Below are positions 1 to 64,000 of a stretch of 64,000 bases of DNA, piece by piece. The DNA is taken from positions 1 through 64,000 of IMG/VR virus record IMGVR_UViG_3300036987_000420; one strand, written 5' to 3'. The translations under genes and the position numbers were made by a program. How positions within the stretch are numbered: position 1 is the stretch's first letter; each line of letters begins with the position of its first letter. This DNA comes from a virus (taxonomy: Duplodnaviria; Caudoviricetes). The notes under the pieces are model-generated. The model searched no databases. It was given only the letters and a program-made list of their open reading frames with translations, and was not told the DNA's origin.

Positions 1-134
1 GGGCCGAGCAGCGAGCGCAGGAAGCGGTCGGCGCCGAGAAGTTGCTCGTCCGCGGACGGACCGGGGGCCCCGCCCGCGACGCCGGCGCCGGGCCGCGGGA
101 ACTCCGGGCAGCCCTGGACCGGGCGCAGGCGGGC

Positions 135-163
135 TTGACAGCGACTCGGGCCGGGCTTATAGT
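135..163 (+). promoter_or_regulatory. sigma70-type promoter of the tRNA gene
   Basis: TTGACA (135-140), 17-bp spacer, TATAGT (158-163), about 55 bp upstream of the tRNA. Confidence 0.85.
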
Positions 164-216
164 CCAGCGCCTGTGAACGCCGGGCGGCAGCGCCTCGGCG
201 CCACGTGACAATCGGC

Positions 217-291
<75 letters not shown>

Positions 292-294
292 TGG

Positions 295-321
295 AAGCCT
301 CGGGAAACCGGGGCTTTTTTG
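295..321 (+). terminator. Intrinsic terminator after the tRNA (phage-supplied)
   Basis: Stem AGCCTCGG-GAAA-CCGGGGCT followed by a T run. Confidence 0.85.
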
Positions 322-350
322 TTCTCGCCCGGCGCCGTCTGCCCCGCAGA

Positions 351-390
351 CAACCCACATTCGGCCCAGGCAACCCACATCGTCACCCAC
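351..390 (+). repeat. Putative integrase arm-type binding sites (left)
   Basis: CAACCCACAT at 351-360 and 371-380, CACCCAC at 384-390; same motif recurs near attR. Confidence 0.65.
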
Positions 391-1567
391 TTTTCTTCCC
401 GGCCAGCTCGAGCAGCCGGCCGACCGCGACGGCCTTCGCGCTCACGTCGACGCCCGCGTAGCGCTGCGTCATCTCCTCCGAGCTGTGCCCCATCTGCGAC
501 CGCAGCACGATGCGGTCCACGCCCGCGTGGACCATCAGCGTGTTGAAGGTCCGGCGCAGGACCTGGGGCGTCACCCGCACGTCGATCTTCGCGGCCTCCG
601 CGGCGAGCCCCAGGGCCTTGTGCAGCGACGCCGAGGTCCGGTGCGTCGCGACATCGGACGGGAACACGAGCCCCGTCTCCAGCCCCGGGTGCTGCTCGGT
701 CACGAGCCAGCGCCGGTGCTCGCGCAGGGCGGTCGCGAGCTCCTTCGTGAGCGCCACCTCCCGCGGCTCGGCCGTCTTCGGCAGGTCCTCGTGCCCCCGC
801 CAGACCGAGCGCCGCACGAGGATCCGCTGGCGCTCCTCGTCGATGTCCGACCAGTGGAGCCCGAACAGCTCTCCCGCCCGCATCCCGGTGAAGGCCAGGA
901 CGAAGGCCTCGGCGTGGCGGTCGGGAGCGAACTGCTTCACCTGGTCGAGCAGGGCGCCGAGCTCCGCGGCCGTGAGCGTCCTCCCCTCGCGCCGGCGCGG
1001 CACGCGAGGGGACGGCGGCCGCACGCGCGCCGTCGGGTCCGTCGGGAGAGACAGCTCCGCGACGGCGTCCCGCACGAGCCCCGTGAGGATCCGCCACCAG
1101 TGCTGCACCGTCTCGCGCGCGTACCGTTCTCCCTCCTCTTCCTCCGGCTTCGGGGGCTTCGTGTGGGTCTCCGCCCACGCGACCCACTCCTCGATGTGGG
1201 TGCGGGTCAGCTCGTCCAACCGGACCTCGCCGATCCGCGACAGGATGAAGTCGGCGAGCACCCGCGTGTACTCAGCGACGACGGACGGGCGGAGCCGCCG
1301 CGCCTTGGCCTCGAGCCACTGCTTCGCGTAGCTGGCGACGGTAGGTTTGGGGGTCGAGGCCGCGGGCTGGGGTTCGCCCGCCGCGGCCAGCGTCTCCCGG
1401 AGCCGCCGCTGCTCCCGGAGCGCCTCGTCCTCCGTCGCTCCCGACGGCAGCGCCGCCGACGTGTCCCTCCGCTTCCCCGTCCGCGGGCAGACGAACGTCG
1501 CCCGCACCCAGAACCGTCCGTCCGGGAGCCGGTAGACCCCCGGGAATCGCGTCTTCCTGCGCTGCAT
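383..1567 (-). CDS. int: Tyrosine recombinase (phage integrase)
   Basis: Motifs TGMRAGELFGL (R), QVLRRTF (H/QxxR), MGHSSEEMTQRY (H..Y); AGGAGA RBS before MQRRKTRF; adjacent to attL. Confidence 0.95.
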   Translation of the reverse strand: MQRRKTRFPGVYRLPDGRFWVRATFVCPRTGKRRDTSAALPSGATEDEALREQRRLRETLAAAGEPQPAASTPKPTVASYAKQWLEAKARRLRPSVVAEYTRVLADFILSRIGEVRLDELTRTHIEEWVAWAETHTKPPKPEEEEGERYARETVQHWWRILTGLVRDAVAELSLPTDPTARVRPPSPRVPRRREGRTLTAAELGALLDQVKQFAPDRHAEAFVLAFTGMRAGELFGLHWSDIDEERQRILVRRSVWRGHEDLPKTAEPREVALTKELATALREHRRWLVTEQHPGLETGLVFPSDVATHRTSASLHKALGLAAEAAKIDVRVTPQVLRRTFNTLMVHAGVDRIVLRSQMGHSSEEMTQRYAGVDVSAKAVAVGRLLELAGKKSG

Positions 1568-1847
1568 GCTGTCTCCTGCAAGCGGCCAGGACGACGCCCG
1601 GAGCACCGTGCACGGCGACGGTACCGCGGTGTGGTCCGGCCAGGCAACGGGCGGTCCAGGCGTCGAGGACCTCGCGGGTGAAGAGGTAGGGCCCGCGCGT
1701 GCCGCGGCGGCCGATGGGAACGAGCTCGCCGCGCTGAACGAGCGCGCGGACCGACGACGGCGCGCCGAGACGCAGGTACGCCGCGGCCTCCTCGGTCGTG
1801 AGGTAGGGGCTGGCCGCCCGGGCGGCGCTGGCGTCGTCGCGCAGCAT
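1272..1847 (-). CDS. xis: Excisionase-like HTH DNA-binding protein with long C-terminal extension overlapping int
   Basis: YLTTEEAAAYLRLGAPSSVRALVQRGEL, HTH_17/MerR-like pattern, directly upstream of int. Confidence 0.7.
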   Translation of the reverse strand: MLRDDASAARAASPYLTTEEAAAYLRLGAPSSVRALVQRGELVPIGRRGTRGPYLFTREVLDAWTARCLAGPHRGTVAVHGAPGVVLAACRRQHAAQEDAIPGGLPAPGRTVLGAGDVRLPADGEAEGHVGGAAVGSDGGRGAPGAAAAPGDAGRGGRTPARGLDPQTYRRQLREAVARGQGAAAPPVRRR

Positions 1848-1849
1848 GG

Positions 1850-2104
1850 TCAGCTCCGGGACCGTGCGGCGGAGACCATGTCGTCCAGCGCGGTGAGGAT
1901 CGCGTCCTCGTCGACCACCGCGCAGTCCGGGACGCGGTCGCCGAAGCCGGCGCGGTTCAGCGCTGAGACCAGGCGCGACAGCCAATCCTCAACGGCGGCG
2001 AGCGGCTCCACGGCGCCGGAGTAGTGCACCGGCACGCTCTGCGCGCTGCGCTCCGGGGCCGGCAGCGCGGCGGTTGCCGCGGTGGGCGAGGGCGAGGGCG
2101 TCAC
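1850..2104 (-). CDS. Hypothetical phage protein
   Basis: GTG start coupled to the upstream stop; part of the leftward operon. Confidence 0.5.
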   Translation of the reverse strand: MTPSPSPTAATAALPAPERSAQSVPVHYSGAVEPLAAVEDWLSRLVSALNRAGFGDRVPDCAVVDEDAILTALDDMVSAARSRS

Positions 2105-2766
2105 GGGGCGGGCTCCGGGGACGGCTCCGGGTTGTGCGCGCGAGCCCACTCCCGCGCCAGCGGCGCCATCTCGCGCATCCGGCGCTCGGCCTCGGCGGCG
2201 CTTGACCCGCGGGCGGCCCACGCGACCAGCGCCTTGGAGGCATACTCCAGGCCGGCGCGGTACGTCGCCATGTCCTCCCACTTGCTGCGGTCGACGCGCC
2301 CCATGTACTCGGCGCACGCCGCGCTGTGCACCATGCCGGCGGGCGTCATCTCGATTGTCAGCATGGCGTCCGGGCCGTCCGCGAATATGCTGTCAGGCTT
2401 GCACGTGACGTTCACGAGCCCGAAACGGCGCTGCGTTTCGAGCACGCAGGACATAGAGAGAGTGCGCGACCGCTGCGTGATTTCCTCCAGCGTCGTGCTC
2501 ATCTGCGCCTCGCCGGTCTCCCACAACCAAAGCGTCATCAGCGCGCCGATTGCGGCCGCCCCCTCGTCGGGCGGGGCGTCGTCCTCTGCGGCCCGCGACA
2601 CGGCGGTCAACCAGTCCATCGTCGCCATGCGCAACCACCGCCCGGACGCCTCCGGCCCCTTCGGAGCCGTCAGGTTTTCGGCCGCCGACACCATCTCCAT
2701 GATGACCAGCGAGAGGCTCGGGTGCACCGGGCTCCCGTCGCTGTTGCGCAGTTCCTTGACCGCCAC
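2101..2766 (-). CDS. Hypothetical phage protein
   Basis: Strong GAGGGAGGAG RBS before GTG; protein-like composition. Confidence 0.65.
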   Translation of the reverse strand: MAVKELRNSDGSPVHPSLSLVIMEMVSAAENLTAPKGPEASGRWLRMATMDWLTAVSRAAEDDAPPDEGAAAIGALMTLWLWETGEAQMSTTLEEITQRSRTLSMSCVLETQRRFGLVNVTCKPDSIFADGPDAMLTIEMTPAGMVHSAACAEYMGRVDRSKWEDMATYRAGLEYASKALVAWAARGSSAAEAERRMREMAPLAREWARAHNPEPSPEPAP

Positions 2767-2834
2767 GTCTCTCCTCCCTCTCCCGCCCCGGGCTCGCCGG
2801 GGCCCTGGCCCGCCGCGGGGCGGGACCGCGTGTG

Positions 2835-3269
2835 TCACCGCGGATAGCCGACGATGCGCGGGTCCTCGTCGGGCCCGTCGTCGTCATCGGTGCGCCCGCG
2901 AAGCGCCTGCGTCGCCGCGTCCAGCGCCACGCGCAGCTCGCCGATGCAGGCGTCCCACTCGCGCCAGTGCTTCCCGCGGAACTCGGCCATGCACCGCTTA
3001 CTGCGGATGACGCGCCGCCGCAGATCGTCGGCCGCGCGCAGCAGCGACCCCAGGGCCGCCGCGTGCTCGCACGTCAGGGCGCCGCGAACCGCGGCCATCG
3101 ACCCGTAGAGCGTCGCCGCGTCCACGTCGCCGTCCCCGCGCGGGAGCACGAGACCGACGGCGCGCGGGTGCTTCTCGGCGCCGCCCAGGCGCCAGATGTG
3201 CGTGGCTGCGTGGCACGTCCATCCCTGCGCGCGCAGGTACCGGCGCGCTTGTCGTCGCGTGAGTCGCAC
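2835..3269 (-). CDS. Hypothetical protein, N-terminus loosely HicA-like
   Basis: GGGGGAGAG RBS; MRLTRRQARRYLRAQGWT..H.W. Confidence 0.55.
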   Translation of the reverse strand: MRLTRRQARRYLRAQGWTCHAATHIWRLGGAEKHPRAVGLVLPRGDGDVDAATLYGSMAAVRGALTCEHAAALGSLLRAADDLRRRVIRSKRCMAEFRGKHWREWDACIGELRVALDAATQALRGRTDDDDGPDEDPRIVGYPR

Positions 3270-3503
3270 GTCTCTCCCCCTCCCCCGCTCCCGCGGGTCC
3301 CGGCCGCGCCGGGGCTACCATCCATATCCGTTGCGGGTCCATACACCACGCAGTTTATGCGGCATCATCCGCGTCCACGTCCGCTTGGCCGGGCGCGTCC
3401 CGCTGCGCCACGGGTGCCCCGCCTCGCGCGCGTCGGCGGCCCATCGTCGGATGCGCCTCGCGACCGTGCCTCTCATCATCCCTCCGTCCCGGCCGCGCCG
3501 GGG

Positions 3504-3710
3504 TCAGGTCACGTCCGCGCGCTCGGGCGCGGGCACCGGCTCGTGCTCGCCGCACCAGTCGTCGGTCGTCACCTCTGGCCACGCCGTCTCGACGCGCACC
3601 CACGTCTGCACCGCCTCCTGCATCGGCACTGGCACAGGCACGGGCGGGCGCAGGCGGCAGATCCCGCGGCTCGTGTCGTAGAACCGGCACGTCTCACAGG
3701 TCGGTCGCAT
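3504..3710 (-). CDS. Small Cys-rich phage protein
   Basis: CETCRFY...CRLRPP...WP.V...DWCGEH, a pattern common in small phage early proteins; GGAGGGAGG RBS. Confidence 0.75.
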   Translation of the reverse strand: MRPTCETCRFYDTSRGICRLRPPVPVPVPMQEAVQTWVRVETAWPEVTTDDWCGEHEPVPAPERADVT

Positions 3711-4782
3711 CGCTGCCTCCCTCCGCGCGCTCGGGCGCGGGCTGGGCGAGGGCGCGGATGTTGTCCGCCAGCCGGGCCGCGACAAGGGCGCGCTCCTCCC
3801 AAAGCAACGCGGCCGCGTGCTCGCCCATCGCGCGGCTCTTGCGCGCGGCGGCCTCGTGCCGGTCGTGCTCGACGTCGCAGAGGTCCTCCGCCGCCGCCCG
3901 CACCGGGCACGCCGGCGGGCACGCCGCGGGCAGGGCGGGCCCCCCCGCCGGCGCGGGCGCCGGGGCGGCGAGGGCGGCGCCGAGCGCCACGTCGAGGGCC
4001 CCGTCTGTCTGGCGGAGGAAGGCGACCCGGCGGGCCTTCGTCGCGGCCCCGTCCGCGATGCGCAGGAGCCGTCGCGCCTCGACGATGCCGCCCCGCAGCC
4101 CCTCCACCTGCGCCGCGAGGGCGCGGGCGCGGGACCGCTCGGCATTCGCGATCTTGCCCGCCTGGAGCGCGTCATTGAGCGCGCTTGCGAAGTCGGCGCG
4201 GGCGTGGCTGCGCTCCTCGATACACATGGACAGCGAGTACTCCAGCGCATCGATCCGGTCGCTGCCGCCGGGGTCGATCTCCAGCCGCGCCCGCGCCTCG
4301 TCCCGCCCCCGCTCCGCCGCCTGCCGGGCCGCGGCCTCCGACTCCGCCCGCTCGCGCCACAGATCGGCCGATGTCCGCAAAGATCTCGCTCGGCGCTCGC
4401 CGGCCTCGCGGACAGCATCGATGTTGGCGAGCGCCTCGTCCCGCTCCCGCTCGGCCGCCTGCGCTCGCCCCCACTGGAGATCGATCAGGACCTGCGCGGA
4501 TTCCCGGGCCGCGGCCTCCCGGTCGGCGCGGGCCGTCTGCGCCGCGAGCGCCGTCTCCGCCGCGTGCCGCCCGATCAGTGCCTCGGCATAGCGGACGATG
4601 CGCGTGACGCCCGCCTCCTCCTCCGGCGAGAGGTCGTCCGGTACGTCCTCGGGCCCGACGGCGGTGTCCACGTCGTCTTCGTCGTACAGCGCGAGCAGCG
4701 CCGCCCCGACGCGCGCGCGGTCGTCCGCCGTCATCGCCGCGATGCGGTCGCGCATGGCCTGGACTCGCTCACTCGTCCCCAT
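3694..4782 (-). CDS. Hypothetical coiled-coil protein
   Basis: Long Ala/Glu/Arg-rich helical ORF, coupled in the operon. Confidence 0.6.
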   Translation of the reverse strand: MGTSERVQAMRDRIAAMTADDRARVGAALLALYDEDDVDTAVGPEDVPDDLSPEEEAGVTRIVRYAEALIGRHAAETALAAQTARADREAAARESAQVLIDLQWGRAQAAERERDEALANIDAVREAGERRARSLRTSADLWRERAESEAAARQAAERGRDEARARLEIDPGGSDRIDALEYSLSMCIEERSHARADFASALNDALQAGKIANAERSRARALAAQVEGLRGGIVEARRLLRIADGAATKARRVAFLRQTDGALDVALGAALAAPAPAPAGGPALPAACPPACPVRAAAEDLCDVEHDRHEAAARKSRAMGEHAAALLWEERALVAARLADNIRALAQPAPERAEGGSDATDL

Positions 4783-5221
4783 CGCGCACATCCCCCGCCG
4801 CGCGGGCGGCCCGCGCCAAGTCTCGCTCGCGCCCGGCGAAGCAGTGTTCGCAAACGAGCGCCGAGTCATAGTCTCCGGCGCGTTTCCGGTCTCCGGGCCA
4901 CAACGGGCCGATGAATTCGAGCGCGTCGCTGAAGAAGTAGGCAGACCCGATCATGTCGCCGCCGTGGAACGGCCAGCGCCGGACGCGATACCATCCGGAA
5001 CGGAGCGTGCGCTGATGATGGTCCGCGTTCGTCGGGTAGAAGACGACGATGCGCCCAAGGTCGCCGTCAGACGCGAGCCCATCGTAGCTTTCCTCGCACA
5101 GGCCACAGACCTCGCGGCTGTCGGAGTAGCAGTCTCCGCAGACATCCTCTCCGTCTACGGCGCCGCCCGTCTCGTCCGGGTCGTATTCCTCGCCGCACTT
5201 CGGGCACACGCGCTTGCTCAC
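4769..5221 (-). CDS. Multi-CxxC zinc-binding hypothetical protein
   Basis: CPKC, CGDC, CGLC, CEHC motifs; GTG start overlaps the upstream stop. Confidence 0.7.
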   Translation of the reverse strand: MSKRVCPKCGEEYDPDETGGAVDGEDVCGDCYSDSREVCGLCEESYDGLASDGDLGRIVVFYPTNADHHQRTLRSGWYRVRRWPFHGGDMIGSAYFFSDALEFIGPLWPGDRKRAGDYDSALVCEHCFAGRERDLARAARAAGDVRDGDE

Positions 5222-5769
5222 TTCGTCGTCTCCGTCTCCGCCGCGCGGGCGGCCCGCTCCCGGTCGTCTCCGATCTCGCGGAGCATGTCGCCGAGGTCGC
5301 GCAGCGCATCCACGACGACGGCCGGTGCGTCCCCGCGCGTGACGAGCGGGTCCAGCCGGTCGTGCGCCGTAGCCATCGCCCGGACGACCGCCTCCATGCG
5401 GCCAGACATCCCGGGCGGGTCCCATCCGTCGTCGCAGGTTCCGAGGGCGGTCAGGCCCGGCGTCAGGGCGGCCAGCGCCGCGCTCGTGGTGTCGGCGCGC
5501 TCGGCGACGACGTAGCGCCCGCCCTGCCACACCCGCGCGACCCGGCCGCGGCCCTCGCGCTGGACAACGACGCAGGCGTCGGCGGTCACGGTGCAGGGCA
5601 CGACCGGCGCGCCGACGCGCTCGGCCCACAGGCCCCACGTGCGGCCGTGCGAGCGGTCGCCGGGCTGGTCGGTCGGGCGGGCGGCGCGACACTCCTCGAG
5701 CAGCTCGCGATCGTCGTCCGTGGCCACGCGCTCGACGTAGGCGCGGATGGCGTCGATGCTGTTGCTCAC
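5218..5769 (-). CDS. Hypothetical phage protein
   Basis: Translationally coupled (GTGA overlaps) on both sides. Confidence 0.6.
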   Translation of the reverse strand: MSNSIDAIRAYVERVATDDDRELLEECRAARPTDQPGDRSHGRTWGLWAERVGAPVVPCTVTADACVVVQREGRGRVARVWQGGRYVVAERADTTSAALAALTPGLTALGTCDDGWDPPGMSGRMEAVVRAMATAHDRLDPLVTRGDAPAVVVDALRDLGDMLREIGDDRERAARAAETETTK

Positions 5770-7355
5770 GCGCTCATCTCCTCTGCCCGCTCCTCGACCC
5801 AGACGCCCTCGCCGCCGAGGATGAAGCTCATCCCCGCGTCGACGGCGAGCAGCGAGCGGCCGATGGTCTCCGCTATGGCCTGGGCCGCCCCGACCGGGAC
5901 GGCGTTCCCGATGCGCTCCAGCCACGCCCCCTTGCGGCGCCCAGCGAGCGTGAGCGGCCGGCCGTCCGGCATCCGCATCGGCAGTCCCTGAAGGGCAGCC
6001 AGCTCGAGCGGCGTGAGCGGCCGGTGCCAGGTTCCGTCCTCCGCGACGATGACCGGCGGCGGGTCGGGGCAGTCGGTGTCGGCCGGGATGCGCGGGTCGG
6101 CGACGGCGGCCGCGCCCGCGTGCACGTCGGCGCTGCCGATGACGGTGCCGGCGGGCTGGTCCCAGGGGAGCACGCCCAGGACGGTGTTCCGCGGCCGGCA
6201 GTCGAGGCGGGCGTCCGCGACGCCGAACACGCAGGAGCGGCCGACGCCCTCCCCGCCGGTCACGGTCGGCGCGGCCTGGTCCCAGCGGACGACGCGGTAG
6301 GCGCCCGGCCGCGGCGCGTGGTCGAGCCGCGGGTCAGCGACGCAGGTCCCCGACGCCGTCGGCGTGCCGCCGCTCGTCACGGCGCCGGCCGTCTCGTCCC
6401 AGCGGGCCACCCGCAGGACGTTGTTGAACGGCACCCGCGGGTCGGCGACGGCAGCCGTGCCGTTGCTGCCGCTCGGGCTGGCGCTGCCGGTGACGGCGCC
6501 CGTGGGCTCGCCCCAGGGCGCGACGCCCATCAGGCCCGGGCGCCCCTTGAAGCGCGCGACGTCCTCCGGGTCGGCCACGACGGCGTACCGGCCCTCTTCG
6601 GGGAGGTCGCGCCAGTCTCCGCCGGCGGGGATGAGGGCGAGCCGCACCCAGGTCCGCCACTGGAGCCGCGGCAGCCGGTGCAGCTCGCCGGCCTCCGGCG
6701 CGTCCGGCAGCGGAATCGCTTCCAGGACCTCGCCGATGCTCCGCACCCGCAGCTTCGGCGGGTGGTAGACGAACGCCGGCACCTGCGGGGCGTGGCGCGC
6801 GATGAGGAGGAAGCGCCGGCGGTGCTGCCCGAGGCCGCCGAGCTCGCCGCAGTCGTGCCCGCCCTCGTGCAGCCGGTAGCCGGCGGCGGAGAGCATCACG
6901 CGCACCTGGTGCAGGAGCTGGGCGCCGCGCGTCTGGATGCGCGGAACGTTCTCCAGGAGCAGCAGCCGCGGCGGCCGGCGCGGCCAGGTCTCCAGGACGA
7001 GGGCGATGCCCTGGAGCACGAGCCGGTTCAGCGCCTGGTACTTCTCGCCCTCGGACGACGCGCGGGAGAGCAGCCCAGAGAAGCCCTTGCAGGGCGGCGA
7101 CAGGAACACCACGTCGGGCGCCTCGTCGCCGGCCGCGGCGCGCAGCTCGTCGGGCGTCATCGTCGCGAGGTCGGCCTGGACCGCCGTCGCGCCGGTGAGC
7201 GCCTCGAAGTCGGCGCAGGCCGCCGGGTCGTTGTCCACCCCGGCGACGCAGCGGAAGCGCGCCGCGGCGTCGAGGTAGCGCGGGCGCGCCGCGGCGAAGC
7301 CCAGCTCGGCGCCCCCGAGGCCGCAGAAGAGGTGCAGGACGGTGTAGGTCTTCAC
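5766..7355 (-). CDS. C5-cytosine DNA methyltransferase with repeated variable-region modules
   Basis: Motif I LFCGLGG, IV SPPCKGFS, VI ENV, VIII QHRRR, X IGNAVP. Confidence 0.92.
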   Translation of the reverse strand: MKTYTVLHLFCGLGGAELGFAAARPRYLDAAARFRCVAGVDNDPAACADFEALTGATAVQADLATMTPDELRAAAGDEAPDVVFLSPPCKGFSGLLSRASSEGEKYQALNRLVLQGIALVLETWPRRPPRLLLLENVPRIQTRGAQLLHQVRVMLSAAGYRLHEGGHDCGELGGLGQHRRRFLLIARHAPQVPAFVYHPPKLRVRSIGEVLEAIPLPDAPEAGELHRLPRLQWRTWVRLALIPAGGDWRDLPEEGRYAVVADPEDVARFKGRPGLMGVAPWGEPTGAVTGSASPSGSNGTAAVADPRVPFNNVLRVARWDETAGAVTSGGTPTASGTCVADPRLDHAPRPGAYRVVRWDQAAPTVTGGEGVGRSCVFGVADARLDCRPRNTVLGVLPWDQPAGTVIGSADVHAGAAAVADPRIPADTDCPDPPPVIVAEDGTWHRPLTPLELAALQGLPMRMPDGRPLTLAGRRKGAWLERIGNAVPVGAAQAIAETIGRSLLAVDAGMSFILGGEGVWVEERAEEMSA

Positions 7356-7612
7356 GCCGCCGTTCCCTTCCCGTCCGTCAGGTCGTCCATCTCGCACTCG
7401 GCCACGTGGTAGAGCGTCGGCGCGTGCCGCAGGTCGAGCGGCCACACGTCGGCCCACTCGACGCAGTCAGGATCGCCGCAGCCGTACATGCACGGCGGCG
7501 GGTTGCGGTTGCCGGACGTGTCCGGGATGTCGCAGACCGTCGGGCCGCCGGCGTAGAACCCGGCCCCCTGACGGACCACTACGCGGTCTCCGACCTTGCG
7601 GCGCGTGCTCAC
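7352..7612 (-). CDS. Small Cys-containing hypothetical protein
   Basis: Coupled GTG start; CMYGCGDPDC. Confidence 0.6.
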   Translation of the reverse strand: MSTRRKVGDRVVVRQGAGFYAGGPTVCDIPDTSGNRNPPPCMYGCGDPDCVEWADVWPLDLRHAPTLYHVAECEMDDLTDGKGTAA

Positions 7613-8064
7613 GTGGCCGCTCCCCTCCAGGCGGCCGGGACGTCCGGCGGCCGGGCGCTCACGAGCGAGTGCGCCTTGCGGCAGTCCGGGCAGGCGAGCA
7701 TGCCGAGGCTCCACCCGAACGCTGGCGCCCAGAGCGCGCGCTCCTCGCCGGTGTCGCGCCCCTTCGCTCTGCGCTCGTGGATGACGGCCTCGTCCGCGCC
7801 GCAGCCGTGGAACTCGCAGACGAGAAGCGGCGGGCGCGTGGCGGGGTCGAGAAGCGCGTACAGCTCTTCGGCGAGCTGCTCGCTCCGCCGGCACCACCGC
7901 ACCAACTCGTCGATGGGCACGTTCGGGCCGTGCGTCTTCTCGCCGACGTAGACGGTCCAGCGCTTCCGGCCCTGCCAGTCGCGCGGGGAGACGATGAGCG
8001 CGATGCCGTTTCGGTACGCGAACCGAACGACCTTGAGCACGTCCATCTGCTGTCGCTTGGACAC
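7609..8064 (-). CDS. Hypothetical protein with possible Zn ribbon
   Basis: GGAGG RBS; CEFHGC...CPDC. Confidence 0.6.
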   Translation of the reverse strand: MSKRQQMDVLKVVRFAYRNGIALIVSPRDWQGRKRWTVYVGEKTHGPNVPIDELVRWCRRSEQLAEELYALLDPATRPPLLVCEFHGCGADEAVIHERRAKGRDTGEERALWAPAFGWSLGMLACPDCRKAHSLVSARPPDVPAAWRGAAT

Positions 8065-8065
8065 G

Positions 8066-8776
8066 TCAGTCCTCCGCGTCGTCACCGCTGCCAGGGGCCC
8101 GGCCGGCGTCCTCGAGGGCCTGCCCCAGGTCGAGCAGTGCCTGCGTCGGGTCCCAGCCCTTGCGCTGGTCGCGCACCGCGCACTGCGCCGGGTAGACGAG
8201 ACCGCGAAGCTGCTCGACCTCCTCCTCGAGCTCGACGACGCGGGCGGGGCGCCGGCGGTGCTCCGGCTGGAGGTCCTCCCCGCGCTCGCGCTCGACCTGC
8301 TCGACCGGCCGGCCCGTGTAGGCGGCCTCGGCGGCGCAGAGCAGCCGGAAGGCCTCCGTGCCCGGCCCGACGAGGTAGCCGAGGTCCGGGTTCTCCTGGG
8401 CCCGGTCGAGCAGGTAGCGGACGGCGTCGTAGAGCGCGTCCCGCGGGTCGAGCCGTCCGACAACGGCGCGACGGATCTGCCCCGGGATGTCGAGGCCGGC
8501 GAGCAGCTCGCCGACGGTGCCGGGGACGACGACGCGGTCGAGCCCCAGGCCGCGGTGTGCCATCCACTCGCCGTCGCCGAACACCTCCTCGACGACGTCG
8601 GCCAGGGGGCGCGCCGTCGTGCGGTCGGAGTGCGCCGTGAGCTGCGCGGCCCGCTCCGGCGTGTACAGCCCGGCCCTCCCGAGCAGGTCCGTGTAGTCGC
8701 ACCCGCCCGGGCCCCACCATCGGCCGCGGCCGGTGCGCCGGTCCCGGTTCACCTCGAGCAGCATCGCGTCGTCCAT
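8066..8776 (-). CDS. Hypothetical phage protein
   Basis: GAGGAG RBS before MDDAMLLEV; fills the operon gap. Confidence 0.6.
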   Translation of the reverse strand: MDDAMLLEVNRDRRTGRGRWWGPGGCDYTDLLGRAGLYTPERAAQLTAHSDRTTARPLADVVEEVFGDGEWMAHRGLGLDRVVVPGTVGELLAGLDIPGQIRRAVVGRLDPRDALYDAVRYLLDRAQENPDLGYLVGPGTEAFRLLCAAEAAYTGRPVEQVERERGEDLQPEHRRRPARVVELEEEVEQLRGLVYPAQCAVRDQRKGWDPTQALLDLGQALEDAGRAPGSGDDAED

Positions 8777-8787
8777 CGTCTCGCTCC

Positions 8788-9162
8788 TCACTCCACCCGG
8801 GCGGTCCATCCGCCGTTCGGCAGGTACAGCGCGTCGCGCCCCAGGGCTGCGCGCGCCACGTGGTAGCGGCTCGCCGCGAGCGCGTACCACTGCGCCGTCG
8901 TCCGAGCTGCCAGCAGGTCCGGCACGGCGGCCAGCAGCTTCTCGGCCGCCGCCTTCGCCCGGGCCACGTCCGGCAGGCAGTTCAGGACCGACCCGCCGGT
9001 CGCCACGTGGGCCACCGTCTGCCCGGCGCTGCCCGGCTTGCGGCCCGGCAGGACCGGCGTGGCGTGGACCGCCAGCGGGCCGCACACCAAAGCGTCCACC
9101 TCGCGGGCGCCCGACTCTCCCCGGATGGTGACGCGGCCCTTCTGCCAGCGGTGCCTGGTCAC
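8788..9162 (-). CDS. Hypothetical phage protein
   Basis: Coupled GTG start at the stop of the upstream gene. Confidence 0.55.
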   Translation of the reverse strand: MTRHRWQKGRVTIRGESGAREVDALVCGPLAVHATPVLPGRKPGSAGQTVAHVATGGSVLNCLPDVARAKAAAEKLLAAVPDLLAARTTAQWYALAASRYHVARAALGRDALYLPNGGWTARVE

Positions 9163-9923
9163 GCGTCCCCCTCGTCGTCGCCGTCGCCGCGGCTGAGCCC
9201 GTCTTCTCCGAAGGCGCCGGCCCCGTGACCGCTGTTCGCCAGCAGGTCGAACAGGGTCTCCTTGAAGCCGTTGGTCTCGACTCGCCGCAGGTCCACTTCG
9301 CCGGGGTACGTGAGCAGGAAGGTCCGCAGCGCGCGGTGCGTGATGCGGTACGGTGACCGGCTGCCGCAGTCGCTCACTCGCTTCGCCTGGAGCTTCCCCG
9401 CCTCGACCCAGCGGACCACCTTCTTCGGGTCGCAGCCCATGACCTGCGCCGCCGCCCAGGCCGTGTAGTACGTCCCGCGCCGGTACAGCCGCAGGCGCTT
9501 GGCCCGCACGCGGCAGGCCGTCTCGGGCCGCCCGAGCGCCTTCGCGATGGCCTTCCAGCTCGACCGAGACACGAGATTCGCGAGCCGCTCCTCTTCCTCG
9601 GGCGTCCAGGCGCGCGTCTCGCCGCGGGGCCGGCTCAGCCCGAGCAGGTGTGCCCGTCGGCGGATGTCCCAGCGCTCCCGGCCGAGGCGCCGGGCGAGCT
9701 TCGTGATGGTCTCCGGCCGGCTGTCGTAGACGCGGCGCAGCTCGGCGTCCTCGTCGGCCGTCCAGGGCGCCCGCTTCCGCCGGCGCCCGCCGCAGCCGCC
9801 CTTCTCGCCCAGCGCCTTCTGGGCGCAGGGGTTGCTGCAGTAGGTGCGCGGGTAGCCGGCCGAGTGCTCCGCCGGGATGGGCGCGCCGCAGAAGCCACAG
9901 GCGTTGTCGATGGCGGCGACCAC
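9159..9923 (-). CDS. DNA-binding protein: Zn finger + two Myb/SANT-like repeats + HTH_17-like domain
   Basis: CGFC..CSNPC; PWTADEDAEL and AWTPEEEERL...WKAIAKALGR; AAQVMGCDPKKVVRWVEAGKL. Confidence 0.75.
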   Translation of the reverse strand: MVAAIDNACGFCGAPIPAEHSAGYPRTYCSNPCAQKALGEKGGCGGRRRKRAPWTADEDAELRRVYDSRPETITKLARRLGRERWDIRRRAHLLGLSRPRGETRAWTPEEEERLANLVSRSSWKAIAKALGRPETACRVRAKRLRLYRRGTYYTAWAAAQVMGCDPKKVVRWVEAGKLQAKRVSDCGSRSPYRITHRALRTFLLTYPGEVDLRRVETNGFKETLFDLLANSGHGAGAFGEDGLSRGDGDDEGDA

Positions 9924-9926
9924 GGC

Positions 9927-10757
9927 TCAGGCCTCCCCCTTCACGAGGCAGCGCACGCCGGCGCGGCGGCACTGCTCGACGATGCTGGCGATCCAGCGCC
10001 GGTCGCAGGGGCGCCGGCGCGGCCCCGTCTCCGGACCGACGATGACGAGGTCGACAGCCGCCAGCAGATCCGGGATGAAGATCACCTGCTCGAGCAGCGG
10101 CTCCACGCTCAGCCAGCGATGCGACGCCGGGGTGTCCAGCAGGATCGACAGACGCCGGACGGCGTCGGCCTGCGTGCAGATGCTGGCGCCCTCCCAGACG
10201 TTGGTCAGGGGCCAGCTCGCCGCATAGTACCCGCGCAGCACGATGCGGTGCGCATCGTGTCGTCGAGCCATCTGAACGCAGTGGTCGAGCGGGGTGAGCT
10301 TCAGATCGGTGCGCGGGCCTGTGTACTTGGCGAGACGCCGGGCACACTCGGCCGGCAGCCAGGCGTGAAACGCGTGGCGCCTGACGACGTCCTTCGTGAG
10401 CGTCAGGAACGACACGTAGGGCTGTGCCGCCATCACCCCGTACACGGCAGCCCGCTGCTCGTCGGTGATGCCCGGGTCGAACAGGTCGCCCTGGTAGGCG
10501 ACAGCGACCACAGGCAGCCCCTCCAGGCGCAGCGGGACGTCCTTCCAGCGCTCGGGCCGCCAGTGCAGCGGATCCGCCAGGCGGTCGACGTGGAACGTCG
10601 GCGTGAACCCGTGGCCGGCGGTCACCTGCGGGAACCGTTCGGCGTTCGCGCGGGCCCAGCAGTTCGGACGGCACAGCTCGGTGGTGCACGTCCGCGGCGA
10701 ACAGCCGGTGACCGGGTTCCAGGGCCGCCAGTAGATGCTCGTGCGCTCGGCTTCCAC
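9927..10757 (-). CDS. DUF5131 / phage Gp37-Gp68 family protein
   Basis: WNPVTGC...C..NCWA, GDLF, WLSVEPLL, VIVGPETG...W...IVEQC. Confidence 0.85.
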   Translation of the reverse strand: MEAERTSIYWRPWNPVTGCSPRTCTTELCRPNCWARANAERFPQVTAGHGFTPTFHVDRLADPLHWRPERWKDVPLRLEGLPVVAVAYQGDLFDPGITDEQRAAVYGVMAAQPYVSFLTLTKDVVRRHAFHAWLPAECARRLAKYTGPRTDLKLTPLDHCVQMARRHDAHRIVLRGYYAASWPLTNVWEGASICTQADAVRRLSILLDTPASHRWLSVEPLLEQVIFIPDLLAAVDLVIVGPETGPRRRPCDRRWIASIVEQCRRAGVRCLVKGEA

Positions 10758-10758
10758 G

Positions 10759-11223
10759 TCAGTCCTCCATCCGCGCCAGCACGTCGGCCGGCACGTCCCA
10801 GAAGCCGAGCCGACCCGCGCACGGGAAGGGCTCGGAGAACCGCACTGCATCGGTGACGAGCAGCGCCGTCAGGCCGCTCACGTCGTAGAGGTGGCGCAGC
10901 CGGTCGCGACCGGACTCCGGCATCCGCAGGTCGACGGCCGCGACCACGTCGCCGGCTCGCATGGGGCGCACGCCCACGAGACGGACCAGGCCGACGATGC
11001 CCGGCCGGTACTCGGCGCGGCCGAGGTCGACGCCGTACTCCGCGAGGGCGCGGATGGCGCTGCGGTCGACGGCCTGGCTCGCGTGCACCGCGATCCGCTG
11101 CCCGACGAGGTGCCGCGCCTCGCGCTGGCCCGGGTAGCCGGGCGACCACTCGCGGGTCTCCACCGTCTTCCGGCCCGCGACGATCAACCACGCCCAGGGG
11201 TGCTTGATGCTCAGCGCCTTCAC
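10759..11223 (-). CDS. ASCH domain protein
   Basis: KALSIKHPWAWLIVAGRKTVETREW...IAVHAS...G.LGFWDV. Confidence 0.9.
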   Translation of the reverse strand: MKALSIKHPWAWLIVAGRKTVETREWSPGYPGQREARHLVGQRIAVHASQAVDRSAIRALAEYGVDLGRAEYRPGIVGLVRLVGVRPMRAGDVVAAVDLRMPESGRDRLRHLYDVSGLTALLVTDAVRFSEPFPCAGRLGFWDVPADVLARMED

Positions 11224-11224
11224 G

Positions 11225-12994
11225 TCACGCCCCCATCTCCCGCACGAATCGACTGGGCTCGCACGGCTCCTCGGCGGCGCCGGGGTACGGCACGCGAATC
11301 GCGGGACTCGTGACGACGAGGTGGTCGCGCGCTCGGGTGCACGCGACGTAGAAGAGGCGCCGCTCCTCGGCCAGGTCGTCCGGGTTGCGGGCGGCGCTCG
11401 CCGTCGGCCAGGCGCTCTCGGCCGCGCCGACGACGTAGACCACCGGCCACTCCAGGCCCTTCGCACCGTGCACCGTCGAGAGGGTGACGGCGTCCTCCTC
11501 GCCGGCGCCGGCCGGCTCGACGTCGGAGAGCGCGGCGCGGTGCGCGAGGAACGCCGCCGGGTCCACGTCGACCGTGTCGTCGTCGAAGCGCTCGTCCGTC
11601 CACTCCTCAACGAGCGCGACTGCATCGGGCTCCTGGGCGCCCTGTCGCGCCGTCCACTTCCACGCCCAGCGTGCGATCGTTCCGGCGGACACCGGACCGT
11701 TGGCGGCCGACTCCGCGGAGATGCCGGTGGTGAAGTCGCGCACCATCGGCAGGCACTCCAGCAACGGCCGGCGCTCCGTCGCGGCGCGCAGGCGGGCGGC
11801 GGCGACGTCCTCTCCGAGGGCGGCGCCGAGCGTCTCGGCGGCGAGGTCGTCGTGCGGGTCGACGCACAGGCGCAGTGCGGCGAGCACGACGCGGCCCTCC
11901 GGCGTCGCGAACGGGTCGGCCGGCCGGCGCAGGCGGCGCGTCGGGATGCCGCGGTCGGCCAGCGCCTGCTCGACGGCGTCGAGGTCGCGCCAGCGGCGGG
12001 CGAGGATGGCAACGTCGCGGGGCCGCGACAGCGCGAGCGACACATAAACCCACGCCGAGACGAGCGCGGGCTCGGCGCAGGACACGCCGGGCACGTCGAC
12101 CCCGGCGCGCAGCGTGGCGACGCTCGGGTCGGTCGTCTCCTCCCGCGCCGCCTCGCAGTCCGGCAGCCCGAGCCCCATCGCCCGCGCGATGCGGTTGGCC
12201 GCCTCGACGATGCCGGGGCGGCTGCGGTAGTTCGTGGCGAGGTGGTAGGTGTGCCAGTCGTCGCGGCCGAGCAGGCGCACGAAGGCAGCTGGCTCTGCCC
12301 CGCGGAAGCGGTAGATGCTCTGCCGCGGGTCGCCGACGCAGTAGAGGTGCCCGCGCTCGCAGGTGACCGCGACCACGAACTGCCACTGGGCGACGGAGCA
12401 GTCCTGCGACTCGTCGACGAGCACGTGATCCCACAGCCCGTCGAGGTGGCCCTCCATCGCGGCGTGGACGACGGCTCGCTCCAGCTCGTCGTAGTCTACG
12501 GCGTTGGCGCGCTTCAGGATGTCGGCGTAGCAGCGTGCCGCCCGCTCGCTGCCGAGCGTCTTCGCGACGTCGACCCGCCGCGGGTCGCTGCCGCGCACGT
12601 AGGAGACCTTCGCGCCGGCGTCCCGGGCCGCCCGCTCGACGGCCGCCTCGACGTCCGACGTCTCGTAGAGCACCCAGCCCGGCCGGCGGCAGGCCCACTG
12701 CGGGTGGCGCTGCAGGAGCTGGTAGGCGAGCCCGTGGAAGGTGCCGATGTACATCGCCTCCGCGGCCTCGCCGCTGACGAGCTCGCCGACGCGGCTGCGC
12801 AGCTCGGCGGCCGCGGCGCGGGTGAACGTCAACGCGACGATGCGCTCCGGCAGAACGGCGCGCTCGACGAGCAGGTGGCCGACGCGCTCGGTGAGCACGC
12901 GCGTCTTGCCGCTGCCGGCGCCGGCGATGACGACGACGCGGGCCTCCGCGGCCTCGACGGCGGCGAGCTGGGTGGGGCTGAGCTGCATCACCAT
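11225..12994 (-). CDS. UvrD/Rep/PcrA-family SF1 helicase
   Basis: [63 protein letters not shown]. Confidence 0.95.
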
Positions 12995-13479
12995 CCTCCG
13001 TCATCCTCGGCAGCCGGCGCGCCGGTCGCGTTCGTGCGGGGCGCCGCGGGGGCCGAGGCCGGCCGACTCGGCGGCGGTCCGTATCCGCCACCGTAGCCGC
13101 CGCGGTCGTCGTCCTGCGGCGGCGGCGGGTCGTCCCGGCGCCGGCCGGCGCCCGGCGTGCCGCCCAGGAACTCGACGTGCGACGCGACGACCTCGGTGGT
13201 CTGGTGTCGCTGGCCGTCCTTCTCCCACTCGCGCGTCTGCAGCTTGCCCTCGACGTAGACCTGCCGGCCCTTCGCGAGGTGCTCCTTACAGACCTCGGCG
13301 AGCCGCCCCCAGGCGATGACGCGGTGCCACTCGGTGCGCTCCTGGCGCTTGCCGTCGCGGTCCGTCCACACCTCGTTGGTGGCGACGCGGAGGTTCGCCA
13401 CGGGCTGGTTGCTGGCGGTGTACCGGATCTCCGGGTCCGCGCCGAGATTGCCGATGAGGATGACCTTGTTGATGCCCAT
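12988..13479 (-). CDS. ssb: Single-stranded DNA-binding protein
   Basis: [15 protein letters not shown]...TEWHRVI.WG...[14 protein letters not shown]; acidic/aromatic C-terminal tip. Confidence 0.97.
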
Positions 13480-15944
13480 CAGGCCGCCTCGCCTTCCCCG
13501 GCCGCAGCCGCCGTCTCGGCCTGCGCCGCGAGCGCCGCGCGGACGCGCTTCTTCTTCGCGGTGTCGGCGGCGACCATCGCCGTCGACTCGCGCTTCGCGG
13601 CCTCGCGGACCTCGGCGCCGCACTGGCAGCCGCGCGCCCGGTGGGCGTCGACGCGGATGCGCTGCCCGTCGCAGAAGACGTAGTCGGTGGGCTCCAGGCC
13701 GCCGGCCTCCGGCGGGTCCGGCACGACGGCGCCGGCCTCGTCGACCACGGCGGCCGGCGAATGCTGGTGCGCGTCGCAGACGAACACGGCAGGCGTCCGC
13801 GGGCTGTCGCGGTGCGCCTGGACGATGGCGACGCCGCTGCCGGCGAGCTTGTGCGCCAGGTCCGGCACGACGACGCCGGCGATGCCCTCGGCGACGTCGA
13901 CCCGCATCGCGCAGAGCACGGCGGACAGTCGGCCGGCGCGCTGCTCCTCGGCGAGCACGCGCACCAGGCGGATGGCGCGGTCGGTCTCGAGCGCCTCGAG
14001 CCGGTCGATGACGACGGCGCGGAAGGGTGCTACGCTCGGATCTCCCTGCGACTGAAGGGATTGAGACGCGTACATCAGCGCGACGCCGCAGACGATCTGC
14101 TCGCTGTCGCTGAGCGCGGAGTAGGGGCGCCAGGCGTCCGACCCCTCCGGCCCGCCGGCGTCGAAGGTGACGAGACCGAAGCCCCAGGCAGCGGGCTCGT
14201 CGCCGTTCGCGGGCAGCGGCCGGAACGCGAAGCCGCGCGCCAGCGGGTCGCCGCCGTACACCGGCCGGACGATCCGGTCGGCGTGCGCGGTCACGGCGGC
14301 CGCCGATCGCCGCGCCAGCTCGACGCCGAACGCGCCGAGCGCGCGCTCCAGGGCCCCCCAGGTCGCCCGCGCCAGGATGGCCGCGTCGAGGTCGGCCTCG
14401 TTCGCGGCCCGCAGGCGCTCGGCCTCCTCGAAACCGGCGAGCCGGGCGACCTGGTCGGACACGGCGGTCAGATCCGCCTCGCGCTTGTCGCGCGCCCCCT
14501 CCAGGTCGCCGACACCCTCGAGCGGCGGCAGGGCGGCGAGCGCCTGCTCCGCGGCGACGAGCTCCGAGCGGGCGGACGCGACGACCGCGGCGGCCTCGGA
14601 CCGGGCGCGCTCCCCGGACGCGGCGCGCTGGGCGGCGGCGTGCGCGGCGCGCAGCGCGTCGGTGGCGCTGCGCTCGGCGTTCTCGGCCTCGCTGGCGGCG
14701 GCGTAGGCGTCGTCGGCCGCCCGCCGCGCGGCGTCGCCCCGCACCCCGAGCACCGCCTCCCGGCGCGCCAGTCCGGTGCGCTTCTCCTGGATGGCGGAGC
14801 GCGCGGCGTCGAGCGCGCCGCCGGTCGTGCCGCAGGTCGGACAGTGCCCGTCGGCGAGCGCGACGAGCGTCTGGTCGATGCGCGACAGGTCGCCACGCAC
14901 GTCCCGCAGCTTCGCCTCGACCTCGGCCGCGGCGTTGTGCGCGGCGACCGCCGCCGCGCCGAGCTCCTTGCGGCGCGCGGTGGCGGCGTCGGCCGTCGCC
15001 TGGGCCTGCGCGACGGCGCCGGGGGCCGCCTCGGCTGGCGCCTGGGCGGCCGCGCCGGGCCGCTGCTCCGCCGCGGTGACCCGCTGCCGCGCCGTCTCGA
15101 CGCGCGCCGCGGCCCGCTGGCGCTCGGCCTGCGCCTGGGCACGGGCGGCGAGCTTCTCGCGGACGGCGGTCAGCTCCTCGCGGACGCGGCGCTCCCGCGC
15201 CTGGGCGTCGGCCAGCGTCCCGGGCGGCAGGTCGTCGCGGCGCAGGTCGACCAGCCGGCCGCGGGCCTTCTCGGCCTCGGCCTTGCGCCTCTGCCACTCG
15301 TTCTTCTGGACGCGCGCGTGCTCCTTCGCGCCCTCCAGTCCGTCGGCGGCGAGCGCCTCGGCCACGGCGGCGAGCTGCGCCGCGTCCGGGCGGCCCTGGC
15401 GCGGCTGCCCGCGGGCGTCGTCGTACTCCACCTCGGTCCGGCGCAGGCGGTCGTCGAGGTCGGCGCGGATGGCCGGGTCGGCGAGCGTCACGCCGGCGAC
15501 CTTCGCTACCAGCGCGGCCTGCTTCTCGGTCGTGAGGCTGATGAAGTCGGCGAGGTCGGTCGGCTGCATCCGCTGCGCGCCGAGGTGCGCGGCGAGACCC
15601 GCCTCGACCCCCTTCGCGTCCTTCACGAGCGGCTCGTCGCCGATGCTGAGGCGCGCCTCGTGCTTGGCGCCCAGGATGCGGGTGAGGCGCAGCGGCCGGC
15701 CGTCGCTGGTCTCGCCCTCGACGCCGAGCTCGACGCGGCCGCAGTCCGCCGCGATGTCGCCGAGCTGCGCCGGGGTGGCGCTGCCACCGATGCGGGTGCC
15801 GAGGGCGAGATGGCAGGCGAGCAGGCGGGCCGACTTGCCGCTGCCGTTCGGGCCGACGACCAGCGTCGGGCGGGTGAGGTCGAGCACGAAGCGGCGGCCC
15901 TTGACGCCGTCGCCGTCGGCGATGATGGTGCGGATGGTGGTCAT
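13479..15944 (-). CDS. Rad50/SbcC/SMC-like ATPase with coiled coil and zinc hook
   Basis: Walker A GPNGSGKS, long coiled coil with central CPTC hook, signature LSDSE, Walker-B-like VVIDRLE. Confidence 0.85.
14030..14067 (+). CRISPR. Solitary CRISPR-repeat-like unit C, inside the SMC-like gene (antisense)
   Basis: CTACGCTCGGATCT-CCCT-GCGACTGA-AGGG-ATTGAGAC; 4-bp stem, 8-nt loop, 8-nt handle-like 3' end; not part of an array. Confidence 0.65.
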
Positions 15945-16255
15945 CGAGTCCCCCCTCGGTGCCGCAGTGCGGCGATGATGGTCCGGGCGTCGGCGGCGCC
16001 GATCCTCGCGCCCTTCTCCCCTGCCTCGACGGCGCGCAGGCGGTCGATGGCCAGCGCCAGGTCGCTGTCGTCTCGCTGCTCGGCCGCGCGCACCACGGCC
16101 GACACCCGCTCCACGTCGCGCAGCGTCGCCGACACCGCGGTCATGTAGAGCGCGCGCGGCGTCGCCCGGGTCAGGTCGATCGCCCTGCGATGGTCGGCGT
16201 CCTCGGCGTCGGAAAGACGCAGGCGCACGCAGTGCGGACGAGGCGCTCTGTTCAT
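15941..16255 (-). CDS. Hypothetical protein, possible RHH-like N-terminus
   Basis: GGAGAGGA RBS; VRLRLSDAE pattern; coupled to the SMC-like gene. Confidence 0.5.
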
Positions 16256-16499
16256 CTGCAGAAGTCCTCTCCAGAAAAGGAGCGTCGTGCCTCGCCGGTC
16301 GGACGCGTCCAGTCGCGCTCTCGGGGCAGTCGGTGCGGTCCGTCGTTCGTACACCGCACAGGCACGTCGTTTTTCAGCGCCCCTCGCTCCTTGCGCCCCC
16401 GGGTGGAGTCGGACCACCCTGGCGAACCCGCTCCTGGACGCGCGGGCTGCCTCCCCGGTAGGGGCACGCCGGGCCACAACACGGGCCCGGCCGGCGCTG

Positions 16500-17822
16500 C
16501 TACGCCGCCCGCGTCGCCAGCGTCGCCAGGGCGCGCAGCGTCTCCTCGAGGATGGCGGCCTGGGCCTCGTCGGCCGCCCAGCTCCCGTCCTTCGCCGGCC
16601 GCGGGAACTCCGGGTCGTCGGCCCGGATCTCGTCGAGGGCCTCACGCAGACGCGCCTTCGCGGCGTCCATGTCGCCGCCCTCGAGCTCGAGCGCGACGCC
16701 GCGGACGTGCTGCCACAGCGGGGACGGCCCGGACCCGTTGCTCGGCGTCCGCGACTCGGCGGCCGGCTGCGGCGCCGGCGTCTCCGCCGGGAGCTGGTCC
16801 GCCGGCTCCTGGTCGGGCGCCTCGACCGCGTCGTCGACCTCCTCCACGTCCTCGACGTCTTCGATGTCCTCCTCGGGCTCCGACGGCAGGTCGGCGGCCG
16901 GGGTCGCGCGGACGAGTGGCTCCTCGACGTGGGCGGCGAGCTGCGCCAGGGGGCGGGCGCCGGCGCCCAGCACGCGGCCCGACTCGTAGGCGGACTGCGC
17001 CGCCTCGATCATCGCGAGGGCCGGGCCGGCGAAGCCGAGGTACACCGTCCAGACCCCGGCGGCGCCGTGGGCGGTGCGGCTGCGCTTCATGCGGAGCAGC
17101 AGCGGGACGGCGGAGAGCGTCGGGACCTTCTCCTCGTCGACCAGCCGCTGCAGCTCGTCGATGACGCCCTGCGTCTCGTCGAGGCCGATGATCGACTTGC
17201 TGCGGTAGCGGACGACGCCGAACGTCGACTCCAGCGCGGCGAGCTGCAGGCGCAGCTCCCACTCCGCGGCGCAGCGCGGGAACACCGGCTGCTTCCCGGT
17301 CGCGTCCATGCGGGCGTACCACGGGCACTCCGTGCCGTTGCAGACGACGGTCGTCGCGGCGCCGAGGTCGTTCTCCGCGCCGACGGGCTTGAAGCCCTGC
17401 GGCAGCGGCGCCACGACGCCGTCGTCGGACACGCGGTGCCGGTGGCACGCCGTCTGGCCGTCGCCCTGGCAGACGACCGTGTCGCCGTCCTTCGTGCGGG
17501 CCCGGAACTGGCTGCCGAAGATGCCGTCCAGGTCGCGCGCCGGCGCGAGGTAGACGCGGATGGCGCGCAGCTTGGCCGTGGGCTCCTCGGGCGCCAGCCG
17601 CGCCTGCTCCTCGAGCAGCCGCGCCATGAGGGCGTCGTCGACCTGCCGGTTGCCGGCGGCGTCGTCGGGGTCGACGCCGGGCAGACAGACCTCCATGTAG
17701 TCGAGCCGCTCCGGGTAGGTCGGACGGCCGTCCTTCAGGCGCCGGCGGCCGATGCGGATGTGCCGCTCGGTCGGCAGCGTGCCCACGGCGCGGCCGGGGC
17801 GCAGGTTCACGATGCGGGGCAT
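16500..17822 (-). CDS. Gp3-like (recombination directionality factor-like) family protein
   Basis: IRIG.R...G.PTYPERLDY, VCQGDGQTA, C.G..CPWY...C...L.LQL...G..RY.SKS; acidic linker tail; GAGGA RBS. Confidence 0.65.
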   Translation of the reverse strand: MPRIVNLRPGRAVGTLPTERHIRIGRRRLKDGRPTYPERLDYMEVCLPGVDPDDAAGNRQVDDALMARLLEEQARLAPEEPTAKLRAIRVYLAPARDLDGIFGSQFRARTKDGDTVVCQGDGQTACHRHRVSDDGVVAPLPQGFKPVGAENDLGAATTVVCNGTECPWYARMDATGKQPVFPRCAAEWELRLQLAALESTFGVVRYRSKSIIGLDETQGVIDELQRLVDEEKVPTLSAVPLLLRMKRSRTAHGAAGVWTVYLGFAGPALAMIEAAQSAYESGRVLGAGARPLAQLAAHVEEPLVRATPAADLPSEPEEDIEDVEDVEEVDDAVEAPDQEPADQLPAETPAPQPAAESRTPSNGSGPSPLWQHVRGVALELEGGDMDAAKARLREALDEIRADDPEFPRPAKDGSWAADEAQAAILEETLRALATLATRAA

Positions 17823-17857
17823 GGTGTCCTCCTCTCGCGGCCGCTGGGCGGCCGGTG

Positions 17858-18043
17858 TCAGTCGTGGTCGCGCTCCCAGGCCGCGTCCGTGGCACGGTCC
17901 TCGGCGAGCGACTCGAGGTGCGCGATGCGGCGCTCCCGCGCCTCGTCGCCGGTGTCCTGGCACTCGTCGTCGCTGCGGTGGATCCCACCGCATCGATTGC
18001 ACACGTCGGGCAGATCGCACCACTCGACGGCCATGCTCGTCAT
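17858..18043 (-). CDS. Small hypothetical protein with CxxC..H
   Basis: CNRCGGIH...C; coupled start. Confidence 0.55.
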   Translation of the reverse strand: MTSMAVEWCDLPDVCNRCGGIHRSDDECQDTGDEARERRIAHLESLAEDRATDAAWERDHD

Positions 18044-18324
18044 CCTCGCAGCTCGCACTCGTAGAGGTCGCGCAGCGTGCACACGCCGGCCGGACACTGC
18101 CCGGGGCTCGGGCACTCCACGAACGGCACGGCGCAGTCCGCCAGCGCCCCCGGGAAGGTGCGCACGGGCCGGCCGGCCACGCGGCCGCAGACGGCCACCC
18201 GGATGCGGCCCAGGCCGACGCCCGGGACGGCGTCGTCGAGCGGCGCGCAGGCGCCGGTCAGGGCCCACGGCGCGACCACGTCGGGGTGCGGGTTCGTCTG
18301 GTAGTCGTTGGCCCGGTTGCGCAT
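18040..18324 (-). CDS. Small Cys-rich hypothetical protein
   Basis: GAGGAGGAGG RBS. Confidence 0.55.
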   Translation of the reverse strand: MRNRANDYQTNPHPDVVAPWALTGACAPLDDAVPGVGLGRIRVAVCGRVAGRPVRTFPGALADCAVPFVECPSPGQCPAGVCTLRDLYECELRG

Positions 18325-18616
18325 CGCTTCCTCCTCCTCGAGCGAGAGGGGTGCCCCGGGCCGGCGGCAGAGTCGGCAGGCCGCCGGCCCGGGGCTGGAG
18401 GAGGACACGGGCGCCGCATCCTGCTGGCGTCCCGGCAGGTCGCCGCGCCCGGCGTGACGAGAACGGCTCCGCTCGGCTCGCCGGTCCGGCGAGTCTTTGG
18501 GCCGTGCTCGCCACGCCGCGCGTGGCGACGGGCTCTGTCCTCCCCCCGTGCCCGGCAGGGTGGTCACGAGGCGCTCTCTGGCAGCCAGGTACGGAAGGAG
18601 AGGCGTACAAAGGCGG

Positions 18617-18691
18617 CCTCCCGGTCGGTGGTACTCTCGTCGTGCCACCGACGTCCCCGACGTGCGGGGATGAGACACACCGACAGGGAGG
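18617..18691 (+). promoter_or_regulatory. Inverted-repeat cassette with extended -10 promoter and degenerate CRISPR-repeat-like leader (unit D)
   Basis: IR arms CCTCCCGGTCGGTG (18617-30) / CACCGACAGGGAGG (18678-91); TG-G-TACTCT; GTGCCACCGACGT-CCCC-GACGTGC-GGGG-ATGAGAC (18642-76). Confidence 0.5.
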
Positions 18692-18696
18692 CCAGG

Positions 18697-18993
18697 ATGG
18701 ACGAACTACGGATCCCATTCGTCGTCGCGTGCGACTGCGGCGCGAGTTTCTGGGTCGACGCCCAGCAGCTTGCGACCCCGGGCCTGGTGTTCCAGTGCCC
18801 ATCGTGCCTGACGTACCACCGGAATGTGCTGAGCCCGGCGCCAGAACTGGTACGGTCGTTCGCGGCCCGTCACGCCGCGCTCCGAGACGTCGTCAAGCGT
18901 GGAGGCCGCGTAACACAGGCCATCGAGAGCGACCTTCCGTTCGTGCGCGGCGAGCGGGAGTCGCTCGACGATCCGGGCTGCAAGCCGCAGTAG
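18697..18993 (+). CDS. Zinc-ribbon protein, counter-oriented to the left operon
   Basis: CDCG...CPSC; GGGAGG RBS; own promoter. Confidence 0.65.
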   Translation: MDELRIPFVVACDCGASFWVDAQQLATPGLVFQCPSCLTYHRNVLSPAPELVRSFAARHAALRDVVKRGGRVTQAIESDLPFVRGERESLDDPGCKPQ

Positions 18994-19065
18994 CCAGACC
19001 ACGAACAGCACCCGCCGCAGCCGAACCACCCGCCCGGTCGCCCGGCCCGCGTAGCGCAGAGACAT
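18706..19065 (-). CDS. Hypothetical first gene of the PL operon (overlaps the zinc-ribbon ORF antisense)
   Basis: Strong GGAGGAGGGGAGG RBS just downstream of PL; could be a shadow ORF. Confidence 0.4.
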   Translation of the reverse strand: MSLRYAGRATGRVVRLRRVLFVVWLLRLAARIVERLPLAAHERKVALDGLCYAASTLDDVSERGVTGRERPYQFWRRAQHIPVVRQARWALEHQARGRKLLGVDPETRAAVARDDEWDP

Positions 19066-19275
19066 GGCCCTCCCCTCCTCCGTCCTGGTTGCCACAGAGC
19101 GACCCGTGCCCGCCCTCTCCGCTCCCCCGCACCGTCGGTCGCGCGCTGGGTCATGGCCCGGCCGGCGGGGTCGGGCTCACGCGCCGGAACGCGCTCACCC
19201 GGTGGTCCGCGGCCGACGACGGCTGCGGTCGCCAGCGCGCTGCGGGGCTGTCAGAGATCGCCGAGCACGAGGGGG

Positions 19276-19328
19276 ATATTAGGAGCTGCCTAATCAGGCG
19301 TCAAGTGCAAAATTAGCCCGCCCCTAAC
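19276..19328 (-). promoter_or_regulatory. Leftward early promoter PL with operators OL1/OL2
   Basis: Minus strand TTGACG-N17-TAATAT; palindromes ATTAGG-AGCTG-CCTAAT (19278-94) and ATTAGC-CCGCC-CCTAAC (19312-28). Confidence 0.85.
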
Positions 19329-19394
19329 TGTTCGGCCGCGCCGGCCGGCAGCGGCCATCGGTGCGGCGAAGTGCGGCGGACGGGAGGGGTGGGG

Positions 19395-19613
19395 CTACAG
19401 CAGCGCGACGAACTCGTCGGCGGTCAGCTCGGCGGCGCGCAGGATGGCGGCCAGGGTGCCGCGGTCCAGCTCGTGGTGCAGGGGGACGGTGACGGGCGGA
19501 CGGCCCGGACAGGTGAGGCGGGCGTGGCTGCCGCGCTGGCGCGCCACCACGTAGCCGAGGCGGCCCAGCGCGCGGACGCAGACGCGGCCCGAGACGACGG
19601 GCAGCTCGGCCAT
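19395..19613 (-). CDS. hicA: HicA-family mRNA interferase toxin
   Basis: LPVVSGR....AL.RLGY...RQRGSHARL......VTVPLH.ELDRGTLAAILR.A. Confidence 0.93.
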   Translation of the reverse strand: MAELPVVSGRVCVRALGRLGYVVARQRGSHARLTCPGRPPVTVPLHHELDRGTLAAILRAAELTADEFVALL

Positions 19614-19834
19614 CAGGCCGCGACCTCCACCCGCACCACCTCCACCGTGCCGGGCAGCTCCCAGCCCTCGGCGGCGCGGTTCTCGAGGCACAGCGCGATG
19701 GCCTCGCGGATGCCGTCCAGCGCCTCCGCGCGGGTGCGGCCCTGCGAGACGCAGCCGGGGATGACGGGGCAGGTCGCGACGACCCAGCCGTCCTGGCCCG
19801 GGGTGAGGATCACGGGGAGCGACGTCGGCGTCAT
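19613..19834 (-). CDS. hicB: HicB-family antitoxin (short form, no DNA-binding domain)
   Basis: DGWVVATCPVIPGCVSQGRTRAEALDGIREAIALCLE; coupled upstream of hicA. Confidence 0.93.
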   Translation of the reverse strand: MTPTSLPVILTPGQDGWVVATCPVIPGCVSQGRTRAEALDGIREAIALCLENRAAEGWELPGTVEVVRVEVAA

Positions 19835-20043
19835 GGGCACCTCCTCGACCGAGGATAGCGCCCGCACGGCACGGGCGCCAGGGGACGGTGCGGGCGGCAG
19901 CGCGCGGCGACGCGGCGCTCGACGCGCTTCGGGAGCGCCAGCAGGCGCGCGACCTCGGCGTCGGACAGCTCGGCCACGCCCTCCTCCTCAGTCGCCCCGC
20001 CAGCCGCCCGGGCGCCGCAGGCAGGCGCCGCGCGCCCCGCAGA

Positions 20044-20577
20044 TCACGATCCGCGTCGCGTCCGCGTACCGGACCGCCGCCGCGCCGGCGGCTCCTCGAG
20101 GGCCGCGTCGTCCAGGTCCTCGTCCTCCGCCGGGTCCGACGCCGACGGCGCGGGCGGGGCAGGCTGCGCAGCCGGCGGAGAGGGGCGCGGCGAGGTGAGC
20201 GCCGCGGGCGGTGGCGGCGCGTCGGGACGATCCTGGGCGGAGAAGAGCAGCGCCTGGCGCAGCGACTCGGGCAGCGCCAGCACCCAACGGCCGACGTCGA
20301 TCTCGTCTGTAGATGCGCGTCCCGGGCTGTCTGCGAGGCCGACGAGATAGTCCAGCGAGACGTCTAGTGCGCGGGCGAGTGAGACGGCGTTGGGGAGAGA
20401 TGGACAGCTCTCGCCGTGTTCTATTTCCCAAAGGCTGGGCGGCTTTACACCCATCCGTCGGGCGATCTCGGCCTGCGGCACGTCATCACGTGCCTCGACG
20501 ACCCGCTTGCTCAGGATGCGCTTGATCTCGTCCCTGTCCACCCGGCCATCATGCAATCCAACGCCGCGATTTGTCAC
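20044..20577 (-). CDS. cI: CI-like XRE/HTH repressor (no obvious S24 peptidase domain; start uncertain)
   Basis: VPQAEIARRMGVKPPSLWEIEHGESCPSLPNAVSLARALDVSLDYLVG; divergent from cro. Confidence 0.85.
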   Translation of the reverse strand: MTNRGVGLHDGRVDRDEIKRILSKRVVEARDDVPQAEIARRMGVKPPSLWEIEHGESCPSLPNAVSLARALDVSLDYLVGLADSPGRASTDEIDVGRWVLALPESLRQALLFSAQDRPDAPPPPAALTSPRPSPPAAQPAPPAPSASDPAEDEDLDDAALEEPPARRRSGTRTRRGS

Positions 20578-20616
20578 GTGTATTAGGCGCAGCCGCGAGG
20601 CCGCGCGACCTTGCTC

Positions 20617-20645
20617 TTGACGAATTAGGCGTTCCCTAATAGCAT
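20617..20645 (+). promoter_or_regulatory. Rightward early promoter PR with operator OR
   Basis: TTGACG-N17-TAGCAT; palindrome ATTAGG-CGTTC-CCTAAT (20624-40) between -35 and -10; extra half-site ATTAGG at 20582. Confidence 0.85.
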
Positions 20646-20665
20646 GTCGTCCCGTGGAGGTCCCC

Positions 20666-20995
20666 ATGGAGCAGCACCCTATCGCGCGCTGGCGCGCCCT
20701 CGCCCCGCCGGTCTCCCAGGCCGCGCTGGCGCGGGAGATCGGCATCGCGCAGCCGTCGCTCTGGTCGATCGAGCGGGGCGCGACGCAGCCCTCGGCCAAC
20801 ACCGTCCGCGCGCTGGTCGCGGCGACCGAGCGGCTGCGGCCGGGCCGCGGCCTGTCCGCCGGGCAGATCCTCGGCACCGAGCTGTCTCCGTCCCCTCAGA
20901 GCGAGGAGGCATCGGCCGCGGCGAGCTCGCCGGCCGCGGCGAGCGCCCGCCCGGACCCTATCGAGGCCGCCGCGGCGGCCGAGGAAGCAGCCTGA
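20666..20995 (+). CDS. cro: Cro-like HTH protein
   Basis: VSQAALAREIGIAQPSLWSIERGATQPS; GGAGG RBS; first gene after PR. Confidence 0.85.
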   Translation: MEQHPIARWRALAPPVSQAALAREIGIAQPSLWSIERGATQPSANTVRALVAATERLRPGRGLSAGQILGTELSPSPQSEEASAAASSPAAASARPDPIEAAAAAEEAA

Positions 20996-20996
20996 G

Positions 20997-21278
20997 ATGA
21001 GCACGACCAACGACCACGAGTTCAAGACCCTCAGCCCCGAGCACACCTTCTCCGACGCGTTCGTGGGGGCGCAGCGCCGCGAGATCGGCCCGCGCGCCGA
21101 CACCTCCGTGGACGAACGCATGGATGCGCGCCTCGCCGCTCTCGGCGTCCGGATCGACCTGGTGCGCCAGACGAAGGCGCTGCTCCAGTTCCTCGGCAAG
21201 AACCGGTTGCGGATGGAGTTCCGCTTCGTCGTCGACGAAGGCTCTCGGCCTCAGTCGAGCGGGGAGAGCGGGTCGTAG
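20997..21278 (+). CDS. Hypothetical protein
   Basis: GAGGAAG RBS, follows cro. Confidence 0.55.
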   Translation: MSTTNDHEFKTLSPEHTFSDAFVGAQRREIGPRADTSVDERMDARLAALGVRIDLVRQTKALLQFLGKNRLRMEFRFVVDEGSRPQSSGESGS

Positions 21279-21307
21279 TCCTCCGGCTGCCCTGCTGCGC
21301 CAGGCGG

Positions 21308-21439
21308 CTAGATTCGCTGGAATGCCTCCTCGATGGAGGCGACGAGGTCCTTCGCATGCCGGGCGGCCTCCTCCTTCGTGGCCTTGCCGGTGGCGTACAG
21401 GATGACGGCCGCGAGGACGTCCAGTTGGCTCGAGGTCAT
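21308..21439 (-). CDS. Small counter-oriented protein (43 aa)
   Basis: GGAGGGG RBS within the IR cassette; MTSSQLDVLAAVILYATG... Confidence 0.55.
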   Translation of the reverse strand: MTSSQLDVLAAVILYATGKATKEEAARHAKDLVASIEEAFQRI

Positions 21440-21443
21440 GGTT

Positions 21444-21494
21444 CCCCTCCGTGGTGCGGTTGTTGGGTCGCACCGCGACGGTACCACGGAGGGG
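21444..21494. promoter_or_regulatory. Inverted-repeat cassette 1 (12-bp arms, 27-nt loop) with minus-strand extended -10
   Basis: CCCCTCCGTGGT / ACCACGGAGGGG; minus strand TG-G-TACCGT. Confidence 0.7.
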
Positions 21495-21543
21495 ATCCTT
21501 CTTGGGATGCGGACCGACATGGCGGTCGAGGAGGATGCCTGAG

Positions 21544-22005
21544 ATGAACGAGCAGGTCGAACGTAGCCCGGGGCAGCCCGTGCCGGGCCGGTCACCGCGA
21601 CGGTGGCACAACGTCCCGTACGCGAGACGCGTGCGCGACGATGAACCGGTAGGGAAGACGTACTTCGTCCTGCGGGACAGGTACCCGCTCTTCCATCTAT
21701 GGGTCGCGTACGGCCGTATCGAACGGCGCGTCGAGTCGCTACTTGCCGCTGCCTCGCGGCTCGTCGGCGTCGGTGACCTTCCGGGCGAACGGTGGCTGTG
21801 GGCCCTGTCGGACCACCTGAGCTCCGCGCTGTACCAGTTTGCGGTGGAGGTTCGCCCTGGCTTCGGCGACCCGCGCCATGCCGGCGGGAAGGTCGAACTG
21901 CACGGCGCAGTGCGGGCAGGCGAGCAGGCCGGCGCCGACGTCCTCGGGACGGATCCTGACGGTCTCCCCGCACGCGGGGCACGGCTGTTCCAGGAACTCG
22001 AGTGA
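21544..22005 (+). CDS. Hypothetical protein (3' half overlaps an antisense zinc-ribbon ORF)
   Basis: GAGGAGG RBS. Confidence 0.45.
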   Translation: MNEQVERSPGQPVPGRSPRRWHNVPYARRVRDDEPVGKTYFVLRDRYPLFHLWVAYGRIERRVESLLAAASRLVGVGDLPGERWLWALSDHLSSALYQFAVEVRPGFGDPRHAGGKVELHGAVRAGEQAGADVLGTDPDGLPARGARLFQELE

Positions 22006-22008
22006 CAT
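21739..22008 (-). CDS. Zinc-ribbon protein, counter-oriented
   Basis: CPACG...CPHC; GGAAGGGG RBS in IR cassette 2. Confidence 0.65.
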   Translation of the reverse strand: MSLEFLEQPCPACGETVRIRPEDVGAGLLACPHCAVQFDLPAGMARVAEARANLHRKLVQRGAQVVRQGPQPPFARKVTDADEPRGSGK

Positions 22009-22015
22009 GGTCTGT

Positions 22016-22068
22016 CCCCTTCCGTGGTGTGGTTGCTGGTTGGCGCCGCGACTGTACCACGGAAGGGG
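22016..22068. promoter_or_regulatory. Inverted-repeat cassette 2 (13-bp arms, 27-nt loop) with minus-strand extended -10
   Basis: CCCCTTCCGTGGT / ACCACGGAAGGGG; loop similar to cassette 1; minus strand TG-G-TACAGT. Confidence 0.7.
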
Positions 22069-22089
22069 GCTTTCGGAAGGTGGGCTGAC

Positions 22090-22251
22090 GTGAACGGGTA
22101 CACCGCGCTCTTCCTCGTGATCGCGCTCCTGACCGGCGGCTGGTCCGTCGCCGAGACGCTCCGGCGGCGGCGCCGTCGGACTCGCCCGGCGAACGTCCCG
22201 TCGGCGCAGCTTGCTGCCGTTCTCCGGGACCAGCAGGTCCGGCAGGCCTGA
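22090..22251 (+). CDS. Small single-TM membrane protein
   Basis: YTALFLVIALLTGGWSVA followed by an Arg run; GGAAGG RBS. Confidence 0.55.
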   Translation: MNGYTALFLVIALLTGGWSVAETLRRRRRRTRPANVPSAQLAAVLRDQQVRQA

Positions 22252-22384
22252 ACGAACTCGCGGGCCCGGGCGCCGCCGGGGCTCGTCACAGCAGTGGACT
22301 CTGGGGCGGCAGGCACACCGCTCCACCTGGCACTGAGGTGCCCCGATGTTCACGGTCGACGCGCTGCGCTCGCTCGGGATCCGG

Positions 22385-22720
22385 TCAATCCGGACCCGGT
22401 TCTATCGGTCCATTGTCGCCGTCTTCGATCGCCTCGACATCCTGCTCGGTCGTCCCGACCAGCTGCAGCCCGGCGGATGCCCGGGCGAGCGCCAGCATTT
22501 CGGCGCCGTAGCGGACCGACGGACCGCGCGCCACCTGACGTTCGAGGTGTTCGACGCGGTCCGCCGGTGTGACCCGGCGGCACCAGGGGCAGCGGACGCC
22601 ATCCCCTACCTGAAGTTCGGCCTGCGACACCACGAAGGTTCGGCCGCAGCCGTCGGCGCAGCGCAGGTGGGCGCGGCGGTGAGTGCGCAGGGGCGGGCGC
22701 GGGTGGTCGGTCGAACCCAT
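22385..22720 (-). CDS. Zinc-ribbon protein, counter-oriented
   Basis: CADGCG...CPWC; AGGAG RBS 7 nt before ATG. Confidence 0.5.
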   Translation of the reverse strand: MGSTDHPRPPLRTHRRAHLRCADGCGRTFVVSQAELQVGDGVRCPWCRRVTPADRVEHLERQVARGPSVRYGAEMLALARASAGLQLVGTTEQDVEAIEDGDNGPIEPGPD

Positions 22721-22847
22721 CGAGTGGCTCCTGCGCAACGCTCGTGTCGAACGTTCTGCGTGATTCTCGGTGCGTTGCTGCCGAGCATGCCAGGGAGCGC
22801 CGTGGACTTCACGCAGGATCGCAGCCGCCGGCTGCATGGAGCACAGC

Positions 22848-23387
22848 ATGCAGCCTGACGCCTCGCTGCCCGTGCTGCGCGAACTGCGCGGTCTCATCGA
22901 CGATGCGCGACTCCGCGCCTGGTTGGAAGACGAGTTCGGGATCGACTCGGGTGGCGCGAGTCGCATCCTGCGCGCGGAGCGCGACGACGGGCAGGCGACA
23001 CGTCCGACCGTCGGCCTCCTCGAGGCCGTGCTGCAACGGGCACTGGAAGACCGGGATGCGAACGGCCGGCGCTCCCGGATCGAGGCGTTGTTGTCGGCCC
23101 TGGTCGGCGGCCGGGCCGTCCGCCTTGCCACCGCCGGCCCAGCGGTGCCGCTCTCCGTCACGCCCACGCAGGTCCTCGACGCCGCGGCGGCGGGTGCCAT
23201 GCCGCTCGCGACGGTCATCGACCGCGTGCGCCGGGCCGTCGCCGACGGCCGCATCGACACCAGCGAGCTGCGCGACATCCGGCAGGCAGCGGCGGCGCTC
23301 AAGGCCGCCGTCTGCCTCGTCGAGCAGACGGCCGAGGCCGCTGCACGGCAGGCCGGGCGCGAATCCAATCATCTGCGGAGGAGGTGA
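22848..23387 (+). CDS. CII/CP76-like phage regulatory protein (tentative)
   Basis: Position after cro; C-terminal A.ADGRID.SEL..I pattern typical of CII-like proteins. Confidence 0.55.
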   Translation: MQPDASLPVLRELRGLIDDARLRAWLEDEFGIDSGGASRILRAERDDGQATRPTVGLLEAVLQRALEDRDANGRRSRIEALLSALVGGRAVRLATAGPAVPLSVTPTQVLDAAAAGAMPLATVIDRVRRAVADGRIDTSELRDIRQAAAALKAAVCLVEQTAEAAARQAGRESNHLRRR

Positions 23388-23390
23388 ATC

Positions 23391-24329
23391 ATGCGTGATC
23401 TGGAAGACCTGACCGTCGAGGTGGGGCCCATCACCGTCGGCAAGCCCGACAAGGACGGGGCCGTGATGGTGACCCTCGCCGTCGAGGCGATCGTCATCCC
23501 CGAAAAGCTGGACGCTCTCGGCTACCCGCTGCCGTCGTTCGTCGGCGACGAAGGCCGGTGCGTCAAGAAGATCGTCACCACGGGGGCGCTCGGCAAGGGC
23601 GGCACGGCCGGGGCGCACGTCACGTTCCGGGACGAGGCCGGTCACCCGGTCGAGCTCGACGCCGACGTCGCAGGCCTCGACTACGTGGTCAAGGAGGGCC
23701 TGCCGTACCTCGTCGCGAAGCTCCAGACGCGCCGCGACGTCGTGTGCCTCGACACGCTGGCCGCGCTCGTCGACCAGGCGGTCACCTTCGACCTCACGTG
23801 GCTCCAGCGCGAGCTCGACTTCGGGGGCGACATCGACCGCAACCGCAACAGCCGGAAGAAGGCGAAGCAGGGGAAGCTCGTCGCCATCTTCGGAAGCGGC
23901 AAGCGCGGCCCGCGCGACCCGGAGATCGAGACGCTGCTCGCCGACGCCGCGAAGCGCGAGCAGGCGACGCGCATCGTGTTCCGCCTCGCCGATCTGGCCG
24001 AGGACCCGGAGCGCGGCAAGGTTGCGCTCGGGGCCCTCTACGACGCCGTGCGCCGCGACCCGGACAACACCGCGCTTTCCGCGGCCCGCGACTTCCTTGC
24101 CGAGCAGCTCCGGCTGAAGGGCATCGTCGAGGCCGCGACCGTCCGCGGCAGGTCGTCGCGGCGCGCGGCGGCCGACAAGGCCCGCGACCACCTCGTCGAC
24201 CTCGGCACCCGCAACGGCGGGACGATGACGGTCGAGTTCAACGGCCAGTCGACGACGTTCACCGCAGAGGACGGAGACGCCGCGCGGGCGCGCCTCGAGG
24301 ACGTCGACCCCGTCGGCGGGGTGCAGTAG
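23391..24329 (+). CDS. Hypothetical phage protein
   Basis: GGAGGAGG RBS; high GC3 coding pattern. Confidence 0.75.
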   Translation: MRDLEDLTVEVGPITVGKPDKDGAVMVTLAVEAIVIPEKLDALGYPLPSFVGDEGRCVKKIVTTGALGKGGTAGAHVTFRDEAGHPVELDADVAGLDYVVKEGLPYLVAKLQTRRDVVCLDTLAALVDQAVTFDLTWLQRELDFGGDIDRNRNSRKKAKQGKLVAIFGSGKRGPRDPEIETLLADAAKREQATRIVFRLADLAEDPERGKVALGALYDAVRRDPDNTALSAARDFLAEQLRLKGIVEAATVRGRSSRRAAADKARDHLVDLGTRNGGTMTVEFNGQSTTFTAEDGDAARARLEDVDPVGGVQ

Positions 24330-24331
24330 CC

Positions 24332-25822
24332 GTGCGCCTGGTCGTCGACAGCGTCGTGCGTTTCCGCACGGCCGGCGCGCTGCCGGCGTTCCTCGGTGCG
24401 CTCCGGTCCGCGCTGACCTGGGACAACCCGGCGCACGCGAAGCTGGAGCGCCTCGGGAAGTCGACCTGGGACACGCCCCGCGAGGTCACCTGCTACGAGG
24501 AGCGCGACGGCGTCTGCCGCATCCCGCGCGGCGCCCTCGGAACGCTCCGCGATCTCGCGGCACGGCACCGCGTCCCGCTGCTCGTCGATGACCGGCGCGT
24601 CGTCCGGCCGCCGGTCCAGCTCGCCGCGGCTGGGACCCCCCGCGACTACCAGGCCGACGCCGCCGACGCGATGCTGGCGTGCGACGACGGCGTCGTCTGC
24701 ATGCCGTGCGGCGGCGGCAAGACGCGCACCGCCGGGTGGGCGCTCGCCGCCCTGCGGCAGCCGACGCTCGTGCTCGTGCACACCCGTGACCTGGCCGAGC
24801 AGTGGTGCGACGTGGCCGGCGACGTCCTCGGCGTCGACCCCGGGCGGATCGGCTGCGGGCGGCGCCACGCCGGCGACGGGCGCCTCACCGTCGCGACCGT
24901 GCAGACACTCGCGAAGATGGACGCGCCGGCGCTGTTCGACCTCGGTCGCAGTTTCGGTGTCGTCGTACTCGACGAGGCCCATCACGCTCCCGCGACCACG
25001 TTCTCGGGCGTGCTGTCGGCGCTGCCGGCCCGCTACCGCTTCGGGCTCACGGCCACGCCGGAGCGCGAGGACGGCCTCGAGCCGCTGCTCTACGCGACCA
25101 TCGGCCCCATTCGCTACCGCATCGGCTACGGCGAGCTGCTGTCGCACGACCCGCCGTACCTCGTCCGTCCCGAGATCCGCACCATCCGGACGGCGTTCCG
25201 CTACACCTGGGACCAGCGCGACGAGGAGGCGAAGGGCGACGCGCGGCGGGACTGGCACACGATGGCGACGGCCATCGTCGAGGATGCCCGCCGCAACGCG
25301 ACCATCGTCGACCTGGTCGCCGAGGAGGCGCAGGCGGGGCACTGCGTGCTCGTGCTCTCCGGCCGCGTGCAGCACTGCGTCGACCTGCGGGATGCGCTGC
25401 GCGCCCGGGGCGTGCGCGCCGCCGAGCTGACCGGCGACGCGAAGCTCACCCCGGCGAAACGCCGTCGCGAGGTCCTCCAGGACTTCCGCGAGGGCCGACT
25501 CGACGTCGTCTGCTCGTCGACCGTCGCCGACGAGGGTCTCGACGTCCCGCGCATCGACCGGCTGGTACTCGCGTTCCCATCGAAGGCCGAGGGTCGGATT
25601 ACACAGCGCATCGGACGTGCGATGAGACTGGCGCCCGGCAAGTCGGATGCCGTCGTGTACGACATTGCAGACCCACTTGTTGAGTACATCGTGGACGACG
25701 GTCGCAAGACAGTCAACGTCTTGCGGAACCAACACACGAAGCGGATGCGGCTGTACCGCGCGCTGCTCGACGAGTGCGGCGTCGACGCGCGGCAGGGGCT
25801 GCTCGAGCTGGAGGCGGCGTGA
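24332..25822 (+). CDS. SF2 DEAD/DEAH-box (ResIII-like) helicase
   Basis: RDYQ Q-motif, MPCGGGKT, VVLDEAHH, GLTATPER.DG, DEGLDVP, QRIGRAMR. Confidence 0.93.
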   Translation: MRLVVDSVVRFRTAGALPAFLGALRSALTWDNPAHAKLERLGKSTWDTPREVTCYEERDGVCRIPRGALGTLRDLAARHRVPLLVDDRRVVRPPVQLAAAGTPRDYQADAADAMLACDDGVVCMPCGGGKTRTAGWALAALRQPTLVLVHTRDLAEQWCDVAGDVLGVDPGRIGCGRRHAGDGRLTVATVQTLAKMDAPALFDLGRSFGVVVLDEAHHAPATTFSGVLSALPARYRFGLTATPEREDGLEPLLYATIGPIRYRIGYGELLSHDPPYLVRPEIRTIRTAFRYTWDQRDEEAKGDARRDWHTMATAIVEDARRNATIVDLVAEEAQAGHCVLVLSGRVQHCVDLRDALRARGVRAAELTGDAKLTPAKRRREVLQDFREGRLDVVCSSTVADEGLDVPRIDRLVLAFPSKAEGRITQRIGRAMRLAPGKSDAVVYDIADPLVEYIVDDGRKTVNVLRNQHTKRMRLYRALLDECGVDARQGLLELEAA

Positions 25823-26526
25823 GGCGCGCGGCGGACAACGCGAAGGCGCGGTGGACGGATGTGTCCGCCGTTGTCTACTCCGCGCACTCCGGGCTCACGC
25901 CGAACGCCCGGCAGCTTCTCGGCGCGCTGCATTGGCGCGCTGACGGGCGGACCGGCGTCGGACGGCGCAGCAACGACCGCCTCGCCGAGGACTGCGGCTG
26001 GGGCGATCGGCGGACGGTTCAGCGCACCTGGCCCGAGTTGGAGGCCGCCGGCCTCGTCCGACGCGGCGATGCGCGCGTCGGCTCCCTGCCATACGAAATC
26101 GACCGGGACGCCGTTTCTGCGCTTGCGGAGCGGGTCCGCGCCGCCGAGGGTGTGACACCGAGTCGCAGTGCGACAGGGAGTCGCAGTGCGACACGGTGTC
26201 ACGCAGGGGTGACACGGTGTCACCCCAGGTGTGACACCGTGTCGCACGATCCGGTGTTCTCTCCGGAGGATCTATCCGATCCCCCCCTGGGAGCCCCCCC
26301 CGCAAGCGGGGGGAGCGGCCCCCGGAAGGCTGCGCCTTCCTTCCCGGCCGGCCGGCCGGACGTTGCCCAGCCCGAGCGCCCTGCTCGCCACCGGCGGGGC
26401 CGTGCCGACGACGGCACAGACCAACGACTGCGCGAACTCGAGGAACAAGAGCCGGGCTCAACCGCGCGCGCCGTCGCCGCGGTGTTCCCGAACGGGTTGC
26501 GCGAACTGGCTGGAGGTGCGCCGTGA
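25819..26526 (+). CDS. Phage replication initiator (lambda O-like, N-terminal wHTH)
   Basis: LTPNARQLLGAL...SNDRLAEDCGWGDRRTVQR...LEAAGLV; internal iterons. Confidence 0.75.
   Translation: MRRAADNAKARWTDVSAVVYSAHSGLTPNARQLLGALHWRADGRTGVGRRSNDRLAEDCGWGDRRTVQRTWPELEAAGLVRRGDARVGSLPYEIDRDAVSALAERVRAAEGVTPSRSATGSRSATRCHAGVTRCHPRCDTVSHDPVFSPEDLSDPPLGAPPASGGSGPRKAAPSFPAGRPDVAQPERPARHRRGRADDGTDQRLRELEEQEPGSTARAVAAVFPNGLRELAGGAP
26152..26245. repeat. Five 15-bp palindromic iterons (putative phage origin)
   Basis: GYGACAsnGwGTCRC at 26152, 26170, 26188, 26209, 26231 (spacing 18, 18, 21, 22). Confidence 0.8.
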
Positions 26527-27335
26527 CCGAGCAGGAGTTCGCCGCGGGTTGGAAGCTGCTGATGTCGAACCCGTGGCCGAAGGAGCCGCCACAGGGCGCC
26601 AAGGGGCTGTTCTTCGGCGCCGTCGCGCACCTGACCGCCGAGCAGTGGGGGCGGACGGTGCAGGCCGTGCTGCGGGCCTGCACGCACTTTCCGGCGATGG
26701 CCGAGCTGTTGAAGCACGTCCCGGGGGCGCCCGTCGGCAGCGCGACCGACGCTGAGTCCGCCTGGGAGCGCGTCTGTCGCAGCGCGCGCAGCGGGCCGCG
26801 CGGCCCCTACTCGCCGGCATCCGGCTCGCCGCCATCGGGTGCCGACCTCGACGAGCGCACGCTGGCCGCCGGCCGCAGCGTCGGCCTGCGGCGCATCGAG
26901 GCGGCGCTGTACGCGAACACCCCCGACGCCATCGGCTACGTCCGCCGCGACTTCCTCGCCGCCTGGGAGGCGCACCGAGACGCCGACCGCGCCGGCGTGC
27001 TGACCCCGTCGCAGGCCGACGTCCGCCGGCAGCTCGACGCGGCCCCGGAGCGGCTGGCCCTGCCGCCGGCGTTCAGCGACGCCGAGCGCGTGGCCAACGC
27101 GCGGCGCATCGCCGGCCTGCTCGGCGAGGCGCTCACCGACTCGCCGCCGTCGGCCCAGGACCCGCCCGACGTCGCCGGCCGCTACCAGCGTGCGCTCGAC
27201 GGGGCCGACGAGGTGCCGGCCGAGGTGCGCGCCGCGGACAGCAGTCAGCAGCGCCTCGACCAGCGCGAGCGGTTCCGGCAGTGGCAGGCGGAGTTCGAAG
27301 CGCGGCAGGCCGCCGCGGACGGGAGGGCAGCGTGA
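26523..27335 (+). CDS. Helicase loader/inhibitor-like replication protein (lambda P position)
   Basis: MTEQEF...LL...P...W...V...LRACTHFPAMAEL...AESAWE.V; coupled to the initiator. Confidence 0.6.
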   Translation: MTEQEFAAGWKLLMSNPWPKEPPQGAKGLFFGAVAHLTAEQWGRTVQAVLRACTHFPAMAELLKHVPGAPVGSATDAESAWERVCRSARSGPRGPYSPASGSPPSGADLDERTLAAGRSVGLRRIEAALYANTPDAIGYVRRDFLAAWEAHRDADRAGVLTPSQADVRRQLDAAPERLALPPAFSDAERVANARRIAGLLGEALTDSPPSAQDPPDVAGRYQRALDGADEVPAEVRAADSSQQRLDQRERFRQWQAEFEARQAAADGRAA

Positions 27336-27571
27336 TGGCGCCCCGGGATGCCGACCACCCGAGCCGAGACCCTCGCGTCCTGCGCTGCGCCGCCGTGCGC
27401 CAGCCACGCGAGGCCGCGGCGCTGCTGCGGGCCGCCGCCCAGACGATGCGGGACCTCGGGCGCCCGGACCTCGAGGAGGCCGCCGTGCTCGTCGCGGCGA
27501 ACGTCGAGCTGCTCACCAGCCAGGTCGCCCGCGAGCTGCGGGCCGCCGTTTTGGTCGGAGGCGATGCATGA
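27335..27571 (+). CDS. Hypothetical protein
   Basis: Coupled start, GGGAGGG RBS. Confidence 0.5.
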   Translation: MAPRDADHPSRDPRVLRCAAVRQPREAAALLRAAAQTMRDLGRPDLEEAAVLVAANVELLTSQVARELRAAVLVGGDA

Positions 27572-27804
27572 GCGCCCGAACGGTCCAGAGCGCCCGTATC
27601 GTCCGCACGCCCGCCGGGCTCGCCTGGCAGCTCGGCGACGGCGCTGGCGGCAAGCTGCGGCGCGAGCTCGCTGTGCTGCTGCGGTTCCCGAAGGGCGGCG
27701 GGACGTACGCCTTGGCCAGCGTCCAGGCCGACCACTACCCCGAGGGCACGACGCTCGAGGTCGAGGGCCGCGGGCTCGTGCGGGACGAGCGAGGCGGGCG
27801 ATGA
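27568..27804 (+). CDS. Hypothetical protein
   Basis: ATGA coupling, GGAGG RBS. Confidence 0.5.
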   Translation: MSARTVQSARIVRTPAGLAWQLGDGAGGKLRRELAVLLRFPKGGGTYALASVQADHYPEGTTLEVEGRGLVRDERGGR

Positions 27805-27998
27805 GCCGGCTCGCCATCGTCCCGCTCGCGGTCGGCTACATGGCCGGCGCCTGGCCGGTCCCGGGCTGGCTGCTCGCGCCCGTGGCCGTGGTGCTCTCCG
27901 GGCCGCTCGCGCCGCTGACCCTGGCAGGTGTCGTGACGGGCGCCGCGGCGTGGGGGCTGTGGGCCGCTCGCTGCGTCTGGGCTGGAGGTGCCGCATGA
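27801..27998 (+). CDS. Small membrane protein
   Basis: Almost entirely hydrophobic; coupled. Confidence 0.5.
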   Translation: MSRLAIVPLAVGYMAGAWPVPGWLLAPVAVVLSGPLAPLTLAGVVTGAAAWGLWAARCVWAGGAA

Positions 27999-28717
27999 GC
28001 ACCGCACACCTCGCCATCGACGCCGGGCCGTCCTGCGGCTGCGTCGCGATCGGCTGGCCCTCGACCTGCCAGCGCCCGCCCTACCTCGTCGTCGTGCGGG
28101 CCTGGGAGCGCCCCGAGGACGTCCCGGCGGCGCAGGACTGGGTGCGCCGGATGCTCGGGTCGCTGCCCTACCGGCTGGCGCCGGAGTGGACCTGCGAGCG
28201 GCCGTTCGTCACGAGCAACCGCCCCGCGGCCGGTGCCGCGCAGTGGGCGTCGCTCGAGGACTGGGCGCACCTCGCCGGCGAGCTCGGTGCGCGGCTGACG
28301 CACGTGGACGGCCGGTCCTGGCGGGAGCCGTTCGGCATCCCGTCGTCGGACCCCGCTCCAGCCGCACGCTCCTGGCTCACGCTGCTCTACCCCGGGCTGC
28401 AGCTCGGCGAGCGCGACCACACGAGCGACGCCGTCCGCGGTGTGCTCGTGGCGCTTCCTGGTGGCGCAGCGTGGGCCCAGGCCGAGCTCGCCGCGGCCGT
28501 CACGGCCGGACGGCCCGAGGCGCTGGCCGTCGTGGCGGCGTGCAGCCGCCGGAAACGGAAGGCGAAGGGCAAGAGGGCGGGGGCGGGGGGCAACCCGGCA
28601 GACATCACGCCGGAGCGCGCCGCACGGCTCACCGGCGACGTCCGGGAGTACCTGGAGCGGCGCGCCGCGGCCGGAGACGCCCGGGCGGTGCGGGCGCTCG
28701 CAACCTGGGGAGGCTGA
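27995..28717 (+). CDS. RuvC-like Holliday junction resolvase (tentative)
   Basis: HLAIDAG..CG, CERPF, H.SDAV: RNase H-fold acidic residues; nin-region position. Confidence 0.55.
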   Translation: MSTAHLAIDAGPSCGCVAIGWPSTCQRPPYLVVVRAWERPEDVPAAQDWVRRMLGSLPYRLAPEWTCERPFVTSNRPAAGAAQWASLEDWAHLAGELGARLTHVDGRSWREPFGIPSSDPAPAARSWLTLLYPGLQLGERDHTSDAVRGVLVALPGGAAWAQAELAAAVTAGRPEALAVVAACSRRKRKAKGKRAGAGGNPADITPERAARLTGDVREYLERRAAAGDARAVRALATWGG

Positions 28718-28721
28718 CCCG

Positions 28722-29060
28722 ATGCACGAGGCGAGAGCGGAGTACCTGGAGCGGATGGGCGAGCACGAGCCGGCGAAGCGGGAGCGGGCCGCGGCCGAGG
28801 AGGGCTGGCTGAAGATGCTGGCCAACGGCACGCCGCCGGAGGTGGTCGAGCACCTCCAGGCCGAGGCGCGCCGGATGGGCGCCGAGCACGCCCGGCGGCG
28901 GATGGAGGCGGCGGCCCGCAGGCTCGCGAAGCAGCGCGCCACGGCGAAGCGGCGGGCGTTCCGGAAGGGGCGTCGGCCGAAGCCCGTCGAGCCGTACCGG
29001 CCGGGAACGTTGCTGCCGGAGTACGCGGGCCTGTTCAACGCAGCGAGCGACGAGGGCTGA
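28722..29060 (+). CDS. Hypothetical basic protein
   Basis: GGGAGG RBS. Confidence 0.5.
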   Translation: MHEARAEYLERMGEHEPAKRERAAAEEGWLKMLANGTPPEVVEHLQAEARRMGAEHARRRMEAAARRLAKQRATAKRRAFRKGRRPKPVEPYRPGTLLPEYAGLFNAASDEG

Positions 29061-29063
29061 AGC

Positions 29064-29828
29064 ATGGCACGTCCGCCCGTCCCGACGACGAATCCGCTGG
29101 GCGCCCGCATTCGGTCGGCCCGCGAGGCGCGTGGCCTGAGCCTCGTCGAGCTGGCGGCGCGACTCGGCGTGAACCCGCGAACCGTTCGGGCCGCCGAGAT
29201 GGAGGGGCGCGGCAAGGCCGTCCCGCTGGCGTGCGACATGCTCGGCGTCTCCTGCAACGTCGACGACGACTGCGACGACGACTGCGACGCCGCGGACCCT
29301 CGTGCGTGCCAGGAACCCCGCGTCCCGAGCGGCCCGCCGGCCGCCTGTTCCTCTTTTGCGACCGAGAGTGAGACGCGGCGCGTCATGGAATCCGCCGCCA
29401 GCGCGGACCAGCGCGAACGCGGCCCAGACGCGTTTGCGCCGATGCCGACTGCGACGACGACTGCGACGACGGCGACGACTGCACCGTCGGCCGGTGCGAC
29501 CCCTGCACGTCTCCGCGTCGGCCGACGCGCCAACGGCTCGCTGCGGGGCGTCACGCTGAACATCAGGCGGATCGGGCAGGAAGTGCGCGTTTCTGGGCTC
29601 CAGCCGCCATCGATGCGAGAGATGCTGGCCGACCTGAGCACGCAGGCGCTGCGGGCCTGCGTCGTCGTCGCGCTGCGGCAGGACGGCTCCCGGTTCTGGG
29701 AGATCCAGATGGGCGCCGCACGGTCCCAGGCGGAGCTCGACGCGCTGGTCGCGGGGCTGCGGTACGCGGAGCACGACCTGTTGAGCGAGTGCGCGCAGAC
29801 GGTCCACGACACGGGCGGGAGGGGCTGA
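29064..29828 (+). CDS. XRE-family HTH protein with low-complexity linker
   Basis: LGARIRSAREARGLSLVELAARLGVNPRTVRAAE. Confidence 0.75.
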   Translation: MARPPVPTTNPLGARIRSAREARGLSLVELAARLGVNPRTVRAAEMEGRGKAVPLACDMLGVSCNVDDDCDDDCDAADPRACQEPRVPSGPPAACSSFATESETRRVMESAASADQRERGPDAFAPMPTATTTATTATTAPSAGATPARLRVGRRANGSLRGVTLNIRRIGQEVRVSGLQPPSMREMLADLSTQALRACVVVALRQDGSRFWEIQMGAARSQAELDALVAGLRYAEHDLLSECAQTVHDTGGRG

Positions 29829-30523
29829 TGTCGGCGGCGCGGGCGATGACGACGAGCGAGCAGGAGCCGGCGCGTGAGTCTATCAGGCCGGCCTGCCCGC
29901 ACTGCGGCGACTCCGGGCGGCGCTCCGTCCGCGGGCGTCCGGACGGTCACCTCGTCACCGCGTGCGAGGCCTGCGGCCACGACGTCGAGGACCTCGGCAT
30001 CTACGACGAGATGCTGCGCGCCGCGGAGAAAGCGCGGCTGCGGGCCGTGGGCGGCGGCGACATGCCGTTGTTCGGCAGCGTCGGCGCGGCGATCGGCTGG
30101 TATCTGCGGCAGCGCGAGCGCCTGATGGGGTCGCGCTCGCTCGACGACATGCTGGCCGAGCGGCTGGCCTACGGCTGCGCCATCAAGGGCGGGAGCGGCT
30201 CGACCCGGGAGCCGCGGGTGCTCCAGGTCGCCCGCATCGCGGCCTGCCTGCCCGACACGACCGACACGAGCGGCCGGCCCGTCGTCGAGGCAGAGGTGGC
30301 GCTCGCGATGCTGCTGCTCACCACGGGGGGCGGAGGTGGCGGGTCGGGGGCGGGGAGCGGAGGAGGAGGGCTCGGCCGCGAGGCCGCCGCGGCGTTGTGC
30401 CGCGAGCGGTGGGGGGCCGAGTGGGGTGACCAGCGGTGCCGCGCGCTGCTCCAGCGGGCGCTGGCCGAGACGAGGGCGCGGATGCAGGAGCGCGGCATCC
30501 TGCGGCGGGGGTGGGGGGGATGA
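29828..30523 (+). CDS. Zn-ribbon protein, candidate late-gene regulator
   Basis: CPHC...CEAC; position just before the packaging genes. Confidence 0.5.
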   Translation: MSAARAMTTSEQEPARESIRPACPHCGDSGRRSVRGRPDGHLVTACEACGHDVEDLGIYDEMLRAAEKARLRAVGGGDMPLFGSVGAAIGWYLRQRERLMGSRSLDDMLAERLAYGCAIKGGSGSTREPRVLQVARIAACLPDTTDTSGRPVVEAEVALAMLLLTTGGGGGGSGAGSGGGGLGREAAAALCRERWGAEWGDQRCRALLQRALAETRARMQERGILRRGWGG

Positions 30524-30524
30524 C

Positions 30525-30749
30525 GTGACCCGCCGCTGCAATAGACCGCGTCAGCGGCGTTACGTCTGCGCGCAGTGCGGCGCTCCGGCCTCTTACTGGT
30601 CGTGGAAGCTGCGGCGCCGGCGGGCAAGCGCCGACCACGACCTCTGCGAGCGTTGCTGGCAGGCCGAGGAGGACGCCCTCCTCGCCGCGCAAACGCCCGC
30701 CCAGCGCGGCCCGGACGGGCGCACCGGGGACAGCCGGAGGGGGTCATAG
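30525..30749 (+). CDS. Small CxxC..CxxC protein
   Basis: CAQC...CERC. Confidence 0.45.
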   Translation: MTRRCNRPRQRRYVCAQCGAPASYWSWKLRRRRASADHDLCERCWQAEEDALLAAQTPAQRGPDGRTGDSRRGS

Positions 30750-30927
30750 AGGGGCCGCCCGAGGGGGGCTCGGGGAAACATGCAGGGGTGGATCCGAAAA
30801 AAGTGCTTGCGCTGGATCCGGAGATCCGTATGTTTCTGTCATGCTCTGATTCGTGTGAGAGGCGCCCGGGATTCCCGCGGCGCCTTTCGTGTTTTCAGGC
30901 ACTTACGTGACTGGAGGTCGCGACGGT

Positions 30928-31536
30928 GTGGCGGAGCGAACGACACCGGGGCGCCCTCACCGCGCGAAGTCGCACAAGACCCCGCGCGCGCAGTGGCGCC
31001 CGAAGCCGCACCATCGCCGCGCCGCCCTGCTGAGAGCGATCGGGAAGACCTGGGACCAAGTCGCCGCCGACCTGGGCTACCGGGCCGAGACCGTCCGGCA
31101 CTACTCCACCCTCCCGGGCTGGGATGACCTGGTCGCCAAGCAGGTGGTCGGCGAGGGCCGCCGCATCCTCGACGAGGCCTTCATCCCGGTCGTCCGGGAG
31201 ATGATCTCGCTGGCGCTCAGGCGGCCCGAACGGAAGAGCGCGGACGACGAGAGCGTCGTCGCGCCGAAGGACGCGGTGAAGGCCGCCGAGTGGCTGGCCG
31301 ACGTCTGGAAGCGCCTGGGCCCGCTGCGCGAGAAGGACCCCGACGACGCGCCGCCCGATGGCGCTGCCCCATCCGGCACGCTCGGCACCGTGACGGTCGC
31401 GGGGAGCATCCGCTCGCGGGTGGCGCCGGCGCCCACGACCGCCGGCGCCCCCTCGTCGGCGCCTTCATCCGCCGGCCCGCCGCCGACCGCGAGGAGCCGC
31501 CAGCGTGGCGACGAGGACGGCGACGCGGAGGGGTAG
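30928..31536 (+). CDS. terS: Terminase small subunit (tentative)
   Basis: N-terminal HTH (RRAALLRAIGKTWDQVAADLG..AETVRHY); immediately upstream of terL; GGAGG RBS. Confidence 0.65.
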   Translation: MAERTTPGRPHRAKSHKTPRAQWRPKPHHRRAALLRAIGKTWDQVAADLGYRAETVRHYSTLPGWDDLVAKQVVGEGRRILDEAFIPVVREMISLALRRPERKSADDESVVAPKDAVKAAEWLADVWKRLGPLREKDPDDAPPDGAAPSGTLGTVTVAGSIRSRVAPAPTTAGAPSSAPSSAGPPPTARSRQRGDEDGDAEG

Positions 31537-33202
31537 ACGCCCGACGCGCCTGCAGCCGGACCTCACTCGAGGGGCCTGGGGCTGGAACGAGGCCGGCACC
31601 GTCTGGGTGCCGCCGCAGTTCGCCGGGGTCGACGTCGAGGTCGACCTGTTCGGTGAGTACGCGCCCATCCCGCCGGCCGAGCGTCTCGCTGCGTCGGCCG
31701 CCCGCGAGCTGAACGCCTGCGCCAGCCGCGGCGGCGGGAAGAGCTACAACACCGGCCGCGTCGCGGCCGAGCGGATGCACGAGGACTCCGTCCGCATCCG
31801 CATGGTCGGCGACCTGGTGTTCCCCAAGGGGCACTTCGACCGCTGGTTCGAAGCGGTCGTCGGGCGCCCAGGGCAGCCCGTGCCGCTCGCCCAGGAGCGG
31901 TTGAAGAAGGTCAAGGCGCCGTGCCCGTTCTGGGTCGTGGCGCCCGACTACGACCTGGCCGACATCCAGGCGCAGGAGCAGGACGAGGTCTGGTCGCGCT
32001 GGGCCGACGAGCTCGGCGTGAAGTTGTTCGGCCGCACCCTGTGGGTGCTCGGCCTGGGCATCCGGATCGACTTCCGCTCGGGCGAGAAGCCGAAGAAGCT
32101 GGTCGGCCGCAACCTCCTCGGGGTGCTCTACGAGGAGGCCGCGCGCCTCAAGCCAGCCGTCTTCGACAACGTCCAGCCGGCGCTCGACCGCCGCAACGGT
32201 TGGTCGATCAGCAACACGACCCCGGACGGCAAGAACGCCTACTGGGAGCAGCGCTGGGCGCGGGGCGACAAGGCCGCGGCCGAGGAGGCCGGTCACCCCG
32301 ACCGCTACGAGCCGCCCGACTCCGACGAGGAGGCCGCCCGCCCGACGCCGAAGCGCCCCTGGCGCATCTGGGCGCAGGGCTGCCGCAACGTCCACTGGAC
32401 GGCGGCCGAGAACACGGCCCTGCCGAACCTCGCCGTCGAGATGGAGCGGGCGCGGAAGCGCCTCGGCTCGCGGTCGCTGGCCTACCTGCAGAACTGGGCG
32501 GCGTCGTTCGACACGCCGACCGGCGCCATCTGGGGCGCGCTCAACCCGGCGGTCCACCTGCGGGACGTCGACGAGGCGCTGTTCGTCGAGCGCGTCGCCG
32601 GCTACGACCCCGGCTACGGACGGACGGGTTTCGCCGCCGGCGCCCTGGGCTTCTTCGGACGCCTGAAGGACGGCCGCTGGCACTGCTACTGGGCGATGCT
32701 GGCGCAGGGCGTCCTGTCCAGCCCGCCCATGGGCGTGCAGGCGCAGTCGACGCGGACCTGGCTGGGCATCGCGCTCGCCGAGATCGAGCGCGTCCGGGCC
32801 CACTACGGGCAGGACGTGCCGGTCTTCATCGACCCGAGCGCCCAGGACGACATCGCGAAGTGGGTGGCGTCGGGCATCGACGCCCGCCCGGCGAACAACC
32901 ACGTCCGCGGCGGCCTCGCCACGGTCGAGGAGCTGCTCGCGTACGAGCCGGACAGCGCCGTCTACGAGGAGCGCTGGCCGCACCTGACGTTCGCGACGGA
33001 CATCATGGTCGAGGTTTGGCGGCAGCTCCTGCGCTACCGCTGGGCGCAGGACACGGCGGGCCGCAACCTGCCGTGGCCGCACAAGGAAGACGACCACTCC
33101 TGCGACATGACGCGCTACGCGATGCACAGCGTGGGCGCCATCGTGACCGCGGGCGGCGGCGGCCAGCCGGACGAGTGGGATCCGGTGGGCCACCTGATGT
33201 GA
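31505..33202 (+). CDS. terL: Terminase large subunit
   Basis: ASRGGGKS Walker A, LYEEAA Walker B, SNTTP motif C, GYDPG and DDH.CD..RY nuclease residues. Confidence 0.88.
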   Translation: MATRTATRRGRRPTRLQPDLTRGAWGWNEAGTVWVPPQFAGVDVEVDLFGEYAPIPPAERLAASAARELNACASRGGGKSYNTGRVAAERMHEDSVRIRMVGDLVFPKGHFDRWFEAVVGRPGQPVPLAQERLKKVKAPCPFWVVAPDYDLADIQAQEQDEVWSRWADELGVKLFGRTLWVLGLGIRIDFRSGEKPKKLVGRNLLGVLYEEAARLKPAVFDNVQPALDRRNGWSISNTTPDGKNAYWEQRWARGDKAAAEEAGHPDRYEPPDSDEEAARPTPKRPWRIWAQGCRNVHWTAAENTALPNLAVEMERARKRLGSRSLAYLQNWAASFDTPTGAIWGALNPAVHLRDVDEALFVERVAGYDPGYGRTGFAAGALGFFGRLKDGRWHCYWAMLAQGVLSSPPMGVQAQSTRTWLGIALAEIERVRAHYGQDVPVFIDPSAQDDIAKWVASGIDARPANNHVRGGLATVEELLAYEPDSAVYEERWPHLTFATDIMVEVWRQLLRYRWAQDTAGRNLPWPHKEDDHSCDMTRYAMHSVGAIVTAGGGGQPDEWDPVGHLM

Positions 33203-33208
33203 GCGGCG

Positions 33209-34930
33209 ATGCGGTGGGTCGACGCAGCCCGTGGCCGGGTGTCGTCGGCCGCCGCGCGCGCCGCCGCTGTGGCGCTCGGCGCGCTGACGACGACGGACCT
33301 CGTTGGCTGGGAGGCATCGAACGCCGTGGCCGGAGGGACCGCCAGACAGCGCCGCATCTGGGACCTGGAGCGGCTGTACCTGGGTAGGCAGTACGCCGAT
33401 CGCGCGCCCTGGGAGGCTCAGCCCGGGCAGCTCCAGGTCATCCCGGTCCGGCTGCGGAAGCCCTCCACGCAGAGCGGCCTCGGCGAAGAGATCGTCGACC
33501 GCTACACGGCGCTGGCAGGGCGCCCCCGCTTCGCCGTGCCGGACGACGACGACGCGACCGAGCTGCTCCAGCGTCTGCTGCGCGCCTCCGGCTTCGGCGG
33601 TGCCTGGTCGGACGCCTTCACGCTCGGCCTGTGTCCCGGCAGCGGCCCGCTCGTCTTCTCGTGGCGCTTCGGCGTCCCCCGGGCGCGCATCTACGGCCCG
33701 GCCTACTGTGAGCCGGTGTGGGCCGAGACGGCCGAGACGGCCGAGGACCTCGCCGCGGCGACGAAGTTCGGCATCGCGCCCGACGATCTCGTGCGCCTGT
33801 CGGTCCGCTACATCGACGAACGGGAGGAAGGCGGCCAGCCCGCCGACGTCTGGGTCCGCGAGGACCTGACGCCGACGGCCATCGTCCGCTACCAGGAGCT
33901 GCGCGTCGTCTACGACACGCCGCAGACCCGCAGCGACCCGCGGGCGCCGCGCCCGGAGGACTGGAAGCCGGACGCGAAGCGGAGCATCGAGCACGGCTGG
34001 GGCTTCGTACCCGCCGAGTGGCTCCGCCCGCTGGGTGAGTACGGCGGGGCCGTGGACGGACCGTGCCTGCTCGGTGAGCCGGACGGGCCGCTGGCCACGC
34101 TCATCGCCGAGTGGGACCTCACGATGAGCCTGGCGGGCCGGGCGGCACACCGCAACGCGGCGCCCACGCCGTTCTTCGCCGGTCTGCCGATCGACCTGCT
34201 GAAGAAGTTCGACCCGGCCAAGCCGTTCGCCGCGCCCAGCAAGGACGCGACGTTCAAGTTCATGGAGTCGGCGGGGGAGGGGGTCGTCAAGGCCCACGCC
34301 CACGCCGACAAGCTGAAGGCGCGCGCCTACGAGCTCGCGCAGGTCGTCGTGCACAACCCGGAGGCCGGCGGCGAGCCGTCGGGCGAGGCGCTCCGGTTGA
34401 AGTTCATGCCGATGATCGTGCGTGTCGCCGAGTGGCGCGACGAGGTCGAGCCGCAGGCTGAGCGCTTCGCCGAGAAGATGCTGCGCGCGGCGCTCGCCGA
34501 GGCGAAGAAGGGCGGTCTCGCCGCGGCGCTGCTGCGCCGCGAGGGGGGCGCGGCAGAGACGGGCCGGGTCGGCGCCGACACGGCGGCCGGCTCGCCCCTC
34601 CAGCCGAAGCGCACCATCGTGCAGGCGACATGGGCGGCGCCCATCCCGCTCACGATGGCGGACCGCCAGCGGGCCGTGCAGACGGCGTCGCAGGCGCGCC
34701 TGGCGCAGCTCGTGCCGCAGGCCGAGGCCGTGCGCTTCGTGGCGCAGCACGCCTTCGAGGACATGGACGCCGAGAAGGCGCTCGCGGACCTCGAGGCCGA
34801 GGGCGGCGCCGAACGCGCCGCGTACACGGCGAGGGCCGGAACGGCCGGGCGGCCGGTCGCGGCAGCCGCCGGCGGCACGGCCGAGACCGCCGCCTCCGGC
34901 GAGGCGGGAACGACGGTCACGACGGGCTGA
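33209..34930 (+). CDS. Portal protein (SPP1-like)
   Basis: Follows terL; LERLYLG.QY, EH.WGFVP.EW, SGEALRLKF..M. Confidence 0.8.
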   Translation: MRWVDAARGRVSSAAARAAAVALGALTTTDLVGWEASNAVAGGTARQRRIWDLERLYLGRQYADRAPWEAQPGQLQVIPVRLRKPSTQSGLGEEIVDRYTALAGRPRFAVPDDDDATELLQRLLRASGFGGAWSDAFTLGLCPGSGPLVFSWRFGVPRARIYGPAYCEPVWAETAETAEDLAAATKFGIAPDDLVRLSVRYIDEREEGGQPADVWVREDLTPTAIVRYQELRVVYDTPQTRSDPRAPRPEDWKPDAKRSIEHGWGFVPAEWLRPLGEYGGAVDGPCLLGEPDGPLATLIAEWDLTMSLAGRAAHRNAAPTPFFAGLPIDLLKKFDPAKPFAAPSKDATFKFMESAGEGVVKAHAHADKLKARAYELAQVVVHNPEAGGEPSGEALRLKFMPMIVRVAEWRDEVEPQAERFAEKMLRAALAEAKKGGLAAALLRREGGAAETGRVGADTAAGSPLQPKRTIVQATWAAPIPLTMADRQRAVQTASQARLAQLVPQAEAVRFVAQHAFEDMDAEKALADLEAEGGAERAAYTARAGTAGRPVAAAAGGTAETAASGEAGTTVTTG

Positions 34931-34952
34931 GCGGCCCGCGGACAGGTGAGCC

Positions 34953-36425
34953 GTGGCACGCGACGCTGGCGCCGAGGTCCGCGACGTCCTGCGGCGACAG
35001 CGGGCCCAGCTCGACGGGCTGACCGAGGACGCGCAGCGGAAGATTGCCGCGCTCCTCGAGGACACGCAGCGCGACCTCGAGCGCGAGCTGCGGCGCTACC
35101 AGGACAGCGCCCCGGACAGCTTCACGGCGCAGGACTACCGCGTCGCGATGGCGCGGGTCCGGACGATCGCGCAGGGCCTGGAGGACCGGCTGGCCGTGCG
35201 CGAGGCGGGGCCGGGCGGCAAGGGCCTGCTCGTCGACTTCGGAGAGCGTGCCCGAGGCCTCGGGCTCGACCACCTCGAGGAGCAGATCACGCGCTTCTCG
35301 GCGGTCTTCGAGGGCACGACGCGGCCGGTGAACCTGCGGGCCGTGGCCCGCACGCTCGACGAGGTGCTGCTCGAGCGCTTCGAGACGAGCGTCCGGAGCT
35401 ACGGCTTCGACGGCGTGAAGGCGATCCAGCGCGAGCTCGCTCAGGCGCAGCTCGCGGGGCGCTTCCCGCGGCAGCACGCCGACCGCGTGATGGAGGTCAC
35501 GGGCTTCGGCGAGCGCGAGCGCTGGAAGGCGGACCGCATCGTCCGGACCGAGCTGGCGCACAGCTACTCGGCGGCGCACCTCGAGGGGCTGCGGGCGGCG
35601 AACGAGGCCGACCCGGGCTACCGGAAGAAGCTCGTCGCGACCCGCGACGACCGGGTCGGGTCCGACAGCATCTTCGTCGACGGCCAGGTGCGGGAACTCG
35701 ACGAGCCCTTCGAGGACAACGAGGGCCGCGTCTACCAGCACCCGCCGAACCGCCCGAACGACCGCGAGGTCGAGGTGGCGACCCGGGCGGAGTGGGAGGA
35801 CGAAGCGTCCGGCAGCGAGGCCGGCGAGGGAACGCTCGTCAAGGACGAGGACCCGGCCGGAACCGCAGCGGTGTACGGCGACGCCCGCGAGAACCACCGC
35901 GAAGCGTTCGAGGCGGCGAAGAGCTACGCGGAGCGCGTCGGGGCCGGGTTCGATGTTGATGGCGCGCCGGGCACCGGGGAGTACGTCACGCCGTTCAGCC
36001 GCGGCAAGGCTCCGGCATCCGGCGGCATCCGGGTGGGAGACCCACCCGACATCTCGACCGTGGCGCACGAGACGGTCCACCTGCGATTCTTTGAGCGGGA
36101 GGGCTTCCCGAAGTACCACGACTTCCGCCGGGGGGCGACGACCGAGGCCCGTATCGAATCCGCGCGGCGCCTGCTATTGAACGACGCAGAGGCCTATCGT
36201 GCCGAGCTCGTGCTGGCCGACCGGCTGCTGGCGGATCAGGCAGAGCTCGCGGAGACGAAGCGCCGCATCCTGCAGCTCGGCGAGCGGCGGATGCGCGAGG
36301 TGGCGGTCCAGCTCAAGCTGGATGCGCAGCACGTCGACGAGGCCGTCGCCGTGCTGCGGGGCGATGGCGAGCCTGTCGACCGTCTTGCCGAGGATGTGAT
36401 TGAGATGCTCCTCGGAAGGCAGTAA
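34953..36425 (+). CDS. MuF/SPP1 gp7-like minor head protein with C-terminal HExxH metallopeptidase-like domain
   Basis: ADRIVRTE.A.SY, KKLVATRDDRV, PP..PNDR (MuF core); then VAHETVH...E. Confidence 0.82.
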   Translation: MARDAGAEVRDVLRRQRAQLDGLTEDAQRKIAALLEDTQRDLERELRRYQDSAPDSFTAQDYRVAMARVRTIAQGLEDRLAVREAGPGGKGLLVDFGERARGLGLDHLEEQITRFSAVFEGTTRPVNLRAVARTLDEVLLERFETSVRSYGFDGVKAIQRELAQAQLAGRFPRQHADRVMEVTGFGERERWKADRIVRTELAHSYSAAHLEGLRAANEADPGYRKKLVATRDDRVGSDSIFVDGQVRELDEPFEDNEGRVYQHPPNRPNDREVEVATRAEWEDEASGSEAGEGTLVKDEDPAGTAAVYGDARENHREAFEAAKSYAERVGAGFDVDGAPGTGEYVTPFSRGKAPASGGIRVGDPPDISTVAHETVHLRFFEREGFPKYHDFRRGATTEARIESARRLLLNDAEAYRAELVLADRLLADQAELAETKRRILQLGERRMREVAVQLKLDAQHVDEAVAVLRGDGEPVDRLAEDVIEMLLGRQ

Positions 36426-36426
36426 C

Positions 36427-36699
36427 ATGACGGACATGGCAGGCGTTCTACAGGGCATGACCGCCGAGCAGGTCGACATGTTCCTCTTCGAGGCGACGCC
36501 CGAGGACGCGTCGCGGCTCCTCGCGGTATTCGATGACCCGGATGCCGTCCGCGACGACCTGCTACGCGCCACGTGGCGACTGCGCGAGCTCGGTCACCCG
36601 CTGTACGACGAGGCGGCCCAGCGCTACCTCAGCGATCCCCGGACGCAGATGCCCGGTCCGCTCGGAATGAGTGCTGAGTCTGAGCTGACCTCGTACTGA
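36427..36699 (+). CDS. Small acidic protein, candidate immunity protein of the MuF toxin domain
   Basis: Starts 1 nt after the MuF stop; shares its atypical codon usage. Confidence 0.55.
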   Translation: MTDMAGVLQGMTAEQVDMFLFEATPEDASRLLAVFDDPDAVRDDLLRATWRLRELGHPLYDEAAQRYLSDPRTQMPGPLGMSAESELTSY

Positions 36700-36791
36700 C
36701 GGCAGCCGCGACACGGATTCGGTTACGTCTGGGCCCGCCCCTCCCTGCGAGGGCGCGGGCCTTCGTGTTCTCAGACCCCGAGGAGCAGCCG

Positions 36792-37337
36792 ATGCCGGGC
36801 TGGAAGAAGCCGACCCCGCAGCCCGAGGGCGAGCGGATGGTCACGCCGTCAGCGCCGATCGACGTGCTGCTCGTCGGGGCGCGCGGCGCCACCGACTGGC
36901 GCGCGAAGGTCATCCCGGAGCTCGACGCGCTCGGGCTCGTCTGGTACGCGCCGGACGGCATCCCGGTCGCCTCCGAGCGGCTGCCGGAGATCGGCTGCAC
37001 GCTCGTCGGCCTGGGCGACCCCGGCAGCGGCAACCACGGCCTCGACACGATGTTCCTGCTCGGGCAGCGCCTGGGCGGCGGCATGTACTACGGCGGCGGC
37101 TCGACCGTCGTCTTCCGCTTCGGCGAGCTGCCAGCCGGCGACGCCTTCACGCAGTACGACCGCGACGTCTACGCCGCCGTCCAGGAGGTCCTGGGCCGCA
37201 GCCGCGTGCACGTCGCCGCCGACCCGGGTGAGGCGGCCCGGGCCTGCGCGGTTCACCGCGCGCGCCGCTGGGACCCCGACGGCGAGGTCGAGGTCGAGAC
37301 GGTCACGACGACGAAGCGCCGGCGCCGCGCGAGCTGA
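36792..37337 (+). CDS. Hypothetical protein, resembles nucleoside 2-deoxyribosyltransferase-like fold
   Basis: VLLVG....DWRAKVIPELDALGLVWYAP pattern; GAGGAG RBS. Confidence 0.45.
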   Translation: MPGWKKPTPQPEGERMVTPSAPIDVLLVGARGATDWRAKVIPELDALGLVWYAPDGIPVASERLPEIGCTLVGLGDPGSGNHGLDTMFLLGQRLGGGMYYGGGSTVVFRFGELPAGDAFTQYDRDVYAAVQEVLGRSRVHVAADPGEAARACAVHRARRWDPDGEVEVETVTTTKRRRRAS

Positions 37338-37374
37338 GCGCCGCGCCGCCGCACACCGCAGGGAGACAGGTTCC

Positions 37375-38007
37375 ATGCCACTCAAGCTGTCCGACCACAA
37401 GGAACGCCTGGGCGACGCCTACGAGACCTTCAAGGCAGAGATGAAGGCGCTCGAGGACCGCATCAAGGCGGCCGAGACCGAGCGCGACACCTTCAAGACG
37501 CAGGCCACCGAGGCATCGACGAAGGTGACCGACCTGGAGAAGAAGCTCGGCGCCGTCGACAAGACCGTCGACGAGCGCGTCCGGGCCGCCGAGGCGGAGC
37601 GCGACACCTTCAAGGCGCAGGCCGAGCAGATGAGGGGCCAGCACGAGGCGCTCACGAGGGACTTCGACGGCCACAAGCTGGACGTCGACATCTGGGAGAC
37701 GGCCCGCGAGAAGGGCCTCCGCCGCCGCGCCTTCCTCTCGCACCTCGACCGCGCCAGCGTGAAGCGCGGCGCCGACGGCAAGCTGGAGGGCGTCGACGAC
37801 GCGCTGGAGGCGCTCAAGGCCTCCATGCCGGAGACGTTCGGCGAGGCCGCCCCGCCCGCCGTCCCGCCCGTCACCGACCACGGCAGGGGCGTCAAGCCCC
37901 CCGCCACGCCGCCGGGCGCGGGCGGCGCCGAGGACATCCGGAGCATCGTCGCGAAGGGCCTCCAGGCCACCGGGGCCGTCCCGGCCGCGCCCGCCACGAC
38001 GCACTGA
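37375..38007 (+). CDS. Capsid scaffolding protein
   Basis: Coiled-coil N-terminus, DGKLEGVDDALEALKASMPETF, Pro/Gly tail; upstream of capsid genes. Confidence 0.8.
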   Translation: MPLKLSDHKERLGDAYETFKAEMKALEDRIKAAETERDTFKTQATEASTKVTDLEKKLGAVDKTVDERVRAAEAERDTFKAQAEQMRGQHEALTRDFDGHKLDVDIWETAREKGLRRRAFLSHLDRASVKRGADGKLEGVDDALEALKASMPETFGEAAPPAVPPVTDHGRGVKPPATPPGAGGAEDIRSIVAKGLQATGAVPAAPATTH

Positions 38008-38129
38008 GCCGACACCGACGCAGACACGCCGGCCCGTCCGGCTGAGCCGCAGACACGCCGCACGCCGCGGGGCGCGCGGGGACGCACACATCCGCTCGGG
38101 CCAGTAGCCCGGCAGGGGAGGGCATCGCC

Positions 38130-38768
38130 ATGACCATGGGCGCAGGCCAGGGGCCGTTCGTCATCAACCACGGGATCGAGTCGGACGTCGTGTGGCGCCT
38201 CAACGACCACGGCGAGCTCGCCGCGGCGCGCCCCATCATGGTCGCGTCGGGCAACGGCACGACCCCGTTCGGCAAGATCGCCGGCGGCACCATCATGGGC
38301 AAGATGTCCTCGGGCACGAAGAGCGGCATGTACCGCCCGTGCTTCAAGGGCCTCGTCAACGGCAACCAGGCGGCGGTCAACGAGGTCCTGCTCGTCGCCG
38401 GCCAGGCCGCGAACGCCTACGTGGGCGACGTCGTCAAGGTCGTCCGGCCCTCGACCGGCGCCGTCGTCGCGAGCACCCGGACGCTCTCCGTGGTCAACAA
38501 GACCACCCACAAGGTCACGCTCAGCGGCGCCGCCATCACCTTCGAGGACGGCGACCTCGTCATGCTCGAGAACGGCGCCGGGACGGCCAAGGCCGCGACG
38601 GACCGCGCCATCGTGACCACGTACCAGAACAAGGTCACGGGGCTCATCGCCGAGCAGGACCAGGGGCCCTGCAAGCTGTGGCCGGTGGCCATGGTCAAGG
38701 CGTCGAGCCTCCTGACCGGCTGGAACGCCTACGTGGCGGCCGACCTGCCCGGCTTCATCGTCGACTGA
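38130..38768 (+). CDS. Head decoration/cement protein (tentative)
   Basis: Between scaffold and MCP; G.IAGGTIMGK. Confidence 0.6.
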   Translation: MTMGAGQGPFVINHGIESDVVWRLNDHGELAAARPIMVASGNGTTPFGKIAGGTIMGKMSSGTKSGMYRPCFKGLVNGNQAAVNEVLLVAGQAANAYVGDVVKVVRPSTGAVVASTRTLSVVNKTTHKVTLSGAAITFEDGDLVMLENGAGTAKAATDRAIVTTYQNKVTGLIAEQDQGPCKLWPVAMVKASSLLTGWNAYVAADLPGFIVD

Positions 38769-38881
38769 CCGCGCCCGGCGGCGCCCGCTCGTCATCGGCG
38801 CCGCGCCGCCGGCCGGTTCGCACTCGCATCGCATCGTCCCATGCTCGCGGGCGTTCCGACCCGCACACAGGAGGGGTCCAG

Positions 38882-39910
38882 ATGGCCTTCACGCTGCTCG
38901 CTCGCGAGACGCTCCGCGAGAACTTCGTCCAGATGCTCGTCGACACCGACGAGTTCCCGCTGTTCCCGCTGTTCGGCATCACGGCGCCCCCCGGCCCGGG
39001 CGGCTCGCTGGCGGCGCTGCAGTTCCGCTACGTCGCCGAGGGCGGCAAGCTCAAGATCCGCGTCCACAAGCCGGCGCAGCAGCTCCTGACCGTCCAGGAC
39101 ATCAACCAGGCGTCGCCGAAGCTCAACCGCGGCACGGTCGCCGAGACCGAGGTCGGCCCGGCGTTCGCGCGCGGCCACATCGTGCTGACCGAGGCCGAGG
39201 CGTCGCTCTCCGAGATCGTCGCCGGAGCGGCGACCCCGGCGCAGTGGGCCGAGCTGCAGCGCCTGCTCTCCGAGGGCGACATCCGCGACGCGGTCCTCCA
39301 GACGCTGCACGCCTGGTGCGTCAACGCGCTGCTCGGCACCGCGACCTACAGCATCGACGGCCTGACGAAGTCGGCGAGCTGGGGCCTGTCGACCATCCCG
39401 CGGCCGACGACGAAGTGGTCGACCCTGGCGACCGCGACGCCGCTGAGCGACATCAAGGCCGCGAAGACCGTCTTCAACCAGACGAACGGCGCGGACGCCG
39501 ACCCCGACACGATCGTCTTCAGCCCGACGGCCTGGGACTGGGTCGACGGCGCGACCGACACGATCACCCAGCGCAAGTACGTCGAGGTCCTCCAGAAGGC
39601 GAGCCTCGAGGGCAAGCCGTACGACCTCATGGGCCTGCGCTGGCTGGCCGTGAAGGGCCGCTACGCCGGCGCCGACCGCTGGCCGGCGAACCAGGTCGTG
39701 CTCGCCCGCTTCGGGAACCCGCTCGCCGGCGGCACGCCCACGGTGAAGTTCGAGACCTGCAAGCTCCGCGAGAACCAGTTCGCCGGCGGCGCCGCGGTCT
39801 ACACCGAGGAGCAGAAGGACCCCGACCAGGTCAAGCTCATCAGCTCGCTGAACGGCGTCGCGGAGATCGTCCGCCCGTCGTTCGTGCAGACCTGGGAGAT
39901 CAACTGGTAG
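38882..39910 (+). CDS. Major capsid protein (lambda gpE-like)
   Basis: 342 aa; GAGGGG RBS; W..NALLG, W......PLSDI..AK, PD.IVFSP.AW. Confidence 0.8.
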   Translation: MAFTLLARETLRENFVQMLVDTDEFPLFPLFGITAPPGPGGSLAALQFRYVAEGGKLKIRVHKPAQQLLTVQDINQASPKLNRGTVAETEVGPAFARGHIVLTEAEASLSEIVAGAATPAQWAELQRLLSEGDIRDAVLQTLHAWCVNALLGTATYSIDGLTKSASWGLSTIPRPTTKWSTLATATPLSDIKAAKTVFNQTNGADADPDTIVFSPTAWDWVDGATDTITQRKYVEVLQKASLEGKPYDLMGLRWLAVKGRYAGADRWPANQVVLARFGNPLAGGTPTVKFETCKLRENQFAGGAAVYTEEQKDPDQVKLISSLNGVAEIVRPSFVQTWEINW

Positions 39911-40038
39911 TACCGGCCAGGGCCGGCGCCAGGGCTGCGGCCCGACGCCGGCCCGACCGGCTACCAGCGTCCCCCTGACCGCCACGTCCATCCCGCCTGC
40001 GCGTCCCTGCGACGCCGGCGGCGGAACCAGGAGCCATC

Positions 40039-40323
40039 ATGGCCGCACAGAAGCCGCCGGCGTTCGTCCGCTTCCTCGGCAACCACCCGCTCGGGCACAT
40101 CCGGAGCGGCGACGTCTGCCGCAACCCGGACCCGAAGCACCTCGACGGGACGGTCGGCTTCGTCGTCATCGACGAGGCCGAGTTCCGTCGCTTCACGTTC
40201 ATGACCTTCGACGCCACGCACCTCTCGCTGAAGCCGGAGCCCGAGAAGGCCCCGCCGGCGAAGGTGAAGAAGAACGCCGCGGACGCCGCCGACAGGCGGG
40301 ACGACCCGGCCGCCGAGGGCTGA
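40039..40323 (+). CDS. Small head-associated hypothetical protein
   Basis: AGGAG RBS; after MCP. Confidence 0.6.
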   Translation: MAAQKPPAFVRFLGNHPLGHIRSGDVCRNPDPKHLDGTVGFVVIDEAEFRRFTFMTFDATHLSLKPEPEKAPPAKVKKNAADAADRRDDPAAEG

Positions 40324-40364
40324 GCGCCTCGGCCCGCGCGTCCGCCGCCAGCCGGAGGTGACCC

Positions 40365-40598
40365 GTGCCGTACCCCGACTACACGACCACCGAGTGCGAC
40401 GAGGCGATCGTCGCCATCGACGCCGAGATCGCCCGCCTGCGACCGCTGGCGGACGCCTACTCGCTGGGCGGGGGCCGGCACTTCGCGCAGGGCCAGAAGG
40501 TCCAGCGGCTCCAGGCCGAGCGCTCCGAGTGGGTGGCGCGCAAGCTCGCTGCCGAGGGCTCCGGCGCGCCGCTCCAGTTCGAGTGCGAGCTGACGTGA
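40365..40598 (+). CDS. gpW-like head-tail joining protein
   Basis: 77 aa; CDEAI.AIDAEI...AYSLGGGR...LQAER; GGAGG RBS. Confidence 0.6.
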   Translation: MPYPDYTTTECDEAIVAIDAEIARLRPLADAYSLGGGRHFAQGQKVQRLQAERSEWVARKLAAEGSGAPLQFECELT

Positions 40599-41047
40599 TC
40601 GTCTCAATCCCCTTGTCTCAATCCCCTCACGGGCGGGGTCCGCAGCGTACCATGATCGACGCCGACGCCTACGCCGAGCAGGTGGCGATCCACCTCGCGG
40701 AGATCCTTCCCGAGGAGCCGAACGCGATCCGCGTGCGCCTGGCGGGCGGCACGCGCAACATCGTCGGCGAGCTCGTCGGCGCGACCGAGACGCGCCTCGA
40801 CCTGCGGGTCGACATCCGCCCCTACCGGCGCGCCGAGCGTGGCGCGGCCGGCGAGGCGGAGCGCGGCGACACAGCCATCGCGCTCCTGGAGGACGCGCTC
40901 GAACCCGGCGACCTGGTCGAGGCCGAGGGGCACCGCTACCGCGTCATCGCGGTGCAGCCCCGCTACCTCGCCGGGCGCGTCCACTGCTACGACGCGACGG
41001 CGGAGCGCCTCGACGTCGAGCGCGGCTCGCCGGTCGTGGACGGGTAG
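40595..41047 (+). CDS. Head closure/head-tail adaptor (alternative start ATG 40652)
   Basis: Position in the neck module; GDLVEAEGHRYRVIAV; coupled GTG at 40595 is in frame with ATG 40652. Confidence 0.6.
   Translation: MIVSIPLSQSPHGRGPQRTMIDADAYAEQVAIHLAEILPEEPNAIRVRLAGGTRNIVGELVGATETRLDLRVDIRPYRRAERGAAGEAERGDTAIALLEDALEPGDLVEAEGHRYRVIAVQPRYLAGRVHCYDATAERLDVERGSPVVDG
40601..40650 (-). CRISPR. Solitary CRISPR-repeat-like unit A (36 nt) plus tandem 14-nt partial copy
   Basis: Minus strand GTACGCTGCGGA-CCCC-GCCCGTGA-GGGG-ATTGAGAC (40650-40615), then AAGGGGATTGAGAC (40614-40601). Confidence 0.7.
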
Positions 41048-41068
41048 CGCCGCCGGGAAGGCTCCGCC

Positions 41069-41623
41069 GTGCCGAGCTTCGTCCACAAGGTCACCGCCCA
41101 GCAGCGCGCCGAGCAGCTCCGGCAGCACGTGCCGAACGTCATCGCCGCCCAGCGCCGGGCGCTGTGGCGGGCGGCCGAGAAGCACCGCGGCGAGGCCGCC
41201 GGGGCGACGCCGGTCGACCAGGGCACGATGCGCCGCGCCTGGGACGTCCACGACGAACCGAACGCCGTCGTGCTCGAGAACGACGCGCCGCACGCGGCCA
41301 TCGTCGAGCTCGGCCGCCGCCCCGGGAAGTGGCCCCCGGGGCAGTACAACCACCAGGCCCTGATGTGCTGGGGCGGTCCGATCTACGACTGGGTCTGGCG
41401 CAAGACCCGCGTCTCGATCCAGGCCGAGCTCGGCCGCGGGAAGCGAGCGACCGGCCAGCGGCGCCTGCGGGTCGCCCGGCTGGCGTACCTCATCGCGCGG
41501 GCCATCGCGATGCGCGGCATCGAGCCGCAGTTCATCGTCGAGCTGCGCCTCATCCCATGGGCGCAGGACGTGCTCCGGGAGATGGAGCGCGCCTACGCCG
41601 AGCTGCTCGGCCGCAGGAGATGA
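41069..41623 (+). CDS. HK97 gp10-like neck protein
   Basis: ATPVDQGTMRRAW...V.LENDAPHA.IVELG. Confidence 0.75.
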   Translation: MPSFVHKVTAQQRAEQLRQHVPNVIAAQRRALWRAAEKHRGEAAGATPVDQGTMRRAWDVHDEPNAVVLENDAPHAAIVELGRRPGKWPPGQYNHQALMCWGGPIYDWVWRKTRVSIQAELGRGKRATGQRRLRVARLAYLIARAIAMRGIEPQFIVELRLIPWAQDVLREMERAYAELLGRRR

Positions 41624-41626
41624 GCC

Positions 41627-42235
41627 GTGGCTGCGACCGACCACCTCTGGGATCACGTGGCCGGCGCGCTCGTCACGGGCCTGCGGACCGCGCTCGGACT
41701 CGCGGCGGACCGCTGCCACGTCGGCTGGCCGGCGCCCGGGCAGGGCCCCGAGGCCGGCCCGTTGCCGGCGCTGTCGGTGACGCTCGCCTCCGCCCAGGTC
41801 GCGCTGCGGCGCGCCATCCGCGTGGCGAGCGTCGAGGGTGCCGTCCCGGCCGAGGCTGTGGCGACGTACCAGATCGGCCAGGGGACGGCGACGCTCCAGG
41901 TCGACCTGTGGGCGCCCAGCAAGACGGCGCGCCTGGCGCTCGCCGGGGCGGTTCGTGACTACCTGGTCGGTCGGCCGTCGACGGGGCTGACCGGCCGCAT
42001 CCTGACGCTCGACCGGCTCTCCGAGCGAGCGCGCTACACGGCCGGCCAGACGACCTACGACGACGACGACGGGGCCGGGCCGCGGGCCCTGCTGCCCGTC
42101 TCCGTCCGGGTCCCGTACCTCGTCCGCGAGACGCTGGCGCGGGCGCAGAAGCTCGTCATCGAGTCGCAGCGTCCGGCTGGCTCGCCGCCGCTTCCGGGCC
42201 TCGGTCCGGAGACGCGGATCATTTTCGCGCCCTGA
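41627..42235 (+). CDS. Tail terminator/completion protein (tentative)
   Basis: Immediately upstream of the sheath; LQVDLWA...R..L. Confidence 0.6.
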   Translation: MAATDHLWDHVAGALVTGLRTALGLAADRCHVGWPAPGQGPEAGPLPALSVTLASAQVALRRAIRVASVEGAVPAEAVATYQIGQGTATLQVDLWAPSKTARLALAGAVRDYLVGRPSTGLTGRILTLDRLSERARYTAGQTTYDDDDGAGPRALLPVSVRVPYLVRETLARAQKLVIESQRPAGSPPLPGLGPETRIIFAP

Positions 42236-42275
42236 ACACGCACCGAGGCCCGGAGACGGGCCGCCGGAGGGGACC

Positions 42276-43805
42276 ATGTCCGAGCCCTACTACAGCAACA
42301 ACCCCCTCGACTGGACGGCCCTCGACGGGCTCTACATCGACAAGCAGGACCCGCCGCTGCCGCTCACCGCGGGCGGGGCCGGCGTGGTCGGGTGCGTCGC
42401 CGAGCTGCCGTGGGGTCCGGTCGACACGCCGATCCTGATCGGCGCTCCGATCGCGCTCGTGCGCGCCTTCTTCGGCTACGACACCGACCCCGACTACTAC
42501 TACGGCGACGGCGGCAGCAAGACCGGCTACAAGGGCTGCATCGGCCTCGCGAAGAAGCGGTGGAGCTCGCGCGGCATCTACATCGTGCGCGTCGGCCACT
42601 CCGGCCAGGCGGGGGCCGAGAAGAACCTGATGGACGGCGCGACGCCGGCCAAGATCGCGCTCACCATCAAGGCGAAATATCCGGGCAAGCTGGGCGACCG
42701 CATCCAGTACAAGGTGACCAACAACACGTCGAGCTTCGACCTGGAGGTCCGCTGGGGCGACCGCGCCGAGACCTACGTGGGCCTGACGCTCACCACCATG
42801 GTCGAGCGCGTCGGCGGCAACTCCGATCTGGTCGTCGTCGCGGCGGGCGAGTCCGGCGCAGCGCTGCCGGTCACGGTCTCCTCGTGGACGAACCTGGCGG
42901 GCGGCTCCGACGGCACGCCGGCCGCGTCCGACTACGCGGGCAGCGACGTGTCGAAGGTCGGATTCCGCACGTTCGCCGACTACCCCGACGTCGAGCTGAT
43001 GTTCGCGGCGGAGTTCGAGTCGGACACCCTCGACGCCGCCATGGACGCCTGGCTCCTCGAGCGTGGCTACGGGGTCTTCTTCGCCGGCTGCGCCATCGGC
43101 GACGCGCTCGCCGACGCGAAAGCGAAGCGCGCCGCGCTCATCGCCGCGTCGGATGGCTCGCGGACCCGCATCTGCTGGCCGGGCCTGCGGGTCACGATGC
43201 CGAACGACCGCGTCGTCGACACGATGTCGAGCGGCTGGCAGTGCGCCGCGGCGGCCCAGATCAGCCCGCACCGCGACATCGCCGCGGCCGGCACGAAGAG
43301 CGCCTACACCGGCTGCATCGCGCTGGAGGACGGCGTCCAGATCACGCGGGCCGACTACATCGACGCGTTGAACCACGGCATCGGCGCGATGGAGCAGCTG
43401 TCGTCGGGCGGCTTCAAGGCCCGCAGCGGCATCGTCGCGGACTCCGACGGCAGGCTGCTCCTCCAGGTCCGCATGGCCGACCTCATCCACCGCGCCGAGG
43501 CGAAGCGGCTGGAGAGCTACCAGAACGAGCCGATGGACGCGGAGTGGAAGGAGGGGGTCCGGGCGGCCATCTCCGACTACCTGAAGTACCTGCAGGACCC
43601 GCCGCGCAAGATGCTCAAGGCGTTCAGCGTCGACGACACGTCGCTGAACACGGAGTCCTCCGAGGCGGCCGGCGAGTGGTACGTCGTGCAGAAGGTCCAG
43701 CTCTACCCGCCCGGCCGCTTCATCGTCGTGCGGTCGATGATCGGCACCACGGTCGTCATCACGACCGAGACGTCGGGCGGGGGCGGGGGCGGCATCTCCG
43801 TCTGA
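42276..43805 (+). CDS. Contractile tail sheath protein
   Basis: GVVG.VAE..WGPVDTP, AKYPG..G, GGSDG, C-terminal AISDYL.YL...V.LY. Confidence 0.9.
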   Translation: MSEPYYSNNPLDWTALDGLYIDKQDPPLPLTAGGAGVVGCVAELPWGPVDTPILIGAPIALVRAFFGYDTDPDYYYGDGGSKTGYKGCIGLAKKRWSSRGIYIVRVGHSGQAGAEKNLMDGATPAKIALTIKAKYPGKLGDRIQYKVTNNTSSFDLEVRWGDRAETYVGLTLTTMVERVGGNSDLVVVAAGESGAALPVTVSSWTNLAGGSDGTPAASDYAGSDVSKVGFRTFADYPDVELMFAAEFESDTLDAAMDAWLLERGYGVFFAGCAIGDALADAKAKRAALIAASDGSRTRICWPGLRVTMPNDRVVDTMSSGWQCAAAAQISPHRDIAAAGTKSAYTGCIALEDGVQITRADYIDALNHGIGAMEQLSSGGFKARSGIVADSDGRLLLQVRMADLIHRAEAKRLESYQNEPMDAEWKEGVRAAISDYLKYLQDPPRKMLKAFSVDDTSLNTESSEAAGEWYVVQKVQLYPPGRFIVVRSMIGTTVVITTETSGGGGGGISV

Positions 43806-43902
43806 CCGACAGCCCGAGCGCATCGATCGTCCCTGACACGCCGGGAGCGCGGCCTCGTGTCGCGCCACCCCGCAGACCACGCAGCAGCACCGGAGGGCTC
43901 CG

Positions 43903-44328
43903 ATGGCCGAGGATGTCGTCCTCAGCAGCGACGTGCAGATCCGCGTCTTCAAGGCCGGCGTCCCGATCGGCGCCATCGACGCGACGGGCTTCTCCGTCAA
44001 CCAGCAGGCCGAGGTGCGCACCCGCGCCCTGCTCGGCAGCCGCGAGAAGGACACGTACGTCGTCTACTCGGGGCACAGCGGCACGGTGAGCGTCGAGCGG
44101 ACGAACACCCGCGTCGATGACCTCATCGACAGCCTGGAGACGCAGTTCTTCGACGGCAAGCCGGTCGACGAGATCCAGATCGCGAAGACCGACGCGTACC
44201 CGGACGGCACGCGGCGGACCTACATCTACCAGCGCTGCCGCATCTGGGCGGACGACAGCGGCTCGGGCGACGCGGCCGCGACCATCACGCTGAACTGGCG
44301 CAACGGCAAGCCGCGCGTGAAGGCGTAG
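43903..44328 (+). CDS. Tail tube protein
   Basis: 141 aa beta-rich ORF directly after the sheath. Confidence 0.75.
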   Translation: MAEDVVLSSDVQIRVFKAGVPIGAIDATGFSVNQQAEVRTRALLGSREKDTYVVYSGHSGTVSVERTNTRVDDLIDSLETQFFDGKPVDEIQIAKTDAYPDGTRRTYIYQRCRIWADDSGSGDAAATITLNWRNGKPRVKA

Positions 44329-44330
44329 AC

Positions 44331-44366
44331 GTCTCAATCCCCTCATCGGCGGGGAGCGCCGCCGCC
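44331..44366 (-). CRISPR. Solitary CRISPR-repeat-like unit B (intergenic)
   Basis: Minus strand GGCGGCGGCGCT-CCCC-GCCGATGA-GGGG-ATTGAGAC; 22/24 identical to the unit A core. Confidence 0.7.
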
Positions 44367-44413
44367 CGGCCGCAGGGTAGACGACCACGCCAGGTCACGG
44401 GAAGCAGGACCCG

Positions 44414-44827
44414 ATGAGCGACGAGATCCTGGTCGAGTACACGACGACGAGCGGCACACGCGCCGTCCTGGCCGAGCCGGACATGGAGCTGACCGAGCGC
44501 GCGATGGCGCTCGTCCCGGCCTCCACGCCGGCGATGAAGGCCGTCACGCTCCAGCGCCGCGAGACGCTGCGGCTGTGCCTGCGTTCCATCAACGGCCGCA
44601 AGGTCACCTATCAGGAGCTGCAGGGCGCCGGGCTACTGAAGGCGTTCCCGGGCGCCCGCGGGCTGCGCGACGTGCAGCAGCTCGAGGCGGTCCTCGACAA
44701 GCTCGGCAACACGAGCCTCGCCGAGGATGCTGCGGTTTTCCGGACGGCCCGCCCCGTCGACGCCGCAACCGGCGTACCGGCGGCGGGCCCGGCCGCGGCC
44801 GCAGAGGCGGAGGCTCCGGCGGCGTGA
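44414..44827 (+). CDS. Tail assembly chaperone
   Basis: Between tube and tape measure. Confidence 0.7.
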   Translation: MSDEILVEYTTTSGTRAVLAEPDMELTERAMALVPASTPAMKAVTLQRRETLRLCLRSINGRKVTYQELQGAGLLKAFPGARGLRDVQQLEAVLDKLGNTSLAEDAAVFRTARPVDAATGVPAAGPAAAAEAEAPAA

Positions 44828-45039
44828 AGCGCCTCCCGGCGAGCGACATGGGCGAGCTGCGCGAGGACTTCCAGCGCCGCATCGCCCAGGTCTGTCGCTA
44901 CGGGTCGCAGCGCCGCGACGACGTGATGCGCTGGTCCTGCCGGGTGTTCCTGTCGTTCTACGAGGCCATCGCCGAGGTGGTCGAGGACGAGTCGCCAGAC
45001 CCGACGAGCGGCCCGCAGGGACCCGTCGGGAAGCGCTGA
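44824..45039 (+). CDS. Second tail assembly chaperone ORF
   Basis: IAQVCRYG......VMRW....FL.FYEA; -1 frame relative to the first chaperone. Confidence 0.65.
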   Translation: MKRLPASDMGELREDFQRRIAQVCRYGSQRRDDVMRWSCRVFLSFYEAIAEVVEDESPDPTSGPQGPVGKR

Positions 45040-45066
45040 CGTGACGGCGCCCGCGGGCGCCGCAGG

Positions 45067-47199
45067 ATGGGGCAGGCGACGATGAGTCTCTCCGCCGTCT
45101 ACCACATCATCGAACGCTACGAGGCCGACACCGCGCGGGCCGAGCAGGCCGTGCAGCGCCTCGGGAAGCAGACCGGCGAGACCGGGTTCCGCGCCGAGAT
45201 GCTGCGGAAGGACCTGGCCCGCCTCGACGCCCAGGCCGAGCGGCTCACGCAGCGATTCGGCGGGCTCAAGATGGCGCTCACCGCCGCGGTCGGCATCGGC
45301 GTCGGGCTCGGCATCAAGAGCATGGTGGCCGGGCTCTCGGAGCTCGAGCAGGCGACACAGGGCGTTGCCGGCGCCTTCCTCGTCAACGACGCGGTCCGAG
45401 ACTTCGACGACGGCATGCGGCGCGCCGAGGGGGCCGTCCAGCGCTTTCGCCGGATGGCGAAGGACTCGCCCGGCGACACCCGCGACTTCCTGAGCATCTA
45501 CTCGACGATGCTCCCCGTGATGCTCCAGGCCAAGCGCGGCGACGCGGCGATGGAGGAGCTGGTCAAGCGCGGCGTCTTCCTGAAGGGCCTGGCTCCGCAG
45601 TCCTCGTACGACGAGATCGCCCAGTCCATGGGGATGGTCCTCGGCGGCGCCGCCGGGCAGGACACCGTCGTCTGGCGGATGCTGCAGAAGCAGCTCGGCG
45701 GCGACGTCCAGGCCTGGAACAAGATGGCCAAGGAGGACCCGGGCCGCGCGTTCGATCGGCTGTCGCAGGCGCTGGCCGGGCTCGACGCTGTCGCCGCACG
45801 CAGCGGCCAGTCGTTCGGCGGGCTTCTCGCGACCCTCTCGGACGTCAAGGACCAGACCCTCATGGCGGCCGGCGAGGGCCTGTTCGAGGCCCTCAAGGAC
45901 GACATGCAGGACCTGGCCACCTGGGCCGAGAAGAACGAGGGCGCGATCAAGAACTGGGCCCGCAGCATCGGGCAGGACCTCGTTGGGGCCTACAACCTGC
46001 TGAAGGGCCCGGCGCAGTTCGCGGCCGACAACGCCGGCGCCCTGATGGGCCTGTGGGCGCTCAGCCAGGGCCGGCAGATGGCCGGCGGGATGCGCGGCAT
46101 CGGCATCGGCATGATGACCGGCGGCGAGCGCGACCCGGACAAGGCGGCCGCGCGGCTGGCCCGCGGCTGGCGCCTCGGCGGCATGCCGGGCGACGACGTC
46201 TCGTGGTCGCGCGAGCACGGCTACCACCGGATGGTGACGGAGCGGGACAGCTCTGGCCTCGTCGCCCGCGACGTCCAGCGCGCCGAGCGCCTGACCGGCA
46301 TGGACCGTGCCCGGGCCGAATACATCGGGTTCAAGGGCGCCGCCGGACGCGGTCTCGACGTCGCCGGCAGGGCGCTCGGGGCCATCGGCACGATCGGCAT
46401 GGCCGCAGACGTCATCTACCTCACGGGCAAGACCATCTACGACGCTGTCGACCGCGGGGCGTTCAACACCGGCGAGGGCGGCGAGTTGATGATCGCGCAG
46501 CTCAAGCGCATCGGCGAGACCGGCAAGGCCGACTGGCGCGAGCTGTCTGGCTTCGGAGTGCGGTCCCAGGCCGAGGCCGACTACATCGCCGAGGCCCTGC
46601 GCGGCTACATGGCGCCCCACACCGGCCCATTTGGCAGCGGATACCAGACCGACTCCATGGTCGTCGGCGAGAAGGACGCGCTGTTCGAGCGCGTCCGGAA
46701 GGCGCAGCTCGGCTACCAGAAGGTCGAGGAGGACCGGATCGCCCAGGCGATGAAGCAGATCGCGCTGGTCGAGCAGTTGAACGCTGAAATCCTGAAGGCC
46801 GCCGGAGCCAACGCAAGGTGGGGCGAGCCCGTGTCCCGCTTCTCGGAGAAGCTCAGCGGTATCGGCGTGAAGTCGATCGACGACTTCGCCAGCGCAGCGT
46901 CCGGCGCGGCCAGCAAGATCGCGATGTACAACAACGCGTTCAACCGCTTCGCCGAGATCGCCGACTCGCGCAACAAGTGGGCGGCCGAGAAGGCCGACGA
47001 CTTCCTGTGGCGCTCGCTCGGCTGGATCAAGCCCCCGAAGGTCCACGTGGGCCCGGTGACCATCAAGATCGAGCGGGCCACGAACCCGGAGCGCATCGCC
47101 ATCCTGACGCGCGACGTGCTCCTGCGGGCCGCCGTCGGCGCCCCCCGCACCCGGGCCGGTAACGGGCTCAACGCGACCGAGATCCACCGCGGCTGGTAG
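45067..47199 (+). CDS. Tape measure protein
   Basis: 710 aa Ala/Gly-rich helical ORF; SFGGLLATLSD.KD; position. Confidence 0.85.
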   Translation: MGQATMSLSAVYHIIERYEADTARAEQAVQRLGKQTGETGFRAEMLRKDLARLDAQAERLTQRFGGLKMALTAAVGIGVGLGIKSMVAGLSELEQATQGVAGAFLVNDAVRDFDDGMRRAEGAVQRFRRMAKDSPGDTRDFLSIYSTMLPVMLQAKRGDAAMEELVKRGVFLKGLAPQSSYDEIAQSMGMVLGGAAGQDTVVWRMLQKQLGGDVQAWNKMAKEDPGRAFDRLSQALAGLDAVAARSGQSFGGLLATLSDVKDQTLMAAGEGLFEALKDDMQDLATWAEKNEGAIKNWARSIGQDLVGAYNLLKGPAQFAADNAGALMGLWALSQGRQMAGGMRGIGIGMMTGGERDPDKAAARLARGWRLGGMPGDDVSWSREHGYHRMVTERDSSGLVARDVQRAERLTGMDRARAEYIGFKGAAGRGLDVAGRALGAIGTIGMAADVIYLTGKTIYDAVDRGAFNTGEGGELMIAQLKRIGETGKADWRELSGFGVRSQAEADYIAEALRGYMAPHTGPFGSGYQTDSMVVGEKDALFERVRKAQLGYQKVEEDRIAQAMKQIALVEQLNAEILKAAGANARWGEPVSRFSEKLSGIGVKSIDDFASAASGAASKIAMYNNAFNRFAEIADSRNKWAAEKADDFLWRSLGWIKPPKVHVGPVTIKIERATNPERIAILTRDVLLRAAVGAPRTRAGNGLNATEIHRGW

Positions 47200-47211
47200 G
47201 AGACGCACCAG

Positions 47212-48258
47212 ATGGCCGACGCCGCTGCGGTGCGCTTCCTCGACGCCGCGACGGGGGCGCTGCTCGCCGAGCTCGACGGGCCGTTCCTGCCCGAGGCGCC
47301 GCTCCCCGTGGGCGCCAGGCTGCGCCGATCGCAGACCCACTACAAGGGCGCGCGGCAGCAGTCGGCGCAGGTGCTCGGGGTCGAGGAGGAGCCGATCCCG
47401 TTCGAGGGGCGGCTGGACGACACGTTCAGCGGCGGCGCCGCCGGGCGCGCGAAAACGTACGCCGAGGCGCTCGACCGGACGTTCCGCGCGGCCCGCCAGG
47501 TGACGCTCGAGTGGGGCGACCTGCGGCGCACCGGGCTCCTCGACGAGTGCCACATCGACCACGAGGACGAGACGGCGTTCGAGTACCGGCTGGTGTTCTG
47601 GCCGGACTCCGGGCCGGGTGTGAAGGTGGCGCCCTGGGTGCCGCGGCTGTGGCGCGACCAGGCGTTGAACCCCGCCGTGCTGCTCAACGACACGGCGGAC
47701 GCCCGCAGCATCCTCGACCAGTTCCGCAGCGCGCGCGACCGCCTGATGGGCGCCTGGCAGGCGCTCAACCCGATGCGGTTGGAGCTGCTCCAGATCGTCT
47801 ACGGCGTCGAGAACACGCTGGGCGACCTCGTCAACGCGGCCAACCTGCCGTTCGACGTCGTCGCGGCGTCGCTCGACCTGCGGCAGCGCATCCTGCGCAT
47901 CGGCACGGCCGCGCAGACCGGCTGGGCGAACCTCGCCGCCCGGGCGCGCGCCCTCGACGCGACGCCGGCCGTGGACGACGAGACGCTCGACAGCATCCGG
48001 GATAGCGTCGTGCTGCGCGAGACGGCCGGCAAGGCGCGCCTGTCGCAGTCGCGCATCCTGGAGATGATCCGGTCCTTCCTCGCCGCGACCGACGGCGAGG
48101 CGACGGGCCGCAAGCACGAGGTCATCCAGGGCGACAGCCTGCCGGGGATCTCGCTGCTGTACTACCAGACGGCTGACAAGTGGCGCCGCATCGCGGACGC
48201 CAACGGGCTCACGACGATGCGGCTCACCCCGGGCCAGCGCCTGCGGGTGCCGGAGTAG
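47212..48258 (+). CDS. Tube initiator-like protein with C-terminal LysM domain
   Basis: HEVIQGDSLPGIS..YY....W.RIADANG.....LTPGQRLRVP. Confidence 0.85.
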   Translation: MADAAAVRFLDAATGALLAELDGPFLPEAPLPVGARLRRSQTHYKGARQQSAQVLGVEEEPIPFEGRLDDTFSGGAAGRAKTYAEALDRTFRAARQVTLEWGDLRRTGLLDECHIDHEDETAFEYRLVFWPDSGPGVKVAPWVPRLWRDQALNPAVLLNDTADARSILDQFRSARDRLMGAWQALNPMRLELLQIVYGVENTLGDLVNAANLPFDVVAASLDLRQRILRIGTAAQTGWANLAARARALDATPAVDDETLDSIRDSVVLRETAGKARLSQSRILEMIRSFLAATDGEATGRKHEVIQGDSLPGISLLYYQTADKWRRIADANGLTTMRLTPGQRLRVPE

Positions 48259-48273
48259 GACGAGGCGCGGACG

Positions 48274-49578
48274 GTGGCGACCTACTACCCGAAGTGCCGC
48301 GTCGACCTCGAATTGTGGGGCGCGAGCGCTCCCCGCGAGCAGCTCGTTCCGAACCTGCGGTTCGACCGGCTCGTGCCGGTGTCGGCCACCGTCGAGAAGA
48401 ACCCGCACGACACGGCCGACACGTTCGACCTGTCGCTGCCCCGCGACGCGTTCCCGGTCGATCCGCGCGCCCTGCGGGACATCCGCGTGCGGGTGTGGAT
48501 GGGGGACGCCGGGAGCCTCGACGCCGAGCTGCCGCAGTCGGATCCGCTCATCGTCGGGTTCGTCGACGAGCCGCCGCTCGACCTCTCCGAGAGCGGCGAG
48601 TCGGTGTCGCTGAAGGGCCGCGACTTCACCCAGCTCGCCATCGACACGCCCTGGGGACGCGGCGACGGCGGCCGCAAATTCCGCGTCCGGGCCGACCGGC
48701 CGCTGCCGCTCGTCGTGGCGGACGTGCTCCGGAACTACCCGGAAACGCGCGCGCTCGCGACGCAGGTGGTCGTCCGCGGCGGCGGGACGGCGAACGTCCT
48801 GACGGCGCCCTGGCCCGGGACGGCGACCGCCCGCGGACGCTGGTTCCGCTGGAAGGCCGACCAGCCGGTCTGGAGCGCGCTCGCCGAGCTGTGCGCGCGG
48901 GTCGGCTGGACCATCTGGATCGACGGGGAGCAGGTCGTGCTGTCGGCCGCCGAGGCGGTCTACGGCGGCTCGCTGCTCGCGACGCCGCGGTTCGTCTGGG
49001 GCGAGTCGCTGACCTCGCTCACCATCACGCGGCGGCTCACCCGCGAGCGCGTCACGGGCGTCGAGGTCCGCTGCTACAACGACCGCGAGGGCCGCGTCTA
49101 CACCGCACGCTACCCGGCGCGCAGGGAGCTGATTCGCGGCGGTCAGCGCGAGTACACGCAGTACCGCCCGCGGATGGGGCCGCACTGGACGCAGGCGCGC
49201 GCGGACGAGGTCGCCCGCCAGGCCTACGAGCTGCTGCGCCGCCAGCAGATGACGGGCAGTTTCTCGACGATGGAGCTCCGCGAGGGGGCCCACGACCTGA
49301 CGCGGCTCAATGCCGGAGACACGGTCCGGATCGCGGTCGACGCGGCGACCGAGGGGCTCATCGTCCAGGGGCTGCGCGGCAACGGGCCGCGCGACGCCGA
49401 GGCGCTCGACCTGCTCGTCTCGTCCGGCCTCGATCCCGACGTGGCCGGCGTGCTCATCAACAACTGGCGCGAGCTGCTCGTGCCCTGGCAGATCTCACGG
49501 GCAACCCACTCCTGGAGCCAGGACGAGGGCTACCGGCTCTCGGGCGACGTCGTCAACGCGCTGGCCGTGGAGGGCTGA
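48274..49578 (+). CDS. Baseplate hub protein (Mu gp44/P2 gpD-like)
   Basis: DTADTFDLSL, GFVD......, LKGRD.T; position. Confidence 0.75.
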   Translation: MATYYPKCRVDLELWGASAPREQLVPNLRFDRLVPVSATVEKNPHDTADTFDLSLPRDAFPVDPRALRDIRVRVWMGDAGSLDAELPQSDPLIVGFVDEPPLDLSESGESVSLKGRDFTQLAIDTPWGRGDGGRKFRVRADRPLPLVVADVLRNYPETRALATQVVVRGGGTANVLTAPWPGTATARGRWFRWKADQPVWSALAELCARVGWTIWIDGEQVVLSAAEAVYGGSLLATPRFVWGESLTSLTITRRLTRERVTGVEVRCYNDREGRVYTARYPARRELIRGGQREYTQYRPRMGPHWTQARADEVARQAYELLRRQQMTGSFSTMELREGAHDLTRLNAGDTVRIAVDAATEGLIVQGLRGNGPRDAEALDLLVSSGLDPDVAGVLINNWRELLVPWQISRATHSWSQDEGYRLSGDVVNALAVEG

Positions 49579-49579
49579 C

Positions 49580-50143
49580 GTGGAAGAGCACCTCCGCGCG
49601 CTGGCCGCCATGGCCGGCAACCTCGCCATCGGGACGGTCCAGGGCGTCGAGTACGACGCCGAGGGCGTGCTCGTGCGCGTGACGCTCGCCGCGGGCGGCG
49701 AGGATGTCACCTGCCGGCGGATGCTCGGCTACGGCGGGGCGACGTCCGGCGACGGCTACGGCGACTTCTGGGAGCCCGACGTCGACCAGGAGGTCCTCGT
49801 CGCGCTTCTGGGTGGCGACCCGAACGCGGCCATCCTCCTGGGGCCGCTGCAGACGTTGAAGAGCCCGACGCCGGCCGGGGTCGGCCCGGGCAAGCGCGTC
49901 ATCGTCGTCCGCCACGGCGACAGCGTCGAGGTCCACGCGACGGGCGACGTGAGCGTCACGACGACCGGCACCGTCCGGGTCGAGGGCGCCGCAGCCGTGA
50001 AGCTCGCGAACAGCGACGCGCCGCTGGCGTACGTCGACGGCGTCGTGACGGGCGCCTGCATGTGCCAGTGGGGCGGGATGCACACCGATCACAGCGCCGG
50101 CGTGCTGGCCGAGAAGACGCCGCCGCCCGTCGGGAGGGGCTGA
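49580..50143 (+). CDS. Baseplate spike (gpV/gp45-like)
   Basis: PDVDQEVLVALLGGDP...ILLG; C-terminal C.CQWGG.H metal site. Confidence 0.8.
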   Translation: MEEHLRALAAMAGNLAIGTVQGVEYDAEGVLVRVTLAAGGEDVTCRRMLGYGGATSGDGYGDFWEPDVDQEVLVALLGGDPNAAILLGPLQTLKSPTPAGVGPGKRVIVVRHGDSVEVHATGDVSVTTTGTVRVEGAAAVKLANSDAPLAYVDGVVTGACMCQWGGMHTDHSAGVLAEKTPPPVGRG

Positions 50144-50145
50144 TC

Positions 50146-50361
50146 GTGGCGCTGACGAACGACACCGCCGACGCCGTGGTCGAGGGCATCCTCTCCGACC
50201 TGGGGCTGAACGAGGCGCAGGCGGAGATGGCGCGGTCGCGCTGGCGGGTCATCGTTCGCCGCATCTACGCCGGCATCAAGGCCGACGCGGTCGTGCAGCC
50301 GACGGCGCTCGAGGCGCCGCCCGGCGGCGGAGCCGTGACGGGCACCGGGACGCTCGCCTGA
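50146..50361 (+). CDS. Small baseplate-associated protein
   Basis: After the spike; ends GGAVTGTGTLA. Confidence 0.55.
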   Translation: MALTNDTADAVVEGILSDLGLNEAQAEMARSRWRVIVRRIYAGIKADAVVQPTALEAPPGGGAVTGTGTLA

Positions 50362-50377
50362 GCGGGACGAGGGGCGC

Positions 50378-50770
50378 ATGTCGACGACGCTCGCACCGCG
50401 CAGCGACCTGCGCGTCCCGCTGGCCGTCACCTCGAGCGGCGACCTGTCGCTCGTCACCGGCACGGACGCACTGCGCCAGCGCCTCCGGCACCTCATCCTC
50501 ACGGCGCCCGGCGAGCTGCTCCACCGCCCCCGCTGGGGCGCGGGGCTCCCCGACGAGCAGAACGAGGTGGCGGACGCCGCCTACCTGGCGCGCATCCGCG
50601 GCCGCATCCGCGAGGCGCTCGAGCGCGACCCGGCCGTCGAGGCGGTGACGAAGCTCGACGCGACGGTCGATGACGCCGGCCTCGTCGAGGTCACCGTCTG
50701 GGTGCGGGCGGCCGGGCAGACGTTCACCTACGACGGGCTGCGAATCAGCACGGGGGCGACGGGCGCATGA
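50378..50770 (+). CDS. Baseplate wedge gp25/gpW-like
   Basis: GDL.LV.G.DALRQ.L..L.LT.PGEL.H.P.WG.GL. Confidence 0.9.
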   Translation: MSTTLAPRSDLRVPLAVTSSGDLSLVTGTDALRQRLRHLILTAPGELLHRPRWGAGLPDEQNEVADAAYLARIRGRIREALERDPAVEAVTKLDATVDDAGLVEVTVWVRAAGQTFTYDGLRISTGATGA

Positions 50771-51894
50771 GCAGCTTCGACGACAGCTACAGCGCCTACC
50801 GCAGCGAGGTCGAGGGCCGCGCCCCGCAGCTCTCCGACTGGGCCGAGGGGAGCGCCAACGACGGCTACGGCGGCGGCGCCGCGCGCCTCGCCGAGCTGCT
50901 CTCGGTCGAGATCGCCCGGCGCTTCCTCGCGAAGTGGTTCGCGACCGCGACGGGCAGCGAGATCGACGCGCTCGCCGCCGACCTGTTCGGCGCCGAGGCA
51001 GCGCGCGGCGCCGCGGCGCAGGCGACGATCACGCTGGCCCTGTCGCGGGCGAGCGCCACGGCCGGCAACGTCGCCATCGGCACGTCGCAGGTCATCAAGA
51101 CGGACCTGGCGAACGCCGAGGACGCCGTCCAGTTCCGCCCGGTCATCGCCTACACGCTGATCGGGCTCGGGCCGCTCGCCGTGCAGTGTCGCGCCGTCAC
51201 GGCCGGCAAGGCCGGCAACGTCGCCATCGGCGCGAGTTGGACGGCCGACCCGCCGCTCTCCGACCAGACGGTCGTCATCGCCAACGCGGCGAAGGGCGCC
51301 GGCGGGGACGACGCGTGGTCTGACGACAGGTACAAGGCCTGGCTCTACGACTACGTCAAGACGCTCGCCCGCGGGACCGTGCTCGCGCTCATCACGGGCG
51401 CGAAGAGCGTCCCGGGCGTCGCGGCGGCCGCCGTCGACGAGTCGGACGCCGGACCAGATGACGGCGGCCTCGTGCGCCTGCTCGTCGGGGACGTGGACGG
51501 CAACGCGACCGACCTCCTGAAGAATGCCGTCACGGCGGCCCTGGAGGCATGGCGAGGGGCGGGGATCCGGGTCGAGGTCGTCAAGGGCACGCGGACCGAC
51601 GTCACCGGCATCGGCATCGTCGTCCGGATGCGGTCGACCGACTACGACTCCGGCGCCGTCACGGCCGACGCGCAGACGGCCGGCTCGCAGGCCGTCGAGG
51701 ACATGGCGCCCGACGAGCGGCTCTACCAGGAGCGGCTCGACGCGGCCGTCTACGCGGCCCTCGGCGGCGCCGAGAAGGTCTCCGACGTCGCATCCACGCA
51801 CTCGGGCGGCTGGCCGGTCGTCCCGGGCGCCGGCCGGTCGCTGCGGCTCGCCGAGACCGCCATCACCGTGACCGCCCTTGGACCGGAAGCCTGA
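50767..51894 (+). CDS. Baseplate J-like protein
   Basis: TATGSEIDALA, A..AG.AGN, GG.D..SD, RGT, SVPGV. Confidence 0.9.
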   Translation: MSSFDDSYSAYRSEVEGRAPQLSDWAEGSANDGYGGGAARLAELLSVEIARRFLAKWFATATGSEIDALAADLFGAEAARGAAAQATITLALSRASATAGNVAIGTSQVIKTDLANAEDAVQFRPVIAYTLIGLGPLAVQCRAVTAGKAGNVAIGASWTADPPLSDQTVVIANAAKGAGGDDAWSDDRYKAWLYDYVKTLARGTVLALITGAKSVPGVAAAAVDESDAGPDDGGLVRLLVGDVDGNATDLLKNAVTAALEAWRGAGIRVEVVKGTRTDVTGIGIVVRMRSTDYDSGAVTADAQTAGSQAVEDMAPDERLYQERLDAAVYAALGGAEKVSDVASTHSGGWPVVPGAGRSLRLAETAITVTALGPEA

Positions 51895-51897
51895 GCC

Positions 51898-52608
51898 GTG
51901 ACGCTGCCGACCAACACGCAGCTCCACGACCAGGCGACGGACGGCGGCCTGCTGCCGTCGTGGCTGCGGGACGACCCGCTCGTCGACGTGCTCGTCTGGG
52001 GGCTCGCCGCGGCGCTGGGCGTCCAGCGCGACCGGGCCGCAGCGCTCCTGCTGCGCCTCGACGCCGCGACGGCGGAGACGCGCTGGCTCGACCTGCTGCT
52101 GCGCGAGCGCGGCACGGCGCGGCTCCAGGGCGAGACGGACGCGAGCGCCGCGCCACGCGCGAAGCTGAAGCCGCGCGGCGTGACGCCCGGCGGCATCGCC
52201 TCGGAGCTCACGCTCCTGCTGCGCACGGGCCAGCGCCTCTGGGTGGTCGAGGCGGACGCCGGGCCGCTCGGCGCGTCGTGCTACTGCAGCGACGACGGCA
52301 CGGCGGCGACCGACAGCCGGGAGACGTACTGCGACCGGCCGATGGCCATCGTCGACGACAGCCCCTGGCACCGCCTGTGGGTGCTCGTCGAGGAGCCGCC
52401 GGTCGTGCAGCGCGAGGTCGCCTACTGCGACCGCGAGGACTTCTACTGCGACCGTGCCGTCGGCGACGGCTGGTGCGACACCGACCCCGGCGACCCGGAC
52501 GAGAACGTGCTGCGCGCCATCGCGCTGGCCGTCCCGCGGCTGCGGCTCGCCGGCGTGCGTGGGACCGTCCGCATCCTGCCGAACCCGTACACCGACTGGG
52601 CGGCCTGA
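51898..52608 (+). CDS. Baseplate I-like wedge protein
   Basis: After J; TA..RWLDL...E.G..R..GE.D. Confidence 0.65.
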   Translation: MTLPTNTQLHDQATDGGLLPSWLRDDPLVDVLVWGLAAALGVQRDRAAALLLRLDAATAETRWLDLLLRERGTARLQGETDASAAPRAKLKPRGVTPGGIASELTLLLRTGQRLWVVEADAGPLGASCYCSDDGTAATDSRETYCDRPMAIVDDSPWHRLWVLVEEPPVVQREVAYCDREDFYCDRAVGDGWCDTDPGDPDENVLRAIALAVPRLRLAGVRGTVRILPNPYTDWAA

Positions 52609-52679
52609 GCCCGGCGTCACCCGACCAACCCTGAGACCCTGTCACCGGCCGCCGCGGCCGCCGGACGAGGACTGCGCCG

Positions 52680-54251
52680 ATGGTGAACCCGCAGATCAGC
52701 CGCGTGCACCAGAACGAGGGCGAGCTCTACACCCGTACGCGCCTCGTCGACACGAACAAGGCCGCGACGCAGCGGGTGAACGACAGCATCCTCGGGCCGC
52801 TGCTGGCGCTCGACGACAGCGGAAACCCGATCACGGTCTGCGCCGACGACGGATTTCTCGTTGAGGCGACGGCCAACCTGGTGGTGAAGGTCAACGCCGG
52901 CTGGGCGCTTCACTACGTGAACGAGGACCACAGCGCCGACCCCTACGCGCTCCTGTGGCGTCGGGCCGTGCTGGCCGCCGACGCGCTCCTGAGCGTGGAC
53001 GGGGGCGGGGCCGCCGACCGGACGGACATCGTCCAGGTGCGCGCCGTCGAGACGCAGCAGGACGCGCTTACGGTGCCGTACATGGACGGCGCCGGGAACA
53101 AGTCGAACGTCAGCGTCTACACCCGCTACCTCGACAGCTGCGAGGTGCAGGTGAAGACGGGCGTCGAGGGCGGCCCGGTCCCGACGCCCGACGCGGGCTG
53201 GTTCAAGGTGGCCGAGATCTTCGTCGGGCTGGGCGCGGTCGCCATCGTCCCGGGCGACATCACCGACACCCGCACGGCGCCGCAGACCTCGTTCGCGGCG
53301 TCCGTTCTCGACCTGCTCGTGCGCAACAACCTGCTCGTGCGCAACGACCTCACGGTCTGGGACGACCTGACGCTCGGCGGTGACGGCTCGCCGGTGGAGA
53401 GTCGCGTCGTGTTCCGCCGCTCACAGGGCGCCGGCGGCCAGTGGGTCCTCGAGGTCCACGGCCGCGACGCCGGCGAGGGCGCGGCGGCCTACCAGATCTT
53501 CCTGCGTGCGACCCGGCGCACCTACGCCGGCGACGGCGTCGACACCGTCGAGTGGCGCGTCGCCGGCCCCGACGGCTACCCGAACGGCCCGGCCGACGAC
53601 GGCGATGCCTGCGACGTCGTCCTCGGCGGTAGCGTCGGGATGCGGGCCATGCGCATCCGGGCGACGGAGGACGCCGGCGGCAACAAGCTCCTGCGGTTCA
53701 TGCTCGACGACGCGCTCCCGGAGACGAACCCGCCGGCGGCGCTGCTCGACGTCTACGAGGACGGCCGGCTGGCGCTGCCGCAGAGCCCCAGCATCGCCGT
53801 CAAGCTCCCGATCAACAGCGGATCGGTGGACGCCGCGACGACGTCCAAGATCAACGCCAACGGCGAAGTGGTCATCACCGACGCGGCCGTGCAGGCGACC
53901 TACCTCCTCGACGTCCCGGACCACCTGGACGCCGACGGCGTGACGCTCGAGCCCGTCACGGTGGACGTCTGGATGAAGACGCCCAACACGAACGGCGGCA
54001 GCGTGACGGCGCAGGTGATGCAGCTCGACGACCCGCTCGCCGCAGGCGCGACGACGCCCAACGCCGTGTCGGACGTCAAGAGCTGGGCGGGCAACCCCAC
54101 CGGCGCGGTGTCGAAGCAGACGATCACGCTCAACGGGGCCTACGCGCCCGGGAGCGGCAAGCCCCTGATGCTGGTGCTCATCGCCGGCACCGGGGACGTG
54201 GCGCGCCTGCGGGCGGTCACGGTGAACTACACGCGGCACCGGCTGCCGTGA
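52680..54251 (+). CDS. Tail fibre/baseplate-anchored structural protein
   Basis: RTDIVQVR, V.VKTG, P.PDAGW.KVAEI.V N-terminal anchor pattern. Confidence 0.65.
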   Translation: MVNPQISRVHQNEGELYTRTRLVDTNKAATQRVNDSILGPLLALDDSGNPITVCADDGFLVEATANLVVKVNAGWALHYVNEDHSADPYALLWRRAVLAADALLSVDGGGAADRTDIVQVRAVETQQDALTVPYMDGAGNKSNVSVYTRYLDSCEVQVKTGVEGGPVPTPDAGWFKVAEIFVGLGAVAIVPGDITDTRTAPQTSFAASVLDLLVRNNLLVRNDLTVWDDLTLGGDGSPVESRVVFRRSQGAGGQWVLEVHGRDAGEGAAAYQIFLRATRRTYAGDGVDTVEWRVAGPDGYPNGPADDGDACDVVLGGSVGMRAMRIRATEDAGGNKLLRFMLDDALPETNPPAALLDVYEDGRLALPQSPSIAVKLPINSGSVDAATTSKINANGEVVITDAAVQATYLLDVPDHLDADGVTLEPVTVDVWMKTPNTNGGSVTAQVMQLDDPLAAGATTPNAVSDVKSWAGNPTGAVSKQTITLNGAYAPGSGKPLMLVLIAGTGDVARLRAVTVNYTRHRLP

Positions 54252-54363
54252 CCCTGACCCTGACCACCTGACGCACCGCGCGGGCGCCGCCCGCGCCGCT
54301 CCTGTTCCGACCGACGTCCCGTTCCCGCTCCCGCTGTTCCTGACCATCGAAGGAGGCTCGACC

Positions 54364-56019
54364 ATGCGCACGAATCGCGCGCCGCTGGGGCTGCTCGTCG
54401 CGGCCCTCCTCGCCCTCACGCTCGCCGTCACGACCGCGGCGCCGCCGCCCGCCCAGGCCGGCGAGGGAACGGAGGCCCGCGGCGTCGCCGCCGACACCTC
54501 CCGCGTCACGCCGATGGACCTGGCGCGCGCGACGCAGCTCGCCTCGAAGATGGTCCAGGACTGGCTCGGCGAGCTCTTCCGCACCGGCGAGGGCACCTAC
54601 CAGGCCGGGTGCGTCAGCAACGGGTTCAAGTGCGTCGCCGGGACCGGCTTCGACGTCAACGTGACGGCCGGCCGCTGCCTCTACGACTACGCGACCGGCG
54701 CGTCCGCCTGGGTCTCCCGCACCCGCGTGCTGCACCTGCTCACGGCGGAGGCGGCGACCGACTGGGACGCCAACCCCGGCGCGGACACCTACTACGTGCA
54801 CGTCGGCTACGGCGAGACCACGAGCGACGGCGTCGAGTGGCCGGACCCGGTCATCACGGTGGACACGGACGCGAGCCTCACCGGCACCTACACCGTCTGC
54901 TCCATCGTGGTCGGCGGGTCCGAGCCCGACGCGACGACCTACACGATCAACGACCTGCGCACCGTGCTCCCGGGGCCCGGGTACTTCCCGGGGGACATCT
55001 CCATCGGCGACGACCTGGCCGTCGGCGGAGACGCCAACGTCGTCGGGACTCTCACGGGCGGGCCCGTCGGCACCCCGATGTACAGCATCGACGGCGCGAC
55101 GGGTGTCCCCACGTTCGGCGCCGCGGGCGCGGAGCTGGGTGGCGTGGTGGGCGGAACGGCGTGGTTCTTCGGCTCGCTGCCGACGCCGGGCGCAGTGATC
55201 GACGGGATCGCCGGCACGGCGGAAGTGGCGACGTCGATCGTCGTAGGGCCGCACGGTGCGACGACCATCCTGCTGGATGGCGCGACGGGCTCCGGCGACT
55301 TCGACGGCCTCGTCACGGCCGCCCTGGGCGTCGCGGTGACGACGGTGGGGGTGGACCTCGAGGACGGCGTGCCGGTCCTCTTCGACACGGCCGACGCGGT
55401 GAGCATCGCGTACGACGCCGTCGGAGTGGAGCTGGACGTCACGGCGCCCACGGTCGACTTCTCCGGCGACGTCGACATCGCGGGCGACCTCAGCCCGGCC
55501 ACGCTGACGATGACCGGGGCCGGCATCGGGGCCGCCGGCGACCTGACGGCGCGCACGGTGACGATTACCGTCCCCTCCGCGCCCGCGGTTCCGGCCGTGC
55601 CGGGCTTCGTTTCGAGCGGCTGGGCGTTCGGCAGACTCGACTGCACCCCGGCCGGCGCGCCGCTCGCCAACGTCTGCACCGCCGCGCTCTCGCCCGTCTC
55701 GCTGGGGCTCACGTTCCCGGCCGGCGCCATGCAGACGCACTGTGAGTACATCGTCACGACCGGGTTCACGAGCAACGCGGGCTCGGACCTCGCCACCATC
55801 GCGCTGGACATCGGGGCGACCTCGCTCGTCGCGGCAACGGCGATCAACGTGGGGACGACGTGGGACGACGTGAACGCGCCCGAGCCGACGGCGGTGGACG
55901 GTACGCCGGCCAACTACGCCTACCTCGCGACGTCCGAGACCGTGGAGGCCACGATCGACGTCGAGGAGATCACGGCCGGCGTCCTCTGGGTCGCGTGTGA
56001 GTACGTGATCCTGCCGTAA
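54364..56019 (+). CDS. Tail-fibre-like protein with N-terminal signal peptide
   Basis: MRTNRAPLGLLVAALLALTLAVTTAAPPPAQA signal; anchor-like region resembles the 52680 ORF; beta/Gly-rich body; GGAGG RBS. Confidence 0.6.
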   Translation: MRTNRAPLGLLVAALLALTLAVTTAAPPPAQAGEGTEARGVAADTSRVTPMDLARATQLASKMVQDWLGELFRTGEGTYQAGCVSNGFKCVAGTGFDVNVTAGRCLYDYATGASAWVSRTRVLHLLTAEAATDWDANPGADTYYVHVGYGETTSDGVEWPDPVITVDTDASLTGTYTVCSIVVGGSEPDATTYTINDLRTVLPGPGYFPGDISIGDDLAVGGDANVVGTLTGGPVGTPMYSIDGATGVPTFGAAGAELGGVVGGTAWFFGSLPTPGAVIDGIAGTAEVATSIVVGPHGATTILLDGATGSGDFDGLVTAALGVAVTTVGVDLEDGVPVLFDTADAVSIAYDAVGVELDVTAPTVDFSGDVDIAGDLSPATLTMTGAGIGAAGDLTARTVTITVPSAPAVPAVPGFVSSGWAFGRLDCTPAGAPLANVCTAALSPVSLGLTFPAGAMQTHCEYIVTTGFTSNAGSDLATIALDIGATSLVAATAINVGTTWDDVNAPEPTAVDGTPANYAYLATSETVEATIDVEEITAGVLWVACEYVILP

Positions 56020-56055
56020 ACGGCCCCCCTCCGCTCCGGATCGTGAGGCGTTTCG

Positions 56056-56436
56056 ATGCTTCTGCTCCTGGCACAGACCGCCGGCCCCTTCACTATCCCG
56101 CCTACGCCCGCGGACGGCGGGGGCACCCTGGCGACCTGGGCCCTGGGCGCACTCGTCGGTGCGCTCGTGCTCGCCGTGGGGGAGTTGTGGCGGCGCCGCA
56201 TCGCGGACGAGCGCACCGCCCGCGCGGACCGCGAGAAGCGCGAGGAGCAGGAGCACGAGGCGGCCAACGAGCGGCTGGTCGTCACGCGAGAGGACGCCGT
56301 CAGTCGTGTGCAGCTCGCGGAGGCCCTCCGGGAGCTGAGCGCGTCGAACCGCGAGCTGGCGGCGGAGGTGCGTGCGCGCCTGCCGGCCCGGCCGAACGGG
56401 CAGACGCCGGCAGCAATGGAGATCGTCCGCGGGTAG
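56056..56436 (+). CDS. Holin-like protein (one TM plus coiled coil)
   Basis: LATWALGALVGALVLAVGEL; upstream of the endolysin. Confidence 0.55.
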   Translation: MLLLLAQTAGPFTIPPTPADGGGTLATWALGALVGALVLAVGELWRRRIADERTARADREKREEQEHEAANERLVVTREDAVSRVQLAEALRELSASNRELAAEVRARLPARPNGQTPAAMEIVRG

Positions 56437-56493
56437 ACCGCGAGCCCTGCCGCCCAGGCCAGCCGAGACCCAGAACCACTGCGAGGTGCGCCG

Positions 56494-57474
56494 ATGACCG
56501 CCACCGCCGGCCAGCCGCTGTCGCTCGCCAGTCCCCTTGAGCGCGTCATCGCTGCGGCGCTGGCCGCGCGCGTGGGACGCATCGCACGGGAGGTGCGCTA
56601 CCAGGCGACGCTCCCCGGCGCGACCATGCTCCCGCTGCGGCGAGGCATGTACGGGCAGGAGGTGCGGCGGCTCCAGCGCGCGCTCGGCATCCCCGAGGCG
56701 CTCGCGGACGGGAAGTTCGGACCGCAGACCGAGGCGGCCGTCCTCGCTCGCCAGGAGCGCCTGCGCGGCATCCCGACGGGCGTGGCCGACGCCGTCGTGC
56801 AGAAGGCGCTCGGCACAGAGATCCTCCTGGGGGTCGACGTCTCGCACTGGCAGGGCACCGTCGACTGGCCGCGGCTGCGTGCGAAGGGCGTCCGGTGGGC
56901 GGCGCTCAAGGCGTCGCAGCGGGGCACGGCGCGCCACTTCCGGACGAACCTGGAGGGCGCCCGGTCCGCCACGATGGCCACGACGGCCTACCACTTCGCG
57001 GACACGAACGAGACGCCGGGGTGGAACCGCGCGCAGCTCATGACCGCGTGCGGGCTTAACTACGACCTCGACCTGCCGCCCGTGCTCGACCTGGAGGACC
57101 GGAAGTTCAAGGACCCGCCGCGGCTCGTGCGCTGGGCGCTGGCGACGGGTCGGGAGTTCGCGGACGCGACTGGGCGCCGGCCCATCCTCTACTCGTCGTA
57201 CTCGTTCCTCTGCGACCACCTGGCGGGCTCGAGGAACCCGGCGCGCTGGTCGGCGGAGTTCCGCAGCCTGCCCGACCTCTTCCACCTCTGGATCGTCCGC
57301 TACAACGGAAAGCCCGACCCGGGCGATCTGGGCCCGTTCACGGAGTGGATCCTGTGGCAGTGGTCGAACCGTGGCGTCCAGGCAGCCGGACTGACGGGCT
57401 GCGTCGAGTCGAAGGGCCTGGACGTCAACTGGATGGCCGGCGGGCAGCTCCGCCGGCTCATGGGCCGGGACTGA
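56494..57474 (+). CDS. Endolysin: peptidoglycan-binding domain + GH25 muramidase
   Basis: LRRG..G.EVRRLQ.AL...DG.FGP.TE.AV; GVDVSHWQG, AYHF, PVLDLE, ILYS, LWQWS, D.N. Confidence 0.92.
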   Translation: MTATAGQPLSLASPLERVIAAALAARVGRIAREVRYQATLPGATMLPLRRGMYGQEVRRLQRALGIPEALADGKFGPQTEAAVLARQERLRGIPTGVADAVVQKALGTEILLGVDVSHWQGTVDWPRLRAKGVRWAALKASQRGTARHFRTNLEGARSATMATTAYHFADTNETPGWNRAQLMTACGLNYDLDLPPVLDLEDRKFKDPPRLVRWALATGREFADATGRRPILYSSYSFLCDHLAGSRNPARWSAEFRSLPDLFHLWIVRYNGKPDPGDLGPFTEWILWQWSNRGVQAAGLTGCVESKGLDVNWMAGGQLRRLMGRD

Positions 57475-57536
57475 GACAGAGACGCCCGCCGCGGCACGAG
57501 GCCGGGCCGCGGCCGCAAGAGGGGAGGCGATGCATC

Positions 57537-57896
57537 ATGGCAGCGACCCGCAAGGCCATCCCGCAGCGCCAGTCGACCGGCATGATGGGCGGCGCCACGG
57601 CCATCGTGGCCGGCGTGCTGTCCGCGCTCGCGGCTCTGGCGGCCCTCGTGCTCGCGCAGCCGGTGTGCGGCGCGCTGCCCCCCTGCGGCGCCGAGGGGCT
57701 TGCCGCGGGGGCGGCCTGCCTCGCGCCTGGCGCCCTGTGCCTGCCTGCCGGCGCCCACTTCGTGGCGAACGCGATCGTCGTCCTGGCCGGGCCGGGCGGC
57801 GTCGGCGCCGTCGTCCTCGGGCACCTGGTCCGGCGCCGGCGACGCGCGAAGGGGGCGGCCCCCGACCACGTCCACCCCGAGGCGCCCATCGCGTAG
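57537..57896 (+). CDS. Membrane protein (holin/spanin-like)
   Basis: Two hydrophobic segments and a C-terminal Arg run; GGGGAGG RBS. Confidence 0.5.
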   Translation: MAATRKAIPQRQSTGMMGGATAIVAGVLSALAALAALVLAQPVCGALPPCGAEGLAAGAACLAPGALCLPAGAHFVANAIVVLAGPGGVGAVVLGHLVRRRRRAKGAAPDHVHPEAPIA

Positions 57897-57966
57897 CGCC
57901 GGCGCGCCGGGCCGGTCGACCAAATCCGAACCAGAAACGAACCAAATCCGAACCGAGGAGGCTCTC

Positions 57967-58593
57967 ATGCTCTCGTCCAGGGGACGCGTCGTCCTGCTCC
58001 GCGTGCTTCTGCCGTGCATCCTGGCGCTCGCCGCCTGCGGCACGACATCCACGAACGGCCCCGACGGCGGCCCGAACCTGCAGCCGGCCTCGCCCACGGC
58101 GCAGGTGGTCGCCGGCGTCACGGCGGCCGGCCTCGCCGCGCTCGAGCCGCTGGCCGAGCGCGGCGCCGCGGTCTCCGCCGGCAGCGGCCAGACGGTACGC
58201 TGCTACCTCTTCAGCGCGGCCGCGGCCATCGCGCACACCGGCGGCGACTTCGCGGGGCGCGTCGCGAGCACCGGCGAGTGGTTCACGGCGGGCCCCGACA
58301 TCCGCATCGACACCGCGGCGTGCCGTCCGAACGGCCTCGTGCCGAGGGTGTCGGCCGAGACGGAGGCCACCGTCCGGAAGCTGCTCGACCAGACGCTCGG
58401 GCCCGTCGTGGCGCTCACGCGGGCAGTGATGGGCGTGGCCGGCGTCGGCTGCCGCTGGCAGGCGTTCGCGGAGTGGGTCGAGCGCGAGGCCGCGGCGGTG
58501 ACCGAGTCCGTCGTCCACGTGCTGGCCTACCCGGACGAGCCGTGGGTGCTCCCGGCGCTGCCGCTGCCGGCGTGCCCGGGCGAGGGCACCTGA
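57967..58593 (+). CDS. Lipoprotein
   Basis: Lipobox LAAC after a hydrophobic stretch; GAGGAGG RBS. Confidence 0.7.
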   Translation: MLSSRGRVVLLRVLLPCILALAACGTTSTNGPDGGPNLQPASPTAQVVAGVTAAGLAALEPLAERGAAVSAGSGQTVRCYLFSAAAAIAHTGGDFAGRVASTGEWFTAGPDIRIDTAACRPNGLVPRVSAETEATVRKLLDQTLGPVVALTRAVMGVAGVGCRWQAFAEWVEREAAAVTESVVHVLAYPDEPWVLPALPLPACPGEGT

Positions 58594-58594
58594 C

Positions 58595-58801
58595 GTGAAG
58601 CGCCTCGTCTCCATCCTCGCCGCGGTCGCTGCGTTGCTCGCCCTCGCGCTGCTCCTGACGGGATGCGCGGCGCTCGGCCAGCAGGCATTCCGGCTGGAGG
58701 CACCCGGCGGCTGGGCCGCGGAGTACCGCTGCGGCATCCCGCCGCCCGACAACGACCGGGCGGCACGGATCGACGCGAACGCCGCGACCGGCCCACGATG
58801 A
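58595..58801 (+). CDS. Small lipoprotein (o-spanin-like candidate)
   Basis: MKRLVSILAAVAALLALALLLTGC lipobox. Confidence 0.65.
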   Translation: MKRLVSILAAVAALLALALLLTGCAALGQQAFRLEAPGGWAAEYRCGIPPPDNDRAARIDANAATGPR

Positions 58802-58814
58802 GAGTGGCGGCCTC

Positions 58815-58852
58815 TGTGGGTTGCGCCGAAGCAACCCACACGGCGACCCACA
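58815..58852. repeat. Putative integrase arm-type sites (right)
   Basis: TGTGGGTTG (rc CAACCCACA) at 58815, CAACCCACA at 58832, GACCCACA at 58845. Confidence 0.65.
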
Positions 58853-58946
58853 ATCGGCTGGCTGCACGGTGCTCCGGGCGTCGCCCGGCATCGGTAAGTC
58901 GTTGAACTACAACGGGAGCAGGCCGCGCGCGGGCGGCCTGAACACG

Positions 58947-58991
58947 TTCACACGGTGGAAGTCACTGGTTCAAGTCCAGTATCGCCCACTC
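58947..58991 (+). repeat. attR core, 45 bp (displaced tRNA 3' half)
   Basis: Identical to 247-291. Confidence 0.95.
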
Positions 58992-58996
58992 GCCGC

Positions 58997-59022
58997 AAGG
59001 CCCGGTAACCCCGGGCTTTTTT
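58997..59022 (+). terminator. Intrinsic terminator after attR
   Basis: AAGGCCCGG-TAACC-CCGGGCTTT followed by Ts. Confidence 0.8.
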
Positions 59023-59103
59023 GTTGCCCGTGACCAGCAGATGGTCCCAAGTCCCACACGTTCTGGCCCCCAAACAGGCCAGATCCCACAGCAACTCCCA
59101 TAG

Positions 59104-59345
59104 TTATGGCCGCTGGGCCAGCTCGACCAGGCGGGCCACGGCCAGCTCCTTGGCCTGGATCGGGATGCCGGAGTAGCGCTGGGGCATCTGCTCCGAGCAG
59201 TGCCCCATCTGGCTGCGCAGCACGATTCGGTCGATGCCCGCCTGGACCATCAGCGTGTTGAAGGTCCGACGGAGCACCTGGGGCGGGACCCGAACGGCGA
59301 GCTTGGCGGCCTCCACGGCCAGGGGCTCGTGCAGCGACGCCGAGC
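59104..59345 (-). pseudogene. C-terminal remnant of a paralogous tyrosine integrase
   Basis: PQVLRRTFNTLMVQAGIDRIVLRSQMGH..QRY, near-identical to the int C-terminus; 5' part missing. Confidence 0.9.
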
Positions 59346-59377
59346 TTCGGACGCGGGCGCGGGTGATGCCGTAGCGC

Positions 59378-59917
59378 TCAGCTAGCGCGGCGCGGTTCTC
59401 GACGCGGCCCGTGTCGAGGAGGTCCTGGAACTCGTGCGCGCGGGCGAGGGCGTCGGCGAGGCCGGAGGGGCGGCCGCGGCGGGACGGCGGCCTGGTCGAG
59501 GAAGTCGCCGCGGGCCAGTTTCTGGAGCTGCCGGGCCAGGGGCCGTGGCAACCGGTCGTCCGCGAACGTCGCGAAGGTCTTCGCCGGCGGGAGCTGCGAG
59601 GCGCGCCTCAGCCGCTGCACGCGGCGCTCCCCGCGGTCGTCCCGCTCGCTCTCCAACACTTCGAGCACGACGGGGAGCGCGTCCTCCTGGCCGGCGTCGA
59701 TCAGGCGGCGGACCGTCTCGGCCGCCGCCGTCGGGTGGTGGTCCAGGCAGCCCGCGATGAGGCCGAGGAGCTGGCGCACGTCGCGCTGGTTCACGCGGTG
59801 CTTGTCGTCGGCCGAGGCGCCACGCGCGCAGGCGCCGCAGGCGCCGCAGGCGCAGGCGCAGGCGCCGCTGCGGGTGTGGGTGCGGGTGCAGATCGTCGTT
59901 GTGTGGTCCTTCTTCAT
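59378..59917 (-). pseudogene. istB: IS21 IstB-like fragment fused to recombinase-associated HTH remnant
   Basis: E..DR.ERRVQRL.RASQLP.AKTFATF...L..L..GDFL; no Walker A; next segment LARAHEFQDLLDTG....AALAERYG. Confidence 0.65.
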
Positions 59918-60215
59918 GCTGCGCCTCCGTCCGTTCTGCCTTTGGTTTCAGTGCGTTGTCGCCCTGGATGTGCCTTCACATAGCCATCGCCCGCGGACGA
60001 CTTCAAGGGCTTCATGCGAGAAAACCGAAGAAGATTAAGTGGTTGAGGTGATTTCAGCGCGGTCTCCTCGACCGGCGGGCGGGAACCCGCACGTGAGGGC
60101 CGCCTGCGCCTGGACTCCGCCGGGCGCGTGGGGTAAGGACCAGCGCGCCTCGTCGGCACCCGGCGTGCGTGAGCCGCACGACGTCGGCCGCCGCCCCACC
60201 CCCCAGGAGTGCGAC

Positions 60216-60782
60216 ATGGCCTTCAGGCAGTTCGTCGAGGAGGAGGTCCACCGGCGTGAGGCTGCATTGGTCTCCAAGACCTTGCGGGCGGCGCTGCGAG
60301 AGGCGGTGCCCCCGACCGCCACCGTTGGCGACGTCCTTGCCATGGCGCAGGAGGACGAGCGGCTCTGGGCTGCGTTCGAGGCGTTGACGATCGACGACCT
60401 GCGGCGGCTGTTCGGACGTCCCGGGAGCGGGGCTGGCGCGCGGCGGGCCCGGGCGCCGCATGAGGACTCCTCGCCGCAGCAGGCCGCGATGCCCCAGGAG
60501 CCCGCGGTGGCGGGAGCTGTTCCCGAGGTCATCGCACCGAGCCAGTCCGTCGAAGAGGACGTGCCCGCGGAGGTGAACGGGCGAGGCCCCCTCATCCGCC
60601 GTCGTGTGGATGGCGAACGCGTCCTCGCGTACGTCCGCGCCCGCCCCGGTTGCACGTTCGACGACGTCGTGAAGGCCATCGGTGACCCGGATACGGCGGC
60701 CCTGCAGATCCGGGTGCTGCGCCGACGGGGCGCACTGCGGGTCTTCGCGGTGCGGGGGACGGAGCTGTACTACGTGACGTGA
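60216..60782 (+). CDS. Hypothetical protein with C-terminal winged-helix-like segment
   Basis: AGGAG RBS; VLAYVRARPGCTFDDVVKAIG...LRRRGAL. Confidence 0.6.
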   Translation: MAFRQFVEEEVHRREAALVSKTLRAALREAVPPTATVGDVLAMAQEDERLWAAFEALTIDDLRRLFGRPGSGAGARRARAPHEDSSPQQAAMPQEPAVAGAVPEVIAPSQSVEEDVPAEVNGRGPLIRRRVDGERVLAYVRARPGCTFDDVVKAIGDPDTAALQIRVLRRRGALRVFAVRGTELYYVT

Positions 60783-60962
60783 TGCGGCGCGGCTGGATGC
60801 CGCCCCCGTCATCGCCCCAGCATCACGATCCCCGTGCCCGCGAGGCACGCGGCAAGTAGTTCCATGAGCAGCACCGCCAGCGCGCCCGACCACGTGCTGC
60901 GGCCCACCCGCGTCCCGCCTATCGTCCTGGCGCGTGCCATCCCGGTCTCCACTTTCTCATCG

Positions 60963-61520
60963 TCAGAACAGGCTCCGCCGGCCGGGATCCCAGACGCTGC
61001 CCGGCATCCCGGCCCAGGCGCTCCCTCGCGGCGCGACCGTCCGGGACCGCCCGACGCGCGTGACCCGGGCCGGGGCGCTGCCGCCCGTGCCCTTCGTCGC
61101 GGCCGCCGCCGGCGTCGCGGCGGACGGGGCGGGCTTCGGACGCCCCTCCAGCCGCACGCCCATGGCGAGCAGCGACTTCAGCGCCGCCATCGCGTACACG
61201 CGGCAGTCGAGGGCCTCGTTGCGGCGGTTGTCGGGCTTCCACCAGAAGTAGACCGGGCGGCCGTCCTTGTGGCGGGTGCGGAGCTTCTCCGCGGTCAGCT
61301 GGAAGAAGTAGACCTCGTCGTTGTGTGGCTTCGAGAAGTGGCAGTAGCCCGGGCCGGGCCGGTCGATGAGCAGGCGCGCGAACAGCAGCTCCTTCGCCGT
61401 GTCGGTGCCGACGGCGTAGACGTCGTACTTGCCCCTCATCGGCTTGCCGGGCCGAACCGACCAGACCGGGTGGGGGCGAGTGCTGGGTGTTGATCGTGCC
61501 CTTCACCGCCCAGATGCGGC
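60963..61520 (-). pseudogene. C-terminal fragment of lambda GpA-type terminase large subunit
   Basis: RRIWAVKG, VGTDTAKE.L..RL, GYCHF, YF.QLTAE, RRNEALDCRVYA.AA; frameshifted. Confidence 0.85.
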
Positions 61521-61900
61521 GGGCGGCCAGCTCGGCGGCGAGGCGGTCCGGGATCGCCATCATGCGTTTGCGGACGCCCTGGGCCAGCTCGAACCAGCGC
61601 CGCTCCACCTCGGCGGTCCGCGCGAAGGCGCCGGTGCGCGACTCGTAGTCGAGCTGGCGGAGCTTCGCCTTGAAGAGGGCGTCGGCGGTCTTGGCCTGGG
61701 CGTAGGTGCCGGCGGCCGGGGCGGGCGAGCCTGCGGTTCCGACGCCGGCACCGGCGTGTCCCACCGCCGGCGGGGCGCCGGCCGTGATGCGCTTCCCGGC
61801 CATCTCCGGCCCGGGCGGGGAGGCCGTGGCCGTCCACTCCCGGTCCGCGACCACCGGGTCGATCGTGCCCTTGTTGCCTCTGATTATCACTACCGCCAGA
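61521..61900 (-). pseudogene. Nu1-like terminase small subunit remnant
   Basis: IDPVVADREW; Y.QAK....FKAKLRQLDYE...G.....EV...WF......R..MMAIPDRLA. Confidence 0.7.
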
Positions 61901-62223
61901 ACCTCTGGACGGGGTCGATCGGTCCTGCTCGACACCCTGGTGGCCCCGATCCCGACCTCGCTGCGCGCCTGCCGACGCCGGGCCCCGTCGCTGTCGAGCT
62001 GCCACGTCATCGCTCCTCGCGCAGGTCCGGGAGGGCAGGGCGGCCAGGCCAACGCCGGGCCCACCGCGCCCTCTTACGTCTGCTCCTACGCCGCGGCGGG
62101 GACGGCTGTTGCAGGCGGGCGGGGAGGGGAGGCGGCGGGGGTCCGGTGCGGCCGTCGGCGGTCGGCGGGCGTCGGGACAAAATTACCACAGTCGCTTACG
62201 GGTATGGTAACTTCGTCCCCATG

Positions 62224-64000
62224 GTGCGTCCTGACGACAACGGCCAGCAGCTCGAATTGCCCTTCGGCGGCCGGCCAGGGTCACGCTGCGTCGGTTCAAC
62301 GGGTGAGAGTCCCGTCCCGGTAGGCGCCGGAGCGCCGGGTAGCAAGCCCCAGGCGTCGGAGGAGACTCCGGCGGCCCGAGCGGGGCGTCGAAAGCCTCTT
62401 CGGAGGGAGCAAGCGCGCGGGCCGCAACATCAAGTGAACGCTGCAGCCTCGACAGATGAACAATGGGAGGGCCGAGCCGCTCATGTCACGGCGAAGGCGA
62501 TCCCCGACGAGCCGATTCCGGAGCGCTCGCCGGGTCTCCCCGGGGTACGGGCGGCGGCACGTGCGCAAGGACCGACGCGGAACAGGAGAGGCCCGTCTGC
62601 GCAGCCCGAGTCGGGGCAAGGCGCCTCGTATAAGCCGAGTGCGAAATCGAGCGCCGCGCAGCGGGAGTCCGAGGGGGTCGTAGTACTGCTGACCCCGGCG
62701 CAGCAGAACGCCGGGCGAGGGAAGGACCCCTACGGTGATCGTGCCGGAAGCGGGGCCACGTGCGAGGGCATGGCCGGGCAACAGAGCCGGTCCAACTCCC
62801 CCATCGGTCCATCGACCGACGAGAAAGCACGCCACCTCCAACGCCGGCTGTGGGCCGCGGCCAAGCGGTCCCCGGGGCGCCGCTTCCACGCCCTGTACGA
62901 CCGCATCCACAGGGATGACGTCCTGTGGATGGCGTGGGAGCGGGTCAAGGCGAATCGTGGTGCGGCCGGCGTCGATCGCGAGACGGTGGCCGACATCGAG
63001 CAGCTTGGGGTGGGGGGCATCCTTCGGGAGCTCCAGACCGAGCTGCAGGCGGGAACGTACCGACCGCTGGCGGTCCGGCGGCAGTACATCCCGAAGGCCA
63101 GCGGCAAGCTGCGGCCGCTGGGCATCCCGGCGGTGCGCGACCGGATCGTACAGGCGGCGACGAAGATCGTGCTGGAGCCGATCTTCGAGGCGGACTTCCT
63201 GCCGTGCTCGCACGGCTTCCGCCCACGCCGAAACGCGACGGGCGCGCTGGAGACCCTGCGGAAGCGGGCGTACCGCGATGATGCGGGGAACTTCTTGCTG
63301 GACGCGGACATCCGCGGGTACTTCGACAGCATCGACCACTCGAAGCTGCTGGAACTCGTGGGTCGGCGGGTCAGTGACCGTCGGGTGCTCAAGTTGCTGC
63401 GGCAGTGGCTCCGGGCAGGGGTGATGGAGGAGGGCAGCGTGACCCGCAGCCTGGCGGGCACTCCGCAGGGCGGAGTGATCTCGCCGCTGCTGGCCAACAT
63501 CTACCTGCACGTCCTCGACCAGCGGTGGACGGCCGAGCATGCCCAGTTGGGCACACTCGTGCGGTACGCCGACGACTTCGTCGTCATGTGCGACACGGCG
63601 GAGGCCTGCGAGGAGGCCGAGCGGGTCATCCGGGGCGTCCTGGAAGACGAGCTCGGGCTGGAGCTGCACCCGGAGAAGACGAGGCGGGTCGAGCTGACCG
63701 GAGGCACGGAAGGCTTCGACTTCCTCGGCTGCCACCTGCACAAGCGGATGAGCGGACCACTCTGGGCGAAATACCGGCGGCGCCGGTACTACCTCCAGCG
63801 ATGGCCCTCGACGACCGCGATGAAGCGGGTACGCACACGCGTGAAGGAGCTGACCGACAAGCGCTGGAACGGGATCACGGACCTGCGCCAGATCATCGCG
63901 CGGGTCAATCCTGTCCTGCGAGGTTGGGGCAACTACTTCCGGACCGGGAACGCCGCCAAGAAGTTCAACCAGCTCGACACCTACGTCTACCGCCGGTTCC
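62224..64000 (+). mobile_element. Group II intron (5' part; runs off the window)
   Basis: GTGCG 5' boundary, D1-like AACGGGTGAGAGTCCCGT and GAGGGGGTCGTAGTAC...GGGAAGGACCCCT motifs, intron-encoded RT. Confidence 0.88.
62770..64000 (+). CDS. ltrA: Group II intron reverse transcriptase/maturase (3' partial)
   Basis: KANRGAAGVD, IPKASGKLRPLGIP.VRDR.VQ, SHGFRP, DADIRGYFD.IDH, GTPQGG.ISPLLANIYL, YADD (63565-76), GFDFLG, RGWGNYF. Confidence 0.96.
   Translation, partial: MAGQQSRSNSPIGPSTDEKARHLQRRLWAAAKRSPGRRFHALYDRIHRDDVLWMAWERVKANRGAAGVDRETVADIEQLGVGGILRELQTELQAGTYRPLAVRRQYIPKASGKLRPLGIPAVRDRIVQAATKIVLEPIFEADFLPCSHGFRPRRNATGALETLRKRAYRDDAGNFLLDADIRGYFDSIDHSKLLELVGRRVSDRRVLKLLRQWLRAGVMEEGSVTRSLAGTPQGGVISPLLANIYLHVLDQRWTAEHAQLGTLVRYADDFVVMCDTAEACEEAERVIRGVLEDELGLELHPEKTRRVELTGGTEGFDFLGCHLHKRMSGPLWAKYRRRRYYLQRWPSTTAMKRVRTRVKELTDKRWNGITDLRQIIARVNPVLRGWGNYFRTGNAAKKFNQLDTYVYRRF

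Follow-up and report, generated by a model that had tools for sequence, protein, structure and literature searches.

The window analysed in this work is the whole stretch of DNA of 64,000 nt. The element in the window is a prophage integrated in tRNA-Val, and the core of att at 247-291 is repeated at 58947-58991. The phage is temperate and myovirus-like. It carries solitary repeat units that resemble CRISPR repeats, and all of them are located inside the prophage between the attL and attR cores. The features are as follows.

217..289, plus strand: tRNA-Val(CAC), the integration site, with the attL core at 247-291
13479..15944, minus strand: SbcC/Rad50-like ABC ATPase gene that hosts unit 14, with matches to phrog_77, AAA_23, and SMC_N
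14031..14067, plus strand: unit 14, a 37-nt solitary CRISPR repeat unit, TACGCTCGGATCT-CCCT-GCGACTGA-AGGG-ATTGAGAC, in-frame antisense inside the SbcC/Rad50-like CDS and coding 12 residues
40596..40601, plus strand: left copy of the 6-bp duplication TGATCG, which includes the TGA stop codon of the upstream gene
40601..40614, minus strand: unit 40a, a partial copy of 14 nt that reads AAGGGGATTGAGAC in repeat orientation and begins 2 nt past the stop codon of gene 40365-40598
40615..40651, minus strand: unit 40b, a full 37-nt solitary repeat unit, GGTACGCTGCGGA-CCCC-GCCCGTGA-GGGG-ATTGAGAC
40653..40658, plus strand: right copy of TGATCG, which makes the ATG start of head-closure gene 40652-41047 with the last base of the insert
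44325..44331, plus strand: left copy of the 7-bp duplication GTAGACG, which includes a TAG stop codon
44331..44367, minus strand: unit 44, a full 37-nt solitary repeat unit, GGGCGGCGGCGCT-CCCC-GCCGATGA-GGGG-ATTGAGAC, which begins 2 nt past the TAG stop of tail tube-like gene 43903-44328
44368..44376, minus strand: 9 nt more of the insert, which read GGCCGCAGG on the plus strand and separate unit 44 from the right duplication
44377..44383, plus strand: right copy of GTAGACG
58947..58991, plus strand: attR core, a 45-nt perfect repeat of 247-291

The tail ATTGAGAC occurs four times in the 64,000-nt window where 0.29 copies are expected, and none of the shuffles reached four (0/100). No further copy was found in the full 73.6 kb contig. 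All four copies stand in the context GGGATTGAGAC, that is, with GGG directly 5'. Three of them belong to full 37-nt units with a CCCY-N8-RGGG hairpin and the fourth (unit 40a) is a 14-nt partial copy. The pattern common to the three full units is CCCY-GCNNNTGA-RGGG-ATTGAGAC. The stem exhibits a single compensatory change, where the 14 kb copy has CCCT/AGGG and the other full units have CCCC/GGGG. The 5' parts of units 14 and 40b are also alike. The predicted fold of units 14, 40b, and 44 and of the array repeat of genome G002 consists of one hairpin of 4-6 bp with an 8-nt loop, immediately followed by the 8-nt tail. Two of the sites, units 40 and 44, are between genes, and the third, unit 14, is within a CDS. 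The block at unit 40 shares the reading frame of the gene that follows. The contig was searched for cas1, cas6, and a CRISPR array, and none of these was found. The contig also does not exhibit the alternation of repeats and spacers that is typical of arrays, with only four copies and no spacing of 70-80 nt. The positions and sequences of the units that had been given in an earlier note were all reproduced on re-inspection, and so were its claims that the tail is overrepresented with GGG before each copy, that the stem covaries around a fixed 8-nt loop, and that no cas gene or array is visible.

Similar repeats were identified in real CRISPR arrays. The exact-pattern scan of 185,579 species genomes (596 Gb) matched only two loci and both of them (2/2) are real arrays in Myxococcota. 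Further arrays of the repeat family were identified in G255, G188, G086, G121, and G295 using BLAST and pattern searches. The core of unit 40b is identical to a Bradymonadales array repeat at 22/24 positions, and the core of unit 44 shares 23/24 positions with the terminal repeat of metagenome contig L029. Core identity (24 nt) is 19-23/24 between units and real repeats and 16-23/24 among real repeats, and full-length identity (37 nt) is 18-27/37 and 22-28/37, respectively. The identity of the units to the Myxococcota CAPP/RT-associated 37-nt arrays (G002, G255, and G086; Rfam CRISPR-DR10/DR36-like) is within the spread of that family itself. The units are similar to these arrays in length, in the CCCC-N8-GGGG hairpin, and in the GGGGATTGAGAC tail. 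The features of the family that are present in the units are the 3' tail GGGGATTGA(G/A)AC and the length of 36-37 nt, and the AGGG of unit 14 in place of GGGG is offset by its CCCT. In contrast to the arrays, the phage units are solitary, have no spacers, and exhibit only sub-threshold scores in Rfam. The weak Rfam matches are all to CRISPR-DR families, where unit 14 resembles CRISPR-DR10 and unit 40b resembles CRISPR-DR36, with scores of 12-17 bits that are below the gathering thresholds of 38-39. The first 13 nt at the 5' end of each unit also have no match in any array that was found. Chance 12-mer matches were seen elsewhere and they are without the hairpin. Dispersed solitary copies that bear the hairpin were not found in about 460 Myxococcota genomes. 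As judged from the pattern matches, the units are genuine CRISPR-repeat derivatives. The identification of the units as CRISPR repeats in the earlier note is consistent with the exact-pattern matches, which are exclusively real arrays. Its suggestion that the differing 5' halves fit different source arrays is also retained because the real arrays of the family vary in their 5' part too.

Three arrays of the repeat family adjoin genes for a primase-polymerase (CAPP) and Cas1, and some of these loci also have RT-primase, Cas2, and CARF/Lon genes. The genes at the three loci, each from a different genome, are CAPP, Cas1, RT-PrimPol (RT-AEP), Cas2, CARF (Cas_APE2256), and Lon-like genes. Genes of these kinds have been described as type III-associated (PMC8211822). 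Cas6 was not found in two incomplete MAGs. The repeat family appears to go with a type III-style gene suite, as judged from the CAPP, Cas1, RT-PrimPol, Cas2, CARF, and Lon-like genes. The tRNA-Val of the contig and that of Myxococcota genome G250 are 99% identical, and arrays of the repeat family are common among the relatives of G250. The host of the phage is probably a member of Myxococcota, based on the tRNA-Val match and the taxonomy of the arrays only.

Both intergenic units are bordered by direct duplications of 6 and 7 bp. The probability that a 6-mer recurs 30-70 nt downstream as TGATCG does is P = 0.045, and the corresponding probability for a 7-mer such as GTAGACG is P = 0.016. The head-closure protein of the nearest relative (P0034) starts with V (GTG), which is the prediction for the junction without the 57-nt unit 40 block. 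The 9 nt at 44368..44376 may derive from the source array, as a fragment of either the adjacent spacer or the leader. Unit 14 is located between the signature motif LSDSE and the Walker B motif VVID of the ATPase, and no other stretch of the 820-codon CDS has so low a GC3. ATPase homologs (P0006-P0012) were identified, and the alignment shows that homologs, down to about 34% identity, have six fewer residues at unit 14. The unit is also present in P0007, a 99%-identical copy of the ATPase from another sample. No flanking duplication is present at unit 14, which sits in an essential-looking ATPase fold where it appears to be tolerated. The inserts are 57, 52, and about 37 nt in length and their 3' parts differ too. 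The comparative empty-site evidence at two sites (the unit 14 homologs and the unit 40 junction) indicates that the units entered by insertion and that their presence is the derived and not the ancestral state. At least three separate insertion events have occurred later than the split from the nearest known relative, two between structural genes and one in frame in the Rad50-like gene.

All units are antisense to the local gene in 3/3 events and on both prophage arms, according to GC3-based gene calls and protein families. The local gene is the SbcC/Rad50-like CDS 13479-15944 (minus strand) for unit 14, and units 40 and 44 lie in the structural operon (plus strand). The statistics of orientation are weak with three events (1/8). 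Because all units are antisense to local transcription, the mRNAs are predicted to read protospacer-side sequence and then GUCUCAAU, the crRNA anti-tag. With the protospacer-side sequence upstream of it, GUCUCAAU occupies the position of a target's 3' flank. In mRNA sense, with the strand taken from gene orientation, it is complementary at 8/8 positions to AUUGAGAC, the crRNA 5' tag deduced from the arrays. Three further claims of the earlier note agree with these results: insertion is supported by the alignment with relatives (six residues absent from the ATPase homologs and the GTG start in the head-closure gene of the relative), antisense placement by gene calls and protein families that concur for every unit, and the anti-tag by the exact 8-nt complement of the tag on the strand given by gene orientation.

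Self and non-self are reportedly discriminated in type III systems by pairing between crRNA tag and anti-tag (work of Marraffini and Sontheimer from 2010). When the 3' flank of a target is complementary to the tag over 8 nt, Cas10-dependent immunity is lost and the RNA is still cleaved (10.1101/369744). The phage mRNAs, which are predicted to bear the full complement of the tag, resemble this arrangement. In the known case, the anti-tag is on antisense transcripts of the host's own array, whereas the anti-tag proposed here is virus-borne, and no match to the prophage was found among the 242 spacers (0/242) of eight arrays, all of which are from genomes other than the host. The antisense placement looks like a 'self' mark on phage mRNAs that would serve immune evasion.

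Our tentative reading, which we regard as possible and somewhat short of an even chance, is that the solitary repeat units belong to a repeat family with Myxococcota arrays of type III character, were written into the phage by recombination or templated repair, and let the phage escape, through the anti-tag, the spacers that once targeted the three sites. One partner in the recombination or repair would have been a phage protospacer, and the other the spacer that matches it in an RNA-targeting host array, or the pre-crRNA of that array. This would be the most likely origin because every unit opposes local transcription and each insert stops precisely at the repeat/spacer boundary, with native phage sequence next to it. 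[quoted passage not shown] Such a target would be taken as self by type III effectors, where the RNA would still be cut and Cas10 (cOA synthesis and DNase) would stay off. The phage would thereby escape the spacers concerned. Recombination between spacers and protospacers of phages and CRISPR loci, with transduction of CRISPR loci, is said to have been described for staphylococcal type III-A by Varble et al. in 2019. Such recombination would explain the end of the inserts at the repeat/spacer boundary and the orientation that follows transcription. However, that work reportedly describes no stable single-repeat insertions in phage genomes and it does not predict short duplications. Further points against this reading are that simple homologous recombination predicts neither the short flanking duplications nor the 14-nt partial copy, and that one anti-tag protects against one spacer only.

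The units may have no present function, where repeats were copied by past recombination with host arrays, or by integration into and imprecise excision from them. Such neutral scars are unlikely, although a little less so than decoys, and they would agree with derived insertions that have junction duplications, with 5' parts that match no array found so far, and with insertions only at harmless places (two intergenic, and the coding ones in frame). Against them stand the perfect GGGATTGAGAC in 4/4 copies and the hairpin in 3/3 full units, the single orientation relative to transcription, and unit 14, which retains A/T-ending codons despite a gene GC3 of 0.97 and is found again in P0007. All of these points are compatible with recent neutral capture. 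Also unlikely is that the units are RNA anti-CRISPR (Racr) decoys, where small RNAs from the antisense strand, in repeat orientation, would bind Cas6 or backbone subunits and titrate them from real crRNAs. Solitary repeat units on phages have been shown to act so for types I-F, I-C, I-E, and V-A, and candidates have been reported in all types except VI (PMC10651486). The hairpin and the cleavage site are intact in repeat orientation in 3/3 units, and several copies would increase the dose. However, the typical site of a Racr is intergenic and just downstream of its own promoter (PMC10651486), whereas these units are buried antisense in operons with one in a CDS, and a scan for sigma-70-like promoter sites, which has little power at 73% GC, found none at the units. 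The hairpin is also absent from the 14-nt partial copy, and decoys do not predict constant antisense placement on both prophage arms.

The two other explanations are far less probable. A sense-strand signal of the phage itself (a terminator, an RNA-stability hairpin, or a processing or protein-binding site) with a coincidental likeness to CRISPR is disfavoured as very improbable, even though GTCTCAAT is always in mRNA sense and two units begin 2 nt after stop codons of structural genes, a frequent position of attenuators. The 24-nt pattern matches CRISPR arrays only in the 596 Gb of genomes, the sequence is absent from relatives at two sites, and one copy is in a CDS. No U-tract, strong stem, or called terminator is present at the units. 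An intrinsic terminator, which consists of a GC-rich stem and a U-tract, was rejected. The direct duplications of 6 and 7 bp at both intergenic units would fit target duplications of a small non-autonomous MITE-like mobile element with a CRISPR-like hairpin, but this is the most improbable of the explanations. The inserts have no terminal inverted repeats, differ in length (57, 52, and about 37 nt) and in their 3' parts, and have no dispersed hairpin-bearing counterparts in about 460 Myxococcota genomes; unit 14 is without duplication. The terminal inverted repeats and many dispersed copies of a MITE or an IS-derived element were not seen here.

The units are repeat-like sequences on a mobile element, outside an array and with no adjacent cas genes. 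Viral solitary repeat units (SRU) and RNA anti-CRISPRs have been described by Camara-Wilpert et al. (2023; PMC10651486), and Faure et al. (2019), as cited there, also concerns viral solitary repeat units. Like them, the units in this work are single repeats that conserve sequence and hairpin, lie on a prophage away from cas genes and arrays, and are mostly intergenic. They differ in that no upstream promoter was seen, all units are antisense to operons, three separate units are present in the one phage, one unit is translated in frame, and flanking duplications of 6-7 bp are present. The active molecule proposed here is also the phage mRNA with its anti-tag and not a decoy crRNA. Under the rules of SRUFinder, unit 40b might count as a mini-array together with the 14-nt partial copy beside it. 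The class of solitary repeat units is known, and the antisense arrangement with the anti-tag is a variant of it. The locus is a clean test case with three independent insertions, two of them with comparative empty-site evidence, and its junction duplications constrain the insertion mechanism. If the units are decoys or scars, they are one more example of the known class.

Because type III systems tolerate target mismatches, point mutations seldom let phages escape. The counter-measures known against type III are proteins (ring nucleases and Acr proteins) or decoy RNAs. If escape through the anti-tag is true, copying a host repeat beside a targeted site, with the mRNA read as self, would differ from these counter-measures and cost little. 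It would also offer a mechanism for why some of the roughly 2,000 catalogued viral solitary repeat units exist and why they point as they do. It is doubtful, though conceivable, that phages under type III attack acquire heritable 'self' marks in general, where a repeat is written after a targeted transcribed protospacer and Cas10 is silenced for that spacer. Recombination with the array would write the upstream repeat into phage DNA right after the protospacer, or array-associated RT/primase-polymerase enzymes would extend a broken end of phage DNA on pre-crRNA; a few bases copied from the spacer would give the junction duplications of 5-7 bp. If true, this would be a general route of escape from type III that is out of reach of point mutations.

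The repeat-like sequences of the phage consist of three full 37-nt units and one partial copy:

14031 to 14067, plus strand: unit 14, full unit
40601 to 40614, minus strand: unit 40a, partial copy of 14 nt
40615 to 40651, minus strand: unit 40b, full unit
44331 to 44367, minus strand: unit 44, full unit

The three sites of the full units read exactly as the earlier note had given them, and the GGG that it had placed before every copy of ATTGAGAC is present in 4/4 copies (GGGATTGAGAC). The window contains four copies of ATTGAGAC (0.29 expected), a number not reached in any of 100 dinucleotide-preserving shuffles. No further copies were found in the full 73,576-bp contig. The three full units exhibit the CCCY-N8-RGGG hairpin. 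In repeat orientation, all three share a fold with a stem of 4-6 bp, an 8-nt loop, and then a single-stranded tail, and the hairpin predicted for a genuine array repeat is the same. A source array would be expected to have the repeat tail GGGGATTGAGAC, ideally with GGTACGCTGCGGA or GGGCGGCGGCGCT as the 5' half. Unit 14 and unit 40b are also alike in their 5' part (TGCTACGCT-CGGA and TGGTACGCTGCGGA, respectively), which argues for the capture of whole repeats beyond the hairpin alone. The partial copy abuts unit 40b directly.

The pattern that spans all three units, CCCYGCNNNTGARGGGATTGAGAC, was searched in one genome per species for 185,579 species, where about one chance match is expected. 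Two loci were matched and both are real CRISPR arrays, which bears out the reading of the units as CRISPR repeats. The repeat is GAAGAACGACCGTCCCCGCTTGTGAGGGGATTGAGAC in the array of a Bradymonadales MAG and GTCCTGGACCTGTCCCTGCTTTTGAGGGGATTAAGAC in that of a Nannocystaceae MAG, which comprises about 35 repeats. Further arrays of the 37-nt family came from mismatch-tolerant and shorter-pattern searches of Myxococcota genomes (G255, G188, G086, G121, and G295). Between arrays, real repeats agree at 22-28 positions over 37 nt and at 16-23 over the 3' 24 nt; the units agree with real repeats at 18-27 and 19-23 positions, respectively. These ranges overlap, so the units fall within the variation of the family itself. 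In real arrays, too, the first 13 nt at the 5' end are variable. At the three sites, Rfam matched only CRISPR-DR10, DR36, and DR8, with scores well under threshold, and a literature search on the 8-mer returned unrelated primer matches only.

CCCYGCNNNTGARGGGATTGAGAC had no match in viral contigs and was found at three single sites in metagenome contigs. Two of these are at contig ends, as expected of broken arrays, and one of the two (contig L029, from an organism of 73% GC) agrees with unit 44 at 23/24 core positions. The third (L027) is inside a TPR gene at 53% GC and was judged to be a chance match. The end repeat of L029 (Ga0302253_1010863, 2178-2617) follows an AAA_25 (RepA/primase-helicase-like) gene at a distance of 400 nt and is antisense to that gene. 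It could represent either the terminal repeat of an array or a further solitary unit carried by a mobile element; L029 and the prophage are unrelated except for the repeat. A solitary GGGGATTGAGAC was also observed in locus L048 (G265:C90, ~1440-1478) after CCCTGGACCTGCT, a sequence similar to the 5' half of the Nannocystaceae repeat. This copy may be a degenerate lone repeat.

The array neighbours in three genomes of the family are as follows:

G002: CRISPR-associated primase-polymerase (NF040561) and Cas1
G255: primase-polymerase, Cas1, RT fused to an AEP primase domain, and a CARF protein (Cas_APE2256)
G086: primase-polymerase, Cas1, array, RT-PrimPol fusion, Lon-like protein, Cas2, and a second array

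CRISPR-associated primase-polymerases (CAPPs) and RT-Prim-Pol fusions are known from type III-A and III-B loci (PMC8211822). The array family is putatively of type III, judging from this gene context. In two incomplete MAGs, no Cas6 was detected. The G086 locus (L058, G086:C25:394000-413800) is compact, with CAPP, Cas1, array, RT-PrimPol fusion, Lon-like protein, Cas2, and second array in that order; effector genes were not identified in the 8 kb that separates the two arrays, and the locus may be a stand-alone adaptation island.

The phage sequence is that of a prophage of ~58.7 kb, since a perfect 45-nt direct repeat corresponds to the 3' half of a tRNA gene. The features that define its setting are as follows:

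217 to 289: tRNA-Val(CAC)
247 to 291 and 58947 to 58991: 45-nt direct repeat
383 to 1606: integrase
42276 to 43805, plus strand: sheath gene
43903 to 44328, plus strand: tube-like gene

The right arm carries a myovirus-type structural module on the plus strand (terminase, scaffold, head closure, sheath, tube-like, tape measure, baseplate, and endolysin). The left arm carries a helicase, methyltransferases, and an SbcC/Rad50-like ATPase on the minus strand. No cas1, cas6, or array was found on the contig, as the earlier note had stated for cas genes and arrays, and the strong PADLOC matches, among the matches listed (25/63 families), are just the helicase and the methyltransferases. Unit 44 begins 2 nt past the stop of the tube-like gene. 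Units 40a and 40b begin 2 nt past the stop of the gene at 40365-40598, directly ahead of the head-closure gene. Unit 14 is within the ATPase coding sequence. Each unit opposes the local gene on both arms, so the antisense placement claimed earlier also stands.

Other features of the contig were also observed. A strong inverted repeat at 42195-42252 (CGGGCCTCGGT ... ACCGAGGCCCG, arms of at least 11 nt) between the tail-completion-like and sheath genes gives a spurious Rfam microRNA match on both strands and may represent a genuine hairpin upstream of the sheath gene. A plus-strand gene contains short coding repeats of GACGACGACTGCGAC (Asp/Cys-rich), both tandem and dispersed, at 29246-29488. 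A 159-nt direct repeat of 84% identity lies just inside attL (449-607) and just outside attR (59164-59322), and a second integrase is located at ~71.7-72.9 kb of the contig, which together suggest tandem or successive integrations at the tRNA-Val site. The DNA to the right of attR consists of other mobile material without housekeeping genes. From 60963-64131, with the contig running on to 73576 (L001), it carries a gpA-type terminase nuclease fragment, then a group II intron RT/maturase ORF, and further on an AbiEii toxin gene (~64760-65773) and an HNH gene, as well as another tyrosine integrase. The region is a mosaic of decayed mobile elements.

Comparison with related sequences, the check proposed earlier, identified the units as insertions that are not ancestral, from the homolog gap at unit 14 and the relative's GTG at unit 40. 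ATPase homologs at 68%, 46%, 41%, 37%, and lower identity were found by a full-library HMMER search. Between the signature helix and Walker B, all of them have A-MQQLGAR-PFR or a similar sequence, and the phage ATPase has six extra unit-encoded residues at the same place. No other window of the 820-codon gene has a lower GC3 than this stretch, which is also present in P0007, a 99%-identical fragment from another sample. Chance as the origin of unit 14 is ruled out by the lowest-GC3 position, the extended similarity to unit 40b, and the homolog indel.

The unit 40 block (40602-40658) is 57 nt, in frame, with TGATCG on both sides, and the unit 44 block is 52 nt with GTAGACG on both sides. The predicted insert-free junctions are ...ACGTGATCGAC... 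and ...GCGTAGACGACC..., respectively. The former has a GTGA stop/start overlap and a GTG start. The head-closure protein of the nearest relative (P0034, 80% identity, equal length) has the N-terminus V-IDADAYAE; V as the first residue points to a GTG start, as predicted for the block-free junction. The start in this phage is ATG, of which the A is the last inserted base. The probability that such a sequence recurs by chance at 30-70 nt downstream is 0.045 (6-mer) and 0.016 (7-mer). Off-target integration by Cas1-Cas2 would be expected to duplicate a target of repeat length, and as a simple model it was rejected, given the 6-7 bp duplications. The phage has gained single CRISPR repeats repeatedly.

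The relative, of 64% identity, is known from proteins alone (P0002, P0004, P0006, and P0034). The proteins of this virus record are also found on a 96 kb contig. The sheath had no tblastn match in phage GenBank records. Sheath and tube relatives in the viral, genome, and metagenome collections were none or only contig L030 (28% identity, 50% GC), and a single distant match (G069) was obtained from sheath profile searches of two Myxococcota genome sets (151 and 61 genomes). The protein atlas gave no host taxon. The attB tRNA-Val matches that of Myxococcota genome G250 at 72/73 positions; identity is 95-97% in 15 other genomes and 88-90% in G001 and G255, both of which bear arrays. Among 61 relatives of G250, at least 4 have family arrays. 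This tRNA likeness and the arrays among G250 relatives make a Myxococcota host that carries such a system plausible. The 242 spacers of eight arrays, from genomes other than the host's, had only chance matches of 12-19 nt to the prophage. Many GC-rich matches of 19-25 nt to the unit 44 region (BLAST, 401 genomes) were rejected as spacers and attributed to chance.

Each unit stops exactly at the repeat/spacer boundary beside native phage sequence, and the phage mRNA, with its strand taken from gene orientation, carries the repeat reverse complement starting GUCUCAAU. When the 3' flank of a target RNA pairs with the 8-nt crRNA tag, cutting continues, Cas10 is not activated, and immunity is lost (10.1101/369744). 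Repeats may have been captured at protospacers of an RNA-targeting system, where effective spacers must be antisense to mRNA, and an anti-tag would then adjoin the former protospacer. Orientation that tracks transcription on both arms is expected of such capture, and we tentatively favour this reading as a possible one. The anti-tag reading alone leaves the 5-7 bp duplications and the partial copy unexplained. Speculatively, the family-associated RT or primase-polymerase may have used pre-crRNA to extend a broken phage end that was then end-joined, which would duplicate a few bases copied from the spacer. That the units are functionless scars is somewhat unlikely. RNA anti-CRISPR (Racr) decoys transcribed antisense are unlikely, as no promoter was found in a scan that is weak at 73% GC, the units are inside operons and a coding sequence, and their orientation is uniform. 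Elsewhere in Myxococcota genomes, isolated 12- to 15-mer matches are about as frequent as chance predicts and have no hairpin, so the units are not a dispersed REP- or MITE-like family, and a MITE-like element is highly improbable. A phage signal unrelated to CRISPR is very doubtful.

Solitary repeat units have been reported on viral sequences (2,103 units, all types except VI), where some act as RNA anti-CRISPRs (PMC10651486). Viral solitary repeat units are a known class, and the locus is a member of it by the defining sequence features. Compared with characterised Racrs, the locus differs in orientation, the apparent lack of a promoter, multiplicity, the coding copy, and the junction duplications.

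Follow-up and report, generated by a model that had tools for sequence, protein, structure and literature searches.

Solitary repeat units (SRUs) and RNA anti-CRISPRs (Racrs) have been established by Camara-Wilpert et al. 2023 (PMC10651486). An SRU is a solitary CRISPR repeat copy in a mobile element without cas genes, and the SRU/Racr criterion adds an intergenic position, repeat-sense orientation and a promoter within 250 bp upstream. The accompanying SRUfinder survey masks open reading frames and treats intragenic matches as probable false positives (PMC10651486), so that an intragenic case like the one described here was excluded from it by design. For type III systems, pairing between the crRNA tag and an anti-tag blocks interference, as effectors are licensed only if the tag remains unpaired with the target flank (PMC6024849). 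For a type III-B complex, activation is limited by pairing at flank positions -2 to -5; as this complex tolerates mismatches outside the first segment, escape by mutation is restricted (PMC8682760).

In the literature we found no report of phages acquiring anti-tags, nor of antisense or in-frame repeat units. Varble et al. (2019, Nature Microbiology) reportedly described how phages and CRISPR loci recombine where spacer and protospacer are homologous, together with transduction of CRISPR loci. Such recombination would supply a route for a spacer-adjacent repeat into a phage genome; the study is not known to describe a single repeat fixed in frame inside an essential-looking phage gene. Here, we describe a prophage carrying a CRISPR-repeat-derived unit, termed unit C, that is read in frame inside the gene of a Rad50/SbcC/SMC-like ABC ATPase.

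The window, i.e. the whole stretch of DNA analyzed, covers positions 1 to 64,000 of a 73.6-kb provirus record whose G+C content is ~74%. Two exact 45-nt repeats, attL and attR, delimit a prophage of ~58.7 kb, and all repeat units lie inside it. A map of third-position G+C indicated a leftward early block from 383 to 19867, encoding a methylase, a UvrD helicase, an SSB, the ATPase and a Gp3-like protein, and a rightward structural block from 20654 to 58801, with head closure, neck and tail sheath among its genes. The UvrD helicase, SSB and ATPase belong to one replication/recombination module. No cas genes were found in the 73.6-kb record and no CRISPR array in its 14.7-kb host flank. The features of this setting are:

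247..291, plus strand: attL, exact 45-nt repeat at the 3' end of tRNA-Val (217-289)
383-1606: integrase
11225-12994, minus strand: UvrD-family helicase, downstream of the ATPase
12988-13476, minus strand: SSB, downstream of the ATPase
13479..15944, minus strand: Rad50/SbcC/SMC-like ABC ATPase gene, 821 aa (translation, profile and fold matches)
58947-58991: attR, exact 45-nt copy of attL

The translation of the ATPase gene contains a Walker A motif (GPNGSGKS), an ABC signature (LSDSE) and a Walker B motif (VVID..E), with the first separated from the other two by a long coiled coil, as indicated by the translation, the AlphaFold2 (AF2) model, the profile and the Foldseek search. At the apex of this coiled coil, between helices 310-364 and 376-470 of the AF2 model, residues 368-372 read CPTCG, in which C, P, C and G are invariant in the 4 closest sequences; this apex is a predicted zinc-hook-like CxxC as in Rad50/SbcC. 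Matches to Pfam AAA_23/SMC_N and to the SbcC-like PHROG were weak. The ATPase profile searched against the PDB matched SMC1A (8e-15) and Rad50 (2.5e-6), and Foldseek analysis of the AF2 model (mean pLDDT 81) returned Rad50 7zr1_D as the best match (E 1e-15). Fold and profile searches confirm, for the modeled protein, a Rad50/SMC-type head. With its Walker A, signature and Walker B motifs, its antiparallel long coiled coil and its CxxC apex, the phage ATPase resembles the Rad50/SbcC/SMC ATPases, whereas an Mre11/SbcD-type nuclease partner, as for Rad50/SbcC, was not identified beside it, the neighbors being the SSB, UvrD and the Gp3-like protein. The adjacent open reading frame 15941-16645 had no Pfam match. 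An exhaustive search detected ~27 relatives of the ATPase among 1.8 billion representative proteins, and none were found in the viral contig collection or among GenBank phages.

The original prediction had placed a repeat-like stretch at 14030-14067, between LSDSE and the VVID of Walker B. Translation of 13479-15944 on the minus strand bears out this position between the ABC signature and Walker B, and the coordinates proved correct within 1-2 nt. The parts of the unit are:

14029..14067, minus strand: unit C, derived from a single CRISPR repeat and translated in frame over codons 627-639 (sequence, codon use, homologues)
14060..14067, minus strand: GTCTCAAT in mRNA sense, an anti-tag complementary to the 8-nt crRNA 5' tag AUUGAGAC (array orientation, arrays with the ...ATTGAGAC variant)
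14044..14059, minus strand: hairpin part of the unit C core, CCCT-TCAGTCGC-AGGG

In gene sense (14067 to 14029), the sequence of unit C is GTCTCAATCCCTTCAGTCGCAGGGAGATCCGAGCGTAGC; its first base is the third of the Ala626 codon (14067), and it stops 1-2 nt short of the Pro640 codon. Codons 627-639 are TCT CAA TCC CTT CAG TCG CAG GGA GAT CCG AGC GTA GCA. As predicted, A/T endings occur in 7/13 of them, scattered over all 13 codons, in a gene with a GC3 of 0.966. This is the sole 13-codon stretch of the gene with 7 A/T endings, and the corresponding binomial probability is 8e-8 per stretch, or ~6e-5 over ~800 stretches. The stem CCCT/AGGG with its 8-nt loop differs from the CCCC/GGGG stem of units A and B and of real arrays by one pair, altered on both sides. 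On the plus strand, 14060-14067 reads ATTGAGAC, corresponding to the 8-nt 3' handle ATTGA(A/G)AC, and 14031-14040 (TACGCTCGGA) resembles, as had been noted for the 5' part of unit C, the reverse complement of the unit A tail, TACGCTGCGGA. The plus strand of the unit folds as stem plus handle with -10.6 kcal/mol, at a z-score of only -1.3. In the AF2 model, residues 613-631 form a helix, 632-642 a loop and 643-646 a strand, so that unit C covers the last part of the signature helix and the loop leading to the Walker B strand. The confidence dips at this site, with a pLDDT of 65 over residues 631-640 and ~90 on both sides.

To compare the loop across the family, 16 sequences were aligned, comprising the phage protein (P0001), a 99%-identical fragment (P0004) and 14 more distant homologues spanning the site. 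The loop between YA and P(F/W)(R/K) before Walker B comprised 5-8 residues, mostly 7, in 14/14 homologues (22-69% identity; for example, YAMQQLGAR-PFR), and 13 residues only in P0001 and P0004. The sole full-length relative from a word-index search was P0003, with 66% identity by BLASTP. A further homologue in a Myxococcota genome (G225) reads YALAVVGDR-PWK in ordinary codons, and a UvrD-like gene follows there too. The divergent residues 627-639 coincide with the bounds of unit C, and the upstream sequence is conserved up to the junction, including the nearly invariant Ala626. As A/T-ending codons extend across the whole segment, the event was a replacement of ~21 nt by the ~39-nt unit rather than an 18-nt insertion: ~7 codons of a loop of normally fixed length have been replaced by 13 codons, with the frame kept and the rest of the gene seemingly intact. 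The alignment thereby yielded the length difference that had been anticipated. Homologues keeping the 13 residues in GC-rich codons, the outcome that would have spoken for the protein sequence, were not seen, and protein-level conservation of the 13-residue loop was rejected, as no homologue has it. The presence of unit C only in P0001 and its 99%-identical fragment places the event after the split from P0003 at 66-69% identity.

The 24-nt core of unit C recurs twice on the plus strand of the window, in unit A (40615-40638) and in unit B (44331-44354):

40601..40651, plus strand: 14-nt partial copy and then unit A in full, together occupying the interval from a 77-aa gene to the head-closure gene
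44331..44380, plus strand: unit B, 2 nt past the stop codon of the gene following the tail sheath gene

Like unit C, units A and B lie on the coding strand of the neighboring genes; in total, the prophage contains three full units and one partial copy, all co-oriented relative to transcription. Unit B consists of the core, a GC-rich insert of ~15 nt and the tail CCGCAGGGTAGAC. A tail of the form CCG(C)AG(C/G)GTA is common to units A, B and C, following the insert in unit B. The pattern GTCTCAATCCCYTCANNNGCRGGG gave 3 matches in the window against 0.00 in 100 shuffles, even with 2 mismatches allowed, and the 11-mer GTCTCAATCCC had 4 exact occurrences against ~0.01 expected from frequencies of 0.37 each for G and C and 0.13 each for A and T. 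Local alignment of unit A to the window scored unit C at 29, compared to 27.5 ± 2.1 for simulated noise. As this alignment fails to separate unit C from GC-rich noise, it is the A/T-rich handle and the pattern counts that give the match its significance.

Units C and A differ at five core positions, three in the loop and two forming one stem pair (C-G to T-A), the handle and the remaining stem bases being identical, and the same positions also vary among real arrays. Unit C is richer in A/T than unit A, against the compositional pressure of a 96.6%-GC3 gene. With differences confined to the loop and a compensatory stem pair, the two sequences show a constraint-like pattern, which has to be read with some detection bias in mind, as copies that had decayed at random would more easily escape notice. 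The hairpins of the units are weak, with 4-5 bp and z-scores near 0. A search for sigma-70-like promoters, limited to the sigma-70 consensus in an organism of 74% G+C, gave none within 250 nt on either strand of units A, B or C. Likewise, neither a promoter nor a terminator was found near unit C, which was rejected as a terminator itself for lack of a T run. No Rfam family matched the units, and the core, in its C or T variant, was found in no other contig of the viral collection.

To relate the units to CRISPR repeats, the degenerate core was scanned over 185,579 species genomes (596 Gb). Arrays with the core, 5-47 repeats long and with one repeat every 71-81 nt, were present in Chloroflexota, Rhodospirillales, Paracoccaceae, Ruegeria and Armatimonadetes genomes. 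Their repeats share the 24-nt architecture of the units, consisting of an 8-nt handle, a 4-bp stem and an 8-nt loop, with 22-24/24 core positions in common, handle included. The GTCTCAAT variant occurred as 2 repeats in a Bradymonadales MAG (L028), and a metagenome scan gave 3 single matches, one of them a repeat with this variant at the end of a 73%-GC contig (L039). A further ~20 single core matches in the 596 Gb are, by our own estimate, about the number expected by chance. Among the arrays found in the genome scan none had the tail of units A and C, and a search of 401 Myxococcota genomes, allowing up to 3 mismatches, detected no repeat like unit A. Comparison of 223 spacers from arrays of this family in other bacteria with the window gave only matches of 21 nt or less.

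Informative loci were located via Cas1 positions, the flanks of three other arrays with the core containing no cas genes. In two genomes, the gene order cmr2-cmr3-cmr4-cmr5-cmr6/1-CARF-cas1 is followed by the array, and in the direction of the cas genes the repeats end with ...GGGGATTGAAAC. In this orientation, the 150 nt upstream of the arrays had an A/T content of 0.54-0.69, compared to 0.39-0.43 for the 150 nt downstream, and in three arrays the single mutated repeat was the last one. In the Bradymonadales contig, ~300 nt separate the array from the beginning of a PrimPol-cas1 operon and, read outward from this gap, the array has the same orientation. The cas direction, the A/T-rich leaders and the mutated last repeats together place ...GGGGATTGAAAC at the 3' end in crRNA sense, yielding the family GTTGCA...CCCCGCC-loop-GGGGATTGAAAC, tied to type III-B. 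The phage mRNA consequently carries the anti-repeat, opening with an 8-nt anti-tag: each phage unit begins in mRNA with GUCUCAAU, which is complementary to the family's 8-nt crRNA tag. Unit C is a genuine CRISPR repeat copy, and the family it belongs to serves type III-B (Cmr) systems; its solitary copies in a 73.6-kb record without cas genes mark it as a repeat-derived solitary unit and not an array. In common with SRUs and Racrs, it is a single repeat copy in a prophage lacking cas, with handle and hairpin kept and several dispersed copies. In contrast to them, it is intragenic, translated in frame and antisense to the crRNA, with no promoter-like site within 250 nt.

The segment directly upstream of unit C in the mRNA is the one for which the original prediction had suggested a matching host spacer:

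14068..14102, minus strand: putative protospacer, 35 nt directly 5' of unit C in the mRNA, codons 615-626

Over 327 residues, P0001 and P0004 are identical except for V618I and M624T, and both fall within the 12 codons just upstream of unit C. The chance of this is ~(12/327)^2 = 1.3e-3, for a clustering of two events seen in protein sequence only. Counted from the anti-tag, the changed bases occupy positions 7 and 26 of the 35-nt segment. In the putative target mRNA, GUCUCAAU stands directly after codons 615-626. In its sequence geometry, the phage mRNA resembles the type III tag/anti-tag system: a conserved 35-nt segment is followed immediately, on its 3' side, by the exact complement of an 8-nt crRNA tag, as would be the case in an antisense transcript of an array, which the effectors spare (PMC6024849; PMC8682760). 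It differs in that the mark is located in a phage gene and not in the host array, and a use of the mark by the phage is our inference.

The reading we favor, plausible if somewhat short of probable on the sequence data, is that unit C was captured from a host array beside a targeted segment and acts as a putative type III 'self' mark. A host type III spacer would have matched the conserved signature-motif segment of the ATPase mRNA; protospacer-spacer recombination or template switching would then have copied the adjacent array repeat into the phage, and the DNA would have rejoined in frame in a tolerant loop. The repeat of the donor host would resemble TACGCTGCGGA-CCCCGCCCGTGAGGGG-ATTGAGAC. 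On the recombinant mRNA, pairing of the crRNA would extend into the tag, corresponding to the type III 'self' signal, and Cas10 would not be activated for that target; a broader antisense effect on crRNA repeats would be possible in addition. Against this reading, the anti-tag itself needs only 8 nt, which leaves inheritance from the source repeats as the sole account of the conserved hairpin. Since functional type III spacers must complement mRNA, an origin by array capture predicts that the orientation of the units follows transcription, which is what we observed. The same origin predicts a precise 5' junction, an unchanged upstream coding sequence and a looser 3' junction, all of which were seen, and it would account for the position of every unit immediately after the 3' end of coding sequence. 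Simple spacer-protospacer recombination does not, however, predict the 14-nt partial copy found at unit A. The 'self'-mark pattern is that of one prophage lineage, the viral collection containing no second phage with such units. More tentatively, and with considerable doubt, phages might escape type III immunity by copying the array repeat beside a targeted segment, even in an essential coding region and with the frame kept, in which case unit C together with V618I and M624T would be the footprint of an arms race.

The insertion of unit C could also be recent and neutral. A functionless scar, left by illegitimate recombination or template switching with a host array or another phage unit and tolerated since, is an unlikely yet serious alternative. 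The age of the event, younger than the split from P0003, is in line with it, as are the low-confidence loop in which AF2 places the unit, the lack of a promoter or terminator nearby and the restriction of such units to this phage in the viral collection. It is harder to reconcile with differences from units A and B that are limited to the loop and one compensatory stem pair, with A/T-ending codons that persist despite the GC3 of the gene, with the single orientation of all units relative to transcription and with the location of the only two P0004 substitutions directly upstream of unit C. The original prediction had interpreted the site as an in-frame insertion or replacement by a host repeat in a surface loop, maintained by selection; the replacement stands, whereas the host of this phage is only a putative source, the arrays of this family having been found in other bacteria, and selection to keep the repeat is conjectural, most observations being equally compatible with a tolerated scar of recent date. 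If the units instead acted through complementarity rather than mimicry, anti-repeat transcripts of the phage would pair with pre-crRNA repeats or mature crRNA tags and lower maturation or loading in general, as an RNA anti-CRISPR of which the early-gene copy would act early in infection. We regard such an antisense sponge as improbable: all copies are antisense to the crRNA orientation, they occur in an early replication gene as well as after structural (late) genes, and the 24-nt core is conserved in all three, but the loops differ at three positions and unit B has its 15-nt insert, so that long perfect duplexes with one repeat are not kept, and no precedent was found in the literature.

Transcription of unit C from the plus strand, as a small repeat-sense RNA diverting Cas6/Cmr in the manner of RacrIF1, appears more improbable still. 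A solitary repeat in a cas-less prophage is the known Racr context (PMC10651486), and the predicted fold of the plus strand (-10.6 kcal/mol) has the stem and the handle that would be expected; however, this fold does not stand out by its z-score (-1.3), none of the three units has a sigma-70-like promoter within 250 nt on either strand, unit C is located inside a coding gene, and the co-direction of all units with genes is not required of a stand-alone small-RNA gene. Least credible, with only a very slight chance of being correct, is a reading without any relation to CRISPR, by which the unit would be a chance match on protein-constrained sequence or a processing or stability hairpin of the phage's own. 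Single matches to the degenerate core in 596 Gb occur at about the chance rate and the hairpins are weak (4-5 bp, z-scores near 0), yet the window of 64 kb contains three core matches against 0.00 expected, a count that led us to reject a chance match as the source of unit C. Moreover, no homologue has the 13-residue loop, 22-24/24 core positions including the handle are shared with real array repeats, and the three units have their CCG(C)AG(C/G)GTA tail in common. This reading is already largely refuted.

Published surveys of phage solitary repeats assumed sense orientation and a dedicated promoter, and the units are known as RNA decoys. Unit C shows that a repeat unit can also be located, in frame and antisense, within a conserved gene of a phage. 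It shows further that 13 residues dictated by a foreign DNA element can be accommodated in a loop that otherwise has 5-8 residues throughout the ATPase family. The case suggests that CRISPR arrays and phage genomes physically exchange DNA, and it points to another logic than that of a decoy, either a borrowed host 'self' mark or an antisense effect; unit C may be a trace of, or a tool for, CRISPR escape. If confirmed, it would argue for counting intragenic matches in repeat surveys and would represent a simple way for phages to evade type III systems, against which point mutations seldom suffice.

The Rad50/SbcC/SMC-like ABC ATPase carries a CxxC motif (GHCPTCG), which sequence comparison showed to be unchanged in its four closest sequences. 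Located at the apex of a predicted coiled coil, this motif looks like a zinc hook of the Rad50/SbcC type. We found no gene for an Mre11/SbcD-like nuclease adjoining the ATPase gene, which is followed by genes for an SSB and then a UvrD helicase; a UvrD-like gene likewise comes after the distant ATPase homologue in a Myxococcota genome (L043). Within the ATPase gene the following positions were located, the latter two from comparison with P0004, an ATPase fragment from another contig:

14830–14850, minus strand: CxxC motif GHCPTCG, residues 366–372
14073–14075, minus strand: codon 624 (M624T)
14091–14093, minus strand: codon 618 (V618I)

Over the 327 aa compared (99% identity), M624T and V618I were the sole residue differences between the ATPase and P0004, and both fall inside the 12 codons immediately upstream of the CRISPR-repeat-derived unit C. 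The family consensus is V at 618 and T at 624, with one departure in each variant. The closest real repeats bearing the GTCTCAAT variant were found on a Bradymonadales MAG contig (L028, 549–3580), where they adjoin a PrimPol (CRISPR-associated primase-polymerase, type A1) that is fused with cas1 in an operon.

If the head-closure gene downstream of unit A starts at GTG 40595, its frame runs without a stop through both unit A and the 14-nt partial copy (window 40595–40654), and the reading frame of unit A is then that of unit C (TCT CAA TCC, SQS). Of the two candidate starts of the head-closure gene, ATG 40652 is more likely than GTG 40595. In unit B, the 24-nt core is followed at window 44355–44380 by a GC-rich insert, AGCGCCGCCGCCCGG (about 15 nt), and then by a tail, CCGCAGGGTAGAC, for which units A and C have matching counterparts. 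Directly preceding unit B, GCGTAGAC resembles this tail and contains the stop codon that ends the gene upstream.

Elsewhere in the window, a 22-nt tandem repeat, GACACGGTGTCACCCCAGGGGT, is present in 2.5 copies (26190–26243) upstream of two divergent genes (26272–26448, minus strand; 26523–27335, plus strand), and this stretch may be an operator-like region. In the host flank beyond the prophage, 62297–62432 matches domains D1–D4 of the group II intron in Rfam (76 bits). In addition, we observed a 159-nt direct repeat with 84% identity between its copies:

449–607: copy 1, within the 3′ portion of the integrase gene
59164–59322: copy 2, in a 70-codon ORF just outside attR

This direct repeat appears to be what is left of a previous integrase at the same tRNA-Val site.

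Follow-up and report, generated by a model that had tools for sequence, protein, structure and literature searches.

The tail tube gene of this prophage lies at positions 43903 to 44328 on the plus strand of the window, by which we mean the whole 64,000-nucleotide stretch of DNA that was analyzed. It comes after the sheath gene, the product of which matches the PHROG tail sheath family, and its own 141-aa product matches phrog_12993; the gene ends GCG TAG, with the TAG stop codon at 44326-28. Since the tube protein and P0002, a homologue with 63% identity, are both 141 aa long and both have the ..KA end, the stop codon is ancestral. Two nucleotides past it starts unit B, a solitary CRISPR repeat-like element of 37 nt (44331 to 44367, minus strand) with no further copy within about 100 bp, which is followed by 9 nt of filler (44368 to 44376). 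The next gene (44414 to 44827, plus strand, 137 aa) holds, by gene order, the tail chaperone position before the tape measure gene, and a family search with it gave no match. Read on the minus strand, unit B consists of 13 nt, CCCC, an 8-nt G...A loop, GGGG, and the tail ATTGAGAC; the mRNA strand carries the complement, which opens with GTCTCAAT.

The first-pass annotation had described a GTAGACG pair that encloses the repeat and about 10 nt of filler, and the pair is indeed present, with the filler counted at 9 nt. Copy 1 (44325 to 44331, plus strand) takes in the tube stop codon and one base of unit B, running from the third position of the final Ala codon through the TAG stop and AC to the first G of GTCTCAAT. 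Copy 2, the same 7-mer, lies at 44377 to 44383 on the plus strand. At the same junction between the tube gene end and unit B, AGACGTCT forms a perfect 8-bp palindrome (44328-44335). GTAGACG is a frequent word in the window (22 copies, 4.6 expected), and the chance that a 7-mer ending at a given base recurs 30 to 70 nt downstream, as measured on the window, is p=0.017.

A related arrangement is found at repeat A (40601 to 40651, minus strand), which comprises a 14-nt partial copy (40601-14) and a full 37-nt unit (40615-51). Here the flanking word is TGATCG. Its first copy (40596-601) contains the TGA stop codon of a 77-aa head gene, and the second (40653-58), one base past the repeat, overlaps the ATG (40652) of a head-closure-like gene. 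The geometry that had been claimed as common to A and B holds, in that the last G of the duplicated word opens the copy in both cases (at A, the 14-nt partial copy), and both sites begin 2 nt downstream of a stop codon. For a 6-mer, the chance of such a recurrence within 30 to 70 nt is p=0.047 on the window, and the joint chance of the A and B duplications is ~8e-4, uncorrected for the post hoc choice of geometry. The flanking duplications at A and B are therefore real, yet each is just mildly unlikely.

Two further units lie elsewhere in the window. Unit C (14031 to 14067, plus strand) sits within a minus-strand gene for an 821-aa ABC/Rad50-like ATPase, in frame with and antisense to that gene, at a position corresponding to the loop between the ABC signature and Walker B. 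Its stem is CCCT/AGGG, compared with CCCC/GGGG in A and B, so the stem covaries, and no flanking duplication is present. Unit D (18632 to 18676, plus strand; hairpin at 18655-76) is degenerate and reads TACTCT, 17 nt, CCCC, a 7-nt loop, GGGG, and ATGAGAC. Its orientation is sense with respect to a 98-aa Cys-rich open reading frame, whose ATG (18697) lies 21 nt further downstream. This frame, within 18632-18993, has a strong ribosome-binding site, and its product is zinc-ribbon-like. Because the layout of unit D and the frame resembles racr-acr bicistrons (PMC10651486), the 98-aa protein becomes an anti-CRISPR candidate. A CG stands before each of the three full units, giving CGTCTC; a conserved C ahead of GTCTCAAT was considered and then dropped.

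This repeat family is far above chance. The 24-nt architecture of GTCTCAAT, CCCY, eight bases, and RGGG occurs three times in the window against an expectation of 0.00, and all four ATTGAGAC words in the window (0.29 expected) fall within units or the partial copy. Placed at 14 kb, 18.6 kb, 40.6 kb, and 44.3 kb, the copies lack the regular spacing of a CRISPR array. Given its 14-nt partial copy, A is a mini-array-like case by the SRUFinder rule (PMC10651486).

The prophage itself is 59 kb long, comes from groundwater metagenomes, and is integrated at a tRNA-Val gene between 45-nt att repeats (247-291 and 58947-58991). It carries an integrase and a contractile-tail late operon. No Cas6, RAMP, or Cas1 was found in the 73.6-kb record. 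Past the right att copy lies a second mobile island (L243, 58900-73576 of the record) with a group II intron, a phosphorothioation-dependent restriction-like gene, and two tyrosine recombinases; the 159-nt stretch that opens it (59164-59322) is 84% identical to 449-607, the sequence after the left att copy. This arrangement suggests tandem integration at one tRNA-Val gene.

The tRNA-Val and the repeats both bear on the host. Among 31 genomes from the phylum to which a Polyangiaceae MAG belongs (Myxococcota), tRNA-Val identity went up to 95%, and ten genomes reached at least 90%. Near-matching repeats, most of them in arrays, were found in 10 of 301 Myxococcota genomes, with core identities of up to 21 to 22 of 24 positions (22/24 to unit A) and full-length identities of up to 27/37 (to unit B), and a MYXO-CTERM protein beside one near-matching array confirms the phylum. 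On these comparisons, the host is probably a member of the Myxococcota and, given a GC content of 73.5%, most likely a myxobacterium. An actinomycetotal host had been suggested by weak terminase matches to actinophages only; it was rejected on the absence of the repeat architecture from all 401 evenly drawn Actinomycetota genomes and on tRNA-Val identities of at most 88% across 61 Actinomycetota genomes, against 95%. No closer array turned up in the taxonomic order that gave the best tRNA match or in the classes of genomes G501 and G604.

Repeats of this kind are widespread. On the minus strand, the C/G stem shared by A and B is 4 bp long and is capped by an 8-nt loop whose first base is G and whose last is A; the 8-nt tail ATTGAGAC follows. 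When one genome per species was scanned for two-copy matches, there were at least 120 stretches across phyla in which repeats ending GGGATTGAGAC recur at CRISPR spacing; the repeats in the analyzed GGGATTGAGAC arrays were 36 to 37 nt long. The analysis of their build took in 118 arrays among the matches listed, and the commonest build was a 4-bp stem with an 8-nt loop (27 arrays), in 25 of which the loop closes G...A, as in A, B, and C. A covariance model made from 23 array repeats scored unit A at 31.8 bits, B at 28.7 bits (E about 2e-7), C at 22.0 bits, and D at 15.9 bits (E about 0.006). There is some circularity in these scores, since the units' own 11-mer served as bait for the arrays; this bait excluded the stem, the loop length, and the loop closure. 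No claim made here depends on genomes G004 (L209, excluded from alignment A1), G006, or G053.

No match to an Rfam CRISPR-DR model reached the gathering threshold; unit B drew nothing even at E values up to 10, and unit A reached 16.5 bits with DR8. The units do resemble CRISPR-DR36, a Thermus-type repeat that ends GGGGAUUGCGAC, in their 3' module of CCCC, loop, GGGG, and 8-nt tag, but unit A scored 12.3 bits against this model (minus strand; gathering threshold, 38) and unit B was unmatched. Taken together, the tag, stem, loop length, loop closure, and covariance score bear out the CRISPR homology that the first-pass annotation had proposed for the hairpin. Since the hairpin has this homology, it did not prove to be a mere terminator or processing site, the outcome that the annotation had named as telling against its proposal.

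The arrays that share this repeat class point to type III systems. When the cas genes adjoining three arrays of this class were inspected, all three were type III. One array (L206) neighbors an RT-Cas1 fusion and a type III RAMP gene, and a second (L138) neighbors Cas10/Csm1. The third, in the myxococcotal genome G489, has an RT-PrimPol gene 339 nt away, with Cmr3 and Cas10/Cmr2 15 to 18 kb further; its Cas10/Cmr2 match scored 125 bits against a cutoff of 79. The order at this last locus (L319, G489:C25:403700-423600) is the array, an RT fused to a CRISPR-associated PrimPol, a Lon-like protease gene, and then Cmr3 and Cas10/Cmr2, which makes it a type III-B locus whose adaptation gene is an RT-PrimPol. 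No cas genes were found beside the small arrays of genomes G501 and G750.

A donor array was not among the sequences searched. The strict 24-nt pattern had no match in the viral and genome collections, looser patterns had none in IMG/VR, and a metagenome scan returned three single copies only (L240, L241, and L242). The best array match to the units is 27/37, which makes any match to the host's subtype putative. The three metagenomic copies (L242:2578-2614, L241:39-75, and L240:13462-13498) are single units of the TCA...GC loop family. The one in L242 (73% GC) has a core 23/24 identical to that of unit B and lies at the contig end, about 400 nt past an AAA_25 primase/helicase-like gene. Other IMG/VR contigs (L029, L244, L249/L271, L252, L255, and L262) also hold solitary units of this class, with correct pairing and G...A loops. 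The class is thus shared by viral contigs other than this phage, with six or seven additional solitary units found there. Most of them seem to have GTCTCAAT on the coding strand of their neighbors, an antisense placement like that of A, B, and C; because the gene calls behind this are crude and gained no firmness from PHROG checks, the orientation is not used as evidence.

We observed a consistent association between the units and a promoter-like hexamer. TANNNT hexamers are rare in the window (0.00046 per position), and TACNCT occurs only five times on both strands of the 64 kb. On the repeat-sense strand, four of these five precede the four hairpins by 5 to 19 nt: TACGCT at A (40644-49, minus strand, 5 nt upstream of the stem), the -10-like TACCCT at B (44374 to 44379, minus strand, 19 nt upstream), TACGCT at C (14031-36, plus strand, 7 nt upstream), and TACTCT at D (from 18632, plus strand, 17 nt upstream). 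The fifth, TACGCT at 58196, has no hairpin after it. The A box is so near its stem that a start 7 nt downstream would cut off the first base of the stem. A sigma-70 consensus scan at A, B, and C returned no full promoter, and no -35 box is evident, so the promoter is a putative one. Given that four of the five TACNCT boxes lie just upstream of units, the units resemble promoter-plus-repeat modules.

This placement also bears on the filler. Solitary repeat units (SRUs) have been published as standing immediately downstream of a promoter (PMC10651486), and because the TACNCT placement fits that picture, the filler would be a leader or promoter rather than a piece of spacer. Of the two origins that had been suggested for it, a donor-array leader or a donor-array spacer, the former is favored, since the filler forms TACCCT together with copy 2 of GTAGACG (three bases of each, across the junction), and the latter is not. 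The filler thus looks more like leader or promoter sequence than like a spacer.

Comparison with homologues indicates that the units were acquired. In a 68%-identical orthologue and in 13 other homologues, the ATPase loop has seven residues, compared with 13 residues here, and unit C is a replacement, 39 nt in place of 21 nt, without duplication. Because unit C is absent from all 14 homologues, the comparison supports the view that the units are derived additions in this phage lineage. Once 57 nt are deleted at A, the stop and start codons again overlap as GTGA and the MID... N terminus is the same; once 52 nt are deleted at B, the genes are separated by a normal 33-nt spacer that contains a ribosome-binding site. 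In protein collections, a single relative (the source of P0002, P0004, and P0007), at 63 to 68% identity, was found for the tube, sheath, and ATPase proteins. No relatives of P0001, P0002, or P0007 were found in IMG/VR, and a search of cultured phages for a relative gave no match. The contigs of the four source runs showed no empty-site allele; the strains are near-identical and all carry the blocks. No RNA run was listed among those that contain the sequence.

With respect to how the units arrived, the first-pass annotation had attributed A and B to one insertion mechanism with target-site duplication. This part of its proposal was not borne out: the duplications are short, no terminal inverted repeats were found at the units, and unit C is a replacement. 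With a 7-bp duplication at B, a 6-bp one at A, and no duplication at C, the units do not have the character of a transposable element or MITE. The 7-bp duplication may nevertheless mark an insertion event, being weak evidence alone (p about 0.017). A small mobile insertion, MITE-like or a promoter-plus-repeat cassette, that duplicates a 6- to 7-bp target is a tentative possibility for the origin of the units. It concerns origin only and is compatible with any of the readings discussed below in which the units are decoys, anti-tags, or scars. The identical geometry of the direct repeats at B and A, the joint chance given above, the return of the GTGA overlap and MID... start upon excision of the A block, and the position of both sites 2 nt past a stop codon speak for such an insertion. 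It sits poorly with the lack of terminal inverted repeats, with inserts that are unlike in length and at their right ends, with a unit C that substitutes for sequence and lacks a duplication, with the commonness of GTAGACG in the window, and with the failure to find an empty site in IMG/VR, cultured phages, or the source-run strains. Moreover, copy 2 overlaps the -10-like hexamer and the AGACGTCT palindrome lies at the left junction, so part of the duplication could be functional or structural.

As to function, the reading that we prefer, and hold with moderate confidence, is that unit B is a phage RNA decoy of the Racr kind directed against CRISPR immunity, built as a minus-strand module from an acquired repeat of the type III class and its own promoter. 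The phage lineage would have acquired the Cas6-type hairpin and 8-nt tag of a type III-associated repeat class. Each module, which on the minus strand of B runs from a TACNCT -10-like box through a short leader and the hairpin to the ATTGAGAC tag, with A, C, and D alike, would be transcribed from its own promoter, at B against the late operon of structural genes. The repeat-mimic RNA would then be bound and cut by the host's Cas6 and type III proteins and, by titrating them, would act as an RNA anti-CRISPR (Racr). Transcription, Cas binding, and inhibition are predicted here from the sequence. Alternatively, the product could be a tag-bearing, crRNA-like RNA whose guide is antisense to the end of the phage's own gene; in the Cas6-cut RNA from B, the ATTGAGAC tag would precede sequence antisense to the tube gene end.

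Each of the three full units runs antisense to the local genes, a feature that a decoy does not require, and it is this orientation that gives weight to a second reading. With local transcription opposed in direction to the three units, the phage mRNAs contain a perfect anti-tag, and a full match between tag and anti-tag switches off the type III response (PMC7214462). Under this reading, which we consider doubtful, recombination with a host type III array left the repeat behind: a spacer matching the tube gene end would have brought in the adjacent repeat, and GUCUCAAU in the mRNA, the perfect complement of the crRNA 5' tag, would keep Cas10 off. A type III spacer would impose just the orientation that is seen in three of three full units; the repeat class is linked to type III; the left junction coincides exactly with the repeat boundary; and the in-frame 39-for-21-nt swap at unit C, in an essential-looking gene, is more like patch recombination than transposition. 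A contig of run X1 that joins position 40441 of the window to 44331, the first base of unit B, could likewise be the host array, but the shorter side of the joint is just 22 nt and could be noise. The depth of this contig is 24.4, compared with 23.8 for the phage, and its putative spacer would target the 77-aa head gene, followed by the repeat. Self-mimicry of this sort would also demand three independent rare recombinations and protect one protospacer per site; it leaves the four of five TACNCT boxes on the other strand and the sense-oriented unit D unexplained, and neither a donor array nor a matching spacer was found in the collections searched.

The two effects could be combined. We regard it as unlikely that the units both mark the phage's own mRNA with an anti-tag and make, from their own promoters, a tag-bearing, crRNA-like RNA with a guide against conserved phage sequences (the ends of the tube gene and a head gene, and the ABC signature of the ATPase). 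If this were true, then in a host with the matching type III system the prophage mRNAs would be read as self, while related phages that lack the insertions would be attacked. The prophage would then possess a superinfection exclusion device that borrows the host's type III immunity, of which anti-tag escape via array recombination would be the simpler version.

It is quite unlikely that the units are instead neutral scars, left by filler capture or illegitimate recombination with CRISPR DNA, functionless, and tolerated in the orientation that Cas6 does not cut. The divergence among A, B, and C (a fixed tag, a covarying stem, and a free loop and 5' part) is like that among natural arrays and so could reflect three donors rather than selection in the phage, and the near-identical strains show no empty or variant alleles. 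Scars would not, however, be expected to keep a perfect tag in all four copies or to accumulate four times in one 59-kb prophage, and the TACNCT association is hard to obtain without selection. Finally, a phage-intrinsic sense-strand hairpin (a terminator, attenuator, or processing site unrelated to CRISPR) is highly improbable and largely refuted: although the units lie directly after the stop codons of well-expressed structural genes and a larger fold can pair the unit start with copy 2 of GTAGACG, there is no T-run and no terminator was called, so that they do not qualify as intrinsic terminators, the hairpins fold no better than shuffled sequences (z from -0.9 to -1.6), one copy is inside a coding region on the other DNA strand, and the tag, stem, loop length, and loop closure match a widespread CRISPR repeat class.

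The decoy reading places the units beside a described system. SRUs and Racrs of phages, prophages, and plasmids were reported by Camara-Wilpert et al. in 2023 (PMC10651486), building on the SRUs in reference 4 of that paper. Like these, unit B is a stand-alone, intergenic CRISPR repeat copy on a cas-free mobile element, with a promoter-like box just upstream on the repeat-sense strand and a repeat class that matches systems in the probable host phylum. The units differ from them in belonging to a type III-associated class, with expression and inhibition as predictions; in number and placement, with four copies in one prophage, three of them antisense, one in a coding region, and one with a 14-nt partial second copy; in the short flanking duplications at A and B; and in an identity to known array repeats of at most 27/37. 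The Racrs known to us to have been tested belong to I-F, I-C, and other non-type-III subtypes, and we know of no type III Racr that has been experimentally tested.

Virus-borne mini-CRISPR arrays, reportedly described by Medvedeva et al. in 2019, and crRNA-like viral RNAs offer another comparison, in that the repeat of each unit is followed by a possible guide sequence. Type III crRNAs need just the upstream repeat for their 5' tag. Here, in contrast, the guide would be antisense to the phage's own gene, and there is no second repeat except for the partial copy at A. To our knowledge, the gain of an anti-tag by a phage as a means of escape is undescribed. Discrimination between self and nonself by tag and anti-tag is established for type III systems (PMC7214462; bioRxiv 10.1101/369744), and the phage mRNAs hold the exact 8-nt complement of the predicted crRNA tag, but the anti-tags that are known are transcribed in antisense from the host's own array.

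Counterdefense by solitary CRISPR repeats is thus known from phages, in RNAs of the Racr type, and the association with TACNCT is the new feature here. The four type III-class modules lend themselves to experimental test as decoys for Cas6/Cmr, as self-marking anti-tags, or as guides borrowed against rival phages. In addition, unit C shows that a coding region, which the published search pipeline masks, can also take up a unit of this kind.
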